Shown here: in pieces, positions 1-64,000 of the stretch
Numbering within the stretch: position 1 is the stretch's first letter
Layout of the letters: every line of letters starts with the position of its first letter
NCBI GenBank assembly: GCA_963806535.1
Contig: CAWDYC010000006.1
Location: 64,001 to 128,000 of the forward strand
Reading direction: 5' to 3'
Length of the DNA: 64,000 bases
Origin: Candidatus Bathyarchaeota archaeon
GTDB lineage: Archaea; Thermoproteota; Bathyarchaeia; Bathyarchaeales; Bathycorpusculaceae
The notes under the pieces: model-generated
Seen by the model: the letters and a program-made list of their open reading frames with translations, nothing else
What the model was told of the DNA's origin: nothing
Database searches by the model: none
Translations under genes and position numbers: made by a program

Positions 1-926
1 GTGAGCTCTGGATGCAATGTACTTATGGATGTTGCTACTTGCGATACCGCATCACTGTTTTGGGCAAAAACTACGAGACTAGTTATGTATCCAGTATTGT
101 TGGTTATTGTTTGTGCGTCGGATAGGTTCATGTACAATGTTTGCGTTTCAGAAACGGATGATGGGCTGTAGATACCTACCACAGTAAAGGGTTGGTTTAA
201 AATGGTAATGGTGTCACCTACTCCTGCATTGAAGTACGCTGAGTTGTTTTCGCTAAGCATGACTTTCCCGCTATCGCCTGCCTGCAGGTTACTTCCAGCA
301 GTTATATTTGTTGGCAGTACGGGATAGTTGTTTACCAGATCAGAAGTCAAAGGAATTCCTTCAATCGTATACTCGACATTGAGACGCGTGATATCTCGCG
401 TGTACCCGTTAAATGACACGGTGCTCGTTACGTTTTGTCCTTCAGAGGCTTGCAGGATAGGCTCAACAGTTGCAACTCCAGTCATTGTACTGTTGATATC
501 CGTGTATAGGCTCTCATTCATAGGATTTGATTGACCGCCACTAAACGCACCACCACCAAACTGACCACCTACAGTGCCACCGCCGAATTGACCAGGCGTA
601 AATCCTCTGCTGCCAGATGGAGCACCACCGGTTTGACCACGACTAAAGTCACCGCTGCCAGCTGTCCCGTTGCCGAAACCAAAACCTGAAAAACTAGGCG
701 CAAGACTACAATCTATTTGAGTTGATGTTTGGTTAATTGATGCGCTAGTTTGGCTAATTACGTTGCTTAGATTTGTTGCTGCCGTGCTAGCTGTCTGCTG
801 GTTAGCCAAAACACCTGCCGGAATTGAAACCATAATTGCCATGGAAAAACCCAACGCAATAATTACTAGTAACGCTCGAATTTTTCTTCTTGAAATATTT
901 CTTATTGCTCTATTCATGATTCCCAT
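1..926 (-). CDS. MacB/FtsX-type ABC transporter permease, N-terminal part (truncated by window edge)
   Basis: Manual translation from ATG at 926: MGIMNRAIRNISRRKIRALLVIIALGFSMAIMVSIPAG..., Gly-rich extracellular loop, then VGDTITIL..FTVVGIY..LYMNLSDAQ, typical of the MacB periplasmic core; frame stays open to the window edge. Confidence 0.85.
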   Translation of the reverse strand, partial: MGIMNRAIRNISRRKIRALLVIIALGFSMAIMVSIPAGVLANQQTASTAATNLSNVISQTSASINQTSTQIDCSLAPSFSGFGFGNGTAGSGDFSRGQTGGAPSGSRGFTPGQFGGGTVGGQFGGGAFSGGQSNPMNESLYTDINSTMTGVATVEPILQASEGQNVTSTVSFNGYTRDITRLNVEYTIEGIPLTSDLVNNYPVLPTNITAGSNLQAGDSGKVMLSENNSAYFNAGVGDTITILNQPFTVVGIYSPSSVSETQTLYMNLSDAQTITNNTGYITSLVVFAQNSDAVSQVATSISTLHPEL

Positions 927-1241
927 ATATTATCTAACCTTTCATTGTGTAATTTTGAAAAAGGCAACCAAAAAGAGAATCGAAGGGGTTTTATTTGGGC
1001 AGTTATAGGGCTTACGGCCTTATTTTTTTCCAATCCTCTTCTTGATTGCCTTTTCCTTCATACTGTCGAAGAGTTATTAAACAATTTTTCACAATCTCTC
1101 CCAAATCTAACCCAAATTGTCTAATCTAACTAATTTTAATTGGTGTAGAATTTCATAAAAAACAAACTTCAGTGTTAAGAATTGAAATAAAAAAAATTTT
1201 ATGATATTTTTGGTAAGTTTTGCAATAGATGAAAGAAAAAG

Positions 1242-2231
1242 TTATGTTGGAGGCGGAGGTGGCGGCAGTTCCATTTCAGCATTTCTTTGGCGTCTTCTAA
1301 GTAACATGAAAGCAACGAGAAGGACTAAAACTACTATGACAACTATTATTGCAGCGTCAGTAACCAGCGACGAAGAGATTCCTAAAGGCGGAGATGCAGT
1401 AGCTGTGGGTTGATTGGAGGAAGTCGGAGAAGTGCTGGGCTGTTCAGTGGGTGTAGTTGTGGATGTTGTGGGAGTAGGTGTTGCTGATGGCGTTGAAGTT
1501 GACTGAATCAGAATACTATAGCTAGCTATTGAATTTGATAATTGGGCTGTGTTGTCTAGAGGTGTAGCTGTAAATGTTGCTGACTTTCCAGGCAACAGCG
1601 ATTGAGAAATATAATTTGTGTAATTCAGACCCACAACCTTTCCGGCTCCGTTATAAAATGTTGTGATAACCCAAACGGGTCCTGTTGTTTGATCACCGGT
1701 GTTTTGAACAGTACCTGTTAAAGTATATGTGCCCGTGGAATTCGATCCAGAAGCTGATCCAGCTGGAACTACCAGACCAGCATACTGAGTTTGATTTGTA
1801 TCAACTGCATACAGCACACGAGCAGTAACATTTGTTACTGAATAAGCCCAGTTTGGATCCACAGTTGTAGTAGTATCAGTAACAATTGGGGCGAAATCAA
1901 GACAAAAAGGAGCCTTTTGCCCTGGACTCAAATCAGGTATATAAGGTGGCAACGAACTCCCTGAAGACAAATAACCACCACTTGAATTGTAGGCATCTGC
2001 GCCTACAGCAACATTTCCTATTGTATTTGTACCAACATTTTGCACTTCACCGATAACAATCAAATCCCCAGCATACTGTGCTTGTGAAGCAGTATCTGCA
2101 GGAGCAACATACCAAGTGTAACTGAGAACTGTGGCTTCCGTAGCATCTGCTTTTACATGAGGAACTGACAACAAACTTACAGAAGCGACGATTAAGATGA
2201 CAAGAGCTAAAGCAATAAGTATCTTTTTCAA
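1242..2231 (-). CDS. Secreted, membrane-anchored FxLYD-domain protein
   Basis: Signal peptide, two GEVQNxG/GTVQNTG...FYN..G repeats, Pro/Thr linker, C-terminal TM followed by RRRQR. Confidence 0.75.
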   Translation of the reverse strand: MKKILIALALVILIVASVSLLSVPHVKADATEATVLSYTWYVAPADTASQAQYAGDLIVIGEVQNVGTNTIGNVAVGADAYNSSGGYLSSGSSLPPYIPDLSPGQKAPFCLDFAPIVTDTTTTVDPNWAYSVTNVTARVLYAVDTNQTQYAGLVVPAGSASGSNSTGTYTLTGTVQNTGDQTTGPVWVITTFYNGAGKVVGLNYTNYISQSLLPGKSATFTATPLDNTAQLSNSIASYSILIQSTSTPSATPTPTTSTTTPTEQPSTSPTSSNQPTATASPPLGISSSLVTDAAIIVVIVVLVLLVAFMLLRRRQRNAEMELPPPPPPT

Positions 2232-2358
2232 TTACTTCCCCTCAATATTCCTTAAAAGACGTATTAACTTAATGATAAGTTATTAAACTTTTTTCAAAAT
2301 TAGTCCCGAATAGGTAACGTTAGTTTTAATAAAACATTATAAAAAAGAGAAAAAAAAA

Positions 2359-2916
2359 TTATTTATCAATTTCAGTCATATTCATTGTAACAATCTTTGT
2401 TACTTTTCCTTGGATTAAGTCAACAACTACGAGAGAGCGGCCAGTAGCGCTTTGCAAAGTTAAGTCTGCACCTGTGGCTTTGTTTACCACGTTACCGTTT
2501 CCATCGACCACCATGCTAATTATTGGTCTAACCGAAGTAATGTTGAAACCTTGGCTAAGCAAATTCTGAACGTCTGAATCATTTTTAGCAATATTAGTTA
2601 CGTTTTGTGTGAAGTCAACGCTTAATTGGATTGAACTGAATTCGCCTAATCTTCCGTCACCTCGGCATCCTCGACCCACGCCACTATAATCTCCGAATCC
2701 CAAATGACTGTTGATAAACAATCCAGCATTGCTAGTTTCGTTTACAGATGAAAGTGTGGACTGAACGTCGGATGCTACCGAGTTGTTAGCATCGGCTTTA
2801 GCAGTTGATTGCGTAACAAGCACAATTGACGCAGCAACTGTCGCTGCTATGACAATTGAAATTAATGCTAAAACCTTAATTTTTTTATCCATATCTTGAA
2901 TTTTCACCTCCATCAT
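2359..2916 (-). CDS. Hypothetical secreted/membrane-anchored protein
   Basis: N-terminal TM, Gly-rich middle; SD-like GGAGGTGA precedes the MDKK start region. Confidence 0.7.
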   Translation of the reverse strand: MMEVKIQDMDKKIKVLALISIVIAATVAASIVLVTQSTAKADANNSVASDVQSTLSSVNETSNAGLFINSHLGFGDYSGVGRGCRGDGRLGEFSSIQLSVDFTQNVTNIAKNDSDVQNLLSQGFNITSVRPIISMVVDGNGNVVNKATGADLTLQSATGRSLVVVDLIQGKVTKIVTMNMTEIDK

Positions 2917-3081
2917 TGAAAAACGGTTACCGATAAATTATTAAATGATTTTTCAACATTAAACCACAATTAGCCCCAAATTAAGCACAGATTGTGTTTT
3001 AGTCCAATTCAAAAGCGCACATTTATAACTTAAAATAGGTTAAAGTGACAACTAGTCTCTTCAATACTCGGAGCTCTTTGA

Positions 3082-3384
3082 ATGTCTTCAAATGCCCGTT
3101 CTCTAAAATACTTGCTAGGATGGTTGATAGCAGGTACAAGAGGAGGGCCAACTCGAGCGAAAATTATAACTGCACTAAGGCAGACTCCGCAGAATGCAAA
3201 TCAACTGGCCACCTTGCTAAAAATGGATTATAAAACAATGCGTCATCACCTTGACGTTCTTGAAAAAAACAAGATAATTACTTCCATCGGAGACAGGTAT
3301 GGTGCAACCTATTTTCTTTCACAAACTATGGAAGAGAATTACGGCATGTTTGAGGAGATTGTACATAAAATCGGGAAAAAGTAG
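3082..3384 (+). CDS. ArsR-like winged-HTH transcriptional regulator
   Basis: WLIAGTRGGPTRAKII...NANQLA...YKTMRHHLDVL archaeal wHTH signature. Confidence 0.85.
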   Translation: MSSNARSLKYLLGWLIAGTRGGPTRAKIITALRQTPQNANQLATLLKMDYKTMRHHLDVLEKNKIITSIGDRYGATYFLSQTMEENYGMFEEIVHKIGKK

Positions 3385-3402
3385 AAAAAGGAGCAAAAGG
3401 AA

Positions 3403-3843
3403 ATGAAGAAACAGATGGATAATAAAGTAAGAATCGGTCTCATATTTGCGATTTTAGTAGCAGTCGCAATTTTCGCAACATTTTTAGTTTTAATTGAAAA
3501 AGCACCTACTTTTCAACCAAGAGGACTCCCAGGAACCACTTTCATCCCAGGAGACCTTGAATTTTTCTACGCTGCTTATTCAATACTCTCTGCAGTCAAT
3601 ATTGCCCTTTTAGTTATCTTGACATTAATTTACCTGGACATCTACGTTAAAACACGCTCACAATTTACCATAGGGCTCGTAATTTTCGCCTTGGTTTTTC
3701 TAGTAAAAGATTTAACCTCTAGCCCGCTTATAATTTCGCTATTCAGATTTCGGGCTTATGGGCTTGGACCATTTGAGTTTCTGCCAGGGTTGTTCGAATT
3801 CTTTGCCTTATCAGTATTGCTGTACTTGAGCGCCAAATACTAG
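3403..3843 (+). CDS. Multi-pass membrane protein co-encoded with the wHTH regulator
   Basis: About 4 hydrophobic segments, YxKTRSxFTIGLVIF motif, 18 bp after the regulator. Confidence 0.7.
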   Translation: MKKQMDNKVRIGLIFAILVAVAIFATFLVLIEKAPTFQPRGLPGTTFIPGDLEFFYAAYSILSAVNIALLVILTLIYLDIYVKTRSQFTIGLVIFALVFLVKDLTSSPLIISLFRFRAYGLGPFEFLPGLFEFFALSVLLYLSAKY

Positions 3844-4057
3844 AACATACATCAGGTCTACGCATTTGACGTTTGAGTTTTTCTAGCAACTTTCAGACTC
3901 AAAAAATGAACAAGATTGGGCAGAAAGAAAATCGGAAGATAGAAATGTAATCTGCTGAAAGTTTTTTTGTTTCAAGGAATTTTAGGGAAAAAACTAAATC
4001 AACTAATACTGATACCTTTTTCTAAACATCCAAATCAACTTAAAGCCTCAAAAAATA

Positions 4058-5065
4058 TTGCTTGGCTTTATAGCGTTTAAGCTAAAGAAAAAAACTGATG
4101 TAGAAAAACTAATGAAAATGCCATGGAGAAATGACAAAGAAAAAATTATCGCAGTAATCTTGATAGCGTTAGCTTTGAATGCAATCTCCTTCGGCATTGC
4201 ATTCTCTGAAACTTTTAAGCCAGTCACGGGGGCTTGGGCAAGAGATTTCTCGGCGTACTACATCGGTGAATGGCGATTATTTCATAATCCAACAACAATC
4301 TATTGGGGCGCGGTTCAACCTGGAGATTACCCTATTCTACCAGCTCCTCAAACGTTCAAATATACACCTTCCTTTTTGATTCTATTCGCGCCGTTCTTAG
4401 CCTTAAGCTACCAAAATGCCCTTTCCGTTTTTGATATTATACAATTTGCTTCAATTCCACTCTTGGCGTTTTTTGTTTACAAAATAGTTAAGGGCAAAAG
4501 TTTAGTTTTTGCCTCTTTGGCCGCCGTCACTGTTTTGATACAGCCGTTACCTACGCCTCCATTGAATCACAATGCATTCAACTTTCTTCAATTCCGATTT
4601 TTCAGCTTGACTCTTCAACCATTCTCTCCTCCATACTACATAAGCTATTTTTTGGCTAACGCCCATGTGCTTCAAGTCACCCTTCTTGTGGGAGCTTTAT
4701 ACTTTGGGTTTACCAAAAAACCTTTGATCTCAGCGCTACTTTTTTCAGTAGGTGCGTTTGATCCCCGTGGTGCACTTATTGCGATTCCATTGCTTCTATT
4801 TTACAACAGGAAAAAAATAGTTACATTTATTGCAAGTGCTGCTTCATTTCTTGCCCTAACAAATCTACCCTTCTTCTACTACTATAACATTGGATATACT
4901 TTTTTGCAAAGCGAAACTAGAGGTTCAGTTATTTCGCTGATGTATCCTTATGATTGGCTTCCCTTATACGCCGTTCTTGCTTTAACAGTAATGGAAATAG
5001 TCGATGCAGGCAGAAGTACAAAATCTCAGAGTCTTCCTTTGAAGAGCAAAATTGAAACGAAATAA
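4058..5065 (+). CDS. GT-C fold membrane glycosyltransferase (GT87-like)
   Basis: ARDFSAYY motif after TM1, FKYTPSFLILFAPF motif, many TMs; true start is probably the MKMPW/MPWRN ATG. Confidence 0.7.
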   Translation: MLGFIAFKLKKKTDVEKLMKMPWRNDKEKIIAVILIALALNAISFGIAFSETFKPVTGAWARDFSAYYIGEWRLFHNPTTIYWGAVQPGDYPILPAPQTFKYTPSFLILFAPFLALSYQNALSVFDIIQFASIPLLAFFVYKIVKGKSLVFASLAAVTVLIQPLPTPPLNHNAFNFLQFRFFSLTLQPFSPPYYISYFLANAHVLQVTLLVGALYFGFTKKPLISALLFSVGAFDPRGALIAIPLLLFYNRKKIVTFIASAASFLALTNLPFFYYYNIGYTFLQSETRGSVISLMYPYDWLPLYAVLALTVMEIVDAGRSTKSQSLPLKSKIETK

Positions 5066-5071
5066 TTTGCG

Positions 5072-6271
5072 TTATTCTTTACGGATTACTTCGAATTTTT
5101 TGGGATCTCCTTTAAACAAACCTATTAAATGAGTAATAAAATTCAGAAACACAGTTGGGTAGCTTAATGCTGTCCCTGCGAGTGCATGTTTCCAACCCAT
5201 GCATGCACCAATAGTGTAGGCTCTTGTTGCAAGCCAAACTACTAGACTGAGATACACAAAAGGCAATATTGCCGCCGGTATATTGATGATTCCTAAATAG
5301 TATAAGGGCAAACCAATCGTTCCAATCGAGAATAACCATAATCCTGAGAACCCAATGATACTTAATCTAAGTCTGTTCGGTAAAGGCAACATTTTTAGCC
5401 TTAAAATTGATATTTGCCCCCAAAGCCATCTGCGCCTTTGTTTTATTGCATCGCGGAAACTTAATGGCGGTAGTATGAAAATCCTCTCTTCTGAATTAAA
5501 TATGCTATAACCCATAATTGATGCTTTATGGAAATAAAATGAGTCTTCGTTGAGTATTAATTTGTGTTTAGTATTATGGGTGAAGATACTTATGTCATAG
5601 GAAACGTTCCGGTCGACTTGGCTGCTCATGCATGTTCCTTCGCCGTGAGCCCAAAGTGGTTGCCCAAAATTAGTAAAGAAATTGCAGAAAATACCACATG
5701 CAACACATCGTTCATAGTCAAGAATGGTGCTCCAAGCGCTTTGAACTTTTGGGGTAATTGTTCCAATGATAATGTCTGCTTGCACCGTTAAACATTCTTT
5801 TATGAATTCAAGGCTTGGCACCGCGTCATCGTCACCTTGAAGTAAAAGGTAGTTTGAAGCCAACTTATTTTCGTCAACTAAGTTCTGTCTTAGCCTCCGA
5901 GCGTATTCCAATGCACGACTTTTGTACAAGTCTTCACATACAAAATCTTTAGGAACAACAACAATCTTATCACAAACATATTCAGTTTTATGCATGTCCC
6001 AATCTTCAATAATTACCCATGTTTCCAAAGGCACAGACAACGCGTAGTTTTTTACTGTCTCAAATATTTTATTTACTGATTTAACATTACCAATCGTAGG
6101 TATTTGAAAAATAATTTTGTCAACTTTCTTATCAACTTGTCCTTTCTGCTTCAAGAGAGCTGATTTTCTTGTTTTGTTTACTATTTTTCCTATTCCTAAG
6201 ACAAAAACATATAGAAAGGGTGACAACCAGATTATGGAAATTAAATAGTCAAGTATTATCATTACTTTCAT
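5072..6271 (-). CDS. Processive-type GT2 glycosyltransferase (egghead/bre-3-like motifs)
   Basis: YKSRALEY, GDDD, EDS and QRRRW motifs; N- and C-terminal TMs. Confidence 0.8.
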   Translation of the reverse strand: MKVMIILDYLISIIWLSPFLYVFVLGIGKIVNKTRKSALLKQKGQVDKKVDKIIFQIPTIGNVKSVNKIFETVKNYALSVPLETWVIIEDWDMHKTEYVCDKIVVVPKDFVCEDLYKSRALEYARRLRQNLVDENKLASNYLLLQGDDDAVPSLEFIKECLTVQADIIIGTITPKVQSAWSTILDYERCVACGIFCNFFTNFGQPLWAHGEGTCMSSQVDRNVSYDISIFTHNTKHKLILNEDSFYFHKASIMGYSIFNSEERIFILPPLSFRDAIKQRRRWLWGQISILRLKMLPLPNRLRLSIIGFSGLWLFSIGTIGLPLYYLGIINIPAAILPFVYLSLVVWLATRAYTIGACMGWKHALAGTALSYPTVFLNFITHLIGLFKGDPKKFEVIRKE

Positions 6272-6509
6272 TAGACCATTAAATTATATGTTTTAGAAGC
6301 GTCAGACAAAGATGGATTTAAACTTTGATGCGGCAAGCTAGAAATCAATTCACCTAACGTACCATATTTAATGATTTCTATTGCCCTCAACTGAGCTTAC
6401 CTCTTTCTTAGTTAGCGTTTCCCCTTTCTCTGCATAATTTAAAAGCTTTGCTACAAAATCCCGCCAATTTACATTTTTATCTATTATCTATAATTGGGAA
6501 GAACTAAGG

Positions 6510-6594
6510 CGCCGAGGATGGGATTCGAACCCATGCGGACCAGAAGGTCCACGGGCTCTCAAGGCCCGCGCGTTAACCACTCTGCCACCTCGGC
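6510..6594 (-). tRNA. tRNA-Ser (TGA)
   Basis: GCCGAGG/CCTCGGC acceptor stem, CGGGC-CT-TGA-GA-GCCCG anticodon arm, long variable arm, GGTTCGAATCC T-loop. Confidence 0.95.
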
Positions 6595-6730
6595 ACTGAC
6601 AAATCAACACTTCTATTTCGCCCGCTCTTAAAATGTTTACCGACCGCTCATGAAACTATCATCTTTTGTCGCCAAACTTATAGAGTTGAAGGTTAAGTCA
6701 AGTAAAGTAATTAACTAACGATGCCTCTTT

Positions 6731-7150
6731 TTGTGCATGGCAAAGACAACAATACTTATTCAGATACCTCAGGACATATTAGACACGGTTTACTCAGGAG
6801 CTAAACAACTTTACCCAAGAGAAAGCTTTTTGCTATTAAGAGGCAAAAAAAGCAAAGGCTTAATCAAAATAACTGACCTTGTTTTAGCTCCATTTGCAGT
6901 ACATGGTGAAGGAAATGTTCATTTTAACCCATACCTCTTTTCTGGCGACTATTCATTAGTAGGCACTGTCCATTCACATCCATCAGGCAACATTTCACCA
7001 AGCCATGTAGACATGAACTACTTTTTTGGAAGAATCCTAATGATTGTTGGCTACCCATTTGAAGGCAAAAACTGCATTGCGGCATATGATTCCAACGCCG
7101 AAAGATTACCAATAGAGATTACTGCTCCAATAGGCTATGATTCAGAATAA
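6731..7150 (+). CDS. JAMM/MPN+ (Mov34) metalloprotease
   Basis: YPRE...HSHPSGNISPSHVD = E-x(n)-HxH-x7-S-x2-D motif. Confidence 0.9.
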   Translation: MCMAKTTILIQIPQDILDTVYSGAKQLYPRESFLLLRGKKSKGLIKITDLVLAPFAVHGEGNVHFNPYLFSGDYSLVGTVHSHPSGNISPSHVDMNYFFGRILMIVGYPFEGKNCIAAYDSNAERLPIEITAPIGYDSE

Positions 7151-7157
7151 GAATGCC

Positions 7158-7505
7158 TTACAATAAAGCAGCTTTCTTGTAAGCTTCGATAAATTCCACA
7201 GCAAATCTGTCAGCATTCTTTTCAGTGCCACGATGCATTTTGTCAGCCCCTTTGCTGCGTAAATGATGGTAAAACTCATGAATAATAACAAATGGGTTTA
7301 CCAGAATATCGCTGTTCTGAACTGAAATGGTCTCATTTTTGTTCGTATAGCAGCCAAACGCCTTAATCTTGTGACCTTTCGGTAAACCAACTTTCAATTC
7401 AGGTACATTAACCTTATAATTTTTTGATAATAGTTCAAGTGCGTTTTCTGTTTTTCCGTTTAGGATAAGCCAAACTACTAAAGGTTTGAAGTTGTCTTGT
7501 TCCAT
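7158..7505 (-). CDS. Small zincin-like protein (HExxH)
   Basis: IIHEFYHH...EKNADRFA. Confidence 0.65.
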   Translation of the reverse strand: MEQDNFKPLVVWLILNGKTENALELLSKNYKVNVPELKVGLPKGHKIKAFGCYTNKNETISVQNSDILVNPFVIIHEFYHHLRSKGADKMHRGTEKNADRFAVEFIEAYKKAALL

Positions 7506-7563
7506 CGTTTGTCAGCAATACTGGGTTTTGCCGCCTAATTAACTGCTCACAAAAAAATTAGCT

Positions 7564-8814
7564 TCATTCACCGTAGGTGCCTCTTCTGATCTTCTCAGCC
7601 AATAAATGAATAAACTCAATAGGCCAAACGTCATCACAAACATCATCAGTCAAAATTTTTCTTTGATGATAAAGAGGAATCAAATCATTTTTCAGCAAAA
7701 GTATCAGAATGAATTCATGGCCATAAGTCCTTTTGAAAAGCGCATATTTGCGAGCTTGCGTTTTTGTCATTTCGAAATGTGGTTCAAGAACAATTTTTCT
7801 TCCGTTAACTTTTTTTTCTAAAATAAAATCAGGTGTGTAAACTTCATTGTCAGGCAAAGGAAAACTAATAGTTTCATAACCATAAGCAATATGCATTTTC
7901 AAAAGCACAAGCGCTGTTTTCTTCTCCCATCCACTCTTGTACCGACTCATTTTTTGATAGTAAGCGTGGGATTGTCCAGTTATCGTTTGCATGCGATCAA
8001 GAAAGTCAAGTGCTGTTTTCAGTGTGTAGCGGTTTAATGTTTTTTGTCTAAGCCATCTGCCTAAGAGAAAGAAGGGATAGTCAACTTTTGCTGGATCCGA
8101 AGGAAAAAGGCGTTTAGCAAAATCAGTTATTTTTCGCCTTGCAGCAGCTGCCGTGGCTTCATCTCGCCAAAGAGATGGAGAAGCAGAATTTATTAAACCT
8201 AAGCTAGCGGCCACATTAGCGTTCTCTTTTGTTAATGGAACATAGAGGTCTTCTGGCAGCAAATGATCATAAATTTGTAGGTCAGGCTGAGGACGAACCA
8301 TCCAACGCATGTAAATCCACGCCTTATCGACGTGTGGTCCTCCGAAGGCTTTGATATTTTGTGAAATATCACCAACTAAATCGATAGGTTTAGTAAATTT
8401 TTGAGCATATTTCAGCATGTTTCTTTCAGCGTTTATTCTCACAAATAAGTTAACTGACGCCAAAATTTCTGAAGCAGCTTTTTTGTTTGGACCTAAGTCA
8501 TGGTAAAAATCGAATTTTACAATTTCTTCTTCGAAAATATGTCCTTTCTTAATTTCAAAAAGGTTGTTGCCAAAAGCCTCATGCAGATACCCAAGAAGCA
8601 TTCGAGCATTTTCGGGATATCCTACAACTGTATCATCTAATATAGACGAAGCCATCAAGAAATAGTGGGCAATGGTTTTTCGCTCTTCGTATTTTTCTGA
8701 ATAAGGATTAAAAAGCAATCGTGGGCTCATGCGTCGATCCCACTGGATATCCGCAACATTCGAATTCTTGTTGATGAAATCAACAAGCAGAGTGAACACT
8801 TCGTCAGTTGCCAT
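7564..8814 (-). CDS. DUF2400 (HhH-GPD-like) domain fused to a T7 endonuclease I-like PD-(D/E)xK domain
   Basis: MRWMVRPQPDL...VPL...LFPSDPAKVDYPFF (DUF2400); YKSGWEKK...YGYE...YTPDFIL...VLEPH (endonuclease I-like). Confidence 0.7.
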   Translation of the reverse strand: MATDEVFTLLVDFINKNSNVADIQWDRRMSPRLLFNPYSEKYEERKTIAHYFLMASSILDDTVVGYPENARMLLGYLHEAFGNNLFEIKKGHIFEEEIVKFDFYHDLGPNKKAASEILASVNLFVRINAERNMLKYAQKFTKPIDLVGDISQNIKAFGGPHVDKAWIYMRWMVRPQPDLQIYDHLLPEDLYVPLTKENANVAASLGLINSASPSLWRDEATAAAARRKITDFAKRLFPSDPAKVDYPFFLLGRWLRQKTLNRYTLKTALDFLDRMQTITGQSHAYYQKMSRYKSGWEKKTALVLLKMHIAYGYETISFPLPDNEVYTPDFILEKKVNGRKIVLEPHFEMTKTQARKYALFKRTYGHEFILILLLKNDLIPLYHQRKILTDDVCDDVWPIEFIHLLAEKIRRGTYGE

Positions 8815-8998
8815 AGGCCCTTTGTCCTAAGTATACTAATACATCAGACAACGTACATTAAAACATCTCTCATGAAGAATAGACTTAGTAGAAATACGCC
8901 AAATTTTTTGAACATGGAAATAGATTAATAGAAGCGAGAATTTTGATATTGCAACAACCTATTAGACGAAGCGCCTATATAGGAAAAATAAGCATTGT

Positions 8999-9076
8999 GG
9001 GCCGGTCGTCTAGCCTGGTTAGGACATCTGCTTGACGTGCAGAAGGTCGCCGGTCCGAATCCGGTCCGGCCCACCA
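8999..9076 (+). tRNA. tRNA-Val (GAC) with encoded CCA
   Basis: GGGCCGG/CCGGCCC-A-CCA acceptor stem, TCTGC-TT-GAC-GT-GCAGA anticodon arm; TATA-like CCTATATAGG about 20 bp upstream. Confidence 0.95.
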
Positions 9077-9371
9077 AGAACTTCCATTTTCTAATGTTGT
9101 AGTTTTTTGATTGAACGATTGATAGCTGGAAAATCAATTGTGTTACGTGATTTTCGAATGGATAACTGATGTTGAACCCAAGTGCTCTGGATTTATCGAC
9201 TAATTCCTTGTCTAAGTTCAACACGGCATTACCAGCTGTGCCCAGTGCATTGGCACCCGAGGGGCACGCAAGAATGTTCATTATATGTTTGGTCTCTTTT
9301 GCATGTTTACGCGTTGATATTCAATAATCTTAAATTCGAATCGTTTTTATAGCAGAAGGAGGACCGCTATC

Positions 9372-9995
9372 ATGTTTAGCTCAAGAGAGAAATTCGAAAA
9401 AGAAGTAGCTGATTATAGAAAGCAACAGGAAGAAATTAAGCGAGAGATTAAGGAAAAAGAAGCTGAACATGCAAAAGAAGAAGCCAAACCACCAAAACTA
9501 AGAACAAGAAAATTAAGCGAAATCAACGAGGAAATAAAACAACTACAAACATATATTTGGAAATCAGAACCTAAAAAACGCTGTCCACATTGTAATATGG
9601 AGCTCTCATACGATGCAATCCTTTGTTGGGAATGCGGAGAAGTCTTTTTTGATGTCTGCCCAAAATGTAGCAGTATCCGAATTGGAATGAATGAATGGGG
9701 AGCCATCACATGTATAGAATGTGGGTTCGAGTATAGTAAACATGAACTGTTTCGAGAGCTACTCATTGGCTGTGCTGATCCAGACTCTCAATACCTGAGA
9801 ATACTTAATCAAAATCAATTATCAGGTTTAAATTGCTATAACATAGGAACCAAAAAGAACACAATTTGGGAGCTTTGCAAAGACTACAATTGTCCGTTTG
9901 AGGAAAAATGCGAATATTATTGCCCAGCGTTCTTAGCAATATTAGGCCTCATAGAAAGAGGAAAGGTAACAACAGGCTTACCTTGGGGGATATGA
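9372..9995 (+). CDS. Coiled-coil plus multiple zinc-ribbon protein
   Basis: CPHC, CWEC, CPKC and CIEC knuckles plus a C-terminal Cys cluster. Confidence 0.7.
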   Translation: MFSSREKFEKEVADYRKQQEEIKREIKEKEAEHAKEEAKPPKLRTRKLSEINEEIKQLQTYIWKSEPKKRCPHCNMELSYDAILCWECGEVFFDVCPKCSSIRIGMNEWGAITCIECGFEYSKHELFRELLIGCADPDSQYLRILNQNQLSGLNCYNIGTKKNTIWELCKDYNCPFEEKCEYYCPAFLAILGLIERGKVTTGLPWGI

Positions 9996-10381
9996 CCAAA
10001 GGGGCAACTTAAATGGGTACAAGATTAGATGGAAACGACCGAAACTACTTTTGTAACTTTTCAACGCTTCTTCATAAATAGAACGCAAAGGCAAAGAGAG
10101 AAGAACTATTTCTTAATATGATAGCAATTTTGTACTTCAGGGTTAGTTTAATCAAACAAATGAGCCTTAATCAGTTTGCAGTTCTAGCATTTTATCCGAT
10201 TAATGGTGCATTTTAATTGCGCGATTTTAATAATAAGGCTTATATTATTTTTCGATTGATAGGCTCAGGTTATACGTGTGTTGCTTGAGGCCCAGATTAA
10301 TGGTAAGTATAATTGAGAAATTGCCAACAAACTTATCGCTCCGTCGATGTCAATTTTGCTTGCACCTTTCCAGTGATCTTC

Positions 10382-11528
10382 ATGAATATATTGCCCAAGC
10401 TTAAGCACAAAACGAAACGTGTATTGTTCAACGGATTTACTCCAACTCAATTTATGGTTTTCAAACCCATCTATGAAAAACTAAAGAGCGATGACCGATT
10501 TGACATTTTCTTCATGAATTCTATGAGAGACGCGAACATTTTTAGAGAATTCGGGATTCCTAAAGACAGGTTTCTTAAAGCGAAAATCGCTTTTTTCGTA
10601 AATTGGGATTTATATATTGCCTCAGATATCTTTCAACCCCGTTTTCTAAACAAGCTTTTTTTCAGGTTCGCAAATGATAAAAGGTTAGGTCATATAAGAA
10701 AGACACAAATGGTTTTACTATCTCATGGTATAAGCGAAAAAAAATATACTTTTGAGGACGACTCTAAGCGCTTCTATAGCCTGCTTGCCTAGTTATGATA
10801 AAGTTTTCTTCTCATCCAAAGCCCAATATAACAAGCTAAGCAAGCTGTATGCTGGACGCTTTGCCAAAAATTTCGAGTATGTTGGTTACCCCCGGCTTTT
10901 TCAACTAATTAATGAAACTTACGATAAAGAAAAACTCAAGAAAAAACTGAAAATACAGAATAACTTCCCTATAATCTTGTTTGCGCCAACTTGGGGACGC
11001 TACGGAAGCCTAGAGCAGTTTGGAGCACGAATAATTGAGCAATTACTGTCACTAAACGCAAATGTCTTGTTCAAAATGCATGATAATACTTACCTTAAAA
11101 TCTCTTATACAATTGAGAAAAATCAAATAAACCTTGACAAGTTCAAAAGGATTCCAAATTTTCACATAATTAATGACTACGATATTTACCCATATTTGCA
11201 CTTAACTGACATGTTGATTGCTGATTACGGTTCATTAATTTTCGAATATCTAACACTACAAAAACCAGCTATCTTTCTGGATTTAAGCTTACATAACAGC
11301 CAAATCGTGAGCAATGTTCACAAGCTTGAGCTTCTCAGAAAATCATGTATTACTATTTCCTCGCCCAACGAGTTAGAAGAAGCTTTGAATTTGGCTAAGG
11401 CAGACTCTAGCAAATTAAGAGGTTGCAGACAAGAATTAGTCAAAGAATATGTTGAAAGTGCTCCTTGCGCAGTAGAACATATCGTTAAATCTATCTGCAA
11501 CCTTTTGAATTTTAGCAACTCAAATTAG
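10382..11528 (+). CDS. CDP-glycerol glycerophosphotransferase (TagF/TagB-like), frameshift near 10785
   Basis: HGISEK, GYPRL, ILFAPTW, KMHD and DMLIADYGSLIFEYLTLQKP motifs across two overlapping ORFs. Confidence 0.8.
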
Positions 11529-11542
11529 CGAGAGTGTTATAG

Positions 11543-12391
11543 CTGAAAGCAGTTAACGATGAATTACAAGAACAAGTTCAAGACACTGATAAACAAAGAA
11601 GTGTTGATGACCGATTCAATTCAGAAGTTGAATTTTGGAACGACATTTATAAAAAAGAAACTGTACTCTCGTATATTCTAAGACAACGTCAGGCCACAGT
11701 ACTTCGATTTATTGACGAATTACCACTTCCTAATGGCTCACGAGCACTTGAAATTGGCTGCGGAACAGGATTATTGGCAATTTCTTTAGCTAAAAAGGGT
11801 TTTACTGTAAACGCTGTGGACCATGCAATGGCTATGGTTGAGCGTACCAAAAAACTGATATTACAAAAAAACATGAATGAAATCGTTTTTGCAAGCATTG
11901 AAGATGCTCACGAATTCACATTTAAGGATAATACTTTTGATTTAGTAGTTGCAATAGGGGTAATTCACTGGCTACACAATGTTAAGCAAGTCCTCAACGA
12001 AATCACACGAGTTTTGAAGCCTCGAGGATACGCTGTTTTAAGTATAGATACTCGTTGGTTATCGCAAGTAGATTTTCCAATGATAGCTCGAGGAATAATA
12101 AATAGTAAACTTCAGCAAATAGGACTCTTAACTCAGCATTCAAATAGATATACGGGTCCGATCTGGTATTCCACAAAGCAGTTTAACCAATACCTTACAG
12201 AAACAAAGCTGGAGCTTGTCAAGAGAAAAACTGTGGGTTTTTTGCCTTTCAACCTTTTCAGTAAACAGTTGTTATCTGAAAGAAACAGCCTGAAAATAAG
12301 CTTGAAACTTCAAAGATACGCTGACGTCGGATATCCTATCTTGCGTTCACGAGGAGCAATTTACGTAGTCTCATTAAGAAATCGCAAATGA
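11543..12391 (+). CDS. Class I SAM-dependent methyltransferase (N-terminally extended relative to the ORF track)
   Basis: Motif I ALEIGCGTG lies in frame upstream of the track start; frame is open back to CTG at 11543; FDLVVA and RVLKPRG motifs. Confidence 0.8.
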   Translation: MKAVNDELQEQVQDTDKQRSVDDRFNSEVEFWNDIYKKETVLSYILRQRQATVLRFIDELPLPNGSRALEIGCGTGLLAISLAKKGFTVNAVDHAMAMVERTKKLILQKNMNEIVFASIEDAHEFTFKDNTFDLVVAIGVIHWLHNVKQVLNEITRVLKPRGYAVLSIDTRWLSQVDFPMIARGIINSKLQQIGLLTQHSNRYTGPIWYSTKQFNQYLTETKLELVKRKTVGFLPFNLFSKQLLSERNSLKISLKLQRYADVGYPILRSRGAIYVVSLRNRK

Positions 12392-12410
12392 ATGGCAAGG
12401 ACTAAATCGA

Positions 12411-13553
12411 TTGACAATTAACCTATTAGTATTAACAAGCTATTTTGCAATGGAACCAATGGATATTCAGGGCGGAGTGGGTTACAGATATGCAGGATTA
12501 TATGGTTTATTAATAAAAAAATTGCTGGATACAAAACCGGAGTCAAAAGTTTTTTGGTATTCACACAGCGATACTTTAGTTCGAAGCATTGACAAAAAAG
12601 GCATTATTAATCAAAAAATGTCCATGTTACAAGCTGTGTCCTATGCATTTAACAAAAGTTCGAAAGAAAAAACAAAGCTTGTTGTAATAATAGCATTTCC
12701 TCACGGTTGCCCCAAAACAATAAAAGTACTTGATTACTTATTCAGCCTCATAATTTTGAGGCTCGCTTATCCATATGTCAAGATCTTTGTTGACTATTTT
12801 GACCCTCCAATTCAAGCAAGATATGCCTTCAACGCAAGACCACCCTCAATCTTTACGAGAGCATATTTTCAATTACTAGAAATGTTAACTCTAAAATTCG
12901 CAACCAAGATAATTTCGCTCAACAAATTTTGGGTTAAAGACTTAGTTAAACGGTATAGATTGAGCTCTCAAAAATTTTTAATTATCCCCAACGGTGCCCT
13001 AATTAACTTAATTGAGTATCGCCCGCCTGTTCTTCAAGGGCCAGTTAAGATTCTGTATGCAGGTATAGCAGCTAAGAGCAGAGGCATTGATAATCTGATA
13101 CATGCGGTCTCTAAATTGAATAAAGAGGGCTTGAAAACCACTCTATACATTGGAAGTGGAACCATGCCATTACCAAACTGGGTTAGCGCCTTTCAGCTTA
13201 ATTGGCCAGAATTCGTTCAAAAGATACTTTTGCCCTCCGATATTTGTGTGCTCCCTTACCCTCCTGGCAAGATATTTTTTGACCGTATTCCTTCCGTTAA
13301 GTTATTTGACTATATGGCCGCAGGAAAACCAGTGATATCAACTGACCTGCCAGAAGTCGAAGAAATTTTTACTTCTTTCAACTGCGGACTAGTAACTAAG
13401 GATTGGAATCAATTCAAACAACACATAGAAAAACTAAGTCATGACAAAGAACTAGCCAAAACTCTTGGGATGAACGGACGTGAAGCTGTCCTAACTTATT
13501 TTGATTATGATAAGCTGGCAAAAAAGCTTTTACAAAATGTTCTCAAAGAATAG
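12411..13553 (+). CDS. GT4 glycosyltransferase
   Basis: IIPNG, ILYAG, PSVKLFDYMAAGKPVISTD. Confidence 0.85.
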   Translation: MTINLLVLTSYFAMEPMDIQGGVGYRYAGLYGLLIKKLLDTKPESKVFWYSHSDTLVRSIDKKGIINQKMSMLQAVSYAFNKSSKEKTKLVVIIAFPHGCPKTIKVLDYLFSLIILRLAYPYVKIFVDYFDPPIQARYAFNARPPSIFTRAYFQLLEMLTLKFATKIISLNKFWVKDLVKRYRLSSQKFLIIPNGALINLIEYRPPVLQGPVKILYAGIAAKSRGIDNLIHAVSKLNKEGLKTTLYIGSGTMPLPNWVSAFQLNWPEFVQKILLPSDICVLPYPPGKIFFDRIPSVKLFDYMAAGKPVISTDLPEVEEIFTSFNCGLVTKDWNQFKQHIEKLSHDKELAKTLGMNGREAVLTYFDYDKLAKKLLQNVLKE

Positions 13554-13581
13554 AAAGAACAATAATGCTGGGTAGAAAAAA

Positions 13582-14745
13582 ATGAGGATTGCGATTTACG
13601 CTCCTTACCTTCAAGTTTCAGGGGGAGGAGAGAAGTACATAGGTAGCATTGCCGAGATTCTTAGTGCCAGGAACACAGTCGATTTCATAGCATTCAAAAA
13701 ACCGAATTTAGAAAAAATTGGCAAGAACTTGAACCTCAACTTAACCAAAGTTGGCGTCCAACTATTAGCGCTAGACAAGCGCCCACACGTAAATGCTTAC
13801 AGAGTTTCTCAGGCTACTAGACATTATGACCTTTTTCTTAATCAAGAACATTTTACAGTGATTCGATCTTTGGCTAAAACAGGAATATTAATTTGTGAAG
13901 TTCCACCAACAAACACCAACACTAAGCCGATGCTTTCTCCAGTTACATGCAGGAGCAAAGGGCAGATTCTCAACCGAATGGTACTCCGAGCATTTTTTGA
14001 TCCCGCACTTAAGAGCTATGACAAAGTATTATGCAACTCCGGCTTCACACAAAAATGGGCTGTTCGATGGTACAGAAAAAAAGTAGAGGTACTATACCCT
14101 TCTGTAAAAGTAGAAGAAATTCGACCTTTCCAAAAACAAAAAATAATCTTAAATGTAGGCCGTTTTTTTGTTGGAGGAAATTGCAAAAAACAACTTGAAA
14201 CCATCAAAATCTTCAAAACTCTTTATGACGAAAATAGGTCTCTTTTGAAAGAATGGGAATATCATTTGGTTGGAATGTTATCTGAGGACCCGCGTGGCCA
14301 AGAATATCTCAACTCATGTACTAATGAGGCAGCTGGTTATCCAGTAAAATTTCATATTAATGTCTCTTTCCAAACCCTCAGAGAGCTATATGGCTTTTCG
14401 AGAATACTCATACATGCAACTGGTATGGCTAAGAACGAACTAGAGTCTCCTGATCTCATGGAGCATTTCGGGATTGTGCCAGTTGAAGCCATGTCCGGCG
14501 GTTGTGTTCCAATAGTCATATCTAAGGGAGGGCTTTCAGAAATAGTACAAGATGGAGTTAACGGTTTTTTATGGAGTTCTGAACAGGAGTTAAAACAAGA
14601 ACTGCTAGCTGTAATTACTGATAACGAACTATGGCAAAGATTAAGCAAAAATGCCGTTGAAAGGAGCCAACAATTTTCAGTTCAAAAATTTTACGATAGA
14701 TTGAAACAAGTGCTTGATTATCAAGGATTAGACTTTGCATACTAA
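13582..14745 (+). CDS. GT4 glycosyltransferase
   Basis: GGGEKY, NSGFT, VGRF, EHFGIVPVEAMSGGCVP. Confidence 0.9.
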   Translation: MRIAIYAPYLQVSGGGEKYIGSIAEILSARNTVDFIAFKKPNLEKIGKNLNLNLTKVGVQLLALDKRPHVNAYRVSQATRHYDLFLNQEHFTVIRSLAKTGILICEVPPTNTNTKPMLSPVTCRSKGQILNRMVLRAFFDPALKSYDKVLCNSGFTQKWAVRWYRKKVEVLYPSVKVEEIRPFQKQKIILNVGRFFVGGNCKKQLETIKIFKTLYDENRSLLKEWEYHLVGMLSEDPRGQEYLNSCTNEAAGYPVKFHINVSFQTLRELYGFSRILIHATGMAKNELESPDLMEHFGIVPVEAMSGGCVPIVISKGGLSEIVQDGVNGFLWSSEQELKQELLAVITDNELWQRLSKNAVERSQQFSVQKFYDRLKQVLDYQGLDFAY

Positions 14746-15362
14746 ACTTTGAAGAATGAACCAATTTTGCCCTCGCACTAGAGCAGTTCTCAATAGAAAA
14801 GCCAAGTTCAAGAACACCATCGATTCGTTCAGCCATTTTCAGACTAACCTCCTTTCTCATCGGAACAAATATTTGGCAAAAAAGCTGGAACTAGAAATAG
14901 TCTTCGCTTGAATACACTCCTCGTGCATTTCAGAGTAAACTGAGCCAAATCAAACACTTGCACTAGGGTACTATAACTTGCCGAGAAAAATAAGTTCTAG
15001 GCAGTTAGCAAAAAAACTCAACCTTCAAAAATCCACTTTGGCGACTAACTGCATAAAAGCAGAACTGCGTATACTAACTAAGATACTAAAAGAATAATGC
15101 CGAGCTAGGCACTTGCAATTAAAGAGATTTCTTCCATGAAAACGCTGATTAGAGCTGAATCAAACCCATTAAGCCAAAATTCAAAAAAGGAGAAACTCGT
15201 TTGTGACATCGTCTTTTGCCTTCCTGCAAATCATAGCGGACTTACCATAATCCTGCGCTTAGTAAAACCGCAATCTTCAAATTTTAAGCAAGGGACTCAG
15301 CCCGTTTTGGGTTAGACCAAACTCGTCTCATGCACATCTACTTCCACGTTGCTGACAGCCTG

Positions 15363-17228
15363 CTAACTGGCATGTTTGCTACGATAAACTGCAAAACTGA
15401 TTAAGCTGCAACCTACACCGACAAATAGGATTGCCCAGAGCCACCATTGCATCCACAGAGGCTGCGTTTGTTGCCCAATCATATTGCTGACATGCAACTC
15501 GTCGATATTAGTGATAGAGTCGTGCCCAATGTAGAGTTCGTTTTGAGCCATAATTGGACCACTTGGGTTGGCTATTCCTGATGATACCTGGACTGCTTGT
15601 TCGGTTCCGTTAACGTAGATGTGCATTCCTGAGGTTAAGCTTCTTGTGAAAACAACATGAATCCATTGATTGAGCGGCAAAGGCTTTGTGGTATCTATTT
15701 CGTTTAATACTCCGTTTTGAGTCATGACGTAGCCGCGTAGGGCAGCCATGGGAGGTGAGCTTGAATTCTGCGGTGTTTCTCCATTAATAGCGATTCCAAG
15801 TGTTCTAACGGGCAATGATGCGGTGGTTCTTAAGCATTCAACTATGATGTTATTGTATGGAACGTTCTTAATTTGTTGTACATTTACCCAAGCATCGATT
15901 GTTACTTCTTGGGTCGTTTGCAAACTAGGAGAAGGGGGTACAAACGCGTATGATAATCCATCGAAACTTAAAGCTTGACCAAACATGCCCTGGACTTGCT
16001 TAGGAACATATGATTGGTTGCCTGCTGTTGACGCCAAGACTGCGGGGTTGTTGCCGGTTGAATCCGGAATAACACCATCTGTGGCAATATTGTCAAATGT
16101 CCAAGAAGCAACAATGCTGTTTGATTCTACTAACGCTGGATTGATTGGTGACGGTGTTTTTCCAGGGTTTGAAACATCAAACTGTGTGATGAGTGGGTAT
16201 TTGTCATTGTTGTTAGAGTTAATCATATATGGAGTATTGGCTATTCCCGAGCTGTCATTTTCAACTGCATTGGGGTATTTTGTTTGGTAGTCGCTCCAGT
16301 AGTTTCCGCCAGATGGAAAACTGTTGTCCCAGCTCTCAATAAGGAAAGTTGAATTGCCGAAAGCGTTTCGGCCGTTATTTTCAAAGTTGTTATGGTAAAA
16401 CTGGTTTGCGCGAGGAGCAGCCCCCTGAGTAGTAATAAAAACACCATATTTGTTTGCAGCAAGGTCATTGGCGGCGATTATATTGTTTGACCCCGAAAGC
16501 CATATCCCCGATTCATCATTAGACACTATCTTATTGTCAAACACCACTGAATATGAGGAACCCAAACCTATGCCTCTAAAGTTGTTCTGAAGAATGTTTC
16601 CGCTAATAACGTTCAAGTATCCGCCTAAAGCAATTCCTGAAACGGCATTCCCAAGGATACTGTTATTGCAAATGTTGTTTAATGAACCAGCATAAAACCG
16701 AATCCCATCTTTAATGCTTGATGAGATAGTGTTGTTGATTACTGTTGTAGACGATTGAAGGGCACAGAAAATTCCAATATAGTTATTCAGAAAAATATTA
16801 TCTTCGATTGAGCAGTTATCAGCCTGAACAATTATGCCAAGAGCGTTCTGCGAGCGAACCGAACTATTGGCACTTTCAATAGTAAATCCAGACACTTTCA
16901 CCCCATTAGCGGCCAAAGTGAGAACGGCAGGCTCATTCGCACCTCCTTCACCAATTATTATTGTATTTTGGTTGTCTTGGCCTTCAAACGTTAACGATTT
17001 ATTAATTTGTATGTTTTCATGGTAAATTCCTGATTTTACAAATATTATGTCGCCTTGAGAAGCATGATTAACTGCCGAAGCTATTGTCGAATAGTCATCG
17101 GGAACTACCAAAGTAGCCGATGCTCTGCTCACTTGAAGGTTAAGTGTCCATAATGCAGAAAGAAGAATAATGGTTATTGCAAGGGCTTTGATGAATTCTT
17201 TTTTCATTTTTGTCACCGTTATCTGCAA
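15363..17228 (-). CDS. Cell-surface NosD/PbH1 beta-helix + LamG-like domain protein
   Basis: VPDDYSTI..A, Asn-rich beta-helix repeats, GGNYWSDY, G.FGQALSFDG...WIHVVFT, C-terminal TM. Confidence 0.85.
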   Translation of the reverse strand: MQITVTKMKKEFIKALAITIILLSALWTLNLQVSRASATLVVPDDYSTIASAVNHASQGDIIFVKSGIYHENIQINKSLTFEGQDNQNTIIIGEGGANEPAVLTLAANGVKVSGFTIESANSSVRSQNALGIIVQADNCSIEDNIFLNNYIGIFCALQSSTTVINNTISSSIKDGIRFYAGSLNNICNNSILGNAVSGIALGGYLNVISGNILQNNFRGIGLGSSYSVVFDNKIVSNDESGIWLSGSNNIIAANDLAANKYGVFITTQGAAPRANQFYHNNFENNGRNAFGNSTFLIESWDNSFPSGGNYWSDYQTKYPNAVENDSSGIANTPYMINSNNNDKYPLITQFDVSNPGKTPSPINPALVESNSIVASWTFDNIATDGVIPDSTGNNPAVLASTAGNQSYVPKQVQGMFGQALSFDGLSYAFVPPSPSLQTTQEVTIDAWVNVQQIKNVPYNNIIVECLRTTASLPVRTLGIAINGETPQNSSSPPMAALRGYVMTQNGVLNEIDTTKPLPLNQWIHVVFTRSLTSGMHIYVNGTEQAVQVSSGIANPSGPIMAQNELYIGHDSITNIDELHVSNMIGQQTQPLWMQWWLWAILFVGVGCSLISFAVYRSKHAS

Positions 17229-17381
17229 GTAAGTAGAGCTATGTGCGATATTACTCTCCCTAAAGAACAGGCTGTTCTTTTAGAAGAACACCACCAAAAA
17301 ACAAAATTAAGAACTTATCGAGGAAAGACTCGTTTTAATACTTCCAATATTCTAAGCAGTTTTTAGGAGATTAGGAACTTG

Positions 17382-17549
17382 TTAGAGCTCGTATCGCCCG
17401 AAATCAAGAGAGCCACATTCTGGAGTAACAAAATAGAAGATTTTTCCGCAGTGGCTACAACGATACTCCTGATTTTTGTTTTTCTCAACTTCTAAGGAGC
17501 CACATTTAGGACAGCGAATTTCAACGTTTGTCGTTATTCTACCTTCCAA
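17382..17549 (-). CDS. Small zinc-ribbon protein (55 aa, not in ORF track)
   Basis: Manual translation MEGRITTNVEIRCPKCGSLEVEKNKNQEYRCSHCGKIFYFVTPECGSLDFGRYEL. Confidence 0.6.
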   Translation of the reverse strand: MEGRITTNVEIRCPKCGSLEVEKNKNQEYRCSHCGKIFYFVTPECGSLDFGRYEL

Positions 17550-17890
17550 GTTTAGCGTTAAACTAGTTTATTATTAAAGATTTTGGACAATATTGACTTT
17601 AGTAAAGGGGCAAGGTTTTTGAGCATCGTTGTTTTCTATTGCCTGCCAAGGTTGAAGAATTTGTCTAAAAAAGCAAAGAAAGCTGAAGGTTTAGAAAAGC
17701 ATAAGCAACTACAACGAGAAAAAGATCAGAAACGAAAAGAGAAAAAACAGGTTTCTCTCCCAGCAAAACACGCCTCTAAAGGCAAAAAATAGTTTTGCTT
17801 GAACAGATTTTGCATTAATCCACTTTTTCATTTGTTGACTTTTTGTTTCTGATTTTTGGTTAATCGGCTTAGTTTTTCCAGGAAATTATT

Positions 17891-19092
17891 TTAGTCGTAG
17901 CTTTCGCGGATGACAATAACAATGAATTGCCCTAGTTTTGTCTTTACCAAATTAGAGTATAATTTTACGTGCATTGGAGATTTGTTCTTGCGCAAATGAA
18001 TCATTTCAAGACTGGTCTCTCCTTTTTCAACAATGTGTCTTAGGAACGAATTAACTGAGGGAGCATCTTTTGATGGAAGAAGTGAGCGAATATTCATGTT
18101 GAGGAATTCGTCAAGGCTGTAGCCATATACTTTTGATGCTGCTTCATTTGCATATTCAAAGTCGCCTTTGTCATTTAGAAGAAATATGGCTTCTCCTGCA
18201 TTGTCAAGAATTGTTGCTCTTAGTTTAAGCCCTTCTTCTGTCTTTCGATGTTCTTGAATTTCACGACTTAATTCTTCGTTTGCTTTTGCACATTCAGCTG
18301 TTCGCTCTGCCACTACATGCTCAAGTCGGTGTCGATATTTGTTTAGTTCAGCTTCGATCTCTTTGTTTTTGGTGATGTCTATGGATAAAATCAGGATTCC
18401 TTCAGGTACAGGGTTAATGTGAAGTTCAAACCAGCCTTTGGATCCATCTGGGAATGTAAATTCGTTATCCAATTGATGCGGGACACGATTTGTCATGCAG
18501 TTTCGTAGATGACTGAACATTTCTGTTCTATCTATACCTGGATAAACCTGCATCATTGTGTAACCTAACAATTCTCTCTTTGGTTTTGCGTCCCTGTTTA
18601 GCCGCAGCCTCATTTACGTATACATAACGCCAATCATAATCGATAATTTGGCAACCCTCAATCATGTAATCAAGTGAAATCTGAAGTCGGTTTTCAACTT
18701 CTTTTAACGATTTTTCCTTTTGTTTCCGTTCAGTAACGTCATCCGCTGAGCTAAGCATGCCAATGGTGTTACCTTTTTCGTCGCTGACAAGCAGGTTATG
18801 GAAGTTAAATGTCCGTTCTTCTCCTTGTTTAGTAATTAATGGATATTCAAAATGCAAATGACGAAGATTTCCACTTAAGGCATCATGAAATAAACGTTTG
18901 GCTTCTGCTTTTTTTGCTGTTGGAACAAAGTTTTCAAACCAATTTTTGCCCTTTAATTTCATTGCTTGAATAGCCGAGAATTTCGCATGCTTTTTTGTTT
19001 ATGTCGACGACGACTTCATCGCTGCTTATGGCGATCATGAAGACGTCTGTTTGGTCAAAAAACGATTGTGCTAAACTATTTTTTGTTTCCAA
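17891..19092 (-). CDS. Multi-PAS-domain sensor protein without output domain (frameshifts near 18950 and 18580)
   Basis: Three PAS repeats (INKKACEILGYS, YVNEAAA, YANEAASKVYGYS) and a LEHVVAERTAE coiled coil; TTG start overlaps the end of glgP. Confidence 0.75.
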
Positions 19093-21268
19093 CTTCTTTT
19101 CCCTCAGCTACATTTGTTTTTGTTTCTTCCTGTCCGGCGGCAGGCAAATACATTTTTTGAGTGTATTCTTTCATCATTCGGCAAGCGTTGAAAGCAGGAG
19201 TGATTGTTTTTATTGCTTCTTTAACGAATTTTATCCATTGATGCGGCACTCCTCTTCGGTCTCGGTCATAGTAGAGCGGCGCGATTTCTTTTTCAAGCAA
19301 GTTATAGAGTGATTCGGCATCTGTTTTGTCTTCTTCCTCAGGGCTGCCTCCTTGAAAATCGTCTATTGCCCATCCATTTTTGCCGTTGTATGCTTCGTCC
19401 CACCATCCGTCGCGAACGCTAAGGTTTACCACGCCGTTCATTGAAGCTTTCATTCCGCTTGTTCCACATGCTTCTTGCAGTCGTCTGGGTGTATTGAGCC
19501 AAACATCAACGCCGCGGACAAGTTCTCGTGAAAGATTAAGATCATAGTCTTCAACAAAGACAATGCGTCCTTGAAATCCTCTATCTAAAGATGCCTGATA
19601 TACCCGTTTAAGAAGCTGTTTTGATTGGTAATCGGCTGGATGAGATTTGCCTGCAAAGATTATCTGCATTGGTCTTTCTGGATTTGTTATTATTCGTTTT
19701 AGCCGATCAATGTCGGATAGCAGTAAGTATGGTCTTTTGTACTCGGTAAATCGGCGTGCAAAAGCAATAGTTAAGGCATATGGATCAAGTAGAGAACCCA
19801 TCGCAATCACTTGTTGAGTTGTTACAGCGTCTTGGGTCCAGCGTTGCTGTGCTCTATCTTGTATAGTATTTATCAATCGTGTTTTTAATGTTTGACGCAT
19901 CTGCCACAATTCTTCATCAGGTAGATCTTCAATGCATTTCCAATATGCATCTTCGTCTTGTTTTTGCAGAAATTCTGAACCAAGGTATTTTTCGCAGAGC
20001 GCGCTGATTTCTGGTGCTTGCCAACTTGGTAAGTGAACGCCGTTTGTTACAGATAAAATCGGCACTTGGTCTTCCTGCTTATCTGGCCAAAGGACTTGCC
20101 ACATTCTCCTAGTTATTTTACCATGAAGTTTAGAGACAGCGTTATGATTGAGCCAGATAAACGAAAAGCGAAAGCTGTAAGGTTGAATCTTTCGGGACCA
20201 GAGCCTTGATACTGACCTAGCTTTAGGAAAGTTTCTCGATCAATTCCGAGAGGTTCCCAAAGATTACGTGCATAGTGGTCCATTAATTGAAAACTAAAAA
20301 CATGGTGACCTGCTGCAACTGGAGTATGAGTTGTGAAAACTGTGCTTCGCCGCACTTTTTCTATAGCGGAATCAAAAGATAAGCCGTTGGCTCGCTCTAT
20401 ACGGAGACGTTCAAGCATCATGAAAGCTGTATGGTCTTCGTTAGCGTGCCATACAACAGGTTGAATGTGAAGCTCCCGCAATGCGCGAACTCCACCTACG
20501 CCTAGAACAATTAGTTGACGAAGTCGTTCTTCTTGATCAGCAGTATACAGGCGCGCTGACAATGTTCTATCTTCAGGACGATTTTCTTCAACATTAGTAT
20601 CCATCAGATAAAGAGTTAACGCGACCAACATTTACTTGCCAAACTTTAACGTAAATTTGGCGGTCGGCAAGTTGAACTGGAATAAGAGGCCCACATCCAT
20701 AGGGCCAAGCGCAAGGTGAAATAGGCGCATCATCAAAGTTTAGTTGTATGTAATCTTCTTGTTGATCGCCTTCAGGTGAAATACGCTGCCGAAAGTAGCC
20801 TTGAGGATACATGAATCCAACTGCAACGAATGGTAACCCCCGATCTGAGGATTCTTTGCATATGTCTCCTGCCAATACGCCTAAGCCGCCTGCGTAAATA
20901 GGCAAGGAATTATGGATAGCGTACTCAGCTGAAAAATAAGCTATTTGCCCATTTGGTTTGCCAGGGTTTGTTTGGCCACACCATTCGTGACCTCTCGCCA
21001 TTTCTTTATCAAATTTTGACATCACCATATCATAGAGTTCTAAAAAAACGGGGTCTCTTGCTGCGTCCTCCAGCTTTTCTTTGCTGATGCTGCGCAGTTG
21101 TTTGACTGGGTTATGTCCGCTGGTTCGCCATAGACCATAATCTAAAGAGCGAAAAACCTGTCGTCCTTCCTCATGCCAGCTCCACCACAAGTTGTTGGCA
21201 AGCTCTAATAATCTGCCAATTCTTGACGGAAGATTTGGCGATTCTATTTCAGGGTTATTTACGGTCAT
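19076..21268 (-). CDS. glgP: Alpha-glucan (glycogen/maltodextrin) phosphorylase, frameshifts near 20605 and 20135
   Basis: NLWWSW, YAGGLGVLAGD, FTTHTPVAAG, FARRFTEYKR and EACGTSGMKA (PLP lysine) motifs in three consecutive ORFs. Confidence 0.9.
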
Positions 21269-21458
21269 GAAGTGAAATTAGCCTCTGCTTTTTGGTTTTT
21301 TAAACCTAATTAAAAGAATTCAAGACGTTGAATTCTAACTTAATATTTTAAGCGCCAACTTAATATAGATAATGTGAACGGGCACGTTAAATTTCTTGTA
21401 ATTTTCTGAAAGATTGAAATTAAAAAAAAGAAAAACAGTTGATGAAAACTTTGTCGGC

Positions 21459-21950
21459 TTAAATTGGTGCCCGCATGAGCAACGTATAATTGACGTCTTC
21501 TGTTTGCAGTTTAGCTCCGATTCTAAGAGTGCTTCCACCAAACCAGGAGTATTGTCCTGCAAGTTTCAATGTTACTGCTTGCCCATCTGGGCTTGTGCCT
21601 TGAGCCTGCAGCAAAACGGCATGTCTGCCTGTTAATACGCCTCCGTTTCCGCTTGTAAATGTGTATGAAACACCATTTGCCACTAATGTGCCACCTGTAA
21701 CGTCAAATTTCTTGACGGGACCATTGGTTGATGTGGGCTGAAGCGTTAAAGTTAAGCTTGCTGGGTAATACTTTATTGTGTTGCTGTCGATTGTTTGGTA
21801 GATGTTGCCTTGGGCTTTTAGCGTTTTGATGTTTGAAACAGCGTTATTTGTTGCTTGAGCACTTGCAAGAGGTAGGGCAATTGCCAATACTGCTGCAATC
21901 ACAATTATTGTTGTGATGGCTATCTTGTTTTTTCTGCTTAAGGTGACCAT
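21459..21950 (-). CDS. Hypothetical secreted beta-rich protein
   Basis: Signal peptide; SD GGAGGTGA upstream. Confidence 0.7.
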   Translation of the reverse strand: MVTLSRKNKIAITTIIVIAAVLAIALPLASAQATNNAVSNIKTLKAQGNIYQTIDSNTIKYYPASLTLTLQPTSTNGPVKKFDVTGGTLVANGVSYTFTSGNGGVLTGRHAVLLQAQGTSPDGQAVTLKLAGQYSWFGGSTLRIGAKLQTEDVNYTLLMRAPI

Positions 21951-22043
21951 TCATTTTTCACCTCCAATTTGCTTCCATGATCACTTCTTTGTTTTGGTCT
22001 TTAAAAAGAAAGCCGCACTTTTGATGTGCACCACAAATGTATA

Positions 22044-22395
22044 CTAAGGCTTGGTTTCTTCTAGTTTTTCAGACAGCATTTGCTCTTCCATATGCAGAAG
22101 CAAGCCTACTCGACGTTCCCACCTATTAAAGAATCGAAACTGCGAGTACATTGCGTAAATGCTGTAGCCTAAAAAGATGCCTGCAAAAATCAAAACAACA
22201 AAATCTACCAATCCCAACCCGAAATGCCTGGTTCTTAGCAGCAACCACAACGACAATTATGAATAAGATTCCTGAAGAAACAAGCCCTATTAGAGTGCCA
22301 TTTCGAAATTTTGTCCATTCTTTATCTAACTCAAATAGAAAGTCATGCAGAGACTTGACTGGGTAGAGCTTTTCTTCATTGCTTTCTTTAGTCAT
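22044..22395 (-). CDS. Two-TM membrane protein (frameshift near 22245)
   Basis: Two overlapping ORFs join into SLHDFLFELDKEW...TM...TM...RWERRVGLL. Confidence 0.6.
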
Positions 22396-22463
22396 TTTCT
22401 TTCCTTCCTTATTTCATCGATTTTTTTCTTTTATACCTGATGCACCAAAGATGAACGTGATTT

Positions 22464-22721
22464 TTAGAGTATTGAAGGAAGCGATTTGCGAAGTTCAATG
22501 TAGATTTTTCTTCCTTCTTCCGTTAACGAGCAAAAACCTTCCGATGTTTCTTTCACCAGTTTCTTTTCTTCAAGAAAAACTAAATGTTTTAGAAAATCGT
22601 CGTAGGAAAGATTTGTTGATTTTCGCCAGATCACTGTTCTTAGCTGAGGTTTCGAATTGAAAAATAGGTATTCCAATATTTCAAATCGAATTTGAACAGC
22701 GTTTTTTCTAATCCTTGCCAT
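22464..22721 (-). CDS. Archaeal winged-HTH DNA-binding protein
   Basis: EILEYL...TNLSY..F.KHL.FLEEKKLV...SLTEEGR pattern (HTH_45-like). Confidence 0.75.
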   Translation of the reverse strand: MARIRKNAVQIRFEILEYLFFNSKPQLRTVIWRKSTNLSYDDFLKHLVFLEEKKLVKETSEGFCSLTEEGRKIYIELRKSLPSIL

Positions 22722-22828
22722 TCTTCAGATGCACCAGTAACGGATGCTAATTATTTAGTGCGCAAGTATATAATAAGGTAATTTAGCACTCATTAATTGC
22801 TTTCTGAATTTTTTGGGGTCTGTCAACT

Positions 22829-22936
22829 TTCATTCTTCATCTTTCCCGATCAGACTGGGACGGCGACATCATCCCCCATCGAATCAACACCGTCCCAGTC
22901 TAAAAGGGCTTTGGTGAAGGAAAGATGAAAAATGAA
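22829..22936. repeat. Nested inverted repeat (long hairpin) overlapping the integrase start
   Basis: TTCATTCTTCATCTTTCC (22829-22846) pairs with GGAAAGATGAAAAATGAA (22919-22936), 17/18; AGACTGGGACGG (22852-22863) pairs perfectly with CCGTCCCAGTCT (22890-22901). Confidence 0.85.
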
Positions 22937-23876
22937 CAAAAAAATCGTAAAAGAACTCTTAAAACAACTCCAACAGGAGAACCAAGACCCCCAAGACATA
23001 GGAAAACTAAACATAGCAAACGTAATGCTCTGGATGAAAAAAGAAGCCTACGAACCAACAACCATAAAAAGAGTAGCAAAAGAACTAAGACACTTAGAAC
23101 GCAACTGCAACACAGCCAAACCCGAAGAAGTAAAACTCTACATAGCCAACAAAAAATGCTCAAACGCAAGAAAAGAAAACCTCATAGAATCCTACAACAT
23201 AGCAATCCAATCCTTAGGACTAACATGGAACAAACCCTTTTATCAACGCCAAGACAAAAAACGCAGAGCACCAAAAGAAGAATCAGTACAATTTATCATA
23301 AACCACGTTAAGTTTCCATTAAACCTTAAACTAAAAATGTCAAGAGACTTAGGAGAACGACCCATAGAATTAACATGGCTAAAAGTCCAAGACATAGACT
23401 TAACAACAGGAAAAACAGACCTTACAGGCGCAAAACACACAATCGGAAGAGAAGGAAAACTTAAACAAGACACCTTAGAACTGCTAAAAAGATACATCAA
23501 AAGAGAAAACCTAAACCCAACAAGCATAATATTTCCAACAACATCAGACAACTTAAGCACAGATTACAGACACGCAAGAAACAGACTTGCAGAAAAATAC
23601 AACATGCCCGAACTCAAACAAGTACAACTTTATGATTTTCGCAGACGAAAAGGAACAAGAGAATACAAACTATCTGGACACAACTTTTTACACGTTAAGA
23701 AAATCTTAGGACACAAAGACGCACGAAGCACAGAAAAATACATAACCGAAGATGAACAAATCGAATGGCTACCAATCAAATGCACAACAGACGAAGAAAT
23801 CCAGCAAGCAATCAAAGACGATTGCATCCTTGTAGGACACGAAAATGGAATATGGTACTTCAAAAAACCAGTATAG
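22932..23876 (+). CDS. Tyrosine recombinase / site-specific integrase
   Basis: Catalytic R (GERPIE), K (GAKH), YDFR (archaeal YxxR), LGHKD and Y (TEKY) are all intact. Confidence 0.92.
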   Translation: MNKKIVKELLKQLQQENQDPQDIGKLNIANVMLWMKKEAYEPTTIKRVAKELRHLERNCNTAKPEEVKLYIANKKCSNARKENLIESYNIAIQSLGLTWNKPFYQRQDKKRRAPKEESVQFIINHVKFPLNLKLKMSRDLGERPIELTWLKVQDIDLTTGKTDLTGAKHTIGREGKLKQDTLELLKRYIKRENLNPTSIIFPTTSDNLSTDYRHARNRLAEKYNMPELKQVQLYDFRRRKGTREYKLSGHNFLHVKKILGHKDARSTEKYITEDEQIEWLPIKCTTDEEIQQAIKDDCILVGHENGIWYFKKPV

Positions 23877-23954
23877 CAATCTGAACTTATATTTTTCAAA
23901 CTTTAAGAAGCAAAACAGAAATAGAGGGTTTAAGTGTAAATTAAGTCGAAGGTC

Positions 23955-24827
23955 ATGCAAACGAACGAATTAGAAACTGCGATTTCACAGGATTTGAAAG
24001 CCGCAATAGAGGCTTTCAAGGGAGATTCTTTCGATAATGTTAATGCTTTAGCAAATCGAATGATGTCTAATGCGATTTTTGGAACAAATGAAAAGATTAT
24101 TTTACCAGGATTTTTCTTAAAAGACGTGGCTTTCACTTTTATGATTATTAAGAGCGGAAAAAAACCTAGTGCCTATGCAACTGCAAAAGCGCAAGGATAT
24201 TCTTATGTCCAAGGCTTAGAGAAAGCACTGATTGAACTTAACGAAGACCAAATCTGGAAAGAATTTCTGGATTATGATAACAAAATTCGAAAATACCAAA
24301 TGTCCGAATGGGAAGAAAGAAGCTACTCTGATAACACCAAATTTACTAATGAATCCTATAAATGGCTAATAAGTTACCTCGTTTCCCATAAGCAACTACT
24401 ATTATCCGACCCACGGAATCAATTAATAAAAGGTATTATTAATGAAATGGTCAGGCTATATCGAGTTCATTCAGCGACTTTAGAAGACGTAATGCTTCTC
24501 TGTTTAGTAATTGCTCTCGATAGAAATTATGATTATGCTAGAAGGGTTTGGTATCAACCAGATGCTCGAATAATTGATGAGAACCAAATGAATCAATTGA
24601 TTATTCCCGCGATTGATAAAATCGCAAATTTGAGTAAAGAAGGAGTAAAAATCAAGGAAGTCGATACTTTACTTTGGCAGCTGGTAAAGGCATGGAGAGA
24701 ATTTTTTATACAATTTGGTGAAATGCTTCCCCAAGGAATCGCTCTTCAAAAAGGAATTGAATTACCTGATGAGTTGAAGAAAAAACTTACGGAAAGTTTA
24801 ACAAAAACTCTTGAAAAAGAGGTGTAG
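23955..24827 (+). CDS. Hypothetical alpha-helical protein (element cargo)
   Basis: 290-aa intact ORF in an operon with the next two genes. Confidence 0.7.
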   Translation: MQTNELETAISQDLKAAIEAFKGDSFDNVNALANRMMSNAIFGTNEKIILPGFFLKDVAFTFMIIKSGKKPSAYATAKAQGYSYVQGLEKALIELNEDQIWKEFLDYDNKIRKYQMSEWEERSYSDNTKFTNESYKWLISYLVSHKQLLLSDPRNQLIKGIINEMVRLYRVHSATLEDVMLLCLVIALDRNYDYARRVWYQPDARIIDENQMNQLIIPAIDKIANLSKEGVKIKEVDTLLWQLVKAWREFFIQFGEMLPQGIALQKGIELPDELKKKLTESLTKTLEKEV

Positions 24828-24833
24828 TGGTTA

Positions 24834-25664
24834 ATGATTTCTCTAAATCCGCTTCAGGAATTAGCCTCATACATTAAAAGTAATTATCCAGAAGCATCCC
24901 CTGAAGAGATTTCTGAAATAGCCTTCGCCATATTAAGCCAAGAAATTCTTCCAGAAGTATTCAAAAGTATTAAACTACCAGATTTCCCTACTTATCGTAT
25001 GGTTGCAAAAAACAAAGCTGATACCCTGAAAGGAATAACAACCGAGAACCCCGTAGATTTAAACAATAGACGAAGAATAATCCAGCAAATAGAAGATGTC
25101 AGATACGAAATGGGGTGGGACGGCATAGATGATTTAACATCAAGAAATTTCCATGTGACCAATTCAACTAATCTAAATAATTTCACCGAAAACATTTCGG
25201 CAAAAGCAAGAGATAGCCAGAAAAGAACGGAAGTTGAAACTGAGCCTGATAAAAAAAGAGATAACAAACGCAGTGAAGGAAATTCAATTAAATTGGAGGA
25301 GCCATCCAAAGATTACATTTCCTTGTCAGATACAGCCCAAAACAAAGTTGTATCAGAGCTTATTTTTGAAGAACTCTTGAGAAAAATCGAAATTGAACTT
25401 CGCAAAACAGTGATATCAAGAAACCTAAAAGCCGAAATAGAGTTAATCTGTAAAACCGACGCTGAAATTTCTTCATGGAATAAATGCATTTTAAAAATTC
25501 GTCCGTTGGATAACCTAAAATTCGAGGAAAGAATGAATATTTCGACAATAATCGACCTACTTGTGCGGAAGATTATAACCGAAATGAAAAAAACCGCCGA
25601 CCAAGATACATCTAATTATCTTAGAGATATTACAAGAAACTTCTTTGTTCATATTGATTTATAG
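24834..25664 (+). CDS. Hypothetical protein preceding the HEPN gene (possible antitoxin partner)
   Basis: SD GAGGTG; C-terminal DAEISSWNKCILKI...FFVHIDL region; directly adjacent to HEPN. Confidence 0.6.
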   Translation: MISLNPLQELASYIKSNYPEASPEEISEIAFAILSQEILPEVFKSIKLPDFPTYRMVAKNKADTLKGITTENPVDLNNRRRIIQQIEDVRYEMGWDGIDDLTSRNFHVTNSTNLNNFTENISAKARDSQKRTEVETEPDKKRDNKRSEGNSIKLEEPSKDYISLSDTAQNKVVSELIFEELLRKIEIELRKTVISRNLKAEIELICKTDAEISSWNKCILKIRPLDNLKFEERMNISTIIDLLVRKIITEMKKTADQDTSNYLRDITRNFFVHIDL

Positions 25665-26064
25665 GTGGAAGAAAATGGCTTATCGTGTCCGTAGTTTTCC
25701 GCCAAGAAGATTTCAAGTATTGGCAAGTAAATTGCTCGCAGACCAAGACCCAGAGTATGATTCAGACTGCAAAGCAAGAACGGCAATCGGTCGCTTTTAC
25801 TATGCAGCCCTTTTGATAGCACATCAAAAACTTAACCAACAGGGAATAAGTGTTCCAAATTCTTCTACAATTCATCAAGACGTAATTACATCGTTTAATG
25901 AGCAAAACTCAACAATTGGAAGCTTGTTAGACCAATTACGTGAAAAAAGAGTAGATGCCGATTATTACATGGCAGCTCAAGTAAACATCAATATTGCAAA
26001 GAAATATGAATTAATGGCAGAACGTGTGATTGCATTAATAGACCAATGGAAAGTTTCAAAATAG
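25645..26064 (+). CDS. HEPN-domain protein
   Basis: RTAIGRFYYAALL...HQDVI...LDQLREKRVDADY (DUF86/UPF0332-like HEPN); true start is probably MAYRVR. Confidence 0.8.
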   Translation: MFILIYRWKKMAYRVRSFPPRRFQVLASKLLADQDPEYDSDCKARTAIGRFYYAALLIAHQKLNQQGISVPNSSTIHQDVITSFNEQNSTIGSLLDQLREKRVDADYYMAAQVNINIAKKYELMAERVIALIDQWKVSK

Positions 26065-26269
26065 ATACAGTTCGTACCAATTAATACTTTACAATTCTTT
26101 GAGACTTTGTCAAAGTGATTTTGCAAAAAATTGATTTAATCTAAGCGAGTGCTTCATCCTTGTCGAAATATTGCTATTTTGTTCGCTCCGCTTGGCTTCG
26201 CTTGCGCTTGCGCGCTCGCTCCGCTTTGCCAAACGAACCGCATGCTTAATTGCAGCAAAAACTGTAAAT

Positions 26270-26581
26270 TTAAATTTCTTCGTAAGCAACGAAATTTTCC
26301 TCTGGAATAAAACCAATTTCTGCCAAACTCACGCGATTGAACAAAGAATTTGCGAATTGATATATGGCAAGGCGCTCAAGATAACCAAGCCCATTTCTAA
26401 AGCCAAAAACGCTAATATGATATACACCCGCTAAGTCGTCGCTAATTTTGACCGCTTGCAAAGTTATTGCGTACGGAATCGTAATCAAATTATTTCGCTC
26501 TATAAAATCGGTGCATACCCTGTCCAATCGAATCTTTTTCCATTCACGCTCTAACCTTCGTTTCTGTTGACGATTCAAAAG
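26270..26581 (-). CDS. Small hypothetical protein downstream of Rep (may instead be the Rep C-terminus)
   Basis: SD-like GGGGTGA precedes TTG NRQQKRRLERE...; same frame as the last Rep segment. Confidence 0.45.
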   Translation of the reverse strand, partial: LLNRQQKRRLEREWKKIRLDRVCTDFIERNNLITIPYAITLQAVKISDDLAGVYHISVFGFRNGLGYLERLAIYQFANSLFNRVSLAEIGFIPEENFVAYEEI

Positions 26582-26589
26582 ATAGTCAC

Positions 26590-27676
26590 CCCATTTTTTA
26601 TTGCTATCATCAACAATTTCCCAAAGCGGTGTCCCATCCTCTGCAAACATGCTTAGGACTTCGCCCTTTCGAGTAAGCAAGAGTTTAGAATTACCTAAGT
26701 ATCGGATATGAACTAACTCGGAATTGCAGATAGGACACTTATGTTGAATTCCAACGTCATTTCACCGTTAATTATCTCCAGCTTTCGATAGGAGCAAGCA
26801 CCGAACCATGTTGTCGCATGAGATTTTTTGGAGCCTCTTTGAATCGAGCAGTGATTTAACTGATACCAGCAAGTTCCGCCAACAGTTTTGCGTTTATCTA
26901 AGACCTTGACAACCCAACCGTCCTTTTTGTTCTCACGTCTTGTGACACCTTCAAAGCCTTTGCAGGCGTAGCAGTCACCGCCTTTGCATTTTCGGCATAA
27001 GACCGTAGCCTTCGCCACCGACAAAACCGAGTATGTGGAAGTGTGGACTCCAGCGCCAGCCAAAAGGTACACCTTTTATTCGAGCTTCTTTTCGGTTGGC
27101 ATAACGGAAGCCATGAAAGATTATGGAGCCACCGATGATTCCACGATTAGCCATTAATCGGACTGCTTTCTTGCGTAATGCATCAAGACTTAAACCGTAA
27201 TCTTCGCTTCTGATGCTTACTACTATGTGTTCAACTGGAAGCCCAAAGCGATTAGAAGCTACTTTTAGGCGTTCTTCCATTCGATAGGCTTCTCTAACAG
27301 CCCAACCGTACTTGAAGCAAACCGGACAAGTTGGTTTATCGCAGGAGTGATAAATCGGTTTAACAAAAACGGAATCTTTCGCTAAACCTTCATTAAAGAA
27401 ACGAGCTTGATTATGCGCCTTATAGTTTAGGCAACCCATGTATTTGTTGAATGTTCCGCATTTAGGAGATGTTTGTTTTCCATGACCAACAAGAACGTAC
27501 CTTCCCCATTCAAACCCAAATTTGTTAGCTTTATTATATTCGACAGAAGACTGAGCGTACGAACTATTGGAGTCATTTTGGTTTTGAAAACTTTCAAACT
27601 CATTGAACTCGTTCTGTTTGAGAGCCATGTTAATCAACGGTAGGTTCTTAAAGCAAGACCTCAGATAAACAGTCAA
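26590..27676 (-). CDS. HUH-superfamily rolling-circle replication initiator (Rep), frameshifts near 27000 and 26765
   Basis: CDKPTCPVC zinc site, motif I EHIVVS, GGSIIFHGFR, motif II WSPHFHILG, motif III WYQLNH, C-terminal KCPICNSEL knuckle after rejoining frames. Confidence 0.75.
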
Positions 27677-27783
27677 GTAAATTTACCAATATGGTTAACA
27701 ATGATGAACCAACGAAAAAGTAAAGACAAAAACTTTCAAGATATAAAGAACGAGTATCAAGAGTATCTTGAACATATAAGATA

Positions 27784-28803
27784 GGGGTGTGCAGAATTTA
27801 AGCTGCTCCTCAATTATATTTTATTATGGAAGCCTGTGAGGTTGTCAGGCTTTTCGTCAACAAAGCGATAGTTCCAGCCGAACCCAAAAGAAGAGGAAAC
27901 CCTGGTTATGGTCGAGTTAAAGCAATCAGAGTTTTAGTCTACGCACGGCTCAAACGGTTAGGGAATGACACGCGCATAGTTGAGTATCTAAAGAAGCACA
28001 TGGATGTTTCAAGAATCTTGGGGCTTTGCAGAGCACCCAATAGAACCACTGTTGGAAGATGGTGGAAACGTTACATGAGTCTTTTGGAAGAAATTTTCAT
28101 AAAGACAGCAGACATGCTTCAACTCATTGAGCCAACAACTACAGTTATTGTTGATTCAACACCTCTTGTTGATCTCGACGATATTGAGGCAGAATGGGGT
28201 TACACAAGCAGGGGAAAGTTCAGAGGTTTTAAGCTTCACGCAGCCGTAAATCAGTCGGGTTTGCCCTTGAGGGCTATAATTACGCCGGGTAACAAGTATG
28301 ATGGACCATTTCTTCCAAAACTAATTGAGGATTTGGAGGCAGATTACGTTTTAGCAGATGCAGCCTATAGTTCAAAAAGGAATTTTATAGCTGTTAGAGA
28401 CATCGCTGCTGTGCCAGTTATCGCTGATAACCCTCGGAAAAAGGGAAAAAGCCGAAAAATCGAGTCTAATGAATTGTTGAAGACTAAGCGTTATGTCATT
28501 GAGCAGTTCAACGGACATCTAAAAGATAATGTTTTGGACAAGTGTTGGATTAGGCCAAAGGGATTAATCAAAAAGGCGGCTATGGTTATAGCGGGATTGA
28601 TTAGTTATGATGCTGAAGCCATAAGATCGCTTGTCGCTGGCGAAGAAAGTCTAAAAAGCATAAGCAAGTATTGGGCTTGACGCAATAACAATGGTCATGG
28701 AGCCCGCAAAGACACCAAACCAATGGTATACACGCGTATCAGCCCAAACCTGCTCAAAGATAGCTTAGCTAACAAACTATAAAAAACGAATTGTGCACAT
28801 GCC
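27784..28803 (+). mobile_element. Insertion sequence (DDE_Tnp_1, IS5/IS4-like) with imperfect TIRs and TA flanks
   Basis: Left TIR GGGGTGTGCAGAATT, right TIR (reverse complement) GGCATGTGCACAATT; TA at 27782-83 and 28804-05. Confidence 0.85.
27826..28680 (+). CDS. DDE transposase
   Basis: VDSTP, GFKLHAAV, LADAAYSS and RYVIEQFN motifs. Confidence 0.9.
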   Translation: MEACEVVRLFVNKAIVPAEPKRRGNPGYGRVKAIRVLVYARLKRLGNDTRIVEYLKKHMDVSRILGLCRAPNRTTVGRWWKRYMSLLEEIFIKTADMLQLIEPTTTVIVDSTPLVDLDDIEAEWGYTSRGKFRGFKLHAAVNQSGLPLRAIITPGNKYDGPFLPKLIEDLEADYVLADAAYSSKRNFIAVRDIAAVPVIADNPRKKGKSRKIESNELLKTKRYVIEQFNGHLKDNVLDKCWIRPKGLIKKAAMVIAGLISYDAEAIRSLVAGEESLKSISKYWA

Positions 28804-28896
28804 TATAATGTTATAGTGAAATAAATATATAGTTAATTGAATATTTGGTGATAAAGTATTAAAGTAACTTATTCTACTAAATTACTTGTGTCATAA

Positions 28897-29172
28897 ATGA
28901 CTGTGGCAATCAAAATTGAAGAAGCGAAAAAAGCTAAAGTTGAAAGGTTTCAAGCCTCTCTCTTGCTTCAAGAAAACATAAAGATTACTATGCAAGAAGT
29001 CTTAGGTCTAATGATCGATTACGCTCTCGAAAACGAAGAAGAAATCATCAAGAAACTTAAAGAATTGCCCGCTCTCGAAGACGACCCAGCGTGGAAAACA
29101 CTGAATAATCCAAAACATTGGGGCATCAAAGACTCTTCAAAAAGGATAGATGAATTTATCTACGGTTGCTGA
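28897..29172 (+). CDS. Putative antitoxin (VapB-like)
   Basis: Small gene before a PIN gene; C-terminal DSSKRIDEFIYG typical of archaeal VapB. Confidence 0.7.
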   Translation: MTVAIKIEEAKKAKVERFQASLLLQENIKITMQEVLGLMIDYALENEEEIIKKLKELPALEDDPAWKTLNNPKHWGIKDSSKRIDEFIYGC

Positions 29173-29178
29173 ACATTC

Positions 29179-29586
29179 ATGGCGGTTTTTGTGGACACAG
29201 GAATTTTCGTAGCCTTACACAATGGGGACGACGAGTTTCACTTAAGAAGCAGAGAACTCATGAAACAAGCGTTGAAAAGCGATTTTGGTCGAATATTTAC
29301 CTCAGATTACGTGATAGATGAAGCAATTACTACAGCGCTGGTGAGAACCAAAAAACATGACATAGCCTATGATTTGGGCAGGTATATAATCGAGTCACCC
29401 AGAATAACAAAACTTTGGATTGGAGAAGACTCTTTTGAGCTGGCGTGGAAAAAATTCAACGTGTTCAAGGATAAACCTCTGAGCTTCACTGACTGCACCT
29501 CTCTGGCTATTATTGAAGCGAAGGGGATTAAACAGATTATGAGCTTTGATGGCGGTTTTGATGGATTGATTACTAGACTCTGTTAG
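29179..29586 (+). CDS. vapC: VapC PIN-domain toxin
   Basis: VFVDTG...VIDE...LSFTDCTS...SFD..FD. Confidence 0.9.
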   Translation: MAVFVDTGIFVALHNGDDEFHLRSRELMKQALKSDFGRIFTSDYVIDEAITTALVRTKKHDIAYDLGRYIIESPRITKLWIGEDSFELAWKKFNVFKDKPLSFTDCTSLAIIEAKGIKQIMSFDGGFDGLITRLC

Positions 29587-29682
29587 CTACGCTCTATGAG
29601 CCTGGTGCTGTTTTGAGGGCGTTAAAAAGTTATACCTGCCTGTGGGAAAGTATAAATAATGTTCCAACTAGTTGGATAATCA

Positions 29683-29943
29683 GTGACTAAGATGCCTAGG
29701 AAAAATGTTGGTTCTAAAGGTCAAGTCGTGATTCCTAAACTGATGAGAGATAGATTGGGGTTGAAGCCAGGTGTCGAGGTAATTCTTGAAATGCGTGAAC
29801 AAGAAATAATAATAAAAAAACCCCAAGTTAGAGGTAGCTATACTGAATACTTCATAACTACTTCCTCTCCAAAAATAAAGAAGCCAATAGATATTAAGAA
29901 ATTAATAACTCAAGAAGTCGAAGAAAGACATGCATTACATTGA
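29683..29943 (+). CDS. AbrB/MazE-type antitoxin
   Basis: SKGQVVIPK..RDRLGLKPG. Confidence 0.9.
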   Translation: MTKMPRKNVGSKGQVVIPKLMRDRLGLKPGVEVILEMREQEIIIKKPQVRGSYTEYFITTSSPKIKKPIDIKKLITQEVEERHALH

Positions 29944-30346
29944 TTCAAACGTTTTCATTTATCCAGTATTATACGCAGTGGAAGCAGAGCCGAAAGCAAA
30001 GAAAGCTAAACAAATTTTGATCAACATTGAAAAAGGAGAATTGACTGCGTATACTTCAACGTTGACGTGGGATGAGGTTGTTTGGGTTATCAGTAAGACA
30101 CTTGGAAGGGAAGAAGGGATAAGTCAGGGTCAGAAACTGCTTGGTTTTCCAAATTTGGGATTCATTGCTGCTGACGCGAATATCATTGGTCAAGCCCAAG
30201 CCCTAATGGACAAATATAGTCTGAGTCCACGTGATTCCATCCATGTTGCTTCGGCAATTCAAAGAAAGATCAAAACGATCATTAGCGACGATAAAGATAT
30301 TGATCAAGTTAGGGAAATTGAGCGGTCTCCTCTTGGTAAAACTTAA
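29930..30346 (+). CDS. vapC: VapC PIN-domain toxin
   Basis: YIDSNVFIY...WDE...RDSIHVASA...SDDKD. Confidence 0.9.
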   Translation: MHYIDSNVFIYPVLYAVEAEPKAKKAKQILINIEKGELTAYTSTLTWDEVVWVISKTLGREEGISQGQKLLGFPNLGFIAADANIIGQAQALMDKYSLSPRDSIHVASAIQRKIKTIISDDKDIDQVREIERSPLGKT

Positions 30347-30406
30347 AGCTTGAATGAATGGACAAATATTTGCGGTTGGCTATTCATCAACCTGTCTTTT
30401 TTCCTG

Positions 30407-30506
30407 GACTTTTTCCGACTTTTTTAGACTTTATTCGACTCAACTTGCAGAGAAATCAGACTCTAAATTGAAAAAGCAACTTAATGCACAAAGAACAAAA
30501 CATAGC
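30407..30506 (+). repeat. Decamer-array + conserved tail element, copy A
   Basis: GACT at 30407/30417/30427/30437, then CAACTTGCAG...AAAAAGCAACTTAATGCACAAAGAACAAAAC. Confidence 0.85.
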
Positions 30507-30619
30507 ATAACATTTTGTTTCCCTCCCTGAGTGCAGTTTTAGTGAGACTTTCAGAAGATTTTTCAATAATTTTAGCATCACAATAATTTTATATACGCTA
30601 TTTACCATACAATATTTGT

Positions 30620-30844
30620 ATGTCAGAAATACTTACAGTAAGAGTTGACAAAACTCTTAAAGGGAAGATAAAAAAATACAAACTAAGCGTTAGCAAAATC
30701 ACACGACAAGCACTAGAAGAAGAAATTAAGAAACGCGAAAAACAAGAACTAACGGATGCGATTGTTGAAATGAAGACGCTGCTTGAAAAGATTCCCGACG
30801 AAGAAATAATAAAAGCTATAAGAGAATCAAGAGACCAACGATGA
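30620..30844 (+). CDS. RHH/CcdA-like antitoxin (VapB)
   Basis: MSEILTVRVDK...VSKITRQALEEEI...IRESRDQR; stop overlaps the vapC start. Confidence 0.85.
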   Translation: MSEILTVRVDKTLKGKIKKYKLSVSKITRQALEEEIKKREKQELTDAIVEMKTLLEKIPDEEIIKAIRESRDQR

Positions 30845-31251
30845 AATACCTTCTAGACGCAAGCTCGCTTATGCTGTTAATCAAAAAAACCGAGGTCGAA
30901 TCAACAGTCAAAATTCTGCAAGAATCTTCTATTCTAAATCTTACATTTTACGAAGTAGGCAACGCACTTTGGAAAGAAAGCACCCTCTTAAAGTTCTTAA
31001 CGCCGCAAGAAGCCAAGAAACTAGGAGCCATGGGGCAGATTATTCTCGCAAAGATTGATAAGCTGTCAAGCGAGAGTGAAGATTTTCAGAAAATCCTGGA
31101 TATTGCACAAGATGAAATCCTATCTTTTTACGATTCAAGTTATGCATTTTTCGCAAAACAAAAGGGACTGACACTAGTTACTGAAGACAAGAAACTTGAG
31201 TTGAAAGCCAAAAAATACGTCACAGTTCAAAAGCTTGTAACATTGTTTTAA
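30841..31251 (+). CDS. vapC: VapC PIN-domain toxin
   Basis: YLLDASS...YEVGNALWK...SFYDSSY...LVTEDKKL. Confidence 0.9.
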   Translation: MKYLLDASSLMLLIKKTEVESTVKILQESSILNLTFYEVGNALWKESTLLKFLTPQEAKKLGAMGQIILAKIDKLSSESEDFQKILDIAQDEILSFYDSSYAFFAKQKGLTLVTEDKKLELKAKKYVTVQKLVTLF

Positions 31252-31299
31252 AGTGAAGATAATCTTTTTCTAATGATCGACTAATCAAAAATAGTCAGA

Positions 31300-31372
31300 G
31301 TCTTTTTTGGACTTATTTAGACTTTTTCCGACTTTTTTAGACTTTATTCGACTCAACCTGAAAGGATTTAAG
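31300..31372 (+). repeat. Decamer-array element, copy B (tail truncated)
   Basis: GACT at 31310/20/30/40/50, then CAACCTGAAAGG; the last three units are identical to copy A. Confidence 0.85.
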
Positions 31373-31444
31373 TTTGTTGCCACAGGAATTTTTCTGACAA
31401 ATTATATATCGATTTAAAGCAGTGTAATATTCAAGGCGATTTGT

Positions 31445-31671
31445 TTGGAAGAAATTGCGGATAGGATAGTTATTGATCCCGATGTTATGGTGGGGAAGCC
31501 TGTCATTAAGGAACTCGAATTCCAGTTTACCTTATTGTTGAATTCATGGCAAATGGCATGACAGAAAATGAGGTCTTAGAGGAGTATCCACAATTATGTA
31601 AAGACGACATCAAAGCTGCGCTTCTTTACGCTTCGAAATGCTTAGAACGCGAAGTCACTGTCACGCTTTAA
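31445..31671 (+). CDS. DUF433 antitoxin (frameshift near 31510; not in ORF track)
   Basis: Manual translation MEEIADRIVIDPDVMVGKPVIK/GTRIPVYLIVEFMANGMTENEVLEEYPQLCKDDIKAALLYA. Confidence 0.85.
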
Positions 31672-31681
31672 GGTAAAGCTT

Positions 31682-31738
31682 TTGACAAATATTCTGATAG
31701 ACGAAAATGTGCCAGGCGATTTTTTTGCTTTTGAATAA
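31682..31738 (+). pseudogene. Truncated DUF5615-type PIN toxin remnant
   Basis: TTG-TNILIDENVP matches the M-x-F-L-L-D-E-N-V-P start of the usual DUF433 partner, then stops after 18 codons. Confidence 0.55.
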
Positions 31739-31756
31739 TAAAATCCTTATAAGATA

Positions 31757-32056
31757 ATGAGGACTATTTTAATGATTATGTGTGAGAAGATTCCTCTTCC
31801 AATTCTGATAACAAAAGAGGGAAAATGGTTTGTTGCTTCCTGTCCCACCTTGGACATTGCTACCCAAGGAAAAACAGAAAAAGAAGTAAAAGAAAACATG
31901 GCTGAACTCATAGATGAATACTTAAGTGACCCAGATACTGCAAAGCCTTCTTTGGATGATTTAATGTCTTTTTCAATAACGAACATTCCCGTCAAGGTTC
32001 CTAAGAGTGTTATGCATGGCAAAGCTCCGACCGTTGCCCCAGCGAAAAGTAATTGA
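31757..32056 (+). CDS. hicB: HicB-family antitoxin
   Basis: EGKWFVASCPTLDIATQGKTEKEVKENMAELI. Confidence 0.85.
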   Translation: MRTILMIMCEKIPLPILITKEGKWFVASCPTLDIATQGKTEKEVKENMAELIDEYLSDPDTAKPSLDDLMSFSITNIPVKVPKSVMHGKAPTVAPAKSN

Positions 32057-32231
32057 AATTCTTAGGTCTAATGGCTTTCAAGAAGTAAGGTCCAGTAAGC
32101 ACATTACATTCAAGAAAAAGGTGGGTCACCATATTTTAACAACATGGGTGCCGCATCACAAAGAAGTTACAGTCTTTGTGATCCAATACATTATCAAGCA
32201 AACGGAAAAGCCTCGCTCCGAATTTGAATAA
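32007..32231 (+). CDS. hicA: HicA-family toxin
   Basis: VIEILRSNGF...SKHITF...VPHHKEV...IIKQ. Confidence 0.8.
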   Translation: MLCMAKLRPLPQRKVIEILRSNGFQEVRSSKHITFKKKVGHHILTTWVPHHKEVTVFVIQYIIKQTEKPRSEFE

Positions 32232-32356
32232 ATCTATTCATGGGATGGTTGATCATTCAAATCTGCAAATAGGCGATTTGGGTGCTGCTTACTTATTTGT
32301 TTTATTAAATGTCGTAATAAACATTTTTATATACTTTTGTATATTATAATAGACAT

Positions 32357-33622
32357 ATGTTAAGAGATGTTATTCTCGGCCAAAAAACAGAGCTTGAAAA
32401 GGTCCTGAAAGAAGTCTACATCGAGCGCGACATAGAACCGTTTTCACTTGAACATAATCTTATTAAAGTTATCATGGGTCCTAGAAGAGCTGGGAAATCC
32501 TTTTTTGTTTTACACACCCTAAAACGCATGGGACTATTTGGATATGTAAATTTTGATAATGAAGCTTTAGTTCTTCTAGAAAACTACGATGATCTTATCG
32601 CTGAAGTCGACAGAGTGTATGAAAAACCAACAACCATTTTTTTTGATGAGATACAAAACCTGCCAAGATGGGAATTGTTCGTTAACAGGCTTCAACGTCA
32701 AGGCTATAACATAGTAGTGATAGGAAGCAACTCAAAGCTGCTGAGCAAAGAACTCGCAACACATCTGACAGGTAGGCACATTCCCACTACAGTACTTACA
32801 TTTTCATTCAAAGAATATCTTAGAGCTCGAAAGATAGATCTATTAAAGTTAACTACGCAACAAAAAGAAGAACTGTTACTTGAATACCTGCGCTCCGGAG
32901 GCTATCCTGAAACAGTGATGAAAAAGCTGGACGCAGGCCAATATCTTGGAGTTTTGTTTGATTCTATACTATACAAAGACATAATCAAGCGTCATAATAT
33001 CAGAAAAGGACCAGATATAGAAAAATTAGCTATCTTTTTGCTCTCAAACTTGGCGTCAGAATTATCTTATCGTTCACTTGCCAATGCAATCGGGCTAAGA
33101 AGTAGCATAACAGTCCAGAAATACTGCGGATTTTTGGAAGAAGCGTATCTGATGTTTACAGTAAGCAGGTTTTCTTATAAAACCAAGCAGGTAGGGCAAA
33201 ACAGAAAGATGTATTGTTATGACAATGGTTTTGTCGCTGCAAAGGCATTTCAAGCCTCCCCAAACTTAGGCAAACTTTTTGAAAATTCCATTGCAATACA
33301 CCTCAAGCAAAAAGAAATAGCGAAACGATTTGAGCTCTTTTATTGGAGAAACCAGCAAGGTGAGGAAGTCGATTTCGTTATTAAAAAGGGAACGAAAATC
33401 GTAGAATTAATTCAAGCATGTTATATGCTGGATAATGAGAAGACACGGGAAAGGGAAATTCGAGCGTTACTGAAAGCAGGCAAGGAACTGGGATGCAATA
33501 AGCTCACCGTTCTCACTTTACGAGAAGACAAAGAAGAAGAGCGGGAATGGTTTGGAATCAAAGGAAAAATCACTTACATTCCATTTGAAAAATGGGTTCT
33601 GGAAGGAGCAGTCACCAATTAG
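32357..33622 (+). CDS. AAA_14 ATPase with DUF4143 C-terminal nuclease-like domain
   Basis: GPRRAGKS Walker A, FFDEIQ Walker B, GGYPE, YCYDNG, EVDFV. Confidence 0.9.
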   Translation: MLRDVILGQKTELEKVLKEVYIERDIEPFSLEHNLIKVIMGPRRAGKSFFVLHTLKRMGLFGYVNFDNEALVLLENYDDLIAEVDRVYEKPTTIFFDEIQNLPRWELFVNRLQRQGYNIVVIGSNSKLLSKELATHLTGRHIPTTVLTFSFKEYLRARKIDLLKLTTQQKEELLLEYLRSGGYPETVMKKLDAGQYLGVLFDSILYKDIIKRHNIRKGPDIEKLAIFLLSNLASELSYRSLANAIGLRSSITVQKYCGFLEEAYLMFTVSRFSYKTKQVGQNRKMYCYDNGFVAAKAFQASPNLGKLFENSIAIHLKQKEIAKRFELFYWRNQQGEEVDFVIKKGTKIVELIQACYMLDNEKTREREIRALLKAGKELGCNKLTVLTLREDKEEEREWFGIKGKITYIPFEKWVLEGAVTN

Positions 33623-33664
33623 CGGTGGAAATTGATAATGGTGCAGGTCGTAAATCTTCTTAAA

Positions 33665-34042
33665 TTATGGGTCTATGAATTTGGCATCTTTGAAATCTTT
33701 CAGGTGTCGGTCGCTGGTAATTATTTGAGCGTTAAAGGCTCTGGCTGTTGCTACAATTAACGAGTCTGCCATTCCCAAGCTTGCATTTAAACTAATTTCC
33801 GCTGCTTCTATTGCTATTTGAGAGGTTAATTCTATTATTTTTGTTCGGTTTATCTGTGCGGAGGCTTCTAGTGCACTTTGCTCGCCTTGGATACTTCGAA
33901 TCCGTTTGTAGACTTCATACATGACAATGGTTGGTGTTACGTAATTTTCCTCGTTTGCATCTTCAATGTATTTTGCATATTTTTCTGCAAGTGGGCCTTC
34001 GAGGAAATATTCTAACCAACCGTGCGAGTCGAGGAGAATCAA
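33665..34042 (-). CDS. vapC: VapC PIN-domain toxin
   Basis: ILLDSHGWLEYF...YEVY...MADSLIVATA...TSDRH. Confidence 0.9.
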   Translation of the reverse strand: MILLDSHGWLEYFLEGPLAEKYAKYIEDANEENYVTPTIVMYEVYKRIRSIQGEQSALEASAQINRTKIIELTSQIAIEAAEISLNASLGMADSLIVATARAFNAQIITSDRHLKDFKDAKFIDP

Positions 34043-34248
34043 ATTCGATCCTCTTCTTCTCGGATGTTTTGTGTATTTCCACCTTTCACGAAGCCGCGCA
34101 TTTGTTTTATTGGTCTTTGTGGTACTAAATGTAAAACTCCTGCGGTTTCTATCATAATGATTTCTTCGCCGGCTTTCAGGTTCATTTTTTCTCTGATTTC
34201 TCTTGGAATTACAACTTGAAACTTAGAGGACAGTTTTACTTTAGCCAT
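34039..34248 (-). CDS. AbrB/MazE-type antitoxin
   Basis: ATG at 34248: MAKVKLSSKFQVVIPREIREKMNLKAGEE. Confidence 0.88.
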   Translation of the reverse strand: MAKVKLSSKFQVVIPREIREKMNLKAGEEIIMIETAGVLHLVPQRPIKQMRGFVKGGNTQNIREEEDRI

Positions 34249-34431
34249 ATCGATCTCCAATAGTTGAACAGAAACTAATCGATATAAAGATTTTCGTAAA
34301 ACACATTTAGGGTCGCAGTCTTGCAAACAAATCAATGTTACCTGTTTCAAGCCCGTTCTGCCTATTCCGCCCGCGCTAAACAGCAACAGTTAAAATAGGG
34401 AAACTAAGGCCTGAGTGGGACTCAGCGTGCG

Positions 34432-35139
34432 CTAATTTATAATTCCGTCAAGCCATGATAGATGCCCAGTGTAGGGTTGAGTTCCAACATCAACAATGGT
34501 GCTGAGACACGTTGAAGGCAGTCCAACCACGTATAACCCTTCTGACCCTTCTGAAGTGACAGTGTAGTTAACAACCACTTGATAATAGCTCACCCATGTC
34601 GCACTTGATTCAGTAACACTCAATCCTGAGCCAGTTCCAAGCGTGCCATTCGACAAAACATTTAACACGCCAACGGGATTTCCAAAAACCGGATTGAATA
34701 TCGGCATCGTCAAATTGTTAAAGGCGATTCCCGTATACGTGACCGTAAATTCACCCACGCTATTCGGGAGCAGAACAAATTCAATCGTATCCGAAGTAGG
34801 ATGGACGGTCTTCACGAAACCGGTCGCGTTCGAAAAAGACAATGTCGCGAAGATGGCGGGGCCCCCAGCGATGTTAGGACCCCCAGCTGAACCAACGATT
34901 CCCTGAGAAGACGTTCCATTTTGCCCCCCAACTGAACCAACAGTTTCCCCAGAAGACGCCTCATTTTGCTTCTGAGGCAGGTAGCCAAATTGATAGCAAA
35001 GCGAAACCAACACTACAACGATTAGAACTGCCACTATTACGTAAAGCCATGAGTGTTTCCTAATCCTTTTTTGCATCTGAAGATCACTAAGCAAAGATGG
35101 ATGGATGAACGTAATTATTAATCCTACAGTATAGAACAT
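34432..35139 (-). CDS. Membrane-anchored hypothetical protein
   Basis: Single TM after MQKRIRKH, then a Gly/Ser-rich beta domain. Confidence 0.6.
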   Translation of the reverse strand: MFYTVGLIITFIHPSLLSDLQMQKRIRKHSWLYVIVAVLIVVVLVSLCYQFGYLPQKQNEASSGETVGSVGGQNGTSSQGIVGSAGGPNIAGGPAIFATLSFSNATGFVKTVHPTSDTIEFVLLPNSVGEFTVTYTGIAFNNLTMPIFNPVFGNPVGVLNVLSNGTLGTGSGLSVTESSATWVSYYQVVVNYTVTSEGSEGLYVVGLPSTCLSTIVDVGTQPYTGHLSWLDGIIN

Positions 35140-35172
35140 ATTACTGTCAAGGTGTCCAACTTCTGAACGGAC

Positions 35173-36657
35173 TCATTTTTGTATTGTTCGTCTTTTTTTG
35201 AAAACTAAGGTAATTGTGGTTATAATGCCAAACATGACTACGATTGTAAGTGCGCAATAAGTAAACTCAGGAACAGCGGGAGTTGATGAAGGATTTGCTG
35301 ATGCAGGAGTTGTGTTTGTTGAAGAGCTTGCGGTCGGAGTTGTGGTCAATGTCGGTGTGGGTGTCGGCGTTGGTGTTGGCGTAGGGGCTGTTAGATTTGA
35401 AGCTTGAGGGTTTGGCTCTGTCAAGAATGGGACAAAGTTTACAGAACCCACGTTGAAGTCGTTCTTGGTGTCGTAAATGGTTTGATTTATTGCTTGGGTA
35501 TCAGTTGTTCCCCACCAATTGTAAGTCGCATTTACGCTCATGGGTACCTGTGAGTAAAAGTTGTAGTTAGAGTTGTTTTGGAGATTATTATTTTGAATTG
35601 TGGGCGTTGCGTTATAACCGAGTTCAGATAGAGATATTCCAATGGAATTTCCTGCTACTGTATTATTTTGTACGGTTGGAGTAAATGTCCCGCCTCCAAA
35701 AACTTCGGTGAGGTCAATACTAATGCCTTTAGAATTACCAACCACTAGGTTGTTTTGGACTGTTGCATAACAGGGAAGGTTTCCGCCAAAAACTCTCTCA
35801 GTATAGAGGCTTATGCCTACTTGGCATCCATAGACATGATTGTTGTAGATTGCCCCATAGCCGTCGCAGAAAATTCCTCCTTCGTTATTAGTGGTGCCAT
35901 TTACTATTTGAGGGGGACCGGTAACAGTGTTATTGAAGATTCTGGGTGTGCCTTGGGGGCTGCCCGATATGATTGAACCTTCAACTACGTTGTTTGAAAC
36001 TATACAAGCTTCTGCAGGGGCTGTAATGGCTCCCAGATAGACCTCCCCAAGAACGATATTACCTTTGACGTTATTGTTTGAAATAACCGATGAATCTACG
36101 ACAGCATCACTCTCCACAATCGGTATTGCAGAATGGCAGTTAATATCGCCAGTTACTATATTGTTTGATATTATTGATGAAGTGACTGTGATTTGGCTGT
36201 TGATGATGCTGTTGTCAATTTTTATGGGGTTGCTGCTGGAGATTGAAGTTTGATTGATAATTGAGTTTTCAATTAAGCAGCCAGAATTAGTTTGTTCATT
36301 CCAGCTGTTACTAGCGATTGTGAAGGTGATTTGTCCACCGTTAAAGGTAATCTCTTCATTTGGATTGCCAATTGCGCTTAAGGTGCCGTTTACTTCAATG
36401 TAGTAGCTTCCAAGGTTCACTATTACGCCTGGCTGGATCGTTAATGTTGCTCCTTGATAAACAAGAGTATTGCCTGTTAGGGTGTATGGACTGCCTGACG
36501 TAGTCCAGGTAGTGTTTGAACCAATAATTCCACTTATGTTTGTTCCACTTTGAGCCAATCCTAACGGCTGAGTATTGAACAAGAATGCACCTGAGACAGC
36601 CACAACGAGAATAAAGATCAAAGCAAAACTCTTGTCTAAGGTTCTCATAGTCACCAC
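35173..36657 (-). CDS. Beta-helix (PbH1) surface protein with PEF-CTERM sorting signal
   Basis: Signal peptide, NTTWT..GSPY, NATYNWWGT, PT-rich linker, VPEF-TM-KKRR. Confidence 0.85.
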   Translation of the reverse strand: MVTMRTLDKSFALIFILVVAVSGAFLFNTQPLGLAQSGTNISGIIGSNTTWTTSGSPYTLTGNTLVYQGATLTIQPGVIVNLGSYYIEVNGTLSAIGNPNEEITFNGGQITFTIASNSWNEQTNSGCLIENSIINQTSISSSNPIKIDNSIINSQITVTSSIISNNIVTGDINCHSAIPIVESDAVVDSSVISNNNVKGNIVLGEVYLGAITAPAEACIVSNNVVEGSIISGSPQGTPRIFNNTVTGPPQIVNGTTNNEGGIFCDGYGAIYNNHVYGCQVGISLYTERVFGGNLPCYATVQNNLVVGNSKGISIDLTEVFGGGTFTPTVQNNTVAGNSIGISLSELGYNATPTIQNNNLQNNSNYNFYSQVPMSVNATYNWWGTTDTQAINQTIYDTKNDFNVGSVNFVPFLTEPNPQASNLTAPTPTPTPTPTPTLTTTPTASSSTNTTPASANPSSTPAVPEFTYCALTIVVMFGIITTITLVFKKRRTIQK

Positions 36658-36672
36658 TTGGATTAAATTCGA

Positions 36673-36718
36673 ATAAAAGCCTTCTCGTAAAGATCTCTTG
36701 ACTTAATTTTAGTCAAGG
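36673..36718 (-). promoter_or_regulatory. Conserved promoter module with TTGAC-N8/9-GTCAA palindrome (copy 1)
   Basis: ATAAAAGCCTTCTCGTAAAGATCTCTTGACTTAATTTTAGTCAAGG; TATA about 25 bp before the ATG; near-identical modules at 39923 and 41889. Confidence 0.7.
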
Positions 36719-36952
36719 TTTGTTTACTTAGGGGGAACTCTGGGAAGTGATGATGCAATTTTTATCTTTTCTTTGTTGAAGGGTTCGCTTAAATAATTAA
36801 ACGCATCCATAAGCCGCTTTGTTGGGGTTGGGTCGGCTCGAATCCGCTTAATTTCGAAGATATAACTCTTTTTTTGTGTCCCTTGAGCTCCGGGAAAAAA
36901 ATAGCACCAAGCATTTTTAGGATAGACAGGGGGTCGGACCGGAAATTGTTTT

Positions 36953-37726
36953 TCAGAAGGTTTGTGGTTGCTGTGGAGGCGCTGTTCTTGCTTTCATCGA
37001 GTAGTAATACAGTGTTATGGCTATTGCAAAGATTGGTGTTATGAAAGCTGTCAGAATGCCGGAAATAAGAGGGCTGACTACGCCAAGTGGGGCAGTGATA
37101 AATCCGATTACGCCATTTACTATGCCTACAATAATGCCAAGTCACAAGCAATAAACCGAAGGTTTTTAGCCATCTGTTGCTAACGAGAACGCGACTTCTA
37201 GAGACGCTCTCAGAAACGCCTGTGCCCTCAAGCATTATGGCTGGGTAAACAAGCGAAAACATTATTGCAAGGATTATTCCGGGAATAACTAACGCAATTA
37301 ATCCAAGAACGATGAGAATACCTGTGATAATGCTTGCTGCCAACAAGGAAAGTATCTTTGTCAAGGTGAAATTGAAGGATGTTTGCAGGTTTGCTTGTCC
37401 TTTTTCCAGCAAATCTGAAGTGAATTTTATTGTGATTCCTGTAGTGATGCTGTTGGCGATCCAGCTTACGATTCCGGAAAAAATAGAGACCGTTACGGTT
37501 GCTGTCAGGTAGGTTGGAAACCATGCTAATAGTTGCTGCGACGTGGGATGCACTGGTGCTACAGGTATGACTATGGCTGACCTCACAGCAATGGTTACCA
37601 ATCCCGTTAAGATTCCTGCAGCAGGAACGGAATTAAATACTGTGCAAAATTTCGCGAATATAAATTGAACGTTTGCGTTAATATTTCGCCTATGGAGAGC
37701 TCGCTTTGCGGTTTCTTGCTTTCCAC
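36953..37726 (-). CDS. Polytopic membrane protein (GDPD membrane-domain-like), frameshifts near 37620 and 37140
   Basis: GTG-ESKKPQSELSIGEILTQTFNLY...LVIPGIILAIMFSLVYPAIMLE...SRSRVLVSNRW...LYYYSMKAR. Confidence 0.65.
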
Positions 37727-37915
37727 TAACTTCTGCCTCTGTTGTCCTCTTGCTGTTTGAGCTTATTAATTTTGTTAGTCAATAAAGTCTGTTAACCAAA
37801 CGCTTTCTAAGTCACGAAAGAAACCATCACGAAAAAGGTTAACTCTCTCGAAAAGCGTTGTCTGATAATTAGGCTTAACCATTTTTCAGACTGTGTTAAA
37901 ACTCATAGCTAATTC

Positions 37916-38953
37916 CTAAAGACATTTGAGTATCCGAACTGTACTTGTGGGATACACCCAAAAATGGGAAAAGGTCCACTTAACGGTCTTTCGATGCCTT
38001 AGCTTGAACGCCATTAATAGTAGCACAAGGGCAAACAAGGGTAAAATTGCTAATGCTGGAAACTCTGGAACGGTTGGTGTTGATGTTGGGTTTGTTGATG
38101 TCGAAGCTGTTGGATTGGTTGTTGGGTTCCTTGTTGGTAATTGCGTAGGTACATTGGTTAGTTGGGAGGTCGGTGTAGCTGCGGGAGTTGAAGTAGACAT
38201 AGGCACTGCAACATTGTAGCTTAGCAGTTCTGACGAAAAAGCAAGATTTCCGTCTTGAAAATAATCAAGCTCTTTAACCTGCATATTTGCCTTTGTCGAG
38301 TAATAGATTTCAGAACTTGAGCCGCCATCATTTGTCATTCTAATTACAAATGTTTGAAATTTACCTGCTGGAACCGTGACATCTTCAGACCTTAAAACTG
38401 TAAAGTTGAAGGTTGTTTTTTGAGAATCTTTACCTTCAGTTAAGACGCCATTCAAGATGTGCTTTGTAGTCAGCGTTTGAGTCGTTGTTGCTGTCCAGTT
38501 TTTTCCAACATAGAATGGGAAGTCACTATTATTCATTGGTAGATTGTAATCGGTTATAGTCGTGATAGTTTCATTAAATGTCGATGTCTTTGTATCTAAT
38601 GTTATTTCTGACTTAGGCGTGCTGTAGTCTGTTTTGGTTTCATATTGCGTGCCGTTTGTTGTCCAGGTCCCTTGTCCTGAAGTGGTTCCTCCACCTGTCA
38701 ACGTAAATTCTGTACAATCATAACTGGAAACAGACACAGATGTACTCGTAATCTCGTTCGTTGTAGTACCGGTCATTCCCGAAGTCTGTCCATAGTTGAC
38801 GCGATACGTCCACTTGTCGCCCAGTGTGCGTACAGGCGATGTAGCCGTTTGATTTTCAGCTATTGTGAATGGAATTGTTTCTGAACTTATAATAAAGATT
38901 GAGATGATTAAAGCCACAATCAAGGATGAACATTTGATGGTTAACTTTTGCAA
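37916..38953 (-). CDS. Surface protein with PEF-CTERM signal (Thr-rich beta domain)
   Basis: GDKWTY, VGKNWT and EDVTVPAGKF motifs, PT linker, VPEFP-TM-KLRHRK. Confidence 0.8.
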   Translation of the reverse strand: MQKLTIKCSSLIVALIISIFIISSETIPFTIAENQTATSPVRTLGDKWTYRVNYGQTSGMTGTTTNEITSTSVSVSSYDCTEFTLTGGGTTSGQGTWTTNGTQYETKTDYSTPKSEITLDTKTSTFNETITTITDYNLPMNNSDFPFYVGKNWTATTTQTLTTKHILNGVLTEGKDSQKTTFNFTVLRSEDVTVPAGKFQTFVIRMTNDGGSSSEIYYSTKANMQVKELDYFQDGNLAFSSELLSYNVAVPMSTSTPAATPTSQLTNVPTQLPTRNPTTNPTASTSTNPTSTPTVPEFPALAILPLFALVLLLMAFKLRHRKTVKWTFSHFWVYPTSTVRILKCL

Positions 38954-39019
38954 TACATTCCTTCAATGTTCAACTTGTATCTTCAATTTTTCTATTTAAT
39001 ACTTGTTATCTTAGTGAGT

Positions 39020-39897
39020 TCACTGCATCAGGAGACCATGGGGCAGGTGTTTGTGTTTTTTGAAGTAAACCAACAAACCAGCAACTATCGTTAACACAAG
39101 AAAAGATATAATTGTTAATAATGGAAACTCTGGAACGGTAAGAGTTGAAGTAGGAGAAGAAGAGGTAGAATTTTCACCGATGGTTATTGTTCGTGTGTTA
39201 CTCCAACCACTTGCTGAATCATAGGCAATGGCCGGTTCATATAAGCCACCAATGGTAGGGAAAAACGGATGTTGAATATACCAGTATGTAGAGTTGTGCC
39301 CAATGAAAGCTTGTACTTGAAAATCAACCTGACCACTATATGGAATTGCGGTTAAAAATGACCCATATCCACCATTTTGATTTTCATTTCCAGAGTAGAA
39401 TGTTTGAATGTCATAGCCTGATGCTCCGTAAAGGTCTGTGGGCAATACAGGGAGAGTACTAACTGTATAACTTGAGTTTGACTGAGGCAAAGAATCGTCA
39501 ATATACCATGCAAAAAGAGAAAGTGCCATCTCCATTGTAGGAACTAGTTCTGTTTTGTATTGGGTAAACTTCAGTCCAGTTTTCTGCAAAGTGTGGTTTG
39601 GCTCTGATGTCAAAGTATATTTGGTAAGCTAAACCGTTGATTGGAGTAGTCAAAGGGCTGGTTCTTAATTGTAACTTCAATAGAGTTATTACTAATTAGT
39701 TGTGTTTCATTTTCTCCAGTGTAAGAATTTGTTGAAGTTACACTATAAGAAGCATTTACGAACTTAACGGTGAACTGGGGCATAGATGGTGTAGGTATTG
39801 ATTGAGCAAATACAGGCTTTATTATCCATAGACTTAGACCTGAGATGACTATGATTAGAATAAATAACAATGCGTGCCTTTTGTTTATTCTACTCAT
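39020..39897 (-). CDS. Surface protein with PEF-CTERM signal (frameshifts near 39640 and 39510)
   Basis: Signal peptide, PSMPQFTVKF, IEVTIKNQPF, QVDFQVQAFIG, SGWSNTRTITI, VPEFP-TM-KKHK. Confidence 0.75.
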
Positions 39898-39922
39898 ATT
39901 TTACATCTGGGACTGGCTTTTG

Positions 39923-39976
39923 TTATAAGGTTTCTCGTAAAGGTCTCTTGACTGAAGCTCGTCAAGGTTTCTTGAC
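39923..39976 (-). promoter_or_regulatory. Conserved promoter module with TTGAC-N8-GTCAA palindrome (copy 2)
   Basis: TTATAAGGTTTCTCGTAAAGGTCTCTTGACTGAAGCTCGTCAAGGTTTCTTGAC. Confidence 0.7.
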
Positions 39977-40009
39977 CAATACTAATTCTCAAGACGGTCG
40001 GGGCATTTC

Positions 40010-40250
40010 TTATGTTTAAGCTTGAACGCCATCAAGAGCACAAACCAAATAAAAAATACAAACTGGAATACAAAGAAAATTGCACTCAGAAGCAGTCTTA
40101 AACTAAATCTTTATGGAAAAAGCTGCCTTAGGTTTGCGCAGGTTTACGTGCTTGTGCTTGCTTTTGCTTGTGTGTGCGTGTTTGTGCTTTGGTTTGCATC
40201 CTTGTACGTAGCTTGCAAGAGATTTAGAAACAAAATCAAAAAAGAAACTT
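40010..40250 (+). repeat. ~240-bp direct repeat, copy 1 (contains a decamer-array element with TGC/TAC units)
   Basis: Near-identical to 44887-45132; TGC/TAC every 10 bp from 40135 to 40205, then GTAGCTTGCAAG...AAAAAAGAAACTT. Confidence 0.9.
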
Positions 40251-40352
40251 AAATTAAAGAAAACAAAACCTGCCAAAAAACCATCAATAACTATACATCG
40301 TTATTGAGAGATTTTCAAAAAATAATAATCATAACAAAAATAACAACACTTC

Positions 40353-40614
40353 TCACTGATACACTGTATTTCTTGGACCTATTGCTACAACATAGATGAT
40401 TTTATCTTTCTCCGAAATTGTATAAATTATTCGAAGTTTTTCAACCCGTAGACTCCAGTTTTCTTTTAAATCGCCGTGAAGTCGTTTTCCGCCAAAGGGG
40501 TCTTCTTCTAAACTGATTAAACATTCTAGAACTTTGGATTTTGGCTTTTCCTTCTAACTTCTTATAGAAATGTTCTGCATGTATAGACAAAACAACGGTG
40601 TGCTTCGATTTCAA
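40353..40614 (-). CDS. RelE/ParE-family toxin (frameshift near 40535; not in ORF track)
   Basis: Manual translation ...LEEDPFGGKRLHGDLKENWSLRVEKLRIIYTISEKDKIIYVVAIGPRNTVYQ. Confidence 0.8.
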
Positions 40615-40828
40615 CGGGCTTCTTCCTTTAGAAGCGAGCGTAACTCTTTGACTCTTCCAGCTTTAATGTCTTCTTGCCTTCTTCGATTGCTTGCATCATT
40701 TTTGGGTCGCTTAAAATCTCCAAAGTTTCCATAAGTCCGCTCATGAGTTTGGTTGCTTCATCAAGCTTTTTTTTGGTTTCGCAGAGGAGCTTACGATCTT
40801 TGTCATCTAAATAGACTGTTTTAGCCAT
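40611..40828 (-). CDS. RelB-like antitoxin (frameshift near 40675)
   Basis: LMETLEILSDPKMMQAIEEGK/EDIKAGRV; the corrected stop overlaps the toxin start. Confidence 0.75.
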
Positions 40829-41047
40829 CTAACCACTTGACTATACAGATGAAAACCGTGCTTATAAATTTGAAAAAACTGCTAAAACTTCTTTTTGTTG
40901 TCAATATCTCTAAAATTTCTTATTCCAAATTATCTCATTTGCTCGTGACAGTTTGCAATAACTCCTTATTGAATCCGCAGATGATTATGGCTTAGATTAA
41001 AAAAATATCCTTAAAAACAAAAAATGTGATCCTTCTGATTTTTTTTT

Positions 41048-41171
41048 CATTTAATTTCACTTTTCTTCACTCAACCTGCAAAAAAATCAAAGTCTTCAAA
41101 TTGAAAAAGCAACTAAATGCACAAAGAACAAAACTTGCCAAAAAACCGTCAATAACTGATTTGGTCGTTGA
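41048..41171 (+). repeat. Decamer-array + tail element, copy C
   Basis: CAT/CACT at 41048/58/68, then CAACCTGCAAA...TTGAAAAAGCAACTAAATGCACAAAGAACAAAACTTGCCAAAAAACCGTCAATAAC. Confidence 0.85.
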
Positions 41172-41218
41172 TTTCCTGTTTTATTTTTTTTGTTGCGTTT
41201 ATCTTCAGATTCTTGCGG

Positions 41219-41863
41219 TTATTTGCGTTTTCTTGCAGATAAAGACTCAACCTGCAAACGAATCAAATCCTGAACCAAAAAGAGCAGTAAAAAACGCGAA
41301 GGACAAGCTGCAGAAAAAACAATTAAGGCGATAGATAGCATAGAGAGAAACAATGGCAAAATTGCTAACCATGGAAACTCTGGAACGGTTGGAGTCGGAG
41401 ATGGTGAAGCGGTTGACGTTGGGGTTGGCGAAGAAGTAGGGCTGGGTAATGTTTGAACTTCAACAATGTTGGAGAAAGCTCCACCAAGGTAATCTGCTGC
41501 GAGAATATAGAAGTGATATGTTGTGGAAGAAGATAAGTTAGCTATAGTAGTTATGGTCTGCTGACTATCTGTTGAAGTCCAAATGTCTTCGTAATTTGAA
41601 ACTCCATATAGGGGGGTTTGAGGGTCAAAAGTTTTGTTTGACATACGCAAAGTGTAGTAGTCAAAAAAAGGGTGTCCAGGAATTGGCACAAAACTTGCTG
41701 GGGGCTTGTCACTTGTCCAATACAATGTAACTGATGTATCTGTAATTTCTGTTGCATTAAGTGATATAGTCAGTGGTGCTTTAACATTTTGTGGCAAGGC
41801 TATCACTGAAGCTACGAAAACCAGAAGAAACATTAAAGCGAAACTCTTGCTTATTTTACCCAT
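41219..41863 (-). CDS. Fibronectin type III surface protein with PEF-CTERM signal, tail interrupted by repeat copy D
   Basis: ATG at 41863 MGKISKSFAL; ITDTSVTLYW...NLSSSTTYHFYI FN3 pattern; VPEFPW-TM. Confidence 0.8.
   Translation of the reverse strand: MGKISKSFALMFLLVFVASVIALPQNVKAPLTISLNATEITDTSVTLYWTSDKPPASFVPIPGHPFFDYYTLRMSNKTFDPQTPLYGVSNYEDIWTSTDSQQTITTIANLSSSTTYHFYILAADYLGGAFSNIVEVQTLPSPTSSPTPTSTASPSPTPTVPEFPWLAILPLFLSMLSIALIVFSAACPSRFLLLFLVQDLIRLQVESLSARKRK
41244..41320 (+). repeat. Element tail, copy D (inside the 3' end of the FN3 gene)
   Basis: GACTCAACCTGCAAACGAATCAAATCCTGAACCAAAAAGAGCAG...GGACAAGCTGCAG. Confidence 0.7.
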
Positions 41864-41888
41864 GCTTAGTGTTAAGAAATTATAGGCG

Positions 41889-41942
41889 ATAAAAGGCTTC
41901 CAGTAAAAGTTTCTTGACTGAATAAAGTCAACATTTTTTGAC
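41889..41942 (-). promoter_or_regulatory. Conserved promoter module with TTGAC-N8-GTCAA palindrome (copy 3)
   Basis: ATAAAAGGCTTCCAGTAAAAGTTTCTTGACTGAATAAAGTCAACATTTTTTGAC. Confidence 0.7.
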
Positions 41943-42033
41943 AAAGAATTGGGCTATTTCAAGCCATGCAGATTTAGGAGTTATCAAAATTGAATTTATT
42001 TGTTAATCATAATTATGGAAAAATATTGGAGAC

Positions 42034-42315
42034 TTACGAATCCCCGTTTCCGTTCTCTTTCAAAACCCGTTCTAAATCTTTCTTCTTATAAACTTGAGCT
42101 AACTTATCGACGGCATCATTTAGATCAAATTTTGAATCTTCATGTTTTATAGCTGTGATTGTTTTTAGCCCTAAGTCTTCCATTACTTCTTGAATCATTT
42201 TTCTCTTTTCATCCTCAGTCAGCAGCTTATCAAGCATCTTGATCAACACTTGCTGTTTAAATCGTTCTTTTTTGAGTTCTTCCAATTCCTTCAGCAGCGT
42301 TGTGTTTCCGTTTCC
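42034..42315 (-). pseudogene. C-terminal remnant of an unknown coiled-coil protein
   Basis: Frame reads GNGNTTLLKELEELKKERF... with no convincing start; abuts a LysW-like fragment on the opposite strand. Confidence 0.4.
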
Positions 42316-42421
42316 GTTGCCTGGCGAAACTATTCAGTGTCCTGACTGTGGTACGGAACTTAAGGTGGGCGCGGGTAAGCAGCTTAGCGCTGTTGAGCTG
42401 CAGGATTTGTATTGGGGCGAA
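42314..42421 (+). pseudogene. LysW-like 3' fragment
   Basis: PLPGETIQCPDCGTELKV...ELQDLYWGE resembles the LysW second zinc knuckle and EDWGE tail; first CxxC and start are missing. Confidence 0.5.
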
Positions 42422-42490
42422 TCTGATCGGGATTCAAAATAATTTTTGTTAGGTGCTGTGGAGGTTTTTAAGATTTGAGGGCTGGGGAGG

Positions 42491-42640
42491 GTCTTTTTGT
42501 GACTTTCTGTGACTTTTTATGACGCGTAGTGACTTTTGGTGACTTCCTATGACTTCTAGTGACTTATAGTGACGCGTCCTGCAACTAACCCAAACCCCAA
42601 ACCAAAAAACCAAACTGAAACACAAAGAACAAATTTGCGT
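42491..42640 (+). repeat. Decamer-array + tail element, copy E
   Basis: GAC every 10 bp from 42501 to 42571 (8 units), then CCTGCAAC...AAAAAACCAAACTGAAACACAAAGAACAAATTTGCG. Confidence 0.9.
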
Positions 42641-42877
42641 AAGAAAATGCAGTAGAGACGCCTAAGCTTCACTTCTTGAAAGTTTACGCCAACTTCTTCC
42701 TTTTTCTCACATTTTATATTACTATAAATTCTTGCTGATAAGGAATTACTGCATTTATGTAGGAAATGGATATGACTGATGTTTCATTATTTTATAAGAT
42801 AACTTTCTGATGCAAAGGAGGACTTAAGATCCTATGGCGCAGGCATGGCGTCAGCGTGTGTAAAAACTAAAATCAGC

Positions 42878-43873
42878 TCAGAAAATTGCTTCAAAGGTCT
42901 TCGGGCTGTGTGGCGCACCCAGGAAGGGGAACTCGTTCAGCAGGTCAGTGTGCGGTCCGCATTTGTCCCATGTCAGCCTGCCATTATACACGGTTAGAAA
43001 GACATCTTTCGAGTCATCTATAGGTGTGCGTCCGTTTCCGGGATATGCCGCGGCCTTCTTGGGGTCGTATGGTAAGACATCAGGCAGCAGGCTCCTGGCT
43101 GCTGCTTTGGCCCCTTCAGGGGTGTAACCGCCAGTGTGCTCCAGGACGTGTGCGAACATTGCTACAAATCTCTCGTCTTGCGCTGGTTCGCCTTCGAGGT
43201 ACGCGTCTTTTTCTGCGTCCGTCATAAAGGGGGTCTGAGTGGGCCGTGCTCCGCGGTCGGCTTGTACCCAGCTGCCGTCAACTAGCAAGAGAGACCTATG
43301 CCATAGGTTCACACTCACTCCGCCGCCAAGGTCGCTGACGGGCAACTCCAAGGCTATGCTGCAAACATCTTTGTCTGCGAAGAAGTCTGTTCCCGTGAAC
43401 TGCATCTTGTTCTGAGCACCAGCCAGATCAAAGAAGAATGGGTCGCTGCGCCAGCCGGCAAACAAGCGATATGCACCAGACTCAGTTATCCGCGCCTCGT
43501 GACCCATCGACACGGGCGCTCCCTGGAATATGACTTTTCCTTCCTCACCTCTGCCGGTAACTTCGGATCCTTCTACACGTCGCACGGTCGCTGTCATTGA
43601 ACCATTGACGTTGCGGAAGAAGCGCGTTCGATACGCGATGTCTGCGACCATGTCCTCGTTTGTATCCACTCTTAGTTCATAGAGTGCCTCTGGTGCGAAG
43701 GGGTCGGTGGTTGTCGGTCCTGGTGGATTGAGCCCAAATGAAGGATGCATGTTCGTAATTACGATTGACTTGCTGGGATCGCCGGGTTTGGGGAATGCGA
43801 AAAGGTCAGTTATATCTAAACGAGCGTCTCCCCGAGGGAAGCCAAAGTTCGGTCCAGAATAATGGTGTGTCAT
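42878..43873 (-). CDS. DUF4331-family protein
   Basis: MTHHYSG...DITDLFAF, FAGWRSDPFFFD, NGRTPIDD, FPFLGAPH; visibly higher GC than its flanks. Confidence 0.85.
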   Translation of the reverse strand: MTHHYSGPNFGFPRGDARLDITDLFAFPKPGDPSKSIVITNMHPSFGLNPPGPTTTDPFAPEALYELRVDTNEDMVADIAYRTRFFRNVNGSMTATVRRVEGSEVTGRGEEGKVIFQGAPVSMGHEARITESGAYRLFAGWRSDPFFFDLAGAQNKMQFTGTDFFADKDVCSIALELPVSDLGGGVSVNLWHRSLLLVDGSWVQADRGARPTQTPFMTDAEKDAYLEGEPAQDERFVAMFAHVLEHTGGYTPEGAKAAARSLLPDVLPYDPKKAAAYPGNGRTPIDDSKDVFLTVYNGRLTWDKCGPHTDLLNEFPFLGAPHSPKTFEAIF

Positions 43874-44273
43874 GTTCTTAACCTCTAAAAACGCTGTTTG
43901 ACTATTGAGTTTTCTAACATACAAACTTTTGTGGTTACATTAAGTTGCTACATTGGAAAACAAAAACCACGACCTAGTCATCATTTTTCAAGTACATGAC
44001 ATAACCTTACGAACCATTTGGCTCTTGGACCGAGCGATTCCAACAAACTCCAGTTATTCATAGCTTTTCGCGTAGAATTCAAAGGTGCATGTAAACCTAA
44101 CCCCCGGCACCACTATTTTGAAAACCACTGGGCGTTTGTCTAGGCGATGAATTTTGCTTATTTTGGAATTGGAACTCCGTGATTAAGCAAATTTTATATA
44201 ACGGCCCAGTTTAAGAACAAAGATAAGTAAACCTGAAAATCGGGTTGAAAACTCTTTCCAAAAATGTATCCCA

Positions 44274-44714
44274 TTGAGGTTAAACATGATCTCAAACATT
44301 TCTAATCGAGCAGGGACGAAACTTTCAAGAAACGTCATTATATTTGCCATAGTGATGATTGTGAACGTCGTGGTAATCATCCTCTTAACCCCAATCGGCT
44401 TTGAGACCCGCCCGCAATCCGACTTAAAGCCCTTAGGCTACATCGCGATTGCCACTATTTTTGTCGGTCTCGCACTGGACATAGCGTCAATCGGACTTCT
44501 CTTCAAGAGAGTTAGATTAGCTTCGAGCCTGGCGATCGTCAGCTCGGTCCTCTTCTTTGTGATCATTTCAGTAGATCGAACCGGATCCTTTTTCTCGGTG
44601 CCGATTCCCCCTGCAATTAATACCCTCGAATACCTCTTAATTGCTGTACTAATCGTTACTCTCTTTATAGCGTCAGTGGTCTACAGAGGAAGTAAGCCCG
44701 CTTCAAGCAAATGA
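44274..44714 (+). CDS. Four-TM membrane protein
   Basis: Hydrophobic segments and a TPIGFETRP motif. Confidence 0.6.
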   Translation: MRLNMISNISNRAGTKLSRNVIIFAIVMIVNVVVIILLTPIGFETRPQSDLKPLGYIAIATIFVGLALDIASIGLLFKRVRLASSLAIVSSVLFFVIISVDRTGSFFSVPIPPAINTLEYLLIAVLIVTLFIASVVYRGSKPASSK

Positions 44715-44886
44715 ATTCTGTCGAACAAGTCCTTTCCGTTAAGCTTTGGAGATTCTAAGTCATATTCGAGTTTTTTTTGGGTAAAAACATTGCTAGAATT
44801 GAACCTGAAGGTTCAAAAGGTTCTTTTCTCCAACCCACCTCAAACCTTAAGGAAGTCACTCGATAAAGTTTCTTTCCAAATTCCCT

Positions 44887-45132
44887 TTATGTTTAAGCTT
44901 GAACGCCATCAAGAGCACAAAACCAAATAAAAAATACAAACTGAAATACAAAGAAAAAAATTGCACTCAGAAGTGTCTTAAACTAAATCTTTTAATGGAA
45001 AAAGCAGCCTTAGGTTTGCACAGGTTTACGTGCTTGTGCGTGCTTTTGCTTGTGTTTGCGTGTTTTTGCTTTGGTTTGCATCCTTGTACGTAGCTTGCAA
45101 GAGATTTAGAAACAAAATCAAAAAAGAAACTT
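44887..45132 (+). repeat. ~240-bp direct repeat, copy 2 (decamer-array element with TGC/TAC units)
   Basis: Near-identical to 40010-40250; TGC/TAC every 10 bp from 45017 to 45087. Confidence 0.9.
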
Positions 45133-45229
45133 GAAACAACTTGAACAAAAAATTCGATACATGCATAAGTCAATCCAACATAGCATAAAGCTAATCAGAT
45201 GTTTATCTGCAAAAAATTAGATCGATTGT

Positions 45230-47775
45230 TCAAGTCACTGCTAACCAAGCGGCGTCGTAAGCCGTCAGTTGCGAAGGAACGAGACTAACCTCCACTATGT
45301 ATGTTCCAGCAACATTTGGAATATTCCAAGCGAAACTGTACTCACTCACTGAGTCTGCAGTCACGTTTACTGTTTGAAAATCAAAATAATAGTATTTGTT
45401 GGGACCAGTAACCGTTAAAGTTAGAGTTGAGTTCAGGGCAGGATTCAGCTGGTTAAGCACATCTACGGTAAACGTCAAAGGTTGTGCTCGACTGTACTGG
45501 GCTTGGTTTGGGTTAACACTCAAGAAGAGATGTACGGTTGATTTGGGTGTGCTTGTTAAAGTGAATTGTCCGCTGCCGGAGTCTTCTCTTGCAAGTTTTA
45601 CGACGAGGTAGTATTCTCCTGAGAATGTTGGGGTGTAACTGATGTTTTCAAAGCCGCCCAGAGTCGTGTTAGTGCTTTTAGCATCGATGATTGGTTCACC
45701 GTACAATGTTCCCGTTGTAGTTGTAGAAGTACAAGTCGTAATCTGCACCCGCCGGCACTGTCAAGGAAAAATTATAAGTGGTTCCTGCGAGTAACTGGAC
45801 GTTTCTTGCCCACGCGAGCCTCTGACCAAGAACCGCAATGTTGCTGGTGGTAGGCGGCGAACCCAAACTGTCTGTGACTGTTGTTCCAACCTTGTAGGTC
45901 TTCAATACGGCATCTGCCGCTGCGTCAACGTTTATTCTTCCATAACCTTCCTGTACGTCTTTGCCTCCGCGGTCAAGCGTCGGGCTTGTCGCTGTGGTTC
46001 CTCCTTCTCGAAGATTCGGATAAGTTTCTGTGGCTGTCATCAATAGAGTCGTTTTGGGCATGAGAGCTTGACTTCTCGTCCAATTCCACGCGCTATATCC
46101 TCCAATAGCTTGCTCAACCAATTCGGCAGCTCCCGAAACCACAGGCGTAGCCATAGATGTACCCTGCATAGGCGCAGCATCGTTAGGCTGCAAATCGGAA
46201 AAACCGCCTTCAGCATCATTATAATTTGAGTCAGCACTGAATAGCGGCGCAGCAAAGAAGCTCCCTCCAGGAGCCGTTATGTCAGGTTTTACCGTGTTCC
46301 CGGTGTATAAGGAAGTGCCTCCTTGGCTGCTGAAGCTTGATATGTCGTCAAACTGGTTCATCGCCGCGACAGTTATGACCTCATCCACTGAACCCGGAGT
46401 AAAAATGTTGTTAGCGCCTGAACCACTGTTGCCAGCCGCCACCACAGTGCTAATTCCAGCATTCACAAGATTAACCACTGCTGAATCAACCGAAGTCACC
46501 TCTGATGAGAACCCTAAGCTCATGCTTGCGACTGTTATATGATAATTCACTCTGTTTGAAATCACCCAATTAATACCGCTAATAAGTCCATTTGAAGATC
46601 CAGAACCAGTAGAGTCCAGTACTTTTACACCGACCAACTTTGATTGAGGCGCTAAACCAGTCCAAGCCGAAAAGCCATCCGAAGGCGGCGAATAAGGCCA
46701 AGACATGGTGAAAACAACATAAAGATTTCCTGTTCCGCTTGTTAGCGTGAGTGAAGGATGGTATAGATCAAAGCCACCCGAAGGCGTCGAAGCCACGTTA
46801 TAGGTTAGACTGTAAAGTGTGTTTTTACTGGGTGTACTAACGGAAGCTACTTGACTCCAAGATCCAGAGCTTAGAGCTTTTGCCGCCATACAAGAGCGGA
46901 AGCGCGGAGACCTTTGCTGAACCCGTATTCGTCCACTCGACCTTCAAAGTTATTGGACCCGTCTTGTTCACCATCATACCAGTTATGAAATACGTGCCTG
47001 GAGAGGTCACTGCTCCAAGGTTAGCGCTCCAAGTAGCCGTCGCGTAACCAGAAGAGTCAACGCTGAAAAATCCGTCTCCAGCCGCCAACCCAGAAACGTG
47101 GGAACCATGCCCGTTATCGTCATAAGGGGTTGTTGTTGATGTTACTTGGTTGTTCCAACCTACTATCTTATCTGAGAAATTCAGGTTTCCATAGCCTGGA
47201 GAAAAGTCTGGGTGGGATGCATCAATTCCTGTGTCAATTATTGCGGCTGCCGAATTGGGATCTCCTTGGAGTCCAAGGCTGTTCCACACGTATGGTCTGG
47301 CGCCCACTTGTGTGGCAGCGTAAGCTAAACTGGCATTGCAAACTGCTTCTTTCTCAACCAGCAGCAAATCAGGACAGCTCTTTGCGAAACCCAAGATTTT
47401 GCCGTATGGTATGTGACCGCCAAACCCGAAAATTGCATCAGTCCAAAGCGAAGTCGTTAAGATGCCTTCTGAAGAAGAGAAAGGCAACACATCGCTGGTA
47501 GTTGGCGCTGCCTTCAACATAACCGTGACATTCACATTCTCTGCCAAGCTACTTGTTAAGCCAGCCCGCGCATTGATTTCCGCGTCCAAACTATCAGCAA
47601 CTCCATTATGATCCTTATCAACATCAGAAGGGACGACCATAGAAGGAACGAAGTTTGCTACTGAATTAGAAGGAGAAGACTGAGCGAGAGTGTTGATTTG
47701 CATAGCATTCATAGGAATAGCAGCTAAAACCAATAGTGCGACGATTATTAGCCCCGACAAAATTGCCTTCCTCAA
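45230..47775 (-). CDS. Secreted S8 subtilisin-like serine protease (frameshifts near 46880 and 45730)
   Basis: IIDTGID, NGHGSHVSG, AAGNSG and GTSMATPVVSG catalytic motifs; PPC-like and Ig-like C-terminal domains. Confidence 0.9.
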
Positions 47776-47990
47776 GCTTCGCCTTCCCCAAATTCATTAA
47801 AACAATTATCCAAAATCATGAACAACCCCAAATATAGCTCTTATTGCTTAGGCCGAGCAGCTGCTTGATGTCTCCCTAATACAATTTTTGTCCTCTGGTC
47901 GATTCCCACAAGCTAATTACTGCTCGCTTCATGCGCAATGCATAAGAATTGGATATATTGCGTAGTTAGAAATACCCCTTAAATTTACTC

Positions 47991-50900
47991 ATGATGGTTG
48001 GTTTCATTGGGAAGGCGTACAAAGACATGAGTTTTCCTAACAGACAAATAGCAAGAGCCCTAAAAAAACCGGCAATATGCATCTTGGTATTTCTAACCCT
48101 GTCAGTTGTCTTCACAAATGTCCACGCCGCCACAACTGGAATGTGGACAACAAAAGCGCCTATACCAGTTAATAGAGCAGATGTACCAGCTGTTCCATAC
48201 AATAATATGCTCTATATTTTTGGCGGCTACGAGCACTCTTATGGCGGCGGCCAAGCCGAAGTCTACGCTTACAATCCAGCGACAGACTCTTGGGCTCAAA
48301 AAGCTTCAATGAATTATGCCCGTTGGGGTGAGGCAGCAGCAGCCCTTAATGGATTTGCTTATGTTTTTGGTGGAGATAACGGAGCAGATGTCTACCCGGT
48401 TGAAGCTTACAACTTTGCAAGCAACAGTTGGACCATAAAGAATGATTTGCCAAGCGACTTGGTTGGACAAGGAGAAATGGCTGTTGCTGTTGGTTCATTG
48501 ATCTATGTTTTTGGTGGATGGAGCGGACAAAGTGCTTATTCTTACAATCCTTCTACTGATTCATACACTCAATTAGCAAATATTCCATATTCAACCAGAT
48601 GGGGGGAATGCGCCTACGTTAATGTCAATGGTCAGGATCGAATATACATTATGGCTGGATTCACTTCCGGTGTAGCCGAAGTAAACACAATGTACTATTA
48701 CACACCAGCTAACAATCAGTGGACTTATGCCGGAACAACTCCATACGCAGAATTCGGCGGATTAAGAGACAATCCAGTTATCAACGGATTAATATACTTC
48801 GGATACGGGCAAGCAAGCAACCTTGGAACCTTTTATAGCAATTTGTATACTTACGATCCGAATACTGCTACTTGGACTCAGCTTCCAAGCGGAACATACC
48901 AAAGAGATGGTGTTGGTTGCGCAGTAGTCAATGGCAACCTCTATGTTATCGGTGGAAGAAATTCATATACGCCTGACATCCCCGGGTTAAACTATAATGA
49001 ACAATATAGTTCTGGTTCACTAAGCGTCAGTATTAGTCCAACACACGTCATAATGTACCTTAACCAAACAAAAACATTCACATCTTCAGTTTCAGGCGGC
49101 ACCGCTCCTTATTCATATCAATGGTATCTAAACAGCAACGCTGTTCAAGGAGCAAAAAGCAGCACGTGGAACTTCACACCCACCCAAACCGGAACCTACA
49201 ACGTCTACGTCACCGTCACCGACAACCTCAACAACCACGCTCAATCCAACATAGTAAACAACATAATAGTTAACCCCCCGCTACAACAGACCCCTCTAGT
49301 CCCTGATTGGTCAAATGTTACCCAAGATTTCTTCACACTAGTTCCCGGCACAGTGGAACCAGTTCTATCAGGAGCCAGTGTAACTGATCGAACCGCCGAC
49401 TTTGTTGCCGACCCCTTTATGTTTCATGAAGGAAACACGTGGTACATGTTCTTTGAAGTCGGTCAAAACAACGGTGAGTATTCCGAGATTGGTTTAGCAA
49501 CAAGTCCTGATGGATTTACCTGGACTTATCAGCAAATAGTACTCTCTGAACCCTTTGCTATGGCGTTTCCTTACGTCTTCAAGTGGCAAGGCAACTACTA
49601 TTTAATGCCTGAAACATACTCTGAAAATGAAGTAAGACTTTATGAAGCCACAAACTTCCCATACGATTGGACGTTTGTCAACAACATAATCTCAGGCCAA
49701 AGCTTCATACCTGTAGACTCCCAAATCTTCCGTTATAACAACTTGTGGTGGATGTTTACCGGGGACGACCGCAATTGTTATGTCTTTTACTCAAACAACC
49801 TTATCGATCCATCAGCTTGGCACATGACATCGTACAGCCCCATAGTTACAGACGATTCTTCAGAGGCGCGTGGAGGCGGAAGAACCATTGTATTTGACAA
49901 TGGCACAATTATCAGATTAACTCAAATGAACAATGAGTCATACGGTCAAGCAGTTCGGGCTTTTCAAGTTGACACGTTAACTCTAACTAGTTTTTCAGAG
50001 CACGAAATTCCCCAAAGCCCGATTGTGGAAGCGACTAACAGTCCTGACGGCGGCTGGAATTACTATGCTATGCATACTGTTGACCCATGGTGGACTGGCA
50101 ACGGCTGGATAGCTTGCGTAGACGGGGGCGGAGACGATTGGTGGACCATTGGAATCTACGTATCACCTCTAAACGCAACTATAAGTCCAACTCAAGTTAG
50201 AATGGACCTCAGCCAAAAACAAGTCTTCACTGCATCAGCTTACGGCGGCACCCCACCCTACACATATCAATGGGTTTTGAACGGCACAAACGTATCTGGA
50301 GCAACCGGCAGCACTTGGTCATTTACCCCCACTCAAACAGGACATTACAATGTCTATGTCACAGTAACTGACAGCTTCAGCACCCAAGTCCAATCCAATA
50401 TAGTAAACAACATTACAGTTTACAATCCCCCTTCAGTCTCGATTAGTCCCTCTTCCCCAAAGATTACTTTGGGAGCTTCACAACTGTTCAGCTCCACCGT
50501 TTCTGGAGGAGTTACACCTTACACTTATCAATGGTACTCAAACAACACCGCAGTTCCAAACGCAATAAATCCAACATTTAACTTCACCCCTAACGCGGTG
50601 GGAACCTATAACATCTTTCTCAACGTAACCGACAACTCCAGCTACAAAATCCAATCCAACACAGTGGTTCTTACCGTTTATTCACAGCCTTCAGTAACGA
50701 TCAGTCCAAACTCAGTGAACATGACTATTAATGCCACTCAACAATTCACCTCCACTGTAGCCGGCGGCCTCTCACCCTACAATTACCAATGGTACTATTC
50801 CAACGGCACCGCCATTACGGGAGCCACAACTTCAACCTTATCGTTTAAAGCAAATTCTACTGGAACCTACAACATTTACCTAAACGTCACTGACAGCCTC

Positions 50901-52124
50901 AACTATAAAGTAAAGTCAAATGTGGCAACCATCAATGTTTATTCGCAGCCTTCTGTAGTGATTAGTCCAGTTTCAGTAAGTATGACTGTTGGAACCGTGC
51001 AGCAGTTCACTTCTTCTACAGTGGGTGGCTTAATCCCTTACACTTACCAATGGTACCTGAATGACTCCGCTGTCTCAGGAGCCACTACCAGCACCTGGAA
51101 CTTTACGCCAACAGCAGTTGGACACTACAAAGTCTATCTCTATGTAACTGATGCCCTAAACGTCAGAGTACAATCGAACATTGTAACTAACATTGTAGTT
51201 AATGCTCTCCCAACGGTTACGATTACTCCAACAAACGTAAACATGACTGTTGGCGGGTCGCAGATCTTTAATTCAAATGTTGTAGGCGGCACTACACCTT
51301 ATTCCTATCAATGGTACCAAAATAGCACAGTCGTATCAGGGGCTACAAGTGCAAGCTGGAACTTTATGCCAACAACCGCTGGAACCTATGTCATCTATGT
51401 AAAAGTTACTGACATCGACAACACTGCTGCAAACTCTAACACAGCCACAGTCAAAGTCTACTCACAACTAATCGCAACAATCAACCCTACTAACGTTACA
51501 ATGTACTTTGGTCAATCACAAACTTTTAACGCGTCCGTCAATGGAGGCAAAGCCCCATACACTTATCAATGGTACCTCAACGGCACGCTCGTTCAGGGAG
51601 CAACCAACACAAACTGGACCTTCACACCTAATGCAAACGGCAACTACCAGATTTACGTTTACGTTACAGATAGTCTTGGAAATCACTCTACATCCAACAT
51701 AGCCACACTCAACGTTTGCTCAGTCTATCTTATGCTCAGTACCGATCAACAGAACTACTCAAAAAGCCAAAATCTAACCTTCACAGTGACAGTGTTAAAC
51801 CAGCAAAACCCACTGCTAGAAAGCAGCCTATCTCTAACTGTTACGGGTCCTGGAGGCTACAGCTTCTACGATTTTCAACCCATAAATGTCTCCGCTAATG
51901 GAGTTGGCGAGTACACTTTTACCTGGACTGTTCCCAACGTAGACGGCGTATATGTGGTAGAGACAAGTCTGACTCCTACACAGTTAACGGCTTATGACGC
52001 AAAATATCTAAAAGTATCCGAATCCACTCGGATCATCGCAGGGGAACAGTTTGGTTGTTTTAAAAGGTCTGCTGAGCCAGGTTTCTGTTATTTCTGTTTT
52101 TGTGGGAAGTCAAGTCTTTGTTAG
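47991..52124 (+). CDS. Giant secreted protein: Kelch propeller + GH43/GINT1-N-like propeller + Ig/PKD-like repeats
   Basis: YIFGG...YNP..DSW Kelch repeats; ADPFMF...WYMFFE...FPYVF...YYLMPE; repeated GG.PY.YQWY...GTY.IY..VTD units. Confidence 0.85.
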   Translation: MMVGFIGKAYKDMSFPNRQIARALKKPAICILVFLTLSVVFTNVHAATTGMWTTKAPIPVNRADVPAVPYNNMLYIFGGYEHSYGGGQAEVYAYNPATDSWAQKASMNYARWGEAAAALNGFAYVFGGDNGADVYPVEAYNFASNSWTIKNDLPSDLVGQGEMAVAVGSLIYVFGGWSGQSAYSYNPSTDSYTQLANIPYSTRWGECAYVNVNGQDRIYIMAGFTSGVAEVNTMYYYTPANNQWTYAGTTPYAEFGGLRDNPVINGLIYFGYGQASNLGTFYSNLYTYDPNTATWTQLPSGTYQRDGVGCAVVNGNLYVIGGRNSYTPDIPGLNYNEQYSSGSLSVSISPTHVIMYLNQTKTFTSSVSGGTAPYSYQWYLNSNAVQGAKSSTWNFTPTQTGTYNVYVTVTDNLNNHAQSNIVNNIIVNPPLQQTPLVPDWSNVTQDFFTLVPGTVEPVLSGASVTDRTADFVADPFMFHEGNTWYMFFEVGQNNGEYSEIGLATSPDGFTWTYQQIVLSEPFAMAFPYVFKWQGNYYLMPETYSENEVRLYEATNFPYDWTFVNNIISGQSFIPVDSQIFRYNNLWWMFTGDDRNCYVFYSNNLIDPSAWHMTSYSPIVTDDSSEARGGGRTIVFDNGTIIRLTQMNNESYGQAVRAFQVDTLTLTSFSEHEIPQSPIVEATNSPDGGWNYYAMHTVDPWWTGNGWIACVDGGGDDWWTIGIYVSPLNATISPTQVRMDLSQKQVFTASAYGGTPPYTYQWVLNGTNVSGATGSTWSFTPTQTGHYNVYVTVTDSFSTQVQSNIVNNITVYNPPSVSISPSSPKITLGASQLFSSTVSGGVTPYTYQWYSNNTAVPNAINPTFNFTPNAVGTYNIFLNVTDNSSYKIQSNTVVLTVYSQPSVTISPNSVNMTINATQQFTSTVAGGLSPYNYQWYYSNGTAITGATTSTLSFKANSTGTYNIYLNVTDSLNYKVKSNVATINVYSQPSVVISPVSVSMTVGTVQQFTSSTVGGLIPYTYQWYLNDSAVSGATTSTWNFTPTAVGHYKVYLYVTDALNVRVQSNIVTNIVVNALPTVTITPTNVNMTVGGSQIFNSNVVGGTTPYSYQWYQNSTVVSGATSASWNFMPTTAGTYVIYVKVTDIDNTAANSNTATVKVYSQLIATINPTNVTMYFGQSQTFNASVNGGKAPYTYQWYLNGTLVQGATNTNWTFTPNANGNYQIYVYVTDSLGNHSTSNIATLNVCSVYLMLSTDQQNYSKSQNLTFTVTVLNQQNPLLESSLSLTVTGPGGYSFYDFQPINVSANGVGEYTFTWTVPNVDGVYVVETSLTPTQLTAYDAKYLKVSESTRIIAGEQFGCFKRSAEPGFCYFCFCGKSSLC

Positions 52125-52211
52125 TGTTTACTCTTTACGGTTGTCTCCGGAAAAAGGTACAAAACTACGGAAATTCTCGCGTACCTGGTTAAGGCGGCGG
52201 ATTAACGAGCC

Positions 52212-52607
52212 CTAAGGACCTGACCTTGGCGGCATCATGTTGCCCAATAATTGAGTCAGATCCGGCACAGACATCGGATCATCTTCCACGATCTTCCCGT
52301 TCGCGAGACGATAATACGTAATAGCTCGGGCAGTGGCTTTGTTCCCATTGGGGAGGGTTACGTTCAATTGGCCCCGGAAAACGACCGAATCGTTTTCAGC
52401 GATTAGATCCTCGATTTCAATATCTAGTACAAGCTTGGCAGATTTCATGTTAGAAATCAACGCTTTAAAGCCAGCTAAATCGATATTGCCCATTCCGCGG
52501 TTCACGTAATTCGGCGCAGCCAATTTGTCTAGGCGGTCGATATTGCGGCCCATCAAAATCTCCTTGACAAATTCACGGACCACAGCTTTGTTTTCATCAG
52601 TGGACAT
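52212..52607 (-). CDS. SnoaL-like ester cyclase / NTF2-fold protein
   Basis: MSTDENKAVVREF...IEDLIAENDSV...YRLANGKIVE. Confidence 0.85.
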   Translation of the reverse strand: MSTDENKAVVREFVKEILMGRNIDRLDKLAAPNYVNRGMGNIDLAGFKALISNMKSAKLVLDIEIEDLIAENDSVVFRGQLNVTLPNGNKATARAITYYRLANGKIVEDDPMSVPDLTQLLGNMMPPRSGP

Positions 52608-52814
52608 TTTGGATTCTCCTCTGCTTCAAAAAGTGGACACGGTTAATAATAGTATGTTAGTGTGATGTTGCAGTCACAAACTTGAGCGTGTACTTAATTT
52701 AGGGACGAAGCGGCGCACAATAAAGCCCAAACCAGGCGATTGGTCGTTGCGAAATTAGTTTGAAAAGCAACTGATGTTTTTGGATCAAATAAATTTAAAT
52801 GTTTATTTCTTGGA

Positions 52815-53513
52815 GTGGCGAACTTAGACCTAATGTATCTTCTTGGTCACATTGCAATAGGGTATCTTATTGCTTGGGGTTTTGCTAGGTGGCGGAAGGA
52901 GAAGCTTTCGTTGTGGTTGGCTTTTACTGTCGGGATTGTTCCTGATTATGATATTCTGTTTCGCGGGTTGGGGCTGGTTCATCACACGTATACACATTCT
53001 CTTCTCTTATGGGCTCCAGTGGCAATCGCCTTAGTGTTATGGAATAGAAAGTCTCTGCCCTATGTGGCTGGTATTTTGTCGCATCTTTTGATAGGGGACT
53101 TTCTGGTAAGCAGCATTCCCATTCTTTTGCCGCTGAGCAATATCTCGGTCGGGTTGAGATTTGGCATGCCCTCGTTTGTTGATGCGATTCTGGAATCTTC
53201 CTTCCTTGCATTGATGTTTCTGCTAATGTGGTGGAACGGAGACCTCCGTAGAATGCTAAGCGGACAAAAGGCGAACTTACTGATAGTTGTCCCACTTGTG
53301 TCAATGGCCTCACTGACCTTGATAGCCGCTAAAACGCCCAATGTGGAACAATTAGTGGCGTTTGGTTTCTCTAAGCTGGAGCTTGAGGTTGTGTCGGTGG
53401 GTCAGATTTTGCTAATGATTTTATTCATAACATCCATTGCGCTTACATGCATCAAGATAGCCAGGTCCCAGAAAAGGCATGAACTACAAAAGAAAGGCTT
53501 AAAGCCCGGCTGA
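52815..53513 (+). CDS. Membrane-bound metal-dependent hydrolase (YdjM/DUF457-like)
   Basis: GHIAIGY, PDYD, HHTYTHS and SHLLIGD motifs. Confidence 0.8.
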   Translation: MANLDLMYLLGHIAIGYLIAWGFARWRKEKLSLWLAFTVGIVPDYDILFRGLGLVHHTYTHSLLLWAPVAIALVLWNRKSLPYVAGILSHLLIGDFLVSSIPILLPLSNISVGLRFGMPSFVDAILESSFLALMFLLMWWNGDLRRMLSGQKANLLIVVPLVSMASLTLIAAKTPNVEQLVAFGFSKLELEVVSVGQILLMILFITSIALTCIKIARSQKRHELQKKGLKPG

Positions 53514-53565
53514 AAACAAAACGTTTTTTACTAGTCTTATTTTACCAAATCATCCGAGCTTTCAT

Positions 53566-54150
53566 TCAGAACTTTTTTTGATTTTTTCGAAAATTCAAAG
53601 TCAAGATTACTGCACTTAAAGCGGCTCCGGCTGCTATAGCTCCATAGGCTACTTCATGAGCTGCATTATAGCTTAGTATGAAAAATGGAGCGAATATGGG
53701 CAACCCAAAAAAGTCACTCGCAACTCCTAAAGCATAAAAAATTAAACCTGCTGCTGCAATCAACGAAACAAGCAGGATTCGTTTCTGGCGCATATTTTCA
53801 ATTGGCGTTTTGATTGGTGTATTTTTTTTCAAGGCTTGGTCCATGAGAATTTGCGGTGTGATTTCATTACATTTATTCTGGAGAGTCAGGATTTCTGATT
53901 TCAAAAGTTCAATTGCTTTCCATCTTTTGTCCATTTCTTGTATAACTTTGGATCGAAGGACTTTTTCTGATGCTTGCAAGTCTCGTTTTTGAAGGTTTAA
54001 CTCTTGTTTTTCTGCTTTAATTCTTTGAACAGATGATACTAATTCGGGAACACTGGTCATACTTGAAGAATCCTCAGTTGCAGGCTGATCTAAATCTATA
54101 AGTATTTTGTTTGATTCTGATAACCGTTCTTTTTGAGGAAATTCTGCCAA
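53566..54150 (-). CDS. Coiled-coil + two-TM hypothetical protein
   Basis: TM region homologous to 60109-60423 (LIFYA.G.A...F.I.S..AAH.VA). Confidence 0.6.
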   Translation of the reverse strand: MAEFPQKERLSESNKILIDLDQPATEDSSSMTSVPELVSSVQRIKAEKQELNLQKRDLQASEKVLRSKVIQEMDKRWKAIELLKSEILTLQNKCNEITPQILMDQALKKNTPIKTPIENMRQKRILLVSLIAAAGLIFYALGVASDFFGLPIFAPFFILSYNAAHEVAYGAIAAGAALSAVILTLNFRKNQKKF

Positions 54151-54506
54151 TTTAATCCCTATTTTAGTATTAAAATATCGTGTTTTATTTTAAAGATTAT
54201 GAAATATCAGTAACTACCTCAAATCAGTAGGATAAATCATTTTCACTAAACCTTTTTCAAACTAGACAATGACCGTTTGGAATATCGTCATAACGGCTCA
54301 GCACCCATCCTAATGCATCGAAAACAACGTAAAAACGGCTAACCTAAAAAATTAATTCCCATTTTTTAGCCTACAAATGCATTTGAAAATAGATGGGCTA
54401 AGTAAGCTCCGGTTTGATCATAATGATGCATTATCCTGGCACATTTGCATTTTCATGTTTTCTCCTAAAGTAGGTTTCCAGAGCCTCAACTCGCAATAAT
54501 TTCTTT

Positions 54507-54686
54507 CTAATCAGTAAAAACTAGTTCTCCGCCACACATGGGGCATTCTAAAGGCAGTTTCATCTGCATTGACAATAGTTCGCATGAACATGGGAAGCAG
54601 AAGTAGATTTGGCATTTGGGACAACATTTGGATGCTCCGCCTATATATCTTCCGCAAGAACTGCAGGGACTAGACAAATCAACCAT
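54507..54686 (-). CDS. Small Cys-rich RING-like zinc finger protein (59 aa, not in ORF track)
   Basis: MVDLSSPCSSCGRYIGGASKCCPKCQIYFCFPCSCELLSMQMKLPLECPMCGGELVFTD. Confidence 0.65.
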   Translation of the reverse strand: MVDLSSPCSSCGRYIGGASKCCPKCQIYFCFPCSCELLSMQMKLPLECPMCGGELVFTD

Positions 54687-54807
54687 AAGTTTCCTTCAAG
54701 CTAACTTCAAGATAAAGCCGTTGGCGAAACGACCTTTCATTGCAGTAGAGAGGTGGATTGAAGTGAAATAGTATCGTCTTTTTTTCAGACTTTAGATTAA
54801 TTTTTGA

Positions 54808-55218
54808 TTAACTTTTTTCGGGAGGTATTTCACCGGACGAAGGCAAATGAGGCTTTCTGACCAATGTTGATTTATCTGTTGAAGCTAACTCAAAATTGGT
54901 TGAATTTTTTATGGCTTTTCTGGGGCAGTCTTCAACACATTTATTGCAGAAGATGCATTTGGCAAGATTGAATTGTGGATACTGTTTTCCCTCTACATTA
55001 ATCATTTCGATTGCCTTTGCTGGGCAACTTCGGCTACATTGACCGCAGCTGACGCAGAGTTTAATGTCAAATACTGGCTCGCCTCGAAAGTCGTCAGACA
55101 ATTTTGGTTTCACAAAAGGATAGCCTTCGGTTGCTGGTTTGCTAAAGATATTTGAAACCGCCTTCTTGGTAAGTGGAGATATGCGACGAGTTTTCTTACC
55201 GTTTTTCCTGTTTTGCAT
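54808..55218 (-). CDS. 2x[4Fe-4S] ferredoxin-like protein (NuoI/HycF/EchF-like)
   Basis: CVSCGQCSRSCP and CIFCNKCVEDCP; KPATEGYPF...FRG N-terminus. Confidence 0.85.
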   Translation of the reverse strand: MQNRKNGKKTRRISPLTKKAVSNIFSKPATEGYPFVKPKLSDDFRGEPVFDIKLCVSCGQCSRSCPAKAIEMINVEGKQYPQFNLAKCIFCNKCVEDCPRKAIKNSTNFELASTDKSTLVRKPHLPSSGEIPPEKS

Positions 55219-55284
55219 ACAAAGAATTAGTTCTGGATTGTTTTATTTTTTACGATTTTGTGGCTCCTTTGCCTGAATGACCTG

Positions 55285-55374
55285 AACTTTTTTGGACTTC
55301 ATTCGACTCAACCTGCAACCGATTTAAGCCCTAAATCAAAAAAGCAACTTGAAACACAAACACCAAAATTTGCC
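55285..55374 (+). repeat. Decamer-array + tail element, copy F
   Basis: AACT/GACT at 55285/95/305, then CAACCTGCAACC...AAAAAAGCAACTTGAAACACAAACACCAAAATTTGCC. Confidence 0.85.
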
Positions 55375-55490
55375 TTCTTTTCACAGTGTTCTTTCAAACA
55401 CCTCACAAAACGCGTTATGATTGTGTTTTTGCCTAATTTTTATAAATGCCGTGGCGATTCCAGAGTTCAAGACTTCAGGGTGAAATACGG

Positions 55491-56159
55491 TTGGCGATTT
55501 TAACTGCATCGGACATTTGGAAGACATACGTTGATGACCAATTCGTTCTGAAGAACGTGCAGCTTACTTTAGACGAAGGTGACTTTACTTCAATACAGGG
55601 ACGATCTGGCGCCGGAAAATCCACTCTTCTTAGGATCGTAGGTCTTTTAGAAAGGATGGATCGAGGAGAACTTTATCTTTTTGGTCAAGCCACAAACGGT
55701 TTGAGCGAGAAACAGCGTGCAAAAATTAGACTTGAGAAGATTGGGTTTGTTTTTCAGGCTCTCAATTTGATACCTCACATAACCGCGACTGAGAATATTG
55801 AGGTTCCTTTGTGGCTGAAAAAAGTAAATGCTGCTAAGAGAAAAGAGAGGGCTTTGGATTTGCTTAGTAAGTTTGGGTTGAAGAGTTTGGCGGATAGGTT
55901 TCCGCATCAGATAAGTCTTGGTGAGCAACAGAGAGTGGCGGTGCTTAGGGCGTTAGCGAATGAGCCTTCCTTAATATTGGCTGATGAACCGACGGCGCAT
56001 CTTGATGAGGATAACGCGGAGATTTTGTTTGACTTATTAAGGCGGTTGAACAAGGAATTCGGCACATCTATCTTGATGACGACGACTAGTGTTGAGGAGT
56101 CGGATGTGGCTAGAACCCGATATCATCTTACGCATGGAACTCTCGAAATCAAAACGTAA
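55491..56159 (+). CDS. ABC transporter ATP-binding protein (LolD/MacB-like)
   Basis: GRSGAGKST, GFVFQ, ISLGEQQRV, ILADEPT; SD GGGTGA before TTG at 55491. Confidence 0.9.
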   Translation: MAILTASDIWKTYVDDQFVLKNVQLTLDEGDFTSIQGRSGAGKSTLLRIVGLLERMDRGELYLFGQATNGLSEKQRAKIRLEKIGFVFQALNLIPHITATENIEVPLWLKKVNAAKRKERALDLLSKFGLKSLADRFPHQISLGEQQRVAVLRALANEPSLILADEPTAHLDEDNAEILFDLLRRLNKEFGTSILMTTTSVEESDVARTRYHLTHGTLEIKT

Positions 56160-56175
56160 GAATGATGACCCTGCG

Positions 56176-57356
56176 CTAGTCATCGGGTGTTTCTTCAAAG
56201 TTGATTCTCCAGACACTAACCAACACGGTTGATACGATGAGGGCTACGGAAAATAAGAGAACCAACGGATTGAAGGACACAACCATTGTATGAAAGAGAA
56301 CCTGCAAATATCCTGTGTTTGTGAATACCATTAGCAAGCCGTTTGCCAAAGAATATCCCAAGATGCCGAAGACAAGAGCAAGAGTAGCGGCAAAGGCAGA
56401 AAACAGACCAACTTTCCTTCGCTTGGTAATGCCGAGCGAAGTGAGTACTGAGAAGAGACAAAAGTTCTCTTTGACTCCCCATGCTAGACTGTAGTAAAGT
56501 GAGAGGATTGATCCGGTGAAGACGACGAGGAAGAGTGCCCAAAGGGCGGTTTCGGATAAGCCGATGCTTCTTGAAAGTATTTGGCTCATGGCGTCAAGCG
56601 GATTGCCCACTAAATACTGACCGATGTTTGTTATACTCGTTATGGGAAGATTCTGCAGTGCGCCGTTTGAGTTTGAAGTGCTGTTTGTTTGGCTGCCTGT
56701 AATAAGATTCTGGATGGAACTGAAATGAAATGTGGCGGGGTCAACTTTCATCCTTATTATTGAAACATAGTTTTCTGTTGTTCCACGCATCATCTGTCCT
56801 ATTGGGAGAGAAGTGATGAGTTCATCGTTGAGTGCATCATTGGTGTTGAAAACTCCGGAGAGCGTTATGGTGCTGGAGAAGTTTCCAAATGAAGATTGAA
56901 CTGTAATATTTTCGCCCGCGGTCAGGTGAAGACGGTTTGCTAAACGCTGACCAGCCATAGCGCCGATGCCTAATTGGTCATTAGACCAAACTCCTGAGTC
57001 CAAGCGTCGAGTCGTCTAATTCCTTTAAGAGACTCATGTTCATGCCTCTTAGGTAGATAATTTGGCCGTTAACTGCAATTGAGGCGAGAACTTCAGGACT
57101 CACAATTTGAACCCCAGGCGCGCTAGCTCAGATTTGTTGCTAACTGGATTGGGATTAAGCTTGTTTGGGGCAGTTGTGAGTTGTTTGAATAAAGTGCGAT
57201 GACGTTATTGCGTTCGCCGATTGAATAGGGGACAGTTGACAAAGCCCCCATCAAGAGCAAGCCTGTCGTTGAGGTTACGGCGGAGACGGTAAGCACGCAG
57301 ATTGCAAAGGGAATCAGGGCGCGTTTTGATAGAAGCCGCAGGAAGAAACGAACCAT
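56176..57356 (-). CDS. FtsX-like ABC permease (frameshifts near 57120 and 57010)
   Basis: N-terminal TM, G..LA.RL.L..GE.I extracellular domain, C-terminal TMs with L..LG.TK. Confidence 0.65.
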
Positions 57357-57364
57357 TTAGTCAT

Positions 57365-57943
57365 TTACGCTCCTGACACATCTAGTCGCCTGGTTTTTAA
57401 TACGAAATATAAACCGCCTGCGAAGACGGCTGTAAAGGTGAGGGCAAGAAGGTTTAGCAAATCCGTTAGCAGGAGAGTTGGAATTGCGTAGGGCGCTTTT
57501 ATTACGTATGCTGCGAGTCTGTAGGCCATTTGGGATGCGACTAGTCCGCCGGTCCATCCGAAGAGCCAGCTTAAGGTTGCTAGAAGTAGTAAGCGAAGGG
57601 TAATCATTGCTCGATACATTTTTTTTGAGGAACCTGTTTGCCAGAGGATGCTCATGGTTGGAATCATGGAGCGAATTGATTGAAGGCCTACAACGTATGA
57701 GGATACTGCGAGGAGAGACCAGGCTGCTATAAGCCAAACCCAGAAGATACTTGTTAATTCGGATAGGAGACTTAGGGTTACTACTGCGAATCTTGAGGCT
57801 GTTCCGGTGTTGAAGAAGCTGTATGCCATGTTGCTTATGGATAAGCCGCTGGTGATTAAGCCGACGATGGTGGCTAGGGTTAGTATTTGTTTTATGAAGT
57901 CGTTGGGTCGGCCGATGCATAGGCGGAATGCAAGCGAAGACAT
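57365..57943 (-). CDS. FtsX-like permease membrane subunit
   Basis: Four TMs and an IL.QTGSSKK loop; co-oriented with the adjacent permease. Confidence 0.55.
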   Translation of the reverse strand: MSSLAFRLCIGRPNDFIKQILTLATIVGLITSGLSISNMAYSFFNTGTASRFAVVTLSLLSELTSIFWVWLIAAWSLLAVSSYVVGLQSIRSMIPTMSILWQTGSSKKMYRAMITLRLLLLATLSWLFGWTGGLVASQMAYRLAAYVIKAPYAIPTLLLTDLLNLLALTFTAVFAGGLYFVLKTRRLDVSGA

Positions 57944-58262
57944 GGCTTATTTCACTTTTCTGAACGGATTATGCTGGTTCTTAACTTATTAGTTGTTGCC
58001 TTCGTAAGGAATTAAATGCTAAGATCTACCCTTAGGCAAAATTGTTTACATTCAATAATTGAGACTTGGTTTTTCTATATCGCGTTTATGACAAGTGCCC
58101 ATTGCCAAAGCAGAAGAATTGTGCCCCCAGAGGTTTCTTCTTCTTTTGAAGCAGAGAAGAAGTAGGATGTGCTATTTCCAGCCGTCCTTCTTCTTCTATT
58201 AGAGAAAAACAACACCCAGTGCTAACACCAACTGTTATTGTTCTTTTTGAATAACGCAGTAC

Positions 58263-59873
58263 CTAAACCCAAAGTTTATCGTTCCCGTTAGAGTAAACAA
58301 GCGACATGCCGTAGCATAGTTTACTCGACCAGTCAGCAGGCAATGGTTCACCATAGGCAATCATGTCATAGCCATTTTTGGACATTAAATTGTAAGTAAA
58401 GAATGGTTCACCATTCCATGCTGAAACGCCAGTTAGGTAGGCATATCCATAGTTTATGTTTGGTTTAATTCCGAAGTAGTTGAAAAGCCCGTAGACATGA
58501 GAGTCTCCCAAAAACGTTGTGTTTGAAGGAAGAGAGGCATTAACCCAACTGGATGCAGACAAATCCGACGGTTTAAAACCCCATTCTCCGCCTAAAAAGT
58601 TGTTATTGTCAACAACCGCGGAATAGCTTTGGAAAGAAAGCGCAAAAACGATAATAAACAGAAAGGCAACCGCCAACGAAATCTTGGTCGCATGACGGAT
58701 TCTGCTTCCGCCTTTGACGAATCTAATCAAGCCAAAAGCGGCAAATATTCCAAGTGGCATAAAAAGAAATGTAAAGAGCCTGTAAATTATTCCAAAGCCT
58801 TCAGTGGATCCGAAGACACCAAAAGCCACCAACACCAAGATGACGCCAAGCCACAGCGACATGAAAGTGTATGATCGATTCTCCGATTTTTTTAGCAATA
58901 GATACCCTACAGCCGCCAACATGGCAACTGCAAAGTAAGGTGCCGCTTCCATAACCAGATCAGAGCTAAGTGTCGGGGCAAAAGGAAGGATTGCAGTTCT
59001 TGTTCCTACAGCAAGCAATGCAAAGGCAATGGCTATGGCGATGATTGGAATTGCCCAGCGTTTTGACGAAGTTTTTTGTCCAGAACTCAGTTGAAAACCC
59101 ACTTGAAACCCAGCGAGCAGACTGAGGAAGGCAAACAACGACAAACCATCACTCAAGCTAAAAGAAATCCCCACAGGCTTCGCGTTAAGGTAGATGAAAA
59201 AGTACGCGAGACCAACCAATCCCATAATTGTTGGGTAAAGCAGTTTTTCCGGTTGAAGCCTTTCACCGCGGGTCCGCATAAGCAGAGGAACAATGGAAAC
59301 TTCAGCCGCCAAAACGAAAAGAATAAACGCCAAAGCAAAATGCGCCAAAATTAGACCCAGAGAAACAAACGAAAAAAGAATCAAGTTAGGCATTTTTCCT
59401 TTTTTGAGAAGTAGTAATACGCCAATCATGAAGAGGGGAAGCGCAAAGGTTTCTTTGGTTACAGACGCTGTGAATATTGCGTCAAACGAGGCTGCAGCAA
59501 AAAGAATAGATGCCGCTGAGGCAAGAACGAAATTTCCCGTTAACTTTCTCACTACGACAAAAAGAAATAACGTGGTTAACGAGCTCACTAGCGGAATTAT
59601 TAACGGCATCAAATTCAAAGGCGCCACACCGAAAACCAAAGATGCCACGGCTCCAAAGACGCTTACTGCTGGCCAACAAATATTGTAGGTGTCGAAGGTG
59701 GGGTTGCCGACAAGTTGTGTCGGAGAATTGGATAGCAGCAGGTTTGAGTTTCTCATTAGGGTCCAGCTGTCTACTCCCCATGGTGCGCCAGTTACCAGAG
59801 TGGGGTAGATTCTGAGAGCCATGGCTATTAGCAGGGGTAAAAGGATTAGCAGTAGTTTCCATCCGAGGCGCAC
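58263..59873 (-). CDS. Polytopic GT-C-like membrane protein
   Basis: LRIYP...GVDSW, TKET, about 12 TMs, C-terminal soluble domain ending LVYSNG. Confidence 0.6.
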   Translation of the reverse strand: MRLGWKLLLILLPLLIAMALRIYPTLVTGAPWGVDSWTLMRNSNLLLSNSPTQLVGNPTFDTYNICWPAVSVFGAVASLVFGVAPLNLMPLIIPLVSSLTTLFLFVVVRKLTGNFVLASAASILFAAASFDAIFTASVTKETFALPLFMIGVLLLLKKGKMPNLILFSFVSLGLILAHFALAFILFVLAAEVSIVPLLMRTRGERLQPEKLLYPTIMGLVGLAYFFIYLNAKPVGISFSLSDGLSLFAFLSLLAGFQVGFQLSSGQKTSSKRWAIPIIAIAIAFALLAVGTRTAILPFAPTLSSDLVMEAAPYFAVAMLAAVGYLLLKKSENRSYTFMSLWLGVILVLVAFGVFGSTEGFGIIYRLFTFLFMPLGIFAAFGLIRFVKGGSRIRHATKISLAVAFLFIIVFALSFQSYSAVVDNNNFLGGEWGFKPSDLSASSWVNASLPSNTTFLGDSHVYGLFNYFGIKPNINYGYAYLTGVSAWNGEPFFTYNLMSKNGYDMIAYGEPLPADWSSKLCYGMSLVYSNGNDKLWV

Positions 59874-60108
59874 GTTGAGTACCTACACAGATAGATTTCA
59901 CTAAAAAGCCAATTAACTACAAAAGCTTTGTTGAAAGGTGACTGATTGTTTTTACTAAAAATTTAATGGTTCCGGCACGTTTTTGAAGTCCGAAAAAGAT
60001 ATTCTTTCTTGTTTTTTCCTCTGTATTTTCACTTTCGAGATTATCTGTTAATTCCTGGGGAATTGGCTGAAGGCTCGACACTAACTGATGCTTCATTTGA
60101 TTCTATGT

Positions 60109-60423
60109 CTAATCTTCAACAGTAACTGTTTCATCTAGTACTTTGTTTGCGGATTCAACTGATTTTTTGTTTGTTTCTGAAGCCATTGTTTTTCGTCTTT
60201 TCATAAGAAATATGGCTAGAATCACTATGTCCAGCGCAATCGCAGCTCCTATGGCGGCAAAAGCAGCGACATTATGAGCGGCGTCATTGCTTATTATCCA
60301 GAACATTGAGAATGAAGGATTCGCAAACAGGTTAGTTGCAATCCCAAAAGCATAAAAAATTAAGATGCCTACAAAAACTATCAATGCGATTTGCAGTTTC
60401 TCCATTGGGGATATTTTTCTCAC
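60109..60423 (-). CDS. Two-TM hypothetical protein (paralogue of 53566-54150)
   Basis: Shared TM hairpin motif; SD AGGTGA. Confidence 0.55.
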   Translation of the reverse strand: MRKISPMEKLQIALIVFVGILIFYAFGIATNLFANPSFSMFWIISNDAAHNVAAFAAIGAAIALDIVILAIFLMKRRKTMASETNKKSVESANKVLDETVTVED

Positions 60424-60528
60424 TTGTATTCACCTAAGGTTTGCTACATCGTTATGAGATTGAATTTTTCAAAATCTCTCAGAAATATCAATTTCTTGCC
60501 GATTACTTAAAAACATTGTGTGCTAGGC

Positions 60529-60671
60529 AACCTTAACTGACCTTTCCAGACCTTTTTGGGCCATTTTGGACCTTTTTGGACCTTTGCGAACCTTTCTGGT
60601 CCGCAACCTGTAGACGAATTAAGCTTTAAAACAAAAAAGCAACCCAAAATACAAAGAACAAAATTTGCAGC
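60529..60671 (+). repeat. Decamer-array + tail element, copy G
   Basis: NNCC units every 10 bp from 60529 to 60599 (GACCTTTTTG-like), then CAACCTGTAG...AAAAAAGCAACCCAAAATACAAAGAACAAAATTTGCAG. Confidence 0.88.
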
Positions 60672-60695
60672 AAAAAAATAGGTGAATATTGATAT

Positions 60696-61427
60696 ATGAT
60701 TCATAAAAACTTAAAGATGTGGAGCAGTAGTTTCATGGGGTTTAGTATGGTCGCTTCAGTTTGGGTAATCGCTAAGAAAATTTTCAGTGTATCTTTGATT
60801 CTTAACGCACTTATAACTTTAGCTACAGTAGCCCAAATCATTTTTTATCATTACCAGGCTTTTCCTTATTGGCAGCCGTATTCGCCATACGTTTTTAATG
60901 GAAGCGTTTTTTTCCTGGTAATAATCGCGGCACTCATGAATATTTATCCCAGCGCTAGCTTGGGTCGAACTCTGCATACTGGACGATTCTTGTTCCATCA
61001 TTATGTGTATGGTTTTTTTGTTTTGCTCTTTTCCGCTGTTTTTGTTGTGGTTTTTACGTCTGTTTCGTTGTTTAGTCTTTTTCTGGTATACAATCAAACT
61101 GTTGCGGTTAATGCTGGGAAATTTCTTTTCTTAATCGGATTTGCCCTGCTCCTGGATGATCTTCCTGATGTTTCAAAAAGAATCGATTCGTTCTTGAACA
61201 CTGTGAAGTTTAAGGCTTACCAGGGACGAAAAGTTCTTCATTTTCTTCAACTGATCGTGGGGTTGGTTTCGTTCTATGTCTTTCTAGCGGTCAGCCTCTG
61301 GACCACACAACATCCCGAGCTTGCCCTTCCAGCATCTTTTACAAGCGGCACCTTTCTCATAACCAGCCTCACCTCACTTGCTTTTGCAAAAAGAAAGGCA
61401 TGGCTCAAAATCGCTCCAACTGAATAG
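60696..61427 (+). CDS. Polytopic membrane protein
   Basis: About 6 TMs, GRFLFHHYVYG and LLLDDLPDVS motifs. Confidence 0.65.
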   Translation: MIHKNLKMWSSSFMGFSMVASVWVIAKKIFSVSLILNALITLATVAQIIFYHYQAFPYWQPYSPYVFNGSVFFLVIIAALMNIYPSASLGRTLHTGRFLFHHYVYGFFVLLFSAVFVVVFTSVSLFSLFLVYNQTVAVNAGKFLFLIGFALLLDDLPDVSKRIDSFLNTVKFKAYQGRKVLHFLQLIVGLVSFYVFLAVSLWTTQHPELALPASFTSGTFLITSLTSLAFAKRKAWLKIAPTE

Positions 61428-61447
61428 GTAGAAGTGCAATCGGATGT

Positions 61448-62101
61448 ATGGAAAAGTTCTTTAATCATTATCGATTGACACTTTGTATTCTTGACGAAAC
61501 TATTTTTTTTTCCGAACGTTTAGGAGTATTTTTTATCTTGAGAAATTCCGATAAATTTTGTATTGAAGATCATAGCGACATTGAAACTGTAAAGATTCTT
61601 CAAGTTTTTGAGAGAAAATTCAATCTCTACGTAGTGTTCTCTGTTGTTTATGGGTTTGTTTTTGTAAATTATATAGATATTATTTCAGGTGGTTTTAATG
61701 GTTATCACCTGTGGCTTATTATCATGTATTTTTTTCCTTTCATAACACTGTCAATATTTTTTCCCAGAAACTGGCAGTTGACTTTGGGGTTGGGCTTTAT
61801 TGCTTCGTTGATGAATGATTTGTTCTATGGAGTTGTTAGAAACTTGATGGGTTTCCCGCTTGATTTAAAATGGTATTACATTTCTTGGCTTATTCCGGGC
61901 AACGCCACTCTATTTCATTTGAACCTCGGCTTCGCGGTCCTTCCTGTTATTTCATGGATGATGGCGCTCTCTATTTATGCAAGATTCATCGTGGTTTTCT
62001 TCTTACTGAGAACGTGGAAAATACAAGCAAAAGTTAGATGTGTAAATGATGCACGGACAAAAAAGAAAGCTTTACTAAGTAAATTGGCAGAAAAATTCTG
62101 A
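61448..62101 (+). CDS. Membrane protein
   Basis: NYIDI, GYHLWL and ASLMNDLFY motifs; start uncertain. Confidence 0.6.
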   Translation: MEKFFNHYRLTLCILDETIFFSERLGVFFILRNSDKFCIEDHSDIETVKILQVFERKFNLYVVFSVVYGFVFVNYIDIISGGFNGYHLWLIIMYFFPFITLSIFFPRNWQLTLGLGFIASLMNDLFYGVVRNLMGFPLDLKWYYISWLIPGNATLFHLNLGFAVLPVISWMMALSIYARFIVVFFLLRTWKIQAKVRCVNDARTKKKALLSKLAEKF

Positions 62102-62140
62102 TCGAACTCATTCACTACTTTCAGGTTTGCGTTGTCGAGG

Positions 62141-63113
62141 TTAAGTTGCTGGGGCGGTTACGTTAAGCCAGATTTGTCCCCATGTTTGTTGGTATTGGTT
62201 TTGGTTTAGGGTTTGATTGTAGAGGTAGAGTTCAAATATTATTCTTTGGTTCAAGCCTGGCTGTGTTAAAGTTACGTTTACTGGAAAGGTCCATGTTTGG
62301 TTGTTAGGTAATATTTGGCTAAACTGTTGAATTGGCGCTATAGGAGCTGGGTTTACTGCTGTATCATTATTTCCAAGTTTTACCATAATGGTATAGTAAA
62401 TTGGGCTGCCCATTTGGTTGCCAACATAACAATACAGGTTAACGGTGTCACTTGCAACTACTTGATGAGGATAGTCGCCTAACTTCATGTTTGGCCCCAA
62501 GACACCTAATTCTGAGAATTGCTCACCTTGATTTTCTAGGAAGCACAAATAATGAAACCGAAAAAAACGCTATAATAATGGTTATGCCTAAAAATATGGC
62601 ACATAATTGTTCTGCTGTAATGATTAAGGATTTGTTATTTGCTAGGGGGTTTTTGGTTTTTATTCGATAGTTCTTTCGTAGATTAAACCAGATTCTCCAA
62701 AGTAATTTTGGACCAAAAGCATAGACAAGAATTCCTGCCAATATTAGACTGACAGCAGATGCTACTGCAATTATAGGCAATACGTTTGATGCTGATTGCT
62801 GAGCTGCAATTGCTTGCTGCGTAACGTTTTGAGCAATTATTTGCGCTTGATCAACTAATGATTGTGCTCGTTGCGGATTTGTTGAATTCAATTGTTGGGC
62901 TTGCGCTGTCAAGTTTATGGCTTGGTTTAGTTGCTGTATGAGTTGGTTTGTGTCAGCGCCAGCGTTGGAAGCTTTGAGGATTGCTTTGTAGGCGCTATAG
63001 GTTGCGTCTTGTGCACTGTTGGTTGAGGCTGATTGACCATAGGTCATTGCGATCGCTGGAACTGTAATTAATAATAGCAGAAGAACTGTCATTAATTCTG
63101 TTGTTCTTTTCAT
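62141..63113 (-). CDS. DUF1616-like protein (frameshift near 62535)
   Basis: Helical N-terminus AYKAILKASNAGAD; EQFSELGVLGP...YP...VGN.MG...RIIFELY C-terminus. Confidence 0.7.
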
Positions 63114-63167
63114 ACCCTCTCTCGTTCTCTGAAATAACGATTTCTAAGCATAAGACATATATAAAAA

Positions 63168-63794
63168 TTGATAAGGATTACCTGTATTATCATCTCATTT
63201 GGAGGGAGCAGAGGGTTGAGTGCTGATTTAGATAAAATTATTTTGGAAACCGCTAAATCGCTAAATCAACCTATTGTTTCTGATCTTGTTGACAATTTGG
63301 TTAACAAAAAAGGCTTGAAATTCAAAGAAGCGACTAAAGCTGTCTACATTGAATGGAAAAAAGGCACTTTAGACCTAACTGAAGCTAAGCCTTCTTCATC
63401 CTTAGCAAGTTATCTTTTCAATCTGGAAAACATGTGGTTCTGGGGCACAACCATATTAGTAGCTTTTACGATGCTCGTTGTTTTCACTGTTGATAGCACT
63501 GTGCTGCTTTATGTTCGATATGTTTTAGGCGGCATTTTTATTTTATTTTTGCCAGGGTTCATGCTTGTCTCTGTGCTTTATCCAAGGGGCCGAGAGATTG
63601 ATGAGCTTGAAAGAGTGGCTCTGTCAATAGGTTTGAGTCTCGCTATCGTACCGCTTGTCGGACTTGTGCTAAACTATACTCCTTGGGGAATAACTTTAAC
63701 GCCAATTATGATTTCTTTGGCTTTTTTTTCAGAAGCACTGGCGTTTAGTGCGTTTGTAAGAAAATATCAATATTACAAGATAGGTTCAAAGTAA
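63168..63794 (+). CDS. DUF1616 family membrane protein
   Basis: LFLPGF.L...LYP...LERVALSIGLSLAIVPLVGLVLNYTPWGI. Confidence 0.85.
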   Translation: MIRITCIIISFGGSRGLSADLDKIILETAKSLNQPIVSDLVDNLVNKKGLKFKEATKAVYIEWKKGTLDLTEAKPSSSLASYLFNLENMWFWGTTILVAFTMLVVFTVDSTVLLYVRYVLGGIFILFLPGFMLVSVLYPRGREIDELERVALSIGLSLAIVPLVGLVLNYTPWGITLTPIMISLAFFSEALAFSAFVRKYQYYKIGSK

Positions 63795-64000
63795 TCATTA
63801 CCGAACTTCGACACTTCTGCAAAATGTTTTGTTTACTCTCTTTTATGGAAAAGCTTTAAACTTTAATAAAAAGGATGATACCGTAAATGGTCATTTAGGA
63901 GAGACGGGTGGGAATAGAGGGCGCTCCGACTTACTGGTGTAAACAATGAAACCTATTAGCAATTCATTCACTCTGCTTGGCGTTTGTTTAAGTCTGTCAG

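Follow-up and report, generated by a model that had tools for sequence, protein, structure and literature searches.

Within a 64,000-nt stretch of Bathyarchaeia DNA (hereafter the window), a non-coding DNA repeat with no earlier description occurs between genes in nine copies that all point in one direction. Each is built from helically phased 10-base units and a conserved 65-base module, and the repeat is a lineage-specific family of non-coding modular elements of Bathyarchaeia, roughly 100–220 bp long, which acts as double-stranded DNA and seems to have been spread and reshuffled by recombination. The initial annotation had placed at least nine non-coding copies on the + strand of the window, and the nine that it listed were all recovered at its coordinates, in intergenic DNA. 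Per copy, 2–11 decamers (module 1) are joined in phase to the A/C-rich module (module 2, or the tail). The copies are listed below with their matches to a profile built from 51 copies, all of other genomes.

30388–30505, + strand: copy A, with an AACCTG-type short left motif, 3–4 GAC-type decamers from 30404, core CAACTTGCA at 30441–30449 and a full tail (profile match 30437–30503, E = 4.5e-11).
31300–31372, + strand: copy B, with 5–6 GAC-type decamers, core CAACCTG and some 20 nt of tail, beyond which the sequence is unrelated (no profile match at E < 5).
40135–40296, + strand: copy C, with some 8 TGC-type units, core and tail both diverged and, at its 3′ end, an optional extension motif of CATCAATAAC type (family D6; E = 0.012).
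41040–41165, + strand: copy D, with 2–3 degenerate CAC-type units, core CAACCTGCA at 41072, a full tail with a 2-nt insertion (profile match 41069–41138, E = 2.3e-9) and the 3′ extension CGTCAATAAC.
41192–41313, + strand: copy E, directly behind D, with 4–5 TGC-type units, core at 41248 and a tail conserved over its first ~40 nt only (profile match 41244–41281, columns 2–39 only, E = 4.6e-5); it overlaps the 3′ end of an open reading frame (ORF) at 41219–41944 on the − strand.
42491–42644, + strand: copy F, with about 8 GTGAC-type decamers, core variant GTCCTGCA and a full tail (profile match 42571–42638, E = 2.1e-11).
45017–45161, + strand: copy G, a near duplicate of C (92% identical over 159 nt) that parts from C inside the tail (family D6; E = 0.017, 14.2 bits).
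55275–55376, + strand: copy H, with 2–3 GAC-type decamers, core CAACCTGCA at 55309 and a full tail (profile match 55305–55373, E = 6.4e-15).
60529–60672, + strand: copy I, with a GCAACCT-type left motif, about 7 GACC-type decamers, core CAACCTGTA at 60604 and a full tail (profile match 60601–60668, E = 9.5e-15).

Several of these descriptions depart from the initial annotation: D, which it took for a tail alone, carries degenerate units; B, which it described as lacking most of the tail, is indeed array and core with the tail mostly gone but keeps the short stretch beyond the core; the tail of E is shortened and runs over an ORF end; and C and G are duplicates of each other.

The proposed conservation of the tail holds across genomes, as the profile recovers six of the window copies with E values between 5e-5 and 6e-15 and matches C and G weakly. 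We also tested whether tail similarity amounts to that of a shuffled A-rich background: the window tails score 14.1–54.0 bits, with C at 14.1, against 8.0 bits for the best of 4,000 dinucleotide shuffles of the same tails. Leave-one-out nhmmer searches within the window gave E values of 1e-10 to 1e-14 for A, D, H and I, 8e-6 for F, 8e-4 for E (first half only) and 0.006–0.014 for C and G, and an IUPAC pattern of the tail has five matches in the window and none in 100 dinucleotide shuffles. Rfam and collections of phages and plasmids hold no match to the element, and literature searches found no description of it, in line with the earlier view that it belongs to no described family.

Module 2 begins in phase with the last decamer. 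It is asymmetric, spans about 65 bp and contains three conserved boxes whose spacing is fixed (the CAACCTGCA core, the AAAAAAGCAAC box and the ACAAAGAACAAAA box), and it has a sharp right boundary about 65 nt past the profile start. Dyad symmetry such as tyrosine and serine recombinases use is absent from the core. High identity between tails partly reflects purifying selection on the boxes rather than recent ancestry.

The decamers are imperfect units at an exact 10-bp period, as first described: TRF reports period-10 arrays in the window at 30407, 31302, 40149, 41210, 42493, 45029/45045 and 60549, and 185 of 193 units are exactly 10 nt long. In each, a near-invariant N-W-C trinucleotide, usually GAC, stands among seven variable bases rich in A and T. 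Across 78 arrays of at least four units, the modal fraction within an array is 0.91, 0.91 and 0.96 at positions 4–6 and 0.63–0.78 elsewhere; position 6 is 94% G/C, position 4 is 46% A/T and the other eight are 61–80% A/T. Runs of four or more A or T number 171, against 131.8 ± 7.4 in shuffles (maximum 152 in 500). With one fixed trinucleotide among AT-rich variable bases, the arrays are thus A/T tracts phased once per helical turn, which strengthens their earlier description as helically phased. Phased A-tract DNA is intrinsically bent and easy to wrap. Kinetoplast-type DNA likewise has A/T tracts every 10 bp with short GC-containing clamps between them, but here the predicted phased bend is one module of a dispersed two-module element. 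Decamers differ between copies, as the initial annotation noted, but are not strictly copy-specific, classes recurring across loci and genomes. On its suggestion that arrays grow by slippage or templated synthesis the data bear weakly: distal units are more degenerate, but strong variation at seven of ten positions marks the arrays as old rather than freshly slipped.

Such geometry could also serve a host architectural element, an unlikely though possible reading in which the array would position or wrap archaeal histones or another nucleoid protein, or act as a static bend, while the rigid A-rich module would exclude or recruit a factor; the copies would be chromatin or topological landmarks kept by host selection, with duplication and recombination incidental. 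Bathyarchaeia have histones, and archaeal histones favour a 10-bp alternation of GC and AT. The strict period and the A/T tract enrichment fit this role, as does the occurrence of arrays in T-rich (59) and A-rich (25) form, working in either orientation. A composition-only signal, however, would not fix one exact trinucleotide per array (0.91–0.96).

No ORF, RNA fold, terminal inverted repeat, target-site duplication or attC box was found in the element. Codon periodicity is absent (information content by phase 1.24/1.21/1.14), and there is no consensus fold, single-strand folds being no better than those of shuffles. The exclusions of CRISPR, MITE and canonical attC made at the outset are supported. 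In 78 elements, the longest end-to-end inverted match averages 5.56 nt against 5.36 nt in shuffles, and the longest direct match between flanks 4.65 against 4.51, rejecting a MITE; a RYYYAAC...GTTRRRY box pair occurs in none of 156 strand readings, which together with the lack of a fold rejects attC.

A role at the level of transcription, as a hairpin-less archaeal terminator or insulator, a promoter or an sRNA unit, is improbable. Archaeal RNA polymerase terminates at oligo-T, and in the terminator version the tail would supply this signal on the − strand and the array, in many copies, on the + strand: T5+ occurs on the − strand of core plus tail in 93 of 96 copies, on the + strand of the array in 47 and in both places in 46, and for some copies a convergent gene ends 14–70 nt away. 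However, half of the arrays have no + strand T-run, the spaces between divergent genes are not short of copies (about 14 of 52 classifiable sites), and a 10-nt period is meaningless for RNA. RNA structure and Rfam matches are lacking, and the neighbouring genes carry their own canonical TATA boxes outside the element, which its A-rich boxes do not resemble.

A single genome scan with an exact pattern, followed by the tail profile, which the initial annotation had suggested for related Bathyarchaeia, yielded a family of 49 loci and 93 copies in at least 11 metagenome-assembled genomes (MAGs), with 46 of the 49 loci from 11 named MAGs. The exact pattern favours canonical tails in this sample; 85 loci were scanned and 51 held profile matches, from which we dropped L031 (overlapping L030) and L058 (a weak partial match on a Chloroflexia contig). 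The exact-pattern copy number ranges from 1–2 on contigs of 1.2–1.6 Mb to about 20 in one MAG. Copies form 62 clusters (38 single, 15 double, 7 triple and 2 with five copies), 24 of which are head-to-tail stacks and none of which mixes orientations. The 38 single copies have no other copy within ±2 kb, and many of them stand between housekeeping genes; toxin–antitoxin genes are also among the neighbours of the element. Neighbouring genes are arranged without bias (about 14 divergent, 14 convergent, 14 (+,+) and 10 (−,−) among 52 classifiable sites), as host landmarks would allow. Against such landmarks stand the uneven copy number, the spacing of stacked copies, which shows no helical phasing (resultant length 0.14–0.22), and the few shared positions, with four orthologous site pairs among 49 loci, one of them in opposite orientation.

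The same dispersal could be that of a purely selfish non-autonomous transposon mobilized by an unlinked enzyme that requires neither terminal inverted repeats nor target-site duplications (HUH, IS110-like or a tyrosine transposase), the module being the recognized end and the decamers subterminal binding sites as at Tn7, Mu and CACTA ends. We consider this unlikely. A single genome can hold near-identical copies at separate loci, 30 of 71 copies have their nearest neighbour within their own genome where 18.1 would be expected (at most 31 in 1,000 permutations), several copies sit at contig ends, and copies at the L31e locus of two species are oppositely oriented; the sharp right boundary and the unbiased gene orientation also fit. 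Yet there is only one defined end, without hairpins as in IS200/IS605 or IS91 ends, no transposase recurs beside the copies, and the insertion sequence in the window (27826–28680) has no end sequence in common with the element. Moreover, old orthologous sites have kept the boxes conserved, as decaying insertions would not be expected to do.

Arrays and tails assort independently. First, array identity and tail identity are nearly uncorrelated over 2,950 pairs (r = 0.074); of the 22 pairs whose tails reach 90% identity, array identity is below 50% in 13, and one same-genome pair combines 98% tail identity with 22% array identity. Second, in 32 pairs with like tails and unlike arrays, similarity stops 1–7 nt to the left of CCTGCA. 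L030 and L076 have a common tail behind different arrays, and window copies A and B a common array (98% identical over 41 nt; family D4) before different right sides. Where two junctions have tails of at least 80% identity (32 pairs), similarity extends to the next downstream array in 8 and to the tail's own upstream array in 2, a result due largely to one recurrent composite; across the full set of 479 junction pairs, tails correlate better with their own upstream array (r = 0.217) than with the next array (r = 0.031). Inside the tail, linkage decays from r = 0.56 to 0.04 between segments, so ordinary homologous recombination or gene conversion could yield the same mosaics.

Three orthologous site pairs keep position and orientation and have tails 80–92% identical, whereas the flanking spacer is unalignable and array class and copy number differ (L035/L051, flank protein 78% aa; L027/L070, flank protein 71% aa; L059/L076, between tRNA-Thr and tRNA-Leu). 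Conservation of the boxes within unalignable spacer is also what host architecture would predict.

The reading that we favour, tentatively and as somewhat short of probable, is a DNA-level nucleoprotein and recombination site, in which bending or wrapping the DNA is the task of the phased array, and segments of tail, cargo and array move through recombination at or near the core. A trans-acting protein would recognize the conserved module, helped by the phased array or polymerizing along it. Recombination at or near the core, whether site-specific or simply homologous across the shared 65 bp, would join arrays and tails from different copies, and segments of tail, cargo and array would be excised and re-inserted, the cargo ranging from nothing, which would give head-to-tail stacks, to small gene sets such as toxin–antitoxin pairs. 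This scheme would account for the co-oriented runs (9 of 9 in the window), the stacking, the independent assortment, the bracketed ~0.8-kb cassettes, and the orthologous sites at which the flank-proximal tail is kept and array and copy number change. It does not explain the first colonization of solitary sites between housekeeping genes.

Two such cassettes lie in the window:

30620–31251, + strand: VapB-like and VapC (PIN) gene pair bracketed by A and B (CcdA-like match 0.0019, PIN 1.6e-5).
40356–40553, − strand: ParE/RelE-type toxin fragment (ParE_toxin 1.3e-6), matching profile positions 29–88 of 89, so that the N-terminus is missing.
40628–40828, − strand: 66-aa ORF upstream of the toxin fragment; C and D bracket the two (40356–40828) in an interval of ~0.79 kb.

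The tail-to-core interval from A to B is ~0.85 kb, and four bracketed toxin–antitoxin segments of 0.77–0.9 kb are present in all (A–B, C–D and two in L043). Pairs homologous to the window VapB-like/VapC genes stand beside elements in L025, L030 and L043.

Against the recombination scheme, no enzyme was identified among the recombinases, Reps and transposases sought in the flanks. A tyrosine recombinase lies within 2 kb at 1 of 49 loci (L080) and 6.5 kb away in the window; the two are unrelated at the BLASTP level and fall below the XerA and integron-integrase cut-offs (44.5 and 66.9 bits against 220). In the flanks, neither a Rep nor a transposase turns up repeatedly. The co-occurrence with an integrase or HUH Rep that the initial annotation proposed to look for was not found, and neither an HUH Rep nor a nicking enzyme could be tied to the element. 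Its suggestion of a recombination site or non-autonomous element agrees with the reassortment and stacking but has no recombinase tied to it, which is why we infer such a site rather than assert it.

Iterons, type II/III plasmid centromeres (parC, tubC) and lambda-type arm sites are direct repeats of about one turn that bind protein cooperatively near a core, with system-specific repeat sequences. The element shares short direct repeats at about one turn beside a core. Those sites, however, occur once per replicon beside rep, par or int, whereas the element has dozens of copies and no linked gene, fixes only the trinucleotide in each unit and combines many array classes with one conserved module. 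A segregation site, also raised initially, is unlikely given dozens of copies per genome. Highly improbable is a replication-related function, as the remnant of an origin with iterons and an unwinding region or as a priming zone presenting GTN once per turn on the G/T-rich strand. Iterons beside an AT-rich asymmetric region recall plasmid and virus origins, and N-A-C on the + strand, equivalent to G-T-N on the − strand, is found in 59 of 87 arrays; primases such as those of T7, T4 and pRN1 recognize trinucleotides. Yet the copies are numerous and often stacked, rep and par genes are not adjacent, phage and plasmid matches are lacking, and the variable third base changes between arrays, unexpected for a single primase.

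Integron attC/cassette arrays likewise have non-coding sites of one orientation on either side of small gene sets, often toxin–antitoxin, with cargo-free stacked sites and reassorting conserved and variable parts. They differ in their R″/L″–L′/R′ inverted repeats and hairpin and in having IntI, and 38 of 62 clusters of the element are solitary. Pneumococcal BOX (boxA, n × boxB, boxC) is also a small, dispersed, intergenic modular repeat with a variable-number tandem module, a length that varies between strains or loci and copies that cluster with other repeats (PMC3049150). BOX has terminal inverted repeats, target-site duplications, an RNA fold and a 45-bp unit, whereas the element has none of the first three and a 10-bp unit, with tandem units at one end in phase with a single asymmetric module. 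The A-rich, fast-evolving intergenic tandem repeats of Borg elements of Methanoperedens, with partial repeats at their flanks, are archaeal too (PMC9879509); they are perfect, of many unit lengths and independent origins, and share no common flanking module, unlike the constant 10 bp, seven degenerate positions and recurring module seen here. A Porphyromonas gingivalis MITE containing a minisatellite is another dispersed prokaryotic repeat with an internal tandem array (PMC4596501) but has inverted ends, which the element lacks.

Degenerate tail-like stretches, 97% identical to each other, precede two arrays of the window:

40042–40085, + strand: degenerate tail-like stretch before the array of C (family D11, 76% to the tail of F).
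44920–44963: its twin before G.

The layout ahead of C is the same as that of tandem composites in other genomes.

We show here that the repeat belongs to a new, clade-specific family of modular dispersed repeats acting at the DNA level, in which the conserved boxes are under constraint, the arrays are phased and the two modules reassort. The nine window copies claimed in the initial annotation are all present, on the + strand and between ORFs, and TRF confirms the period-10 arrays at seven of the nine sites:

30388..30505, + strand, copy A
31300..31372, + strand, copy B
40135..40296, + strand, copy C
41040..41165, + strand, copy D
41192..41313, + strand, copy E
42491..42644, + strand, copy F
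45017..45161, + strand, copy G
55275..55376, + strand, copy H
60529..60672, + strand, copy I

Copy D had been described as tail only and in fact carries two or three degenerate units; copy B does lack most of the tail, of which it keeps ~20 nt. Copy E has the first ~40 nt of the tail only and overlaps the end of an ORF on the − strand (41219-41944), and copies C and G are duplicates (92% identity over 159 nt).

The possibility that tail similarity merely reflects an A-rich background, raised at the outset, is contradicted by profiles, pattern and shuffles, which agree that tail conservation is not a composition effect. Leave-one-out profiles recover the window tails of A, D, H and I at E values of 1e-10 to 1e-14, F at 8e-6, E at 8e-4, and C and G at 0.006-0.014. 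A profile built solely from copies in other genomes recovers six of the window copies (A, D, E, F, H and I) with E values between 4.6e-5 and 6.4e-15, as well as C at 0.012 and G at 0.017, and has no match to copy B. Real tails score 14.1-54.0 bits, against 8.0 bits for the best of 4000 dinucleotide shuffles of those tails, and an IUPAC tail pattern has five matches in the window against none in 100 dinucleotide shuffles.

Beyond the window, scanning genome contigs with a single exact tail pattern returned 85 loci (numbered with an L prefix below), of which the profile confirmed 51. Two of these were dropped: L031, which overlaps L030, and L058, a weak partial match (E 1.9e-4) on a Chloroflexia contig. 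The other 34 are chance matches, mostly bacterial and with differing pattern lengths. After these exclusions the family, as defined by exact pattern plus profile, comprises 93 copies in 49 loci; 46 loci belong to 11 MAGs whose titles read Bathyarchaeia or Bathyarchaeota and which derive from peat, bog and soil, and three (L081, L083 and L085) carry no displayed title. A match to a known Rfam family, which would have undercut the claim of novelty, is absent: Rfam gives two tRNAs only in the window and, at E<=1 in L076 and L049, only tRNA matches and spurious matches outside the elements. The element has no match in the phage and plasmid collections, and no described equivalent was found in the literature searched.

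The tail is a module of ~65 nt with three conserved blocks, seen across 77 distinct canonical copies: the CAACCTGCA core, the AAAAAAGCAAC box and the ACAAAGAACAAAA box, separated by spacers of fixed length and lower conservation. Its top strand is 50% A, 26% C, 13% T and 10% G. An extra 3′ extension with a CGTCAATAAC motif is found in about 13 of 99 copies and in window copy C, and some copies have an alternative 3′ end past the second box. This conserved module would serve as a protein recognition site. A promoter reading of the boxes was set aside on inspection, as the neighbouring genes carry their own TATA boxes.

The element does not behave as protein-coding sequence, and none of its frames is consistently open. 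Information content by codon phase is 1.24/1.21/1.14, giving no codon periodicity, and the 10-nt period shifts the reading frame between units. Of 96 copies, 50 have a stop-free frame over 142 nt on the + strand and 26 have one on the − strand, counts that are expected because the sequence is T-poor. Copy I lies inside a 65-aa ORF and the tails translate to hydrophobic peptides; a small protein on the − strand was rejected in view of stops in most copies, a 2-nt indel in D, the frame-shifting period and the missing codon periodicity.

The array consists of 2-11 decamers that precede the core in the same register; 185 of the 193 called units measure exactly 10 nt. Among the 78 arrays with at least four units, positions 4-6 are nearly invariant within an array (0.91/0.91/0.96, compared with 0.63-0.78 elsewhere). 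Position 6 is G or C in 94% of units, and A/T content is 61-80% at eight of the other nine positions and 46% at position 4. The array trinucleotide is usually that found immediately ahead of the core (0.73/0.72/0.91). Over 87 arrays, the modal trinucleotide is GAC in 31, CAC in 11, AAC in 10, TGC in 8, TAC in 7, ACC in 6, GTC in 6 and another in 8. Distal units are more degenerate, agreeing with the array consensus at 6.92 of 10 positions as opposed to 7.98, a difference to which the array-end calling rule may contribute. In L025, a run of GGGAAC hexamers (about 1840-1900) stands directly upstream of that copy's array.

Homopolymer A/T runs number 171, against a composition expectation of 131.8 ± 7.4 (maximum 152 in 500 shuffles); on the element strand, 59 arrays are T-rich and 25 A-rich. 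These A/T tracts recur at the helical period, as in phased A-tract bent DNA, and judged by their sequence the arrays are phased A/T tracts. DNA of this kind is intrinsically curved. The array may bend, or it may offer several sites that are bound cooperatively. Such properties would also suit a host architectural or chromatin element, a reading we consider rather unlikely; stacked copies show no helical phasing between one another. If it held, archaeal chromatin would have in this family a natural collection of strongly bending or wrapping sequences.

The initial annotation had set the element apart from CRISPR arrays, MITEs and attC sites, and all three distinctions hold. The 10-bp units are contiguous and lack spacers, as opposed to the 23-50 bp repeats and unique spacers of CRISPR. 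Neither TIRs nor TSDs rise above control: over 78 elements the longest exact inverted end match averages 5.56 nt (maximum 8) against 5.36 nt (maximum 8) after shuffling, and the longest direct flank match averages 4.65 nt against 4.51 nt in the control. A MITE of the neighbouring IS (27826-28680) was rejected on element ends unrelated to the IS ends, and IS200/IS605-type ends or PATEs on the lack of subterminal hairpins. Near-identical copies do occur at separate loci within a genome and end sharply on the right, and a selfish transposon mobilized by an unlinked enzyme that needs no TIRs would produce such copies; we judge it improbable.

As for attC, there is no hairpin, no box pair and no IntI. 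An RNAalifold consensus on six tails contains 0 pairs, and single-strand DNA folds of five whole elements, on both strands, have z-scores of -1.40 to +2.19 and no stable hairpins. None of the 156 strand readings made on 78 elements has RYYYAAC followed by GTTRRRY at 50-150 nt; RYYYAAC on its own is present in the core of some copies. A structured RNA or attC hairpin was rejected on the absence of a consensus or single-strand fold and of an Rfam match, and an integron on the absence of IntI and attC features.

Copies are intergenic, beside mostly housekeeping genes, such as those for Asp/Asn-tRNA synthetase, Nop5, fibrillarin, eIF6, ribosomal proteins, DHODH, PEPCK and enolase. Toxin-antitoxin genes (PIN, HicA, ParE, MazF, MNT and AbiEi types) recur as neighbours, both in the window and at 11 of the 49 loci. 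When 216 flanking ORFs were clustered, no recurrent companion gene emerged: leaving aside spurious ORFs that lie within the repeats, families had at most three members. Of the nearest ORFs within range, the downstream one shares the element strand in 25 cases and is on the opposite strand in 22, and for the upstream one there are 18 cases of each. A terminator, insulator or sRNA unit is a further reading, which we regard as quite improbable. An iteron origin or plasmid centromere was rejected on dozens of copies, no adjacent rep or par and no plasmid match: none of the 181 flanking ORFs scanned (80 + 101, out of 197 kept) has a rep or par domain. Iteron and centromere arrays occur one per replicon, beside their gene. 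That the element is a replication or priming site is very improbable.

The 62 clusters comprise 38 single, 15 double and 7 triple copies and two with five copies. Stacked copies lie head to tail, mostly spaced 145-200 bp, never in mixed orientation within a cluster, and carry different array classes. A two-element composite recurs in L030, L040, L043, L049, L061 and L076, consisting of a tail, a short ATGGGG-type linker and a TGC-type array; its core-to-core distance of 147-148 bp is the mode (8 of 37 spacings), and the array upstream of it varies between loci.

Several lines of evidence point to exchange. First, besides the near-identical copies at separate loci noted above, there is next to no correlation between the similarity of arrays and that of tails (r = 0.074 over 2950 pairs). 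Arrays are unrelated in 13 of the 22 pairs with tails at least 90% identical, and in one same-genome pair the tails are 98% and the arrays 22% identical. In 32 pairs with like tails and unlike arrays, similarity ends 1-7 nt left of CCTGCA. Heavy divergence at seven of the ten positions of the unit shows that the arrays are old, so these pairs require recombination rather than point mutation. Linkage decays inside the tail as well, which leaves room for homologous exchange. Concerted evolution within genomes was rejected, with mean tail identity of 0.725 within and 0.723 between genomes; a modest within-genome excess is confined to nearest neighbours.

Second, at three orthologous sites the position and orientation of the element are kept and the flank-proximal tail is 80-92% identical, while the adjacent spacer is unalignable and both array class and copy number differ:

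L035/L051, with 78% identity in the flank protein
L027/L070, with 71% identity in the flank protein
L059/L076, where divergently transcribed genes for tRNA-Thr and tRNA-Leu enclose a single copy in L059 and five copies in L076

The repeat region of the last pair (L076 1047-2258, L059 1478-2253; two species) is flanked by tRNA-Thr(ggt) and tRNA-Leu(tag), with promoter-like sequence conserved beside both tRNA genes. At a fourth site (L065/L072), downstream of the L31e gene, the copies are oppositely oriented and synteny breaks at the site, next to a HicA gene.

Third, toxin-antitoxin segments of 0.77-0.9 kb lie between co-oriented copies in the window (A-B and C-D) and twice in L043. Whether a tail travels with the next array has a mixed answer: where high-identity tails form junction pairs, the downstream array agrees in 8 cases and the upstream one in 2, whereas over all 479 junction pairs the tail correlates with the upstream array at r = 0.217 versus 0.031 with the downstream one.

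We tentatively favour a recombination site, at somewhat less than an even chance: the module would be recognised by a protein, the array would bend or bind, and recombination at or near the core would move segments made up of tail, cargo (the genes between two co-oriented copies) and array, although no enzyme was found. Core recombination would explain the stacking, the co-oriented runs, the bracketed cassettes and the pattern at orthologous sites. A narrower version, which we hold to be unlikely, makes the element the site of a hairpin-less, integron-like gene-cassette system of Bathyarchaeia. Crossovers at the core would then excise and insert tail-cargo-array circles, building co-oriented runs (window 30.4-60.7 kb; contig JBEKGO010000033.1) and scattering solitary chromosomal sites, with an enzyme other than IntI and the phased decamers as accessory, arm-like binding sites. 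Integron attC arrays likewise bracket cassettes by co-oriented sites, theirs being hairpin sites used with IntI. Were the core a recombination junction, it would open a new archaeal route for gene cassettes, toxin-antitoxin modules in particular.

Co-occurrence with an integrase or HUH Rep, suggested in the initial annotation, is limited, for the integrase, to one of the 49 loci; Pfam, NCBIfam and PHROGs detect no Rep, of the HUH type or otherwise, around the window integrase (21.4-27.7 kb). The tyrosine recombinase of the window (22932-23876) lies 6.5 kb away from copy A and reaches 20 bits with the integron-integrase model TIGR02249 (cut-off 265) and 44.5 bits with the XerA model (cut-off 220). 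It is unrelated to the tyrosine recombinase of L080, and neither is IntI or XerA by curated cut-offs. In L080 (1997-3751), the enzyme, of 446 aa, is divergent from a copy ~250 nt away, which is followed by one gene and then two more co-oriented copies, an integron-like layout that is the single case among the 49 loci.

The element lacks the defining features of attC, MITEs, CRISPR and IS200/605 ends and belongs with the prokaryotic interspersed repeats. Its dispersed intergenic copies and tandem module of variable number resemble the modular pneumococcal BOX elements, from which it differs in having neither TIR-bearing flanking modules nor a folded transcript; BOX elements themselves have both TIRs and TSDs, and they fold as RNA (PMC3049150). 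The tandem repeats of Borgs come in varied lengths, are perfect and share no flank (PMC9879509).

The family is high-copy and conserved in at least 11 MAGs, with an architecture unlike that of the palindromic prokaryotic repeats (REP, BOX, MITE, attC). Bathyarchaeia are abundant, uncultured archaea of sediment and peat, and to our knowledge almost nothing is known of their mobile DNA and chromosome organisation. The tail profile offers a clade marker and the arrays a VNTR-like handle on strain variation; the element also breaks assemblies.

The window holds further features:

17891-18962, PAS protein in two pieces
19076-21268, glycan phosphorylase-like gene in three pieces
21459-27676, possible integrated element with a tyrosine recombinase, two small winged-helix proteins and eight ORFs that have no family assignment, a single one of these eight matching a PHROG of unknown function
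22485-22511 and 25380-25406, 27-nt inverted repeat, 93% complementary
27826-28680, IS with a DDE_Tnp_1 transposase (IS4/IS5 type)
28897-34386, dense toxin-antitoxin region with four PIN (VapC) genes and MazE-type or CcdA-like partners, a HicA toxin (32007-32231) and an AAA_14/DUF4143 ATPase
34432-41944, secreted-protein cluster (− strand ORFs 35173-36657, 37916-38953, 39020-39613 and 41219-41944) with Thr/Ser/Pro-rich linkers
40000-40270 and 44880-45150, duplicated ~270-bp block, 91-92% identical
45696-46889 and 46837-47775, subtilase split in two ORFs
47991-52124, 1377-aa surface-type protein with Kelch, PKD and Ig-like domains

The secreted proteins end in PEF-type sorting signals (a PEFP motif, a hydrophobic helix and a basic tail), which we take to be PEF-CTERM; the last ~32 residues of ORF 41219-41944 are encoded by copy E on the opposite strand. 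The duplicated blocks, which diverge inside the tail, hold copies C and G along with a degenerate piece similar to the tail and a fragment that looks like the 3′ end of a PEF-type gene. A PEF-CTERM gene-end remnant as origin of the element fits only the sequence beside C and G (40000-40090) and the gene-end overlap of E, not the family, and was rejected. The split genes may be frameshifts, pseudogenes or assembly errors. Within the surface-type gene, stretches of DNA are repeated at intervals of 258-261 nt and 1149 nt.
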